DNA from: Agathobacter rectalis
Lineage (GTDB): Bacteria; Verrucomicrobiota; Kiritimatiellia; RFP12; DVOR01
Reading direction: 5' to 3'
Assembly (NCBI GenBank): GCA_963608725.1
Contig: CAVDHG010000001.1
Location: forward strand, 1 to 27,092
Length of the DNA stretch: 27,092 nt
The position numbers and the translations under genes are program-made. The notes below the pieces were generated by a model. The model was not told the origin of the DNA, ran no database searches, and worked only from the letters and a program-made list of their open reading frames with translations. This document shows positions 1-27,092 of this stretch, in pieces (the first letter of the stretch is position 1; every line of letters begins with the position of its first letter).

Positions 1-20
1 GCTCCGCGTGCCCGGAAGGG

Positions 21-1814
21 CTAGGCGGAGCGTTCGCCGGAGAGGGGGAGGTGGAGGGTAAAGGTGGTGCCCTCGCCGGGAGTGGAGGCGACGGTTACCG
101 AGCCATGGTGGAGGAGGGCGGTGTGTTTGACAATCGCCAGCCCCAGCCCCGTCCCGCCATTCTCCCGGGAACGATCCTTGTGGACGCGGTAGAAGCGCTC
201 GAAGAGGCGGGGGAGGTGCTCGGGAGCAATCCCGCACCCGGCGTCGCGCACGGCAATCTGGACGTCCTGCCCCTGCACGGCGCAGGAGAGCTCCACGTAG
301 GGGGAGGAGGCGTGGCGCAAGGCGTTGGAGATGAGGTTGACGAGGGCTTGCTCTAAGAGGCGGGGGTCGCCATAGAGCGTAACGGAATCATCGGGGCAGA
401 GGTGGAGGCGAAGCTCCACACCGCGCCGGTCGGCTTCATCCTGGCAGAGGGCGACGGCTCCCTGCAGGAGGGCGTTGAGGTGGAGGGAGGTAAAGGCGGA
501 CTCCGGGGTGCCCTGGCGTCGCTCAATGGCAGCAAGCGAGAGGATGTCCTGCACCAGGTCGCCGAGGCGCCGGGACTGGCGAGCGAGGATCTCCAAGCAC
601 CGCCTGCGGGCAGGCTCCTCAAGCGGAGTCTCCAGGAGGGTCTCTACGGTTGAGAGGATCGCCGTGAGGGGGGTCTTAATCTCGTGGGAGACGTTGGCAA
701 CGAAGTCCGAGCGGATCGATTCGAGGCGACGCAGGTCGGTAAGATCGGTCAGCACCAGGAGGAGGCAGAGCGCGCCGTTGCGCTCCATCCGGACGGCGTG
801 CGCCAAGAGCGAACGCTCACCGGTGCCCTCCTGCAGGGGAATCTCGCGGGCATGGATGGTCGGCTCCTTAAAGGCTTCGCGGACGTAGTCCACGAGCGGG
901 GGGCAGGCGGTGCGCTCAATCCTAAAGCCCTTCCAGCGGATGCTCTCGCCGAAGAGGTTGGCGGCGGCGCGGTTGGCGCGGAGAATCTCGCCATCCTGAG
1001 AGACGAGGAGGAGGGGCTCGTGCATGGTGTTGAAGAGCGCGTCGAACTCGTTGCGCTCCCGGCGCAGGTCGTCAATCCGGAAGCGAAGCTGTCTGCCCAT
1101 GATGGCGACGGCTTGGGTCAGCTCGCGCAGGGGGCCGCCCCGGGGGATGGGAATGGGGGTTTGCAGGTGCCCGCGGGCAATCGCCGTGGCGGCGTTTTGC
1201 AGGGTGATGAACTGCGGGCGCACGCGTAGGAAGAGGTAAGCGAGGAGGAAGGCGACCAGCCCCGCGCCAATCAGCAGGGCGAAGGCAATCTCCCAGCGCA
1301 CTTGCGTGAGCACGCGGTTGATAGTGGACATCGGGATGGAGGCGCGGATCACCCAATCGCCCTCACGCACGGCGTGGTAGAGGAGCCATGAGCCCATGGT
1401 TACGGAGTAGCGCATGGAGAAGGAGTGGTGAGCCTCAGAGCCGGGAGCGGGGATAAGCGGCTCGGCAGCAAGCACCTCGGGGCGGGAGGCGTGATTGACC
1501 AGGGCGGCTTTAGGGGCGTCCGAATCGGCAACGACGTTCCCGGCGGAATCGATGATCGTGATACGCAGGGGGCGACCGCAGAAGTAGGCAATGCGCTTGG
1601 AGACGGTCTCGAAATCGCGGTTTTTAAGGTCGTCGCGCAAGAGTCCGGCGAAGAACTGGGTGCGCTCGGCGAGGGCGGCTCGCGCTTCGTCGAGGTAGGA
1701 CTGCTCAAAGGCGCGGAACTGCACCACCAGCAGGGTAACGGCGAGCACCACCAGAGCCAGTGCCCCGAGAGGGAGCGCGAGGAGGAGAAGGTCGCGTTGT
1801 TTCAAGCGGCGCAT
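21..1814 (-). CDS. phoR: Phosphate regulon sensor histidine kinase (2 TM, HAMP, PAS-like, HisKA, HATPase)
   Basis: H-box FVANVSHEIKTPL, N-box NLISNA, G1 DAGCGI, F-box LFERFYRV, G2 GGTGLGLAIVKH. Start trimmed to ATG 1814 (MRRLKQ), preceded by AAGGAG; the 5' part of the 773-aa ORF is an out-of-frame shadow of phoB. Confidence 0.92.
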   Translation of the reverse strand: MRRLKQRDLLLLALPLGALALVVLAVTLLVVQFRAFEQSYLDEARAALAERTQFFAGLLRDDLKNRDFETVSKRIAYFCGRPLRITIIDSAGNVVADSDAPKAALVNHASRPEVLAAEPLIPAPGSEAHHSFSMRYSVTMGSWLLYHAVREGDWVIRASIPMSTINRVLTQVRWEIAFALLIGAGLVAFLLAYLFLRVRPQFITLQNAATAIARGHLQTPIPIPRGGPLRELTQAVAIMGRQLRFRIDDLRRERNEFDALFNTMHEPLLLVSQDGEILRANRAAANLFGESIRWKGFRIERTACPPLVDYVREAFKEPTIHAREIPLQEGTGERSLLAHAVRMERNGALCLLLVLTDLTDLRRLESIRSDFVANVSHEIKTPLTAILSTVETLLETPLEEPARRRCLEILARQSRRLGDLVQDILSLAAIERRQGTPESAFTSLHLNALLQGAVALCQDEADRRGVELRLHLCPDDSVTLYGDPRLLEQALVNLISNALRHASSPYVELSCAVQGQDVQIAVRDAGCGIAPEHLPRLFERFYRVHKDRSRENGGTGLGLAIVKHTALLHHGSVTVASTPGEGTTFTLHLPLSGERSA

Positions 1815-1821
1815 AGGGGGA

Positions 1822-2517
1822 TCAAGCTCCTTGAGTGGCAGTGCTCCGCATGCGGTAGCCCACGCCACGGACGGTTTCAAGGCGTTCGCCAAAGGTGCCG
1901 AGCTTCCGGCGGAGGGAGACGATGGTAACGTCGACAGCGCGGTCGGTAACCGGGTAGTCATCGCCCTTCGTGCGGGAGACGATTTGGCTTCGGGTGTAGA
2001 CGTGCCCGGGGCGGGCGCAGAGGAGGGCAAGCATGTCGAATTCGCCACAGGTGAGGGCGAGGTCTTTGCCTTCGAGCGTAGCGCGGCGTTGCCCAGGGGT
2101 GAGCAGGAGCCCGGCGTAGTGGATGGTCTCCTCGGGCGGTTCCTCGGAGCCACGGCGCAGGAGGGCGCGGATGCGGGCAACGAGGACTTTGTTGCTGAAG
2201 GGCTTCGTAACGTAGTCGGCGGCGCCAAGCTCCAAGCCGAGGACAACGTCGCTCTCCTCGCTCTTGGCGGTGAGCATGAGGACGGGGATGGCGGCGAGGG
2301 CGGGATCGGCACGCAGGTGGCGGAGGACGTCGGTGCCGTCAAGCCCCGGCAACATCCAGTCGAGGAGGATGAGGTCGGGCTTGACAGACTTGGCGCGCTC
2401 TAGGGCTTGGGCACCGTCGGCGGCTTCAGCGGTGGCGTATCCGGCGGCGGAGAGGTTGATCCGGATAAGCTCGCGGATCGCCTCCTCGTCTTCAACAATC
2501 AAAATCATCTGGCTCAT
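1822..2517 (-). CDS. phoB: OmpR/PhoB-family response regulator
   Basis: Receiver motifs VEDE, LLDWMLPG, LTAK, DYVTKPF; winged-helix end ETVRGVGY; lies in the pst-phoU operon. Confidence 0.92.
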   Translation of the reverse strand: MSQMILIVEDEEAIRELIRINLSAAGYATAEAADGAQALERAKSVKPDLILLDWMLPGLDGTDVLRHLRADPALAAIPVLMLTAKSEESDVVLGLELGAADYVTKPFSNKVLVARIRALLRRGSEEPPEETIHYAGLLLTPGQRRATLEGKDLALTCGEFDMLALLCARPGHVYTRSQIVSRTKGDDYPVTDRAVDVTIVSLRRKLGTFGERLETVRGVGYRMRSTATQGA

Positions 2518-3196
2518 TCGGTTTCTCCTGCGGGTTCAGGTGGCTGGCGTGGCGCACGATGCGCCCCTCCTCCAAGTACACCACATCTTCGCAGATATTG
2601 GTGGCGATGTCGGCAATCCGCTCTAAGGCGCGGGAAATCGCCAGACACCGTAGAGTATAGCCCGCCTGAGGGGGATTTTTCAAGAGCCGTTCGCGGACAA
2701 GGCGGACGTTCTGAGCGTGGAGAGCGTCAACCGCATCGTCGGCGCGGATGACGGCGCGGGCGCGATCGGGGCGGTGGCAGACAAAGGCGTCGAGGGCTTC
2801 GCGCATCATGTGGGTGGCTTTCGTTGCCATCTCGTCGAAGTTGAAGCGCGCCTCTTCCGGCACCGAGGCGAAGTCCGAGGAGAGCGCGTGGGCAGCAATC
2901 CCGGCGGCGAGGTCGGCGGCGCGCTCAAGCTCGCCATTCACCTTCAGGATGGTGACGAGCAGGCGCAAGTCCCCGGCAACGGGTTGGTAGAGCGCCATCA
3001 GCTTGAGGCACTCCTCCTCGATGCCGACTTCCGCTTCGTCAATTTGCGTGTCGTGCTCAATGATCTCGCGGGCGGAGGCGCCGTCGCCAGTCGCGATAGC
3101 GTGCATGGCACCCAGGAGGGCGGCGTCGGAGGCGGTGGCTAAGTCCAGCAGACGGCGTTTGAGTCCGTCTATTTCATGGGTAAAACGTTCGCGCAT
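2492..3196 (-). CDS. phoU: Phosphate signalling complex protein PhoU
   Basis: YQPVAGDLR, ELERAAD, DDAVD, LERIADIATNICEDVVY motifs; overlaps the phoB start by 26 nt. Confidence 0.95.
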   Translation of the reverse strand: MRERFTHEIDGLKRRLLDLATASDAALLGAMHAIATGDGASAREIIEHDTQIDEAEVGIEEECLKLMALYQPVAGDLRLLVTILKVNGELERAADLAAGIAAHALSSDFASVPEEARFNFDEMATKATHMMREALDAFVCHRPDRARAVIRADDAVDALHAQNVRLVRERLLKNPPQAGYTLRCLAISRALERIADIATNICEDVVYLEEGRIVRHASHLNPQEKPNEPDDFDC

Positions 3197-3215
3197 GGTC
3201 GGTTCCTTTCCTCTC

Positions 3216-3989
3216 TTATCCGAAGCGTCCGGTGATGTAGTCTTCGGTGCGCTTCTCTTTCGGGGCGGTGAAGATCTGCTTGGTCGGGCCCGTCTCGATG
3301 ATGCGCCCCTTGTAGAAGAAGGCGGTGCGGTCGCTGATGCGGGCGGCTTGTTGCATGTTGTGGGTAACGATCACGATGGTGAAGCGTTCGCGCAAGCGCA
3401 GGAGGAGGTCTTCGATCTTGAGCGTCGCGACCGGGTCGATCGCGCTCGTCGGTTCGTCCATCAGGAGCACCTCCGGCTCGGCGGCGATGGCGCGGGCGAT
3501 GCAGAGGCGTTGCTGTTGCCCGCCGGAGAGGGCAAGCCCGGACTTCTTCAGTTGATCCTTGACTTCGTCCCACAAGCTCGCGCCGGTGAGTGCCGCCTCC
3601 ACGCGCTCCTCGAGTTCGCGACGCGTGAGCCGCCAATGGAGGCGCAAGGGGTAGGCAACGTTGTCGAAGACGCTCATCGGGAAGGGCGTGGGCTTCTGGA
3701 AGATCATGCCCACCCGGCGGCGCAGGTCGAGGAGGTCGGTGTGAGGGTCGAGGATGTTCTCGCCATCGAGGAGGACTTCGCCCTCGGCGCGTTGCCCGCG
3801 GTGCAGGGAGTAGATGCGGTTGTAGGTGCGCAGGTGCGTAGACTTCCCGCACCCCGAGGGACCGATAACCGCCGTGATGCGCTTCTCGGGGATGTCGAGG
3901 TTGTTGGAGAAGAGTGCCTGATGCCCGCCTTCATAGTAGAAGGAGAGGTTGCGGGCGCATATCTTTATCTTTGGGGTTTCGCTTGCCAT
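3216..3989 (-). CDS. pstB: Phosphate ABC transporter ATP-binding protein
   Basis: Walker [31 protein letters not shown], Walker [19 protein letters not shown]-terminal YITGRFG. Confidence 0.97.
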
Positions 3990-3990
3990 G

Positions 3991-4863
3991 TTAAGCTTTC
4001 CGTTCGTGGAAGAAGAGACGCGTGGTGAGATTCACGGCGAAGACAAGGAGCGTAATCACAAGCGCAGCTCCCCATCCCGCCCGATGCATAGCTTCGAAGG
4101 GCGAATTCGTGGCGTATTCCGTGATCAAGACGGGGATGTTCGCCGTCGGCCCCGAGAAGAAGTCCACCGGCCAGCGGTTCGCGAAGAGCGCGGTGAAGAG
4201 CAGGGGAGCCGTCTCTCCGGAGGCGCGTGCCACCGCGAGGAGAACCCCCGTTACCAATCCGTTGCGCGCCGAACGGCAGACGATCTGCAGAGTAACGCGT
4301 GTTCGGGTTAGCCCGAGAGCCAGCCCGGATTCGCGCAGGGTGTCCGGCACCATGAGGAGCATGTCTTCCGTGGTGCGCATCACCACCGGGAACATCAGGA
4401 TTGCCAGAGCCACCGAGCCTGCGAACCCCGAGAAGCATCCCATGGGGATCACCAGCACGATGTAGACGAAGAGACCCACGATGACCGAGGGCATTCCCAT
4501 CATTACGTTGGCGCAGAAACGCAGGGCGTCGGCAAGGCGCGACTTCTTTCCGAATTCCGAAAGCCAGATGCCCGCGCAGATTGCAAGAGGCACCGCGAGC
4601 ACCACCGCGCCAAGCGTGATCAGGAGCGTGCCGAGTAGAGCGTTGGCAATGCCCGCACCGGGAAGCCCGTAAGGCTTAGATGGGTTGGTGAGGAAGTCCC
4701 ACCCGAGCACGCCCGCGCCCTTCACGACAATCGTCCCCAGCACCCAGAACATCGCCCCGACGGCGATAGCGAGAGCCACGCAAGAGAAGCCTTGCACCAG
4801 AGTGTTTTGAACCTTGCGCCAGAAGGGCGACCGGCGCCGCGTGAGCGGTTGTAACGCGCCCAT
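3991..4863 (-). CDS. pstA: Phosphate ABC transporter permease PstA
   Basis: Hydrophobic; [18 protein letters not shown] (EAA-loop), [18 protein letters not shown]-coupled to the pstC stop. Confidence 0.95.
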
Positions 4864-5771
4864 TATGCATTCCCCCGTTTAGAACCCGTCAAGCGCAGGT
4901 AGTATTGGGCAACCGCCTGAATACCAAACGCCATCAGGAAGAGTAACAGCCCCAGTGCAAAGAGCGCACTGCGTTGGATGCCGTCAGCCTCGGCGAAGTT
5001 GTTCGCGAGCGTGGCAGCGATGGTGGTGCACCCTTCGAGGAGCGACGTCGGCACCTGGATGACGTTCCCCGCGACGAAGAGAACTGCCATCGTCTCGCCC
5101 AGCGCACGCCCCAACCCGATAAAGACGCCTCCGATCAGCCCCCGTGCGCCGAACCTTAGCAGGATGTCCCGCGCCGTCTCCCAGCGCGTGCACCCCACGC
5201 CAAACGCCGCCTCGCGCAGGATCGGTGGCGTCATGCTCAGCACGTCGCGCATTACCGCGCAGATGTAAGGCAGAATCATCAGCGAGAGGATGAGCCCCGC
5301 CGTCAGCACGCCGAAGCCACTCGCCTCGAACCCCAGCCACTCGCACGCCGACTGCATCAGCGGGCAGATCACGAAGAGCCCCCACATCCCGTAGATAATG
5401 GAGGGAATCGCTGCGAGCAGATCGACCGCCTGCCCGAGCACGCGAGAGAGCGCGGGCGGGGCATCCACGATGGCGAGAGCCGAGACGAACGCCAAGGGCA
5501 ACGCGATGAGGAGCGCAAGAGCCGTCGTGGCAAGCGTGCCTGCCATTGCCGGCCAAGCCCCGAAGACTCCGGCAACTGGGTTCCACTCTGACGACCAGAG
5601 GAACCCGATGCCGAACTGCCTCCACGCCGGGACGCCTGCCAACGTCAGCTGCACCAGGAAGGCGAGAGCCAACAGCCCGCAGACGGTCGCACAGCAGAGG
5701 CAGAGCCGGCGGAAGCAGGCGTCGCTCCAGGCACCTGCTCGCCATGCGCTCCACAGCGTTGCGCTTCTCAT
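4863..5771 (-). CDS. pstC: Phosphate ABC transporter permease PstC
   Basis: WNPV, LAAIPSIIYGMWG, REAAFGVG, LGRALGETMAV; start set at ATG 5771, an ATGA overlap with the pstS stop. Confidence 0.94.
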   Translation of the reverse strand: MRSATLWSAWRAGAWSDACFRRLCLCCATVCGLLALAFLVQLTLAGVPAWRQFGIGFLWSSEWNPVAGVFGAWPAMAGTLATTALALLIALPLAFVSALAIVDAPPALSRVLGQAVDLLAAIPSIIYGMWGLFVICPLMQSACEWLGFEASGFGVLTAGLILSLMILPYICAVMRDVLSMTPPILREAAFGVGCTRWETARDILLRFGARGLIGGVFIGLGRALGETMAVLFVAGNVIQVPTSLLEGCTTIAATLANNFAEADGIQRSALFALGLLLFLMAFGIQAVAQYYLRLTGSKRGNA

Positions 5772-6697
5772 TTCAACACGCCCTTGAGCAAACCATCGCG
5801 CTCGGCTTGACTGAGCGGCGTGTAGCGGAGGGTTGTCGCGACCGGTGCTCCGTCCGTGAGGCACCAGCGGAAGTACGCGTTCAACGCAGCGCGCTTCTCC
5901 GCAGGCGTGTCGTTACGCACAAGGATGTACGTCGTCCCGAGGATGGGCCAATCGCTCTTCTCGGGGTCGACCTTCGCGCCGGACGCGTTGTCCAGTTGCA
6001 CCACGGAAAGCCCAGCCTCGCGGGCGTAGGTGTACTCCGTGTAGCCGATAGCTCCGCGAATCTTCGCGACACTGTTGCAGACCCCAGGGTTCTTCTGCCC
6101 GCCAAGCCCGCAGGGCCACTTGACGCTGGCTCCCGCGCCAACCTGTTCCTTCCACTTCGGCGAGACCGCGCTCAACCACCGTGTGAAGATGGCAGACGTG
6201 CCGGAGCTGTCGGCGCGATGCACCACGGTAACGGACAAGTTCTTCGGCAGTTTCACGCCGGGATTATCTGCTGCGATGCGCGGGTCGTCCCACTGCGTAA
6301 TCTCGCCGAGGAAGAGGAGGGCAAGCGTCTCGTTCGAGAGGTGGAGCGTGCCCTTCTTGACTTTCGGAAGGTTCACGACCGGCACCACCGGTCCGCGCAG
6401 TAAGGGGAACTGCGTCAGCCCCCATGCCTTGCAATCGGCTTCGGAGACAGGGTCATCTGTCCCGGCGAAGTCAACCGTTCCTTCGCGGATCTGGTTACGC
6501 CCGGCACCCGACCCGACCGATTGGTAATTCACCGATGCGCCTAATCCTGCTTCCGTGTAGGCATAGGTCCATGCCTGATAGACCGGAGCCGGGAAGCTCG
6601 CCCCTGCGCCGTTGAGGGAGAGGCGTTCGGCTTGCGCGTGCAGAGCCAAGGAGGCTACCGCCACGAGCATTGCCACTTTCGTGCGTGTTGCTTTCAT
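5768..6697 (-). CDS. pstS: Phosphate ABC transporter substrate-binding protein
   Basis: Signal peptide (AQA); GAGASFPAP, YQSVGSGAG, DFAGTD, HRADSSGTS. ATG 6697 follows AAAGGA; alternative start 6718. Confidence 0.95.
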   Translation of the reverse strand: MKATRTKVAMLVAVASLALHAQAERLSLNGAGASFPAPVYQAWTYAYTEAGLGASVNYQSVGSGAGRNQIREGTVDFAGTDDPVSEADCKAWGLTQFPLLRGPVVPVVNLPKVKKGTLHLSNETLALLFLGEITQWDDPRIAADNPGVKLPKNLSVTVVHRADSSGTSAIFTRWLSAVSPKWKEQVGAGASVKWPCGLGGQKNPGVCNSVAKIRGAIGYTEYTYAREAGLSVVQLDNASGAKVDPEKSDWPILGTTYILVRNDTPAEKRAALNAYFRWCLTDGAPVATTLRYTPLSQAERDGLLKGVLK

Positions 6698-6726
6698 TGT
6701 TCCTTTTCTTCCTTTCATTTGCCCCT

Positions 6727-6780
6727 AGTATCTCAACCCACTGTCAAGCCCCTATGAGTCCCACGTGAGTTTTCCGTTAG
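6727..6780 (-). promoter_or_regulatory. Candidate Pho-box array plus -10 element of the pstS promoter
   Basis: Minus strand: CTAAC-N6-CTCAC-N6-CTCAT-N6-TTGAC (11-bp period), then GATACT (6732-6727) about 10 nt further, the usual PhoB promoter geometry. Confidence 0.55.
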
Positions 6781-6919
6781 CCCACCCCCATCCCCGGCTA
6801 CTGAATAATAAGTAGCGAACGCAGAAAGGACTAGGCACGCGCAACGCACACCCGCGCACCTGCGTTAGTCAATAAAAGAGAAGAAAAGAAGAGCTTCGCG
6901 CCGGAGGCGACGCCTACTG

Positions 6920-7957
6920 CTACTTCTTGATAGCTTCAGGGTGGAGGGCGTACCACCGCTTCTTAAAGAGCTTCCGATTTATTAAAAGGAAGAACCACCG
7001 ACACAGGAAGAACCCGACCGGCGTCCGTAGGAATTGGTAGCGGTAGACTTGGAGCCTCGCGAATAAGCCCTGCGAGAACCAACCTACCGCCGCGCAGGCA
7101 TCGCGGAGATCCTCCCACCAATACATCCCCGCGAGCGAAGGCGCCCGTGTCCACGGTGCATCGTTGGCGTAGTGAATGACGCGTGGCGAGGCGCACTCCC
7201 GTTTTCCGTAAACGACCGAGAACTCGCCCCACCGCCAATCCAGTAACGCCGTTTGCGGCGGGGGGTAGAAGAGATTAAAGAGATCTTGATCTGGGAAGCG
7301 GAGTTTTTCGGCGTGCTTCGCTATAAAGTCTTCCATCCGGCGGATAAAACCTTCCTCGCGCAAGGCGCGAAGGTTCATCATGAGTAGACCCGAGCAGAAG
7401 TAATGCTCGGGGACAACGTTTTTCCTAAGCTGAGCAAAGTCTGTCTGACGCTTGCCACCACTGGAATAGGTCATCAATCCCGAGCCGTCCGGCACCGCCC
7501 AGAGCATAGTCTGGGGCTTGCGCTGTGCCCATAGCTCCGCAATGTCGCGCCTCCAGAACACGTCGGAGTCGGAGTAAATAACGAAATCCTCTTCCGGCAG
7601 AATATCGGGCAGATAACAGCGCACGAAGGGAATCTTCGAAGCACGCCACGCAGGAAGATGCGCAAAGCGCACCAGATCCACCGGATGGAACGCTACACGC
7701 AGGTCAAGATGGGGGAAGTGTTCCTTGAGGCGTTCCACCCGCTTACGGTCTTTTGCCGTAAGTCCCGTGTCCAGAATGTGAAAAACCAAGGATTTCCCCT
7801 TGGAGCAGGAGACGCATATCCCCCACAGCACGACCAAAAGCCCGCGGATAAACTTGTGATTGCAGACGAATGCCGCGGCTATCCGCTCTTTGGAAAGCGA
7901 CGCCTGCTCCTGCCTTTCCGGCGGAGACTGGTGCGAATTGGGAGCGGGTGCATCCAT
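6920..7957 (-). CDS. Glycosyltransferase family 8 protein
   Basis: DxD (YSDSD), YFCSGLLMMNL, FPDQDLFN, IHYAN motifs typical of GT8. Start trimmed to ATG 7957 because a promoter lies inside the ORF's 5' extension. Confidence 0.85.
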   Translation of the reverse strand: MDAPAPNSHQSPPERQEQASLSKERIAAAFVCNHKFIRGLLVVLWGICVSCSKGKSLVFHILDTGLTAKDRKRVERLKEHFPHLDLRVAFHPVDLVRFAHLPAWRASKIPFVRCYLPDILPEEDFVIYSDSDVFWRRDIAELWAQRKPQTMLWAVPDGSGLMTYSSGGKRQTDFAQLRKNVVPEHYFCSGLLMMNLRALREEGFIRRMEDFIAKHAEKLRFPDQDLFNLFYPPPQTALLDWRWGEFSVVYGKRECASPRVIHYANDAPWTRAPSLAGMYWWEDLRDACAAVGWFSQGLFARLQVYRYQFLRTPVGFFLCRWFFLLINRKLFKKRWYALHPEAIKK

Positions 7958-7967
7958 GACGCATCTT

Positions 7968-7996
7968 ATGATACCCTCCCTCACCCGTGCCGTCAA
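7968..7996 (-). promoter_or_regulatory. Sigma70-type promoter of the GT8 gene
   Basis: TTGACG (7996-7991), 17-nt spacer, TATCAT (7973-7968). Confidence 0.7.
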
Positions 7997-8055
7997 GCCT
8001 TTTCTCTCCTTTTTCACCTAATCTTCCTCCTTTTTCCGCCTTTTTGCCTCACCCT

Positions 8056-8134
8056 CCCGCAACCGAGTTTGGGGTGTGTCCGCACCGAGATTGGGTGAAA
8101 CGCGGTGCGGAGGGAGGGGGATCGCGGTTGCGGG
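8056..8134. repeat. Intergenic palindromic repeat, copy A (3 x 22-bp modules)
   Basis: Outer IR CCCGCAACCG (8056-8065)/CGGTTGCGGG (8125-8134); inner IR TCCGCACCG (8079-8087)/CGGTGCGGA (8103-8111). Confidence 0.9.
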
Positions 8135-8165
8135 GGGAGTTAGTTGAGGTGCGACACGAAAGGGG

Positions 8166-8209
8166 AAAAGAACCTAGGGGAAGCCCGCTTGGGCTTCAGG
8201 GTTCTTTTT
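8166..8209. terminator. Probable bidirectional intrinsic terminator downstream of the esterase gene
   Basis: GAAGCCC-GCTT-GGGCTTC stem, extended by AAAAGAACC/GGTTCTTTT. A second hairpin (GAAGGCT...AGCCTTC) lies at 8229-8255. Confidence 0.65.
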
Positions 8210-8265
8210 GGTAGGTATGTGAGAGAGGGAAGGCTTCGTTCAACGCGGAGCCTTCGGGTGCGCCA

Positions 8266-9120
8266 TCAATCCGGCGTAACGTAGGCTTTCAGCTGACGGA
8301 AGAGGGCGTGTACGGGGGTTTGACCCTGCGCGGATTCCACCTTGCCCCGCTTCTGACGGAAGACCCACCTTAGCATGGCGGAATCGCCAAAGGCGCGTCC
8401 CCAGATGTTGTGCCCCGCGCCTTCGTACTCCGTGTACTTGGCACCAACGCCTTCTCGCATGAGCGCGGCGATGAGTCGCCTCGAATAGGCAACCGGCACG
8501 GTAGGATCCTGCGAGCCGTGGAACGCCCAAATCGACGTCTTTGCCATCGCCTTAACCGCGCTCTCCGTTGCCGAGCCACCTCCGCAGACTGGCACCGCCG
8601 CGGCGAAATACCCTTCCCAACGCGCAATGGCATCCCACGCGCCGTAACCGCCGAGGGAGTAGCCCCCGATGTAGAGTCGCTCCGGATCCGCCGTCCCCTC
8701 CGCGACCAGCGCGTCCAGATACTCCTTCACCGTGCGCAAGGCGGGAGCCGGGTAACGCGGAAGCTTCGTCTCCTCCGTAAAGGTCGTAATCCGCACCCAG
8801 CCATTCTGGCGCGTACACTGCGGAATCACGTAGAGCGCGGGAGGCAACGAGGAGTCGAGGAGTGCCGACTTGTATAAGCTCTGGAAGGGCGCCAACTGCG
8901 CCGAGTTGTCCGCGCCGCACTCGCCACTGCCGTGGAGGAGGACGAGCACCGGCACCGGGCGGTCTTTCGGCTGGTAGTGTCGCCACAGGCGCACGGGCAT
9001 GGTCTCGCCGAAGCGGTTCGTAATCGCCGAAGCCTCGAACTGTTCTGCCATCGAGAACTGCGCCTGCGCGAGAGTGGCGCAACCGCACAGCAGGAGAAGA
9101 AGCAACGCCTTACGCATCAC
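8266..9120 (-). CDS. Secreted alpha/beta-hydrolase (esterase/phospholipase/peptidase-like)
   Basis: Signal peptide (AQA), LHGSGE, nucleophile GYSLG, FHGSQDPTVP, GHNIW (Ser-Asp-His triad); ATGA-coupled to the acyltransferase stop. Confidence 0.85.
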   Translation of the reverse strand: MMRKALLLLLLCGCATLAQAQFSMAEQFEASAITNRFGETMPVRLWRHYQPKDRPVPVLVLLHGSGECGADNSAQLAPFQSLYKSALLDSSLPPALYVIPQCTRQNGWVRITTFTEETKLPRYPAPALRTVKEYLDALVAEGTADPERLYIGGYSLGGYGAWDAIARWEGYFAAAVPVCGGGSATESAVKAMAKTSIWAFHGSQDPTVPVAYSRRLIAALMREGVGAKYTEYEGAGHNIWGRAFGDSAMLRWVFRQKRGKVESAQGQTPVHALFRQLKAYVTPD

Positions 9121-9941
9121 CGCCGCACCTCAATCTTGCCCCACTGCTCCAACTTGGAAGCGATGAAGTCGATGCACTGCGCCTGCGCGTCCTTAGCGGT
9201 CGCACGCGTAACCGGAATGACCGGCCCGCACGCAAAGCGCACGGGAATATCCGTGTTGACAGGTCCGAAGTCCTTCGTGTACTTCCCAACGCCCAGAAAC
9301 GCCGTTTGCCCCGCCACCGGCACCACCGGCACGCCCGCATTCTGCGCCAACTTCACGCCCAGCGTATTGAAGTGGTGGCAGTCGAAGAAGGGCTGACGCG
9401 TCCCCTGCGGGTAGAGTAGAACCGACGCCTTGTCCTCCAAGAGGTAACGCTCCCCCTGATCGAGCACCAACTTCAGATCCGCCCGCGGGTCGACGCGCCC
9501 AACGGGGATGACCTTACGCGAGGCGAAGGTCTTCCCCACCCACGGCACGTTAAGCAACGAATGCTTTAGGACGATTGCCACCTCCCCATACGCCAGGAGC
9601 AACGGCGGGAACGCGAAGGTCTCGTAAAGGCTCATGTGGTTTGACACCACCACCACGGGCCCCACGCCTTCCAACTGCTTAAAGCCCTCGAGAATCACCT
9701 CCGTGCCCAGACGCTCCGTCTCCCAGAAGAGGTTGAACCCGCACTCCTGCCACCGCTGATCGTTAAAGGTGCCCCGATGTGCCAGCCACCCGCCACGCCA
9801 CATCGAGCCGCCCAACGCCCGCAAGTTAAACGCCAGCGACGTCCCCACGCCGTTCTTGCGCCGTTTGCCCAACGCTTCCGGAGGCGTCCGGTACTCCCCC
9901 GTCGCCTTAAACTGCTCCATGAAGGTCTCGACCTGTCGCAT
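9117..9941 (-). CDS. Lysophospholipid acyltransferase family protein (PlsC-like)
   Basis: Block I SNHMSLYE, IPVGR, block III YPQGTR, block IV VPVVPVA. Confidence 0.8.
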   Translation of the reverse strand: MRQVETFMEQFKATGEYRTPPEALGKRRKNGVGTSLAFNLRALGGSMWRGGWLAHRGTFNDQRWQECGFNLFWETERLGTEVILEGFKQLEGVGPVVVVSNHMSLYETFAFPPLLLAYGEVAIVLKHSLLNVPWVGKTFASRKVIPVGRVDPRADLKLVLDQGERYLLEDKASVLLYPQGTRQPFFDCHHFNTLGVKLAQNAGVPVVPVAGQTAFLGVGKYTKDFGPVNTDIPVRFACGPVIPVTRATAKDAQAQCIDFIASKLEQWGKIEVRR

Positions 9942-9947
9942 TGCCTG

Positions 9948-10808
9948 CTACCTTTCCGGATTCTTCGAACTCTCGTCACGCGCACTCGGCTTCGACCCCG
10001 CACCGCGATGCACCGGGAACCTCCCCTGCAACGCCTCCTCTGCCACCGTGCGCGTATCCATGGGGAAATCGCTCTTGAGCATCCACTTGAGGAAGGAACG
10101 CCCGTCCTTGTTGTCCGCCGCCAAGTCCTTGAGCTTCATGCCCTTCTTCTTGCCGAAGTTGACGCATACTTCGCCATCGATCCAACGCCACCGCCCGAGG
10201 CGATCGACGTTGAGCGGGTCTTGCGGGTTGAACATCTTATCGAGCGCGCCCATATCGCGGGGCAAATCGGGGTAACGCGCAAATTGCCCTTTGAGCACTT
10301 CAAGCGTGGCTTCGGCGTCGGCTGCCGCGCCATGCGCCGCCTCCCCGAGATCCTTCCCGCAGTAGAACTTGAGGGCTGCGGTTAGGTCGCGAGGCTCGCG
10401 CTTGTGGTAGATCCGCTGGGCATCGAGGAGCCGCCGTCCATCCGGATGAAAGGTCGTAATCCCGCAACGCAGGAACTCTTCGTTGAGGATTTGCGAATCG
10501 AAATAACCTGCCGAGAAGCCCGCGAGGTCGCAACCGTCGAAGAAGGCATAGATTTCCGCAGCCTTTTCGGCGAAGGTTGGGCAATGCTCCACTTCGGCAT
10601 CCGTAATGCCGTGAATGGCGATCGACTCCACGGGGATACGCATCTGCGGATTGAGCAACCACTCGCGATCCTCCCGGGAACCGTCCGGATTCAGGCGGAT
10701 CGCCGCCAATTCCAGGATGCGGTCGGCACGCGGACTAATCCCCGTCGCTTCAATATCGAAGACAATGAGGGGACACTGCAACGCGATTGGAAACTCACTC
10801 CGCTTCAT
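9948..10808 (-). CDS. DEDDh 3'-5' exonuclease (DnaQ/epsilon-like) with ExoX-like C-terminal domain
   Basis: ExoI FDIEATG, IHGITD, ExoII YFD, ExoIII HGAAAD; C-terminal NFGKKKG...FLKWML. Start trimmed to ATG 10808; the 5' extension runs through repeat copy B. Confidence 0.87.
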   Translation of the reverse strand: MKRSEFPIALQCPLIVFDIEATGISPRADRILELAAIRLNPDGSREDREWLLNPQMRIPVESIAIHGITDAEVEHCPTFAEKAAEIYAFFDGCDLAGFSAGYFDSQILNEEFLRCGITTFHPDGRRLLDAQRIYHKREPRDLTAALKFYCGKDLGEAAHGAAADAEATLEVLKGQFARYPDLPRDMGALDKMFNPQDPLNVDRLGRWRWIDGEVCVNFGKKKGMKLKDLAADNKDGRSFLKWMLKSDFPMDTRTVAEEALQGRFPVHRGAGSKPSARDESSKNPER

Positions 10809-10816
10809 AGCTCTCC

Positions 10817-10825
10817 ATTCTAGCA
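10817..10825 (-). promoter_or_regulatory. Extended -10 promoter of the exonuclease operon
   Basis: TGcTAGAAT ends 8 nt upstream of the ATG; no good -35. Confidence 0.55.
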
Positions 10826-10860
10826 CATCTCCCGCCCCCCAACACCTCTCCGCCCCACCA

Positions 10861-10943
10861 CCCCCCGCAACCGCGTTTGGGGTCTCTCCGCACCGCGATT
10901 GACCCGATCGCGGTGCGGACACCGGGGAAACTCGGTTGCGGGG
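10861..10943. repeat. Intergenic palindromic repeat, copy B (3 modules)
   Basis: Outer IR CCCCGCAACCG/CGGTTGCGGGG; perfect 13-bp inner IR TCCGCACCGCGAT (10887-10899)/ATCGCGGTGCGGA (10907-10919). Confidence 0.92.
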
Positions 10944-11088
10944 CATTTTCCGGGAGAGACCGGAGCGGTTTTGCATAAGTGCTTGAGTTTTCGTCGGGCG
11001 ATTCGCGTAGATTTCGCGATAAGGGCTTACCCTTGCTGGGGATGTACCGAAATGTTCAGTACTTGGGGGCGGAGAGGGGTGAATTTTG

Positions 11089-11188
11089 AACCTAAAAAGG
11101 GGGGTGTCCGCACCGCGATCGGGGTGAGTCCGGTTCGCGTTTGGGTGAAACGCGGTGCGGAGAGACCCGAAACTCGGTTGCGGGGGGG
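11089..11188 (-). repeat. Intergenic repeat, copy C (3 modules plus 1 degenerate), inverted relative to B
   Basis: Its reverse complement aligns ungapped with copy D2 (68/80 identical, hand count); ends 7 nt from the UbiA stop codon. Confidence 0.92.
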
Positions 11189-11195
11189 TGTGGGG

Positions 11196-12092
11196 TTAGG
11201 AGCCGGCGAAGAAGCGACCGGAGAGGTTGGCAAGGATCCAACAGGTCAGGAGCGCCCCGGTTACGCCGAGAGCCACTGGGGAGGGGTAGGCAAGCAGGCA
11301 CCAGAGGAGTTGCAGAAGGATCGTATGGCGGATAAGCCCGGCGACAAACGCAGGAAGTCGTTGCTCGGTAAGGAGAAGCGGAATCAGGGCTACGGAGGCA
11401 AGGAGGGGAGAAGCGTGGAAGCCGAGACCCAGAGCCCAGAAAAGCGGAATCAGGGCAAGCGTCATCCAAAAGGGCAACCAACGGGTTCCCTTGCGGAGGC
11501 GGGCGCGGGGGGAGGCTTCGTTCAGCGCAACGGCAGAGACGAGAATAATATAGGCAGTAAAGAAGAGTGTGGCAAGGAGGAGGGTTGGGGAGAGGGGGAT
11601 CGTGGCGGAAGACCACGACACGGCAGCTCCGAGCAGGACATTCGCACCTCGACAGCACCCCATGCAAAAAATCCCCACGCCGGGGATGTGTTTGGCGATG
11701 GCGTCATAGAGCAGAATCAACCCCGCGAGCAGGAGGGCGAGTTGCCAACCGCGTCCGGCAAGGAGAACGCCCATGACCGCGAGGATGCACGCGATGCGGA
11801 AGACGGCAGAGCGCGAGATGCGCCCGGAGGGGATGGGGCGCGAGGGACGCTCCGCGGCGTCGGTGCGGGCGTCAAAGGCGTCGTTCCAGAGGAGTCCGGC
11901 ACTATATAAGAGGAGGGAAGCTCCAATCCCGCAGAGGGGAACCCAGCCTCGCATTCCGCTCAGGCACCAGCCGACAAGGACGTCGCCGGGGACGGTGAAG
12001 AGGTTGGGCAAGCGGAGCAACTCCAACCAACCGCGAAGCCCCAGGCGTTTGGTGCGTGGGGCGCGGGGTTTGTGACGGGTTCGGGGAGTCAT
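11196..12092 (-). CDS. UbiA-family prenyltransferase (EboC-like)
   Basis: LLRLPNLFTVPGD N-terminus, Asp-rich NDAFDARTDAAERPSRPIPSG, LYD, MGCCRGANVLLG; multiple TM helices. Confidence 0.85.
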   Translation of the reverse strand: MTPRTRHKPRAPRTKRLGLRGWLELLRLPNLFTVPGDVLVGWCLSGMRGWVPLCGIGASLLLYSAGLLWNDAFDARTDAAERPSRPIPSGRISRSAVFRIACILAVMGVLLAGRGWQLALLLAGLILLYDAIAKHIPGVGIFCMGCCRGANVLLGAAVSWSSATIPLSPTLLLATLFFTAYIILVSAVALNEASPRARLRKGTRWLPFWMTLALIPLFWALGLGFHASPLLASVALIPLLLTEQRLPAFVAGLIRHTILLQLLWCLLAYPSPVALGVTGALLTCWILANLSGRFFAGS

Positions 12093-12113
12093 GGCATCCG
12101 GAGCACGGGGGAG

Positions 12114-13643
12114 CTAGTGCTTATGCCTGTGCGAGAAGGTGTTGCGGATGCTTTCGATGGCGGCGCGTTGTTGTGCCTTGCGTTGCGCTTCCTTGCGCTT
12201 CTCCAGGGCGGATGCGATCGCCGAGCCGATGGCGTAGAGCACGAGCAGAGCCAGCAAGCCACCGCCCGCCCAGATCCACCACGGTTGCGAGGCGTCCTGC
12301 TCTTGAGCCTGTTGCGCCTGCGTGCGAATGTGCGCGAGGTCGGCTAGGAGGGGCGAAATGGGGTCATCCTTAATAAACTGCGCGAGGGCTCGCCACTCCG
12401 AGGTCTGCGCATAGCTTCGCAACGCCTCCGGAATGCGCTGGGGGGCGAAGTCGGCTTGCGCGGACTCGGCTTGCGCGATGCGGTCGGCGGGATTCTGCAG
12501 GGCGCGGATGGAGGCGATGCGTTTGCGGAGGGAGGATTCGTGTTCGGCGCGTTGGGTCGAAGCGGTGATGAAAAGACCGTTGAGGGCGACTTGCACCTCC
12601 GGAAGGGCGTCGCAATCGTGGTATTCAGCGAAGAGCGGGAGGAGAGCCGTCATGCCCTTGAGGGGATCGGGGAGGCGTTGCGCCTGAGCGATGGCGTTGC
12701 GAAGGGCGGTGCGCTGGGCTTGCTTCTGGGCGGAATTGGCTTTCTTTTCGTCCCGCCACGCCTCCAGCTCGGCGCGAATCTTGGCGACGTGCGACCACTG
12801 GACGGACTGCTGACGCGCCTCGGGCAATGCGTCAATCTGGGTCAACGCCTTCTCCGGGTCCTGGATGCCCTGCAGACGCTGGAGATCCGCGCTCATCAGT
12901 TGCGTTTGCTCGCGAGCGGAGAGGGAGGGCTTTAGGGTGGAGTTCAGGTGAGAGACGGCTTGCTCGGCAAGTTGCGAAATGCGGGCTTTGAGTTTGTCTT
13001 TGTCCGGAACCTTCCCGGTGTCGCGACAGAATTCGCAAGAGGTGCGCCCGCCCTTGCAGTCCGGGCACTTCCCGGAGCCGTTACACGCGGGGCAACGACT
13101 CCGCGTTTTGGTCGCATTCTTGAGGGAGAAGTTGCTTGAGCCTTGGAAGGAGGAGGCGTTCTGCTGTTGGACGAGGATGCCACGCCCCCGGCAACGCTTG
13201 CACCTGCCCGTGGCGTCGCAGGTGCGACACTTCGATTCCCAGTTGCAGAAGGAGCAGGCGGTCAGGGCGTCGGAGATATTGGCGAGCTTCAGGAGCGCGG
13301 GGTCTTTAACGCTCTTGCGCAGGGCGAGGGCTTGGGTGCGGTAATCCTCCAGCTCGCCATCGAGGGCGCACTTGAGGACGCTGAGGGTTTGGCAGAGGGC
13401 GGCGAGGGTGGCATCGTCATTCGGCGTCTCCGAGCGGAGGACGCGCCAAGCCACGGCGGAGGTCGGCTCCTTCTGCAAGGTTACGAGCGCGTCATAACGC
13501 GAGAGCTCGGCAGAGGGGGGCAACTGCAGTTCGAGGGCTTCCCGGTAGAGGTTCGCGACGCGTTGCTCGTCGTATGCCGCGTGTGCCACGGAGGCACCGC
13601 ACAGGAGGAGCAGGAGCAAGAGATGTCGGATGAGCTGTGGCAT
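12114..13643 (-). CDS. Exported hypothetical protein with DnaJ-like CxxCxGxG zinc-finger region and C-terminal membrane anchor
   Basis: Signal peptide (..VAHA), six CxxC pairs, helical middle region, TM WWIWAGGGLLALLVLYAIG, basic tail. Start ATG 13643. Confidence 0.75.
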   Translation of the reverse strand: MPQLIRHLLLLLLLCGASVAHAAYDEQRVANLYREALELQLPPSAELSRYDALVTLQKEPTSAVAWRVLRSETPNDDATLAALCQTLSVLKCALDGELEDYRTQALALRKSVKDPALLKLANISDALTACSFCNWESKCRTCDATGRCKRCRGRGILVQQQNASSFQGSSNFSLKNATKTRSRCPACNGSGKCPDCKGGRTSCEFCRDTGKVPDKDKLKARISQLAEQAVSHLNSTLKPSLSAREQTQLMSADLQRLQGIQDPEKALTQIDALPEARQQSVQWSHVAKIRAELEAWRDEKKANSAQKQAQRTALRNAIAQAQRLPDPLKGMTALLPLFAEYHDCDALPEVQVALNGLFITASTQRAEHESSLRKRIASIRALQNPADRIAQAESAQADFAPQRIPEALRSYAQTSEWRALAQFIKDDPISPLLADLAHIRTQAQQAQEQDASQPWWIWAGGGLLALLVLYAIGSAIASALEKRKEAQRKAQQRAAIESIRNTFSHRHKH

Positions 13644-13657
13644 AGAAAGACCCCTTC

Positions 13658-14431
13658 TTACCAGACGATTTCCCGCGCTTCGAATATGGGGCCGTCCACG
13701 CAAACGCGCTTGAGGACATCGGCGCCATTGGAGCGAATCTTCTGCACGCAGGCGAGGCAGGCACCCGTGCCGCAGACCATGTGCTTATCGAGGGAGAGCC
13801 AGCCTTTGACGTTGTGGGCAATCGCCCGGTCGCCCACGGCGCGGAGCAACCCATCGGGACCGCACGCGTAAAGCTCGACGTCTCGCGTCGTCTCCAGCGC
13901 GGCATCCAGAGGCGCGGTTACGAGTCCTTTCGTGCCCAGCGAGCCATCCTGCGTGGCGATGTGAACCTCCCAGCCCGCCTCCTGAAAGGGCGCGACTTCC
14001 AGGATGTCCTGCGTCGTACGCCCGCCAACGAAGAGTGCACCCTTGCGCGGAAGACGGGAGGCGAGGAACCACAGGGGAGCGACGCCGTATCCGCCACCGA
14101 CGAGGAAGGGCGTACCGGCGGGTTCGAGCGGGAAACCGCGCCCAATGGGGCCCATGATCGGGAGGGTGGTGCCGACGGGAAGCTGCGCCAGGTGCGCGGT
14201 GCCCGAGCCGACCACTTTGTAGAGGATGCGGATTTGCCCCTTGGCGGGCGAGGCGTCGTAAATGCTGAATGGGCGGCGCAACCGGGAGGCTTCGAGGGTC
14301 GGGATGCGGATGTGGACGAATTGTCCCGGCTCGGCGCGCTCGGCGATCTCGGGGACAGCCAAGGTGAGGACGCGGTAGCTCTCCGAGAGCGGGCGGATGT
14401 CGAGAATCGTTGCCTTGCAGTCGAGGATCAT
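13658..14431 (-). CDS. pyrK: Dihydroorotate dehydrogenase electron-transfer subunit-like FAD/[2Fe-2S] oxidoreductase
   Basis: PGQFV, RRPFSI, GGGYGVAP, ACGP, CGTGACLAC...CVDGPIF. Start ATG 14431 forms an ATGA overlap with the kinase stop. Confidence 0.85.
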   Translation of the reverse strand: MILDCKATILDIRPLSESYRVLTLAVPEIAERAEPGQFVHIRIPTLEASRLRRPFSIYDASPAKGQIRILYKVVGSGTAHLAQLPVGTTLPIMGPIGRGFPLEPAGTPFLVGGGYGVAPLWFLASRLPRKGALFVGGRTTQDILEVAPFQEAGWEVHIATQDGSLGTKGLVTAPLDAALETTRDVELYACGPDGLLRAVGDRAIAHNVKGWLSLDKHMVCGTGACLACVQKIRSNGADVLKRVCVDGPIFEAREIVW

Positions 14432-17370
14432 AGCTTTTGCTCCTTCGTGTCGGTCTCGCGGGTGGCGGGTTCGGTTGCGGGCTTCTCCGCGGTGGCGGGC
14501 AGGACGCGGGATCGCAGAGGCTGAGGCTTGGGTGGCGCACCGCGCAGACGCTTCAGCTCCTGGTTGACCACGGCTGCTGCCGCCATCTTCCCGCGCTTGG
14601 TCAGCTCCGTCTTCTGCTTCTCCAGGCGCAGGACAACCTCCTGAATGGCACTCTGCTTGGCAACGTCCAGCTCGCGGTTCACCAGATTGAGGCGTTCGAG
14701 GAAGGTCTCCTGGAGTTGACGCAAGCGGGGCGGGTAGTCCACGACATTTTCTGCCGAGAGCGTGTTCGTCTCGGTGAAGCGTGCCACTTCGCGGGAAACT
14801 TCCTCCCACGGGTTGAAGTCGCCCGCCCGGCGGAACTCCTCGGTCAGCGCGACCAACGCCGCGCTGTACTGCTGGGGCCAGTCGCCGAGCTTGGCGTTCG
14901 CCTCTTGGGTCAACTCTTCAAGCTTGCCACGCAGGACTTCGCTCCCCTTGCGCAGTTGCTCCAAGATGGCGGCGGTCTCCTGTCCGTCGCCGGAGTCTGA
15001 CGCGCTGGCGTAGAAGGCGGGGGAGACGCCGGCACCGAATGCGTTCCCTCGCGAAGCCAGACGCTCCTCGGCGGAGACAACATCCGGAATCAGGCGCACG
15101 CGCTGGATCTCCTGACTGATCACCCCGGCAAGCTCCATCTCTCCGCGTTGGGTATACCCCTTCCGGAGTTCGTCCAGCGCGGCAATGTACCGCTTGGAGG
15201 CAAGGACAATCTGCCTCGACATCAGGGCGAGCTGTTCCTCGCGCATCTGCCCCACGCGGTTCTTTAGGGAGAGGAGCCCCTCGGAATCGCCCTCGTGGGC
15301 AACGCCGATAGCGTTACTCTCCGCGTACTCTTCGAGAGCCTTCTGCGTGGAGACCACGGCGTCGTAATTCCCCTCCGATTGCGCGGAACGGCGAAGGTTC
15401 GTCAAGCCTTGGCTGTACTGGAGGGCAAGCGTGGACTCCTGCGTCTGCAGCCGCGCCTTAAGCTCGGCGAGCGACTTTTCGAAGGTTAAACGCTTCGCCT
15501 CGGCATCGGGGGGGAGGGGCGCGGTAGCCATCTCAAGGGGCGAAGTGTCTGCGCTCGCGCTAAAGTAGTCTCCCAACGTTTTCCCGTTGTCCACCCACGC
15601 GACGTATGCTGCCATCGCATCATTCACTTTGGGGAGGGAGGCAAGCAGGCGCACGGGAGCATAGAGCGCAGCGGGGAGGGCGTTAAAGGAGCCTCCGCAG
15701 AGCTTCGCCACCCACGGCACGGAGAGCACGTAGAGAAGCACTAGCACCGCGATGCAGCACCCCCAGCGCACGCGCCTCAGGTGACGGGCGTGCCTGCGGA
15801 TTTGCGAGCAGATGTCCCGATACTCGGGCTTGTCGCCGTGCTTGGCTGCCATGCTCTCGGCGAGGTGCTTGGCGGTGAGCCAATCCCGGTTGCGAATGCA
15901 CTGGCGGATCCGCACGAGGTCGCGGGCGAAGATCTGATCGGGGATTGCCTTCAGCTCATCCTCATAGACGTGCGGATCTTCGTTGAGTTCTCGGAATTCT
16001 TCGATGAAGGCTTGGGCGCGCTCGTAGTTCTCCGCCTTCAGCTCGTTGGGAATCAACGTTGCCAAGCGGTTGCGCCGAGCCACCTTGCGCTCGGCATCCT
16101 CCACGCGCTCGTGCGCTTGCGCAAGCAATTTACGCCCGGTGGGCCCGGCGGGCTCGAAGCCGTGCAGACGCCCCGCGATGGAGGCTATGCGCTCGAAGTG
16201 GCGCGTCTCCCACGCCGATTCAATGAGGCGCGAAATGGAGGCAACGTGTTCGTACATCCGGCAATCTGCACCACAGCTCGGGCAGAACTGCTGACCGATA
16301 AACGTCTCCGCGCCACACTCCAGGCAGTGCTCGCTACCGTCCCACCCGCATTCCGCGCAGAACTTCGTGGAAACGGGGTTAACCGCGTCGCACCACTTGC
16401 ACCGCCAGGTGGTCTTGATGGTGGGCGCGATGGTGCGCCCGTGATTCGCCGCTTCCGTCAGTGCCGAGACGAAGTCTTGCGCCGTGCGGTAGCGTTGTTC
16501 GCGGATCGTCTCCAAGCTCCGTTGCAACACCTCGCGCAGAAATGCCGGCACGTCCTGTTCGCGGTAGTAGCGCGGATTGTGCCCGGTGAGCAGGAAGTAG
16601 AGGACGGCTCCCAAGGAGTAGACGTCTGTACGCACATCGCTGGTCGAGGCGTCCTGCTCCAGCTCCGGAGCCGAGTACCCCAAGCTAATGAGTTTCTCCC
16701 CCGGGACGGTCAGTTCCTCCAGGCGCGTCTGCCCACCGCGGGGGGTAACGCGTGCCAACCCAAAGTCGACGAGCTTCGGTTCGCAGGAGACGTCTAGGAG
16801 GATGTTGGCGGGCTTGAGGTCGCGATGGATCACCCCGCAGCTGTGCGCGTAGACAATCGCCTTACCGATCTTCAGGATCATGCTCACCGCCTCATCGGCG
16901 GTCATGGGTCCGTGGCGGTTGATAAATTGCTCAAGGGTGAGGTTCTTGGTGGGCGCGACTTCGCTCTCGGGCGACTTGAGGATCTCCGTCGTTTGCGGGG
17001 GACCTGCCACATACTCCATTACGATGTAGGGCCCGAGCGCATCTTCGCCCAGCGCATAGATGTGCACGATGTAGGCGTGATTCAACGCCGCAACGGCGCG
17101 GGCTTCATGCAGGAAGCGCGTGCGCAAGACGCCGTCAGCCAGGGCGTGCTCGTTCAACCGCTTAATGGCGACATACCGCCCCAACCGCCGGTCGCGAGCC
17201 AGGTACACCACGCCCATCCCGCCGTCGCCGATCTTCCCGCAGATGGTGTAGTCGTTCGAGGGGTTACGCGAGGAAGCGTCCGCCCCCGAGGTGCCTTCAA
17301 CGGGGCGCAACGTCTCCCCCGGTCGCAGGACAACCGTGGCGTCGCTGGGGTCTCTCTCTGGCTCGTGCAT
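14428..17370 (-). CDS. Membrane-anchored Hanks-type Ser/Thr protein kinase with double zinc ribbon and helical C-terminal domain
   Basis: GDGGMGVVY, VAIK, HRDLKPANIL, DFG, APE, DVYSLG; CKWC/CAEC/CLEC/CPSC; one TM near 15700-15765. Start trimmed to ATG 17370 (MHEPER). Confidence 0.9.
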   Translation of the reverse strand: MHEPERDPSDATVVLRPGETLRPVEGTSGADASSRNPSNDYTICGKIGDGGMGVVYLARDRRLGRYVAIKRLNEHALADGVLRTRFLHEARAVAALNHAYIVHIYALGEDALGPYIVMEYVAGPPQTTEILKSPESEVAPTKNLTLEQFINRHGPMTADEAVSMILKIGKAIVYAHSCGVIHRDLKPANILLDVSCEPKLVDFGLARVTPRGGQTRLEELTVPGEKLISLGYSAPELEQDASTSDVRTDVYSLGAVLYFLLTGHNPRYYREQDVPAFLREVLQRSLETIREQRYRTAQDFVSALTEAANHGRTIAPTIKTTWRCKWCDAVNPVSTKFCAECGWDGSEHCLECGAETFIGQQFCPSCGADCRMYEHVASISRLIESAWETRHFERIASIAGRLHGFEPAGPTGRKLLAQAHERVEDAERKVARRNRLATLIPNELKAENYERAQAFIEEFRELNEDPHVYEDELKAIPDQIFARDLVRIRQCIRNRDWLTAKHLAESMAAKHGDKPEYRDICSQIRRHARHLRRVRWGCCIAVLVLLYVLSVPWVAKLCGGSFNALPAALYAPVRLLASLPKVNDAMAAYVAWVDNGKTLGDYFSASADTSPLEMATAPLPPDAEAKRLTFEKSLAELKARLQTQESTLALQYSQGLTNLRRSAQSEGNYDAVVSTQKALEEYAESNAIGVAHEGDSEGLLSLKNRVGQMREEQLALMSRQIVLASKRYIAALDELRKGYTQRGEMELAGVISQEIQRVRLIPDVVSAEERLASRGNAFGAGVSPAFYASASDSGDGQETAAILEQLRKGSEVLRGKLEELTQEANAKLGDWPQQYSAALVALTEEFRRAGDFNPWEEVSREVARFTETNTLSAENVVDYPPRLRQLQETFLERLNLVNRELDVAKQSAIQEVVLRLEKQKTELTKRGKMAAAAVVNQELKRLRGAPPKPQPLRSRVLPATAEKPATEPATRETDTKEQKL

Positions 17371-17383
17371 AATCGCTCTAAAG

Positions 17384-18229
17384 TTAGGGCTGACGCTGGA
17401 AGGTCGTCGGGTCTTGGGGGACAATGTCGAAGTTCGGCTTCCAATGCGGGGAAGCACTGTAGAACGCCATCGGCGTGTGGTAGGTGATGGCTTCAATCAC
17501 GGATTCCTCGAAGCCGTCGGCACGCAGGCGGTCAACCACTTTAATGAGCGACAGCGGGTCGCTGATGCCCCAATCCGCCGAGCCGTTGACAATCACGCGT
17601 TCATGCCCGTGCAGGCGGATCATGGCACTGACGCGCTCGGGCGAGAGCTTGGAATAGGGGTAGACGGTCATCCCGGCGTAGCACCCGCTCTCCAAGGCGA
17701 GGGCAATCGTTTCCTCAACATTATGGTCAATATCGATCCGCTCGGGCGTCAGCCCCTCCGCCTTGATAATCTCCAGGACGCGCCGAATGCCTTTGAGCTT
17801 GTTAAAGTGAGGCAGGTGCAGGACAATGGGCATCTTGCGCTCCTCAGCCATGCGCAGTTGCCGGACAAGCGCGTGCTCCTCGTTTTCCGTAATATTATTG
17901 AAGCCGATCTCTCCGAGGGCGACGCACCGGGGGTGATCCAGGTACTCGCCCATCCCGTCAATCACTTCGTCGGCTAACGCCCGATTCTCCGCCTCCTTCG
18001 GGTTCATCCCGATCGCGCTCCAGTGGTCTACCCCGAAACGCGCCGCCCGGACGTGTTCGAATTCCAGCGAAAGGCGGAAATAGTCAAAAAATGTCCCAGC
18101 ATACCGCCGATTCTCCCCCTGCCAGAAGGACGGCTCCACGCAGACGCGTATCCCGTGCTTATGCATGAGCTGATACTCGTCGGTCGTCCGGGAAATCATG
18201 TGGATATGCGGTTCAATGATAGGCTTCAA
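17384..18229 (-). CDS. TatD-family metal-dependent hydrolase (EboB-like subfamily)
   Basis: PHIHMISRTTDEY, GMNPKEAEN, GEIGF, LHLPH, IDHN, SADWGISDPL; TTG start preceded by AGGAGG. Confidence 0.85.
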   Translation of the reverse strand: MKPIIEPHIHMISRTTDEYQLMHKHGIRVCVEPSFWQGENRRYAGTFFDYFRLSLEFEHVRAARFGVDHWSAIGMNPKEAENRALADEVIDGMGEYLDHPRCVALGEIGFNNITENEEHALVRQLRMAEERKMPIVLHLPHFNKLKGIRRVLEIIKAEGLTPERIDIDHNVEETIALALESGCYAGMTVYPYSKLSPERVSAMIRLHGHERVIVNGSADWGISDPLSLIKVVDRLRADGFEESVIEAITYHTPMAFYSASPHWKPNFDIVPQDPTTFQRQP

Positions 18230-18256
18230 CGCAAAACCTCCTATAGAAGTAGGCTT

Positions 18257-18265
18257 AGTCTAACA
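18257..18265 (-). promoter_or_regulatory. Extended -10 promoter candidate for the tatD-kinase operon
   Basis: TGtTAGACT about 28 nt upstream of the TTG start. Confidence 0.45.
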
Positions 18266-18374
18266 CAAAACGGCAAAACCGCGAAATCTTGAACCACCCC
18301 CCGGAGCCAAACTCGCCCTTTTGGGTCAAAAAGCGACGCTTTTTCGCCGTTTTTGTGTCTCGACCTCCAAACCG

Positions 18375-18488
18375 CCCGCAACCGCGTTCGGGGGAGACGC
18401 AACCGCGTTCGGGGGAGACGCGAGGCGGACACGAGGCAAACGCGAGGCGGACTCACCTCGATCGCGGTGCGGACACCCCGGTTTTCCC
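18375..18488 (+). repeat. Intergenic repeat, copy D1 (5 modules, including an exact 21-bp tandem duplication)
   Basis: Modules start at 18383, 18404, 18426, 18448 and 18470; CGCAACCGCGTTCGGGGGAGA occurs twice (18377-18418). Confidence 0.88.
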
Positions 18489-18524
18489 CTTCTTTACCAA
18501 AAAGGTAGGGATTCCTTTTTCCTA

Positions 18525-18620
18525 CCCCCCGCAACCGCGTTTGGGGAGTCTCCGCACCGCGTTTGACCCAAACGCGAACCGGGCAGAGGTCGATCGCGGT
18601 GCGGAGACCCCGGAAAAGGG
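18525..18620 (+). repeat. Intergenic repeat, copy D2 (4 modules)
   Basis: CCCCCCGCAAC then modules at 18536, 18558, 18580 and 18602 with linkers CAC, AAC, GTG. Confidence 0.92.
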
Positions 18621-18623
18621 GGG

Positions 18624-18659
18624 AGTTATGAACAAAAACCCCGCCTTGTGTTCATAACT
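18624..18659. promoter_or_regulatory. Perfect 11-bp inverted repeat (operator-like or DnaA-box-like pair)
   Basis: AGTTATGAACA-N14-TGTTCATAACT. Confidence 0.45.
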
Positions 18660-18818
18660 TTTGAGATTGCTTGAGAAGAGAAAGCGTTATGCTGTTTCCG
18701 GAGTAAAAGAGCCGAGTTGGGGGTGGCTTCGTTGCGAAAGGGAGGGGGAAACGGGGGTAAATTGGGGCAAAAAGTGCCCTTTTCTAACGAAAAAGTAACG
18801 GAAAAGCGGGTTTTGATT

Positions 18819-18827
18819 TGCTATACT
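18819..18827 (+). promoter_or_regulatory. Extended -10 promoter of the antiporter gene
   Basis: TGcTATACT followed by GGAGG and ATG 18851. Confidence 0.6.
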
Positions 18828-18850
18828 GTCAAAACTGGGAGGTTTCGCCG

Positions 18851-20908
18851 ATGGATGGCTCCGTTTCGTTCTTTACCGATCTAAGTATCGTAATCGTTGT
18901 CGCGACCTTCGTCGGTCTGGTTTTTTCACGCTTTAATCTTCCCCTGACGGTGGGGTACATCCTCGCCGGCGTGCTGGTGGGCCCCACGGTGGGTCCCGCG
19001 CTGATCCGGAACAAAGAGAACATCCAGATGCTCTCGGACTTGGGCGTGATGTTCTTGATGTTCTCGATCGGGCTGGGGTTCAGTTTCCGGCGGGTGCGCC
19101 AGATGGGCTCGGCGGTGGTCTTCCCGGCGGTCTGGGACGTGGTCTTTATGGTCTTGGGGGGCTTCTGCCTAGGCAAACTCCTCGGTTGGGGGAACTTGGA
19201 GTGTTTCCTCCTCGGTTTGATTCTCTGCGACAGCTCCACCTCGATTGCGGCGAAGACGCTCGAGAGCCTGGGTTGGCTCGGGAAGCGTTTTGCGGATTGC
19301 ACCTTCGCGATTGCGTTGATTGAGGATGTGCTGGCGATTTTGCTTATCGCGGTTTTGGGTGGCATAGGCGGGGGCGAAGCCGGAAGCGGGGACTGGACGC
19401 AGACGGCGTTGGTCGTGGGGCGGCAACTGGGCGTCCTGGTGCTCTTCCTCGTGGGCGTGACGGTGTTCGGGATCCTGTTCGTGCCGAAGCTGATGAACCG
19501 CATTGCCGCGAAGTTTGGCGATGAGATGGTGCTCATGACCGCGCTGGGAATCTGCTTTGGCGTGTCCTGCTTGGCGCAGAACGGGTTGGGACTTTCGCTC
19601 GTGGTGGGCGCGTTCCTTGCCGGAGCGGTTATCGCCGAGTCGAAGGAGCGGCGCAAGATCGAGCAGACGGTGCGCCCGGTAACGAACCTCTTCGCGGCGG
19701 TCTTCTTCGTCTCGGTCGGCTTGATGATGGATCCGAAGATTATTTGGGACAACATCGGCGTGGTGGTTTTAATCACCTTCGCGATGATCGCCTTGAAGTG
19801 GGTCAATAACGCTTCGGCGTGTCTCCTGGTGGGTGAACGCTCGCGGGATGCCTTCAAGATCGGTATCGGGATGGGGCAGGTGGCAGAGTTCTCGTTCATC
19901 ATCGCGGGGATCGCGATGTCGCGGGGAATGAGCGAGCGCCCGCTCTACCAGATCGCGGTGGGCGTGGCACTCCTGTGCACGGCAACGAATCCCTACCTCT
20001 TGCGGAGCTCGGACAAGCTCTACGATTGGACGGTTCGGCTCTGCGCACCGCTACGCCTCAACGAGATCTTGCAGTGGTATCGGCGGTGGACTGCCGAGCT
20101 CTCCACGCACCTTTCGTCGAGCGGGCGGACGAGTGCCGTAGAGATCCGCAAGCAGGCTCTCTTCATCGGCGTGGATCTCTCCATCGTGGCGATCTTCTTC
20201 TCCGGCGTCTACTTCCTCTCGCGCCTGACCTTCGTGCAGACGTTCCTGAATCGGCTGAACGCCGAGGGCTGGTTGCCCTTCGGGGACTACGTGCCGTGGG
20301 GGAGCATGCTCTGCTGCGTGTGCGCGTTGCTCCTCGCGGTGCCCCCGTTTTACGCGGCGTGGAGGTCTTGGGAGAAGCTTGGAGACATCGTGGCGAACGA
20401 CGCCTTCTCCTACGTCTCCATTGAGGAAGTGCGCCGGACGATTCGGCTGGTCATGCGCGTGATTGGGTGGTGCGGGATCTTCGTCTATGCCACCGTCCTT
20501 TGCGCCATCTTCGCTACGACCCTGTGGGTTACGGTAATCGCTATCGCGCTTATCGCAGTCATCACGCCCTTCTACTCGAAGTACTTTACGAGTCGCCTCG
20601 CAAAGTCGCACGAGCTTCTGACGAATGCCTTTGACGTGAACGCCATCCCCGTGGAGCCGCCGGACATCTCCAGTCTCTCCGTCCACACGCGCACGGTGAA
20701 GATTACCAGCCACTTCCTGCACGATGGCAAGACGCTCGGCGAGCTAGACTTGCGTCATGTCTCCGGGGCTTCGGTGATCTCGGTGAATGCCAACTTCTTG
20801 CCCGGACGCGATACCGCCCTGCATTCCAATGATGTGCTGGTGATTGCTGGCTCGGATGCCGAGCTGGAACGCGCCGAAGCTATTTTAATGAGGCAGAAGG
20901 ACGCGTAA
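18851..20908 (+). CDS. CPA2-family cation:proton antiporter (Kef/YbaL-like) with C-terminal TrkA-C (RCK-C) domain
   Basis: GYILAGVLVGP, LGVMFLMFSIGL, SSTSI, IEDV, GAFLAG, FFVSVG, QVAEFSFII; tail GKTLGELDLR...GASVI...DVLVIAG. Start ATG 18851 with GGAGG. Confidence 0.9.
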   Translation: MDGSVSFFTDLSIVIVVATFVGLVFSRFNLPLTVGYILAGVLVGPTVGPALIRNKENIQMLSDLGVMFLMFSIGLGFSFRRVRQMGSAVVFPAVWDVVFMVLGGFCLGKLLGWGNLECFLLGLILCDSSTSIAAKTLESLGWLGKRFADCTFAIALIEDVLAILLIAVLGGIGGGEAGSGDWTQTALVVGRQLGVLVLFLVGVTVFGILFVPKLMNRIAAKFGDEMVLMTALGICFGVSCLAQNGLGLSLVVGAFLAGAVIAESKERRKIEQTVRPVTNLFAAVFFVSVGLMMDPKIIWDNIGVVVLITFAMIALKWVNNASACLLVGERSRDAFKIGIGMGQVAEFSFIIAGIAMSRGMSERPLYQIAVGVALLCTATNPYLLRSSDKLYDWTVRLCAPLRLNEILQWYRRWTAELSTHLSSSGRTSAVEIRKQALFIGVDLSIVAIFFSGVYFLSRLTFVQTFLNRLNAEGWLPFGDYVPWGSMLCCVCALLLAVPPFYAAWRSWEKLGDIVANDAFSYVSIEEVRRTIRLVMRVIGWCGIFVYATVLCAIFATTLWVTVIAIALIAVITPFYSKYFTSRLAKSHELLTNAFDVNAIPVEPPDISSLSVHTRTVKITSHFLHDGKTLGELDLRHVSGASVISVNANFLPGRDTALHSNDVLVIAGSDAELERAEAILMRQKDA

Positions 20909-21821
20909 CGTCTTCCCGCACGCGCTTGAGGTCTTCAAGCACCTGAGCCTTCAAGGCATCGACGGAGCTGAACTTCACTTCCGGGCGAATCTGCGCCGAG
21001 GTGAAGGAGAGGCGCACCGGGGAATCGTAGAGGTCTTCGGTAATATCTAGGAGGTACGCCTCGAAGAGGGGCGTGCTTTCATTTTTGATGCTGGGCGCAA
21101 CGCCGAAGTTGACCAGCGCAGGGTGCGAGGAGGTAGGCGTCGTGGCGATTGCCGAGTAGACGCCACGGGCGAGGGGAGCTAAGGGAGCCTCGTCGGGGGA
21201 GGCGACGTAGGGGATATTGGCAGTCGGGATTCCCAGAAGCTCGCGGGCGAGTTGACGACCATGGATGACCCGCCCCTCAAAGCTCCACGGGCGCGAGAGC
21301 ATTGCCGAAACGGCGTCCAGCCTGCCACTTGCCATTGAAGCGCGGATGCGGGTGGAGGAGACGCGTTCGCCCTGCCAGGTGGCGTAGGGGACGACTCGGA
21401 CGTCGAAGCCCTGCGCCTTGAGGAAGTCCGGCGTGCCTTCCGCGCCCGCGCCGAATCGCCAGTCGTCCCCGCAGAAGATCGTGGTGCCCCGGAGGCGGTT
21501 GGCGAAATCCTGCGCGGAGAGATCGGCGAGCGCGTGGTCGAAGGGCACGCAGAGCAAGGTGCCATCGGGCAGGAGCGCGGAGAGCTCGCGGAGGAAGGCT
21601 TGCTCCTGCAAGATGCGCCCGGGGACGCGGTTGGGGGCGAGGAGCGCATTGGGGGAATTGGAAAAGGTAAGGATGCAGGGCGTCCGGTGGGTGCTCTCGG
21701 CGAAATCGCGCATGGCGCGGATGAGAGCTTGGTGCCCCACGTGCACGCCGTCGAAGGTGCCGACCGCCAAGGCGGAGGAGGCTGGAAGGCGATCAAGCGA
21801 GTTCGCGAAGAGGCAAGCCAT
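20880..21821 (-). CDS. ribF: Bifunctional riboflavin kinase/FAD synthetase
   Basis: GTFDGVHVGHQ, WRFG, VSSTRIR, GIPTAN, FEAYLLD; TAATG-coupled to truB (start 21821). Confidence 0.93.
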   Translation of the reverse strand: MACLFANSLDRLPASSALAVGTFDGVHVGHQALIRAMRDFAESTHRTPCILTFSNSPNALLAPNRVPGRILQEQAFLRELSALLPDGTLLCVPFDHALADLSAQDFANRLRGTTIFCGDDWRFGAGAEGTPDFLKAQGFDVRVVPYATWQGERVSSTRIRASMASGRLDAVSAMLSRPWSFEGRVIHGRQLARELLGIPTANIPYVASPDEAPLAPLARGVYSAIATTPTSSHPALVNFGVAPSIKNESTPLFEAYLLDITEDLYDSPVRLSFTSAQIRPEVKFSSVDALKAQVLEDLKRVREDVTRPSASLK

Positions 21822-22558
21822 TAGGCTTTCCCGGAGAGATAGTTCGTGCAGGGGATGACCCGCCGCTCTACTTCCGCCCGGGGCATCTCCAGGAGTTCGG
21901 CAAAGGGCGTAGCCGAGGCGATGGAAATCTTGCCGGATTCGACACGGCGCAAGGCACAGAGATGCGCCCCCGTGCCGAGCACGCCACCCAAGTCGTGGGC
22001 TAGCGTGCGGATATACGTCCCCTTGGAACAGCGGACAACGAAGTCGGCTTCCGCGCAGGTTTGTGCCGGGCGGAACGCCGTGATCGAGAAGGAGAAGATG
22101 TGCACGAGCCTCTCGCTCCGTTCGCACGCCTCCCCGCGGACAGCCATCTTATAGAGCGGTTGCCCGGCGATCTTCACCGCCGAGTACATCGGGGGCACCT
22201 GAAAGATGTCGCCAAGGAAATCCTTTTTAATGGCAGAAAGAATCGCCTCTTGCGTGAGCGAGGCAGTGTCGTGTTGCTCCAAGACCTCGCCCAGGCGATC
22301 TTGCGTAGTGGTAACCACGCCGAAGCGGATGGTGCCTTCGTAGGTCTTGTTCCCGCCCATGACGCGGTCGGAAATCTTCGTCCCCTTCCCGAGGAGGATG
22401 AGGAGGAGACCCGTGGCGTCCGGATCCAGCGTCCCGCCATGCCCCACCTTGGTGAAGCCGAACTTGCGACGCAGGGTTGTAACGATGACGTGCGAAGGCA
22501 TCCCCGCCGGCTTGTCAACGGGGAGGATGCCATCGGGATCTGGGAAAACCGCGCTCAT
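21821..22558 (-). CDS. truB: tRNA pseudouridine(55) synthase
   Basis: DKPAG, KVGHGGTLDPDATG, QVPPMYSAVK, CSKGTYIRTL. Confidence 0.96.
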   Translation of the reverse strand: MSAVFPDPDGILPVDKPAGMPSHVIVTTLRRKFGFTKVGHGGTLDPDATGLLLILLGKGTKISDRVMGGNKTYEGTIRFGVVTTTQDRLGEVLEQHDTASLTQEAILSAIKKDFLGDIFQVPPMYSAVKIAGQPLYKMAVRGEACERSERLVHIFSFSITAFRPAQTCAEADFVVRCSKGTYIRTLAHDLGGVLGTGAHLCALRRVESGKISIASATPFAELLEMPRAEVERRVIPCTNYLSGKA

Positions 22559-22603
22559 GGGAAAAGGGGTCGCTTGCTTCGTGTGCGCGAGGTGCCGCTG
22601 CGC

Positions 22604-22978
22604 TTACGCTTGGGGTGGCTCGTCATCTACCGGAGGCGGCAGATGGTTGAGGATGTCCAGCACGCGATCGCCCTTGGAGATGCCGACGTCGAGGCGGAAG
22701 CGCAGGTGTGGCGTAAAGCGCAGGGTCAGATTTTGGTTGATGAGCGTCTGGATCTCCTTGGCGTGCTTGGAGAGACGTCGGAGCCACGTGTGATGTTGCT
22801 CGGCATCGCGAATCGAGACCCAGACGTCCGCCGTGCGGAGGTTGCGGGCGCAGTCCACCTTCGTTACGGTTATCCCCGCCACGTCGATCTCCGGGTCGGA
22901 TTGCAAGACGCGGAAAAGGTCGTCGGCAATCTCCCGGAGAAGGAGCGCGTTGATTCTCTCGAGGCGGTTAACAGCCAT
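22604..22978 (-). CDS. rbfA: 30S ribosome-binding factor A
   Basis: RLERIN N-terminus, ITVTKV, LRFTPHLRFRLD; canonical position between infB and truB. Confidence 0.92.
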   Translation of the reverse strand: MAVNRLERINALLLREIADDLFRVLQSDPEIDVAGITVTKVDCARNLRTADVWVSIRDAEQHHTWLRRLSKHAKEIQTLINQNLTLRFTPHLRFRLDVGISKGDRVLDILNHLPPPVDDEPPQA

Positions 22979-23006
22979 GGTTCAAGCCTTGTCTGCGCGG
23001 GATGCC

Positions 23007-25640
23007 TTAGAGCGTCTTGGGAAGCTCTTCCATCTCGTAGCACTCGACGATGTCGCCCTCTTGGAAGCCCTCGAAGGAGCCGAAGCCCAAGCCACACTCT
23101 TGCGCGGGGGCGATCTCCTTGACGTCGTCCTTAAAGTGCTTCATCGTCACCACTGCGCCGTCGTAGATCTGGGTCTTCCCGCGATAGATGCGGAACTTGC
23201 CCTTGAACTTCAGCGAGCCATCGAGCATCTGGCAGCCGGCAATCTTGCCGAGCTTGCTGATGTCGAAGACCTGCCGCACTTCGGCGTGCCCGCGCACGAC
23301 TTCCTTGTACTCCGGCGCGATGAGGTCGAGCATGCACCGCTTCACGTGCTCAATCAGCTCGTAGATGATGCGGAAGGTGTTTACGCGCACGCCGTTCTGA
23401 CGCGCCATCGCCTGGACGCCCGGCTCGCAGTTGACGCTGAAGCCGAGCACGGTCGCCCCCTTGGCGCGCTGGATGTCGGCAGAGGTGATAGAGCCAACGC
23501 CCGAGTAGAGCACCTTGAGGGAGACCTTGTTGGACTTGATGTCCTTGAGGCATTCAACCACGGCTTCGGCGGTTCCCTGCGCGTCGCCCTTAACGATCAC
23601 GTCCAGCTCGGCTTTGCCATCGGAGTCGAGGAGCTTCGTCCAGTCTGAGAGAATGGAGGACTGCGCCGCGGAGAGGGATTGCAACTTGTTCGCTTCTGCC
23701 GTGCGCTCGGCAAGCTCGCGGGCACGCTTCTCGTTGAGCATGACGCGGAACTCAGAGCCCGCTTCCGGGACGCCGGATAGACCGGTGCACTTAACCGCGA
23801 TGGAAGGCCCGGCAGACTTAACCTGCTTGCCCCGCTCGTCAATAAGCGTGCGCACCTTGCCGTAGTGCTCGCCACAGAGAACGACGTCGCCAACTTTGAG
23901 CGTACCGCCCTGAATGAGGAGCGTCGCCGTGGGCCCTAAGCCCTGCTCGAGCTGCGACTCAATAACCGCGCCGTTCGCACGGCGGTTGGGATTGGCTTGA
24001 AGCTCCAAGACGTCCGCCTGGATGAGGATCGTTTCCAGCAGGTCGTCCACGCCTTGCCCGGTTGTGCCCGAGACTTCGCAGCATTCAATGTCGCCACCCC
24101 ACGTGCTCGGCGTCAGCCCTTCGGCTTGCAACATCTGATAGACGCGCATGGGGTTGGCTTCCGGCTTGTCGCACTTGGTAACCGCCACCAGCATCTGGAC
24201 TCCGGCGTTGCGGGCGTGCTTGATGGCTTCGCGGGTTTGAGGCATCACGCCGTCATCCGCCGCCACGATGATCACGGCAATATCCGTGATATTCGCTCCG
24301 CGTGCACGCATGGATTCGAACGCCGAGTGTCCGGGGGTGTCGACGAACGTGATGAGGCGTTTGTTGCCGGCGTCATCCGTCTGGTCGAGTTGGATCGTAT
24401 AGGCGGCGATGTGCTGCGTAATGCCACCTGCTTCCCCGGCAGCGACGTGCGCCTTGCGGATGTAGTCCATGAGCGTGGTCTTGCCGTGGTCAACGTGCCC
24501 CAAGAAGGTAACCACCGGCGGACGCAGCACCATGTCCTCGGGCTTATCCTCGGGGATATCGTCATCCGCGTCTTCGCTCTTCAACTGTGGCTTACGCTCT
24601 GCCGAACGCTTCGAACGCTCCGAAACTTCGGTGGTGAAGCCGTACTTCTCGGCAATCTTCTGGATGAGCCCGGGCTCGAGCGTCTGGTTGATGGTGGCGA
24701 GCACCTTCAGCCCCATGAGGTCAACAATCAACTTGTTGGGGAGCACGTCCATCAGCTCGGCAAGCTCCTTAACGGTCATGGGGCCGTTGAGCTGGAGCTT
24801 CTTACCCGTGAGAACAACCGCCGGAGGCGTGGCACTGTGCGCCGAGCCGGTCTGCGCGGAAGCACCCGGAGCCTTACGCCCGGAGCGATCGTTACGCCTG
24901 CCGTCGTTGCGTTGCGCCGGAGCGTTCCGCCCGTTACCGCGCAGATTGGCATTCCGGTCATTCTTCTTGTTCGGCGTCGTCGGCGAAAGCCCAACGAGTA
25001 CTGGGCGCGGAGGCTCAGCGTTGACCTTGGGCGCGAGGGTTGACTTCGGGGACGCACTCGGCATCGACGGCGCGGGCGAGACGGGCGCAGGCTTCGCGCT
25101 CACCGGGGTCGCCGGGCGCGGAGCCGGAGCCTTCGGAGCCACCTGAGACTTCTCGGGCTTCTCGACTTTCGGTGCCGGCGCGGGGGCAGGCTTCTCTTCG
25201 GCGGGCTTCGCTTCGGCAACGGGTGCCACCTGCTCCGGTTTTTCCGCCGGCGCAGGTTCTGCCTTAGCGACTTCGGGTTGAGACTTCGGCTCCGCCTTCG
25301 GAGCTTGCGCAACCTTAACCTTCGGCGTGCCCTTGCCCAGGTGCGCCGCTTCGAGTGCCTTTTCCCGGTGGACTTCTACGGCTGCGCGGTTGGTCTTGGC
25401 GTCCTGCAAACGCTCCGCATCGCCCTTGGCTTTACGCGCCTTGTGCGAAGCTTCATACTTGTCCAGCAGGGCTTGACGCGCTTCTGCGCTCAGCCCCTTC
25501 AGCCAGGAGTCTAGGGAAGAAACGTCCTCCGCATCGAGAGCAGAGAGCGTTGAGGATACCTCCAACGCCAAAGCCTTGGCTTGAGCCAAGACGATTCCGG
25601 CGGGAAGTCCGTTCTTTTTGGCGAATTCGGTAACTCTCAT
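23007..25640 (-). CDS. infB: Translation initiation factor IF-2
   Basis: [43 protein letters not shown]; Ala/Pro/Lys-rich N-terminal linker. Confidence 0.98.
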
Positions 25641-25644
25641 GCAC

Positions 25645-26919
25645 TCACTCCTTGGCGTCTACGATGCGCTGGGCGTGTTCGTAAATATCGTTGACGGTCG
25701 CCTCGTCCAAGCCGGTCGTCGTCTGGAAATAGGCGGGCTCGGCGTGCAGGACGCCCTCGGGGGAGTGGAACCCGCACTCGAAGAGCTTCTCGGCAACCGC
25801 CGTGGTCACCTCGAACTCCCTGGCGAGCTGGTGCACCATCTCGTCGCGCTTGTTCTCGAAGATAAAGGCATCGCTCTCCACCTTCGCGGGCGCGGCGTCT
25901 GCGGTAATCGAGATCTTCCACCCGGTCAGCTTCGTTGCCAGGCGAACGTTCTGCCCGCCACGCCCGATCGCGAGCGAGAGCTTGTCTTCGGGCACGGTAA
26001 CGTAGACTGCGTGATTATCGTCGTCAATCTGGAGCGAGGTCGGCTCTGCCGGCTGAAGTGCCGCCCGGACGAAGAGCTCGGGGTCATCGCTGTACCGCAC
26101 GATGTCCACCTTTTCGCCATTCAGCTCCCGGACAATGTTGCGCACACGCGCTCCGCGCATCCCCACGCAAGCCCCCATCGGGTCAACCGCAGGGTCGAGC
26201 GAGCGCACTGCCACCTTGGAGCGACGCCCCGGGTCGCGAGCCACGCCCAAGATTTCCACCACGCCATCTGCCACTTCCACCACTTCCACGCGGAAGAGGG
26301 CTTTCACAAATTCCGGGCACGCACGCGAGAGCGTAACCGCCGGACCCGAGTTCTCGTTCTGCACGCGCAGGACGTACGCCCGCACCACGTCGCCGGTGTT
26401 GTACTCTTCGGTCGGGATCCGCTCCTTCGCGGGGAGCAGAGCCTCTGTCTTGCCCAGCTCCACGTAAACATCTTTACGCGCCACCAGCTTGACCGAGCCC
26501 GTAACAATGTCGCCCACGCGGTCCTTATATTCATTGAAGACGTTGTTGCGCTCGGCTTCGCGGATTTTCTGCATGATGGTCTGCTTTGCCGTTTGCGCTG
26601 CGATGCGCCCCAGCTTCGCCGCCGGGAAGGGCACCTTGACGGTGTCGCCATCGTTCACCTCGGGGTCAAACCGCCTCGCTTGCTCCACGGTCAGAATCCC
26701 GAGCCCGTGCTCTTCGTCAGAGACGGCGTAGACGTCCCAAGCGCGGATTTCCAACGTTTTACGGTCGATGCGCACGGTGAAATCCGCCGAGACCCGCGTA
26801 TTCTTGCGGGCGGCTTGCTCAACCGAACTCTCAATGGCTTGTAAGATCGTCTCGCGATCCACCCCGCGCTCCCGCTCAAGGTAACCGATTACAGCCGCGA
26901 ATTCAGCATTGATTGCCAT
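25645..26919 (-). CDS. nusA: Transcription termination/antitermination factor NusA
   Basis: GRIAAQTAKQ, S1 domain, ARDPGRRSKVAV, GACVGMRGARV, LAIGRGGQNVRLA; C-terminal HhH-like region; AGGAG RBS. Confidence 0.97.
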   Translation of the reverse strand: MAINAEFAAVIGYLERERGVDRETILQAIESSVEQAARKNTRVSADFTVRIDRKTLEIRAWDVYAVSDEEHGLGILTVEQARRFDPEVNDGDTVKVPFPAAKLGRIAAQTAKQTIMQKIREAERNNVFNEYKDRVGDIVTGSVKLVARKDVYVELGKTEALLPAKERIPTEEYNTGDVVRAYVLRVQNENSGPAVTLSRACPEFVKALFRVEVVEVADGVVEILGVARDPGRRSKVAVRSLDPAVDPMGACVGMRGARVRNIVRELNGEKVDIVRYSDDPELFVRAALQPAEPTSLQIDDDNHAVYVTVPEDKLSLAIGRGGQNVRLATKLTGWKISITADAAPAKVESDAFIFENKRDEMVHQLAREFEVTTAVAEKLFECGFHSPEGVLHAEPAYFQTTTGLDEATVNDIYEHAQRIVDAKE

Positions 26920-26949
26920 CGTGTAGGACTCCTTCCTTCTTCCTCTAAT

Positions 26950-26978
26950 AAAAAAGCGCAGGCTGTCTGCCCACGCTT
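26950..26978 (-). terminator. Terminator-like attenuator hairpin in the nusA operon leader
   Basis: AAGCGTGGGC-AGACA-GCCTGCGCTT (10 bp, 2 GU pairs) followed by a U-tract, between the promoter and the RBS. Confidence 0.75.
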
Positions 26979-27003
26979 CTACCCGGAAATAGAAAACACA
27001 CGC

Positions 27004-27032
27004 AACATACCAAAGCCTCCCGCCCCTGTCAA
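27004..27032 (-). promoter_or_regulatory. Sigma70 promoter of the nusA-infB operon
   Basis: TTGACA (27032-27027), 17-nt spacer, TATGTT (27009-27004) with an extended TG. Confidence 0.8.
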
Positions 27033-27060
27033 GAGAACCGCCCTCGCTCCCTTCCCTCCT

Positions 27061-27092
27061 CCCCCCTCCGAACCGAGTTTCCCCTCTCTCCG
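27061..27092 (+). repeat. Intergenic repeat, copy E (truncated by the window end)
   Basis: C-run, then CGAAC and a full 19-bp module CGAGTTT-CCCCT-CTCTCCG, matching the first module of copies A, B, C and D2. Confidence 0.75.

Follow-up and report, generated by a model that had tools for sequence, protein, structure and literature searches.

The non-coding DNA of the genome studied here, a 1.67-Mb draft in 180 contigs with a completeness of 93.49%, is home to a high-copy family of palindromic intergenic repeats, mosaic in build and apparently confined to this lineage. The family may well have proliferated as hairpin-forming, non-autonomous selfish DNA similar to REP/BIME or MITE elements, a reading in which we have middling confidence. 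It is undescribed: the kind of element is familiar, but its build is unusually modular and regular. It is a well-defined addition, from an uncultured lineage, to the world of REP, BIME and MITE sequences.

Module grammar, abundance and genomic setting

The elements are based on a unit of 22 nt, consisting of a 3-nt linker and a 19-nt CG-N15-CG module, and lead from a C-run via CGCAAC into a series of such modules separated by linkers. This grammar had been proposed in a sequence-only reading of the window (the whole 27,092-nt stretch of DNA analysed) and is borne out genome-wide by the linker tallies (GTG 169, CAC 158, GTT 58, AAC 50, CCT 35, AGG 29). The proposed 22-bp phase holds throughout the genome as well. 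Neighbouring junction motifs are 22 nt apart in 136 + 132 pairs, 23 nt apart in 117 pairs, owing to an extra base in the A junction, and 44 nt apart in 53 pairs. Chains of at least three in-phase CG-N15-CG modules are found 253 times in 224,527 non-coding nucleotides and once in 1,446,814 coding nucleotides, a signal that greatly exceeds chance. The GC-rich junctions CCGCAACCG and TCCGCACCGCG and their complements are nearly invariant and occur in the layouts A+ C+ c- a-, A+ C+ c- and C+ c- a-. Several element classes and tails are present in the genome: class I elements (about 83 nt) contain two direct and two inverted sites, class II elements (about 105 nt) three direct sites and one inverted site. 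The central hairpin CCGCACCG-N15-CGGTGCGG spans 31 bp and occurs 128 times.

An arm profile detected 488 terminal arms in the genome (E ≤ 0.01), which establishes the family as high-copy, and 484 of these are located outside called genes, while the non-coding share of the genome is 13.4%. The suspected intergenic bias is thereby confirmed. The statement that no copy lies within a gene applies to the window, where four of the five large spacers carry a copy, but two copies elsewhere touch genes. Repeated mosaic DNA with at least three other matches in a self-BLAST accounts for 64,144 of 217,787 non-coding nucleotides (29%), and tandem arrays of elements were found on contig C114. A core site is situated within 120 nt of the contig end at 176 of 360 contig ends, about half, and it is because of this repeat family that the genome assembles into 180 contigs.

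Among the internal spacers, a copy is present in 9 of 54 divergent, 24 of 764 tandem and 3 of 89 convergent ones (most copies lie at contig ends and remain unclassed). Expressed per spacer nucleotide the values are similar (9 per 16,960, 24 per 75,831 and 3 per 10,549, respectively). The gene adjoining a terminus reads away from it in 138 cases and towards it in 71, compared to a background of 369 to 236, and no bias of the copies in gene orientation beyond this background was found. Genes with elements on both sides are housekeeping genes. Furthermore, the 40 nt preceding each terminus consist of 41–49% C and 9–14% G, whatever the direction of the neighbouring gene, in comparison to 25–29% C and 30–31% G in element-free spacers. 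The flanks share this bias in composition only and show no sequence conservation.

Within the elements, conservation reaches at least 98% at the unforced constant positions, and the adjoining positions are two-state. There is no identical pair among the class I copies (n = 126), and nearest neighbours differ on average at 5.1 of 69 positions versus 5.6 in module-shuffled controls. Since these distances are close to those of the controls, the copies carry no signature of a master copy or a burst.

Copies in the window and their predicted structures

All six copies described in the sequence-only reading were located in the window where it had placed them. Their extent had been understated, as that reading had overlooked a composite unit of ~345 bp, the modules that accompany the copies and the biased composition of the flanks. 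A self-BLAST of the non-coding DNA identified repeated DNA at 8023–8149, 10817–11195, 18371–18634 and 27054–27092, with up to 417 other matches. Copy A (8023–8149 including repeated flanks, core 8053–8137, no strand assigned) belongs to class I, and its core comprises a C-run, CGCAAC, the L module, CAC, the M module, GTG, the R module, GTTGCG and a G-run.

Copies B and C had been regarded as separate, but together with the 152-nt spacer between them they constitute one repeated unit of ~345 bp (10817–11195, plus strand; blastn against the own genome), composed of a class I element, the internal segment and an inverted class II element and bounded by CCCCCGCAACCG...CGGTTGCGGGGG. Within this composite, copy B (class I) occupies 10861–10945, the internal region with the conserved core TTTGCATAAGTGCTTGAGTTTTCG 10944–11095, and copy C (class II, reverse orientation) about 11095–11190. 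Searches of the own genome with blastn yielded 14 full-length copies of the composite with flanks and about 63 matches of at least 70 nt to its internal part, at ~72–90% identity. The same termini are common to the composite and an 83-nt 'ends-only' form. Two candidate features of the internal region were dropped: a small conserved ATG-led frame, in which a G-run abuts the ATG and the frame length varies between subfamilies, and a sigma-54 promoter in the conserved core, for which the spacing was judged unsuitable by eye.

Copy D1 (18371–18488, plus strand) is a class II variant with AGG linkers. It opens with a tandem duplication of 21 nt, not 22 nt (18377–18421), and ends with CGGACACCCC and GGTTTT. 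It is followed by a companion tail module of the CTTTACCAAAAAGGTAGGGATTCC type (18489–18524, plus strand), with a terminator-like match at 18491–18511; the same tail occurs after many class II copies. Copy D2 (18525–18620, plus strand, class II) has the order C-run, CGCAAC, L, CAC, M1 (CGCGTTT-N5-AAACGCG), AAC, M2, GTG and CGGAGACCCC. The kinship previously noted between C and D2 stands, yet the two are related as reverse complements, with 86% complementarity over 87 nt. Directly downstream of D2, a companion hairpin GTTATGAACA...TGTTCATAAC followed by TTTTG was read from the sequence (18621–18665, plus strand), and its arms recur beside or inside other copies. A possible degenerate terminal remnant with CGAGTTGGGGGTGGCTTCGTTGCG was likewise read at 18713–18731 (no strand assigned), where the arm profile gave no match. 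Copy E (27054–27092, plus strand) has the junction variant CCGAACCG and is a terminal arm truncated by the contig end. Sigma-70-like promoters are located directly outside copies A and E.

The RNA hairpins predicted for copies A, B and D2 are strong (z −4.6 to −7.9), with −49.1 kcal/mol for A (z −4.6) and −61.5 kcal/mol for D2 (z −6.1), and the DNA folds of the three copies range from −25.6 to −35.9 kcal/mol. The fold of D1 is weak (z −1.4), and this copy has no match to the arm profile. No covariation was found between the hairpin arms, which fits the earlier description of conserved junctions with free module centres. Partner arms are even less complementary than shuffled partners (12.8 versus 13.8 of 19 positions, z −5.6). 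Most class II copies (52 of 64) have a run of at least four T behind the closing stem, and class I copies have no T-run. Of these 52, 38 have a called gene on the side of the A terminus, and this gene reads into the hairpin in only 12. T-run orientation does not follow the genes, and a simple terminator seems a poor explanation of the elements, in line with the earlier view. In Rfam, no family matched the window at gathering thresholds, and at E ≤ 1 there were only generic hairpins far below threshold, in agreement with the sequence-only reading, in which the family had not been recognised.

Lineage distribution and relation to known repeats

A 16-base junction pattern matched 128 times in the own genome and not at all in 39 of 40 other genomes, among them a beyond-genus sample of 16 genomes of the order; one stray match was found in a congener (G017). 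The arm profile had matches in none of the 27 congeners, with a coding look-alike in G014 set aside, blastn against the congeners matched only genes, and no high-copy 14-mer occurred in ~200 kb from each of two congeners. A metagenome scan with a 21-mer of the internal core gave no match, and one with a 20-mer of the M module gave seven, all attributed to chance and without further junctions; both scans possibly left out records of the own genome. In a scan across genome contigs, which has little bearing on other phyla, at least four loci were hit, and the matches listed were all chance ones inside coding-like DNA. On these comparisons the family is lineage-specific, being found in 0 of 27 congeners and in none of the sampled genomes of the order. 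Genes of the congeners are only ~72–78% identical, and gene order is disrupted precisely at the spacers that bear an element, so that the family coincides with synteny breakpoints. The host lineage has a G+C content ~9 points lower than two sampled congeners, and most genomes of the genus are larger than its own.

The search for a mobilising enzyme revealed no candidate. RAYT (PF01797), a Y1/HUH transposase, had no match in the 93.49%-complete draft, from which an unassembled copy may be missing, while controls matched, and PF01609, PF00665, PF01548, PF07282 and PF00872 were all absent from the 93.5%-complete draft, so that none of the six Pfam families provides the RAYT or other transposase that the sequence-only reading had suggested looking for. 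Self-repeats of at least 350 bp were ruled out as an autonomous element, as they represent paralogous genes or the composite itself (in the incomplete draft). In 47 class I copies, no direct repeat of 3–8 nt occurred at any offset above shuffled partners, i.e. no target-site duplication was detected.

REPs are described as small (20–40 bp), high-copy extragenic palindromes with a GTAG or CGTC tag left unpaired at one end (PMC3733652). As far as this account goes, the present family resembles the REP/BIME sequences of proteobacteria in being high-copy, extragenic and composed of GC-rich imperfect palindromes, of which some families are species-specific, in its alternating unit orientation, conserved short linkers and mosaic combinations, and in its position-specific conservation with fixed mismatches. 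The central 31-bp hairpin is also REP-sized, although the full element is larger (83–105 nt). In contrast to the REPs of that account, neither GTAG nor CGTC is present at a conserved end (arm and whole-element consensus, position tables), and a strict 22-nt phase runs over three to five modules in one long palindrome, whereas REPs are separate with variable linkers. Moreover, a RAYT gene, which in genomes with REPs or REPINs usually has the repeat on its flanks, was not found in the draft. REPs mostly lie downstream of genes, between ORFs that are unidirectional or convergent, and the present family shows no preference for the 3′ ends of genes. The likeness to BIMEs is one of shared architecture, not homology. 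REPINs, as far as described in PMC3116915, are similar in that paired inverted hairpins act as one non-autonomous unit with hundreds of copies and no target-site duplication. They differ in their defining RAYT partner, not found here, and in clusters of identical or near-identical copies, which this family does not form. The suggested REPIN/RAYT membership is not supported, as no PF01797 gene was found in the draft and the consensus has neither tag. Lacking tag, RAYT and target-site duplication, the family therefore poses the question of how such elements multiply, as CGTC REPs do.

Correia/NEMIS elements are bacterial MITEs, and BOX elements are modular pneumococcal elements with a variable number of internal modules. 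The present elements share with them terminal inverted repeats around a short non-coding core (80–350 bp), an internally deleted short form and, as in BOX, a variable internal module number. Unlike in MITEs, no target-site duplication and no related autonomous insertion sequence or transposase was found, and the termini themselves are built of phased 22-nt units. The ends of Tn7 and Mu contain several ~22-bp binding sites for the transposases TnsB and MuA, inverted between the ends. By analogy, the units of ~22 bp that are repeated per end and inverted between ends could be comparable recognition units, whereas an rve-type transposase was not found, the termini lack TG...CA, and the sequences are unrelated.

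Spread of the family and possible host functions

In the selfish reading, a trans-acting protein would recognise the phased invariant junctions and copy or move the element; it could be a putative transposase or nuclease, or else belong to host recombination or repair. The module centres with their two states would serve as spacers, with mismatches keeping the ~40-bp stem from becoming a perfect palindrome, and inserted copies may have a secondary role as transcription barriers. Selfish spread is supported by the high abundance, the almost wholly non-coding location and the similar occupancy across spacer types without a gene-orientation bias beyond background, as well as by the tandem arrays and the hierarchy of composite and 'ends-only' forms, which is typical of non-autonomous elements. 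The apparent lineage restriction and the strong predicted hairpins point in the same direction, as does one copy that lies exactly where a DEAD-box helicase gene loses homology to its orthologues (~residue 539–542 of 573), a probable trace of insertion. Against it stand the missing enzyme, target-site duplication and master-copy or burst signature. The constant positions look like constraint on each copy in place, for which a host function is at least as good an explanation as neutral decay, and a simple insertion model does not predict the composition bias of the flanks.

It is possible, though on the unlikely side, that the copies are host-selected transcription barriers which stop transcripts from either side, Rho-dependently or intrinsically. 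A C-rich, G-poor rut-like tract would lead into a very stable hairpin, with T-runs added by class II and the composite. The biased approaches to the elements, a rho gene in the genome, the T-runs of most class II copies, the constant positions kept in every copy and the promoters outside A and E are in line with such barriers, but the A-side gene seldom reads into the T-run hairpins, few convergent and tandem internal spacers hold a copy, 27 congeners manage without the family, and the hairpin arms do not covary. The missing covariation and low complementarity of the arms argue against a paired single-strand form as the conserved entity and speak for double-stranded site arrays of a sequence-specific DNA-binding protein, nucleoid-associated or iteron-like, for which predicted CCGCA(A)CCG sites would be placed on one helix face by the 22-bp phase. 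The invariant, strictly phased junctions with free centres fit this as well, and the duplex of a G-run centre, when flipped, is that of a C-run centre. However, there is no candidate protein, and since the family is absent from all congeners, any protein that binds it would need to be recruited or specific to this lineage. An abundance that breaks the assembly, composites and tandem arrays are also more typical of selfish repeats, and we regard binding arrays as improbable. Structured non-coding RNA genes, whose functional RNA would be either the internal 152 nt or the hairpins, are very improbable. The conserved internal core would suit them, as would small hairpins with T-runs, in which a few changes looked compensatory on inspection of the alignment by eye, but there is neither an Rfam match nor arm covariation, 38 internal regions folded with RNAalifold showed next to no consensus structure on either strand (−5.7 and −0.3 kcal/mol), and the interior of the B-C composite contains no promoter-like site.

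We also consider, as a doubtful alternative to selfish multiplication, that phased 22-nt modules with rut-like C-rich approaches form a genome-wide system selected at every copy, as a two-way transcription insulator or a scaffold for a dedicated binding protein, and have spread without a classical transposase. Copying templated by hairpins or gene conversion over short patches would be examples, as hinted at by an element-like stretch in the aroC gene. Constant junctions beside two-state centres, under-complementary partner arms and composition-biased flanks make the family a clean test case for selfish spread versus host function.

Modular repeats in the spacers

The repeat family is real, very abundant and restricted to one lineage. 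The draft genome (1,671,341 bp in 180 contigs, 61.5% G+C, 93.5% complete), of which the window is contig C1, was annotated with a simple codon-usage ORF caller, which returned 1267 genes and a coding fraction of 86.6%, with exact stops and conservative starts. Its commonest 14-mers all derive from the repeat family, with up to 201 copies. A profile search with the 47-nt terminal arm of the element detected 488 arms at E <= 0.01, and the intergenic bias that the sequence-only reading had noticed in the window extends to the entire draft, as 484 of these arms lie outside called genes. In the non-coding DNA, 64,144 of 217,787 nt (29%) have at least three other matches in the draft and 50,502 nt have at least 20.

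In-phase chains of at least three CG-N15-CG modules occur 253 times in 224,527 non-coding nucleotides compared to once in 1,446,814 coding nucleotides. Neighbouring junction motifs are spaced almost only by 22, 23 or 44 nt, the distance of 23 nt coming from the A junction, which is one base longer. Since few spacings fall outside these values and the chains are mostly non-coding, the 22-nt modular model that had been proposed from the window survives in a far larger, genome-wide sample. A 21-nt tandem duplication, which opens copy D1, departs locally from this phase.

A repeat search recovered all six previously named copies at their window positions (A, core 8053-8137; B, 10861-10945; C, about 11095-11190; D1, 18371-18488; D2, 18525-18620; E, 27054-27092) and grouped them, by direct and inverted matches, into one family. 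Each copy shows, in register, a C-run, CGCAAC and 19-nt modules with CG at both ends and 3-nt linkers between them. The left half is mirrored on the right (GTG, then GTTGCG and a G-run), which makes the entire copy a long, imperfect palindrome. In RNA folding, the predicted hairpins of A, B and D2 are much more stable than those of shuffled sequences (z -4.6, -7.9 and -6.1, respectively), while the difference is smaller in C (z -2.9) and D1 (z -1.4). With DNA parameters, A, B and D2 fold at -25.6 to -35.9 kcal/mol and C at -22.0 kcal/mol.

Two classes of element can be distinguished. Class I, about 83 nt long, reads C-run, CGCAAC, L, CAC, M, GTG, R, GTTGCG and G-run, where L, M and R are modules; 29 copies in the draft are exact, 54 more end with GTTCAA, GTTCAG, GTTCGG or another variant of GTTGCG, and a relaxed pattern defines 126 copies. 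In class II, about 105 nt long, the modules M1 (CGCGTTT-N5-AAACGCG) and M2 are inserted with the linker AAC, and closure is by GTG or GTT followed by CGGAGACCCC. Its full copies (n = 64) usually end in a T-run (at least four T in 52 of them) and then one of a few conserved tails. Companion modules adjoin elements at window positions 18489-18524 and 18621-18665 and on many other contigs. They comprise hairpin tails of the CTTTACCAAAAAGGTAG type, tails of the CTTTTACAAAAATGTAAA or CTTTTACATTTTTGTAAA type with a loop that is found in either orientation, and hairpins of the form GTTATGAACA...TGTTCATAAC.

A composite unit and the broken assembly

Copies B and C, which the sequence-only reading had listed separately, are both present, yet together with the 152-nt spacer between them they form a single repeated unit, about 345 bp long. 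A blastn search of the draft with window positions 10830-11210 returned 14 full-length copies that are still flanked, and the internal 152 nt alone have 63 matches (>= 70 nt, about 72-90% identity). Similarity of the composite ends at CCCCCGCAACCG on one side and at CGGTTGCGGGGG on the other; composite and 83-nt form therefore have common termini, as do a MITE and its ends-only derivative. At locus L035 (contig C114, 5860-6652), three tandem units of class II element plus internal region, repeating about every 242 nt, run into the contig end. On one side of 51 of the 63 internal-region copies, the contig ends before any gene is met, and a core site lies no more than 120 nt from 176 of the 360 contig ends. 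The repeat family fragments the assembly, and all copy counts are therefore lower bounds.

Lineage restriction and comparison with described classes

The draft contains 128 occurrences of the junction pattern CCGCACCG-N15-CGGTGCGG. Among 24 congeneric species, one has a single stray match, a palindrome, and 16 genomes from 11 other families of the order have none. When the stretch with the composite was compared by blastn with 27 congeners, genes alone matched in all of them. Likewise, a covariance model of the arm, built on sequence alone, gave at least 151 matches in the draft and none in 26 of the 27 congeners; the lone weak match, in genome G014, lies in coding-like DNA and does not have a second junction. 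Two well-assembled congeners (70% G+C) were each sampled over about 200 kb, in which no 14-mer exceeded 8 copies, whereas a like-sized sample of the draft reached 22. Among the matches listed for a public genome collection, four were considered and all were due to chance, as were all seven from one metagenome scan; another scan gave zero. As far as searched, the family thus appears confined to the species-level lineage of this genome. The draft is also a compositional outlier, with 61.5% G+C and about 1.7 Mb compared to about 70% G+C in the congeners G010 and G006 and 1.9-2.5 Mb in most genomes of the genus.

A RAYT or other transposase flanked by the motif had been suggested as something to look for. 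None was found: Y1/RAYT, DDE_Tnp_1, rve, IS110, TnpB zinc-ribbon and Mutator transposases gave no match in the 93.5%-complete draft, while control genomes matched, and all five genes that lie between two elements have housekeeping functions. In a repeat-broken, 93.5%-complete draft, this absence is weak evidence. Self-matches of at least 350 bp trace to paralogous genes or to the composite. Two paralogues (C87:318-1086 and C70:9222-9993, 85% identical) encode secreted proteins with, as judged by eye, a C-terminal PEP-CTERM-like sorting signal. A 529-aa ORF at window positions 12114-13703 (-) has a good coding score, no Pfam family and no usable Atlas match.

BOX, Correia, Tn7 and Mu served as further comparison systems. 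No Rfam family matches the repeats. Di Nocera et al. (2013; PMC3733652) describe REPs as palindromes of 20-40 bp that carry a tag, GTAG or CGTC, and sit mostly downstream of genes, GTAG REPs being tied to RAYTs and CGTC REPs having no dedicated transposase. The central hairpin, at 31 bp, has the size of a REP, and the alternating arrangement of units joined by linkers resembles a BIME, but the tag, a RAYT and a preference for gene 3' ends were each looked for and not found. Inverted termini and size agree with a MITE, whereas target-site duplications (none in 47 copies) and an autonomous relative were not found. The family works like a REP/BIME or a MITE, yet on the features compared falls outside each kind. 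Set against Rfam and the known classes REP, BIME and MITE, it is apparently undescribed.

Conserved junctions, biased flanks and contacts with genes

Some positions are at least 98% constant although the search patterns left them free, while nearly all variable positions are two-state (A/C, A/T or T/C in the half-arms, G-run or C-run in the centres). High mutual information is confined to adjacent positions, and covariation between hairpin arms, which had been proposed as a check, was not seen, as the 28 column pairs with the strongest signal include no palindromic partners. Within one element, the L and R arms are complementary at 12.8 of 19 positions, lower than the 13.8 of randomly re-paired arms (z -5.6), and the same anti-correlation holds between the two arms of M. 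Conservation thus concerns the junctions and their phase rather than the pairing of centres. This pattern suggests that long perfect palindromes are avoided and that the junctions may be read by something. The 126 class I copies include no identical pair and carry no master-copy signature; their nearest-neighbour distance averages 5.1 positions compared to 5.6 in shuffled-module rebuilds.

The 40-60 nt leading into each terminus contain 41-49% C and 9-14% G, whatever the direction of the neighbouring gene, compared to 25-29% C and 30-31% G in spacers without elements. The flanks share this bias but no conserved sequence, and partners resemble each other no more than shuffled flanks do. Read outwards, flanks such as window positions 8018-8052 and 8138-8165 are G-run-rich and G-quadruplex-like. 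The flank composition is rut-like, and a rho gene is present in the draft. Orientation relative to genes is unremarkable, and the composite has no consistent direction. Genes beside a terminus read away in 138 cases and towards it in 71 (background at long spacers: 369 and 236), and among class II elements with a T-run the upstream gene reads into the element in 12 of 38. In 36 classable internal spacers, the rate of elements per kb is about equal for divergent, tandem and convergent arrangements.

Because the junctions are uniformly conserved and the flanks biased, a host-level role keeps some probability. Both features would suit repeats acting as a transcription barrier, which we consider unlikely, and equally an array of binding sites, which seems slightly less probable still. 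Selfish, non-autonomous spread through the spacers is the most likely history of the family, a reading that we hold with middling confidence.

Two genes are in contact with the repeats. On contig C16 (9275-9380), the ORF of a DEAD-box helicase (573 residues) continues into and across an element of class I. Its homology with five orthologues stops between residues 541 and 568, and with the two best-matching ones at 541-542. As the element begins near residue 539, it encodes the last ~30 residues. An insertion at the extreme 3' end of the gene would give this pattern. In aroC (chorismate synthase; C14:9374-9416), a 43-nt in-frame stretch contains the C-run of the element, then CGCAACCG, and TCCGCACCGCGATTGACC at the proper distance of 23 nt (arm-profile E-value 1.8e-5). 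Length and frame are unchanged compared to four alignable congener orthologues, which do not carry the motifs. We read the stretch as a possible short patch of conversion from the repeat, with direction and mechanism presumed.

Gene order common to five congeners breaks at three spacers that carry elements, window positions 8018-8265 (GT8/hydrolase), 10810-11195 (RNase T/UbiA) and 18230-18850 (TatD/Na+/H+ exchanger). Furthermore, sigma-70-like promoters lie just outside copy E (27032-27004 (-), TTGACA-17-TATGTT upstream of nusA, identified by eye) and copy A (7996-7968 (-), TTGACG-17-TATCAT upstream of the GT8 gene).
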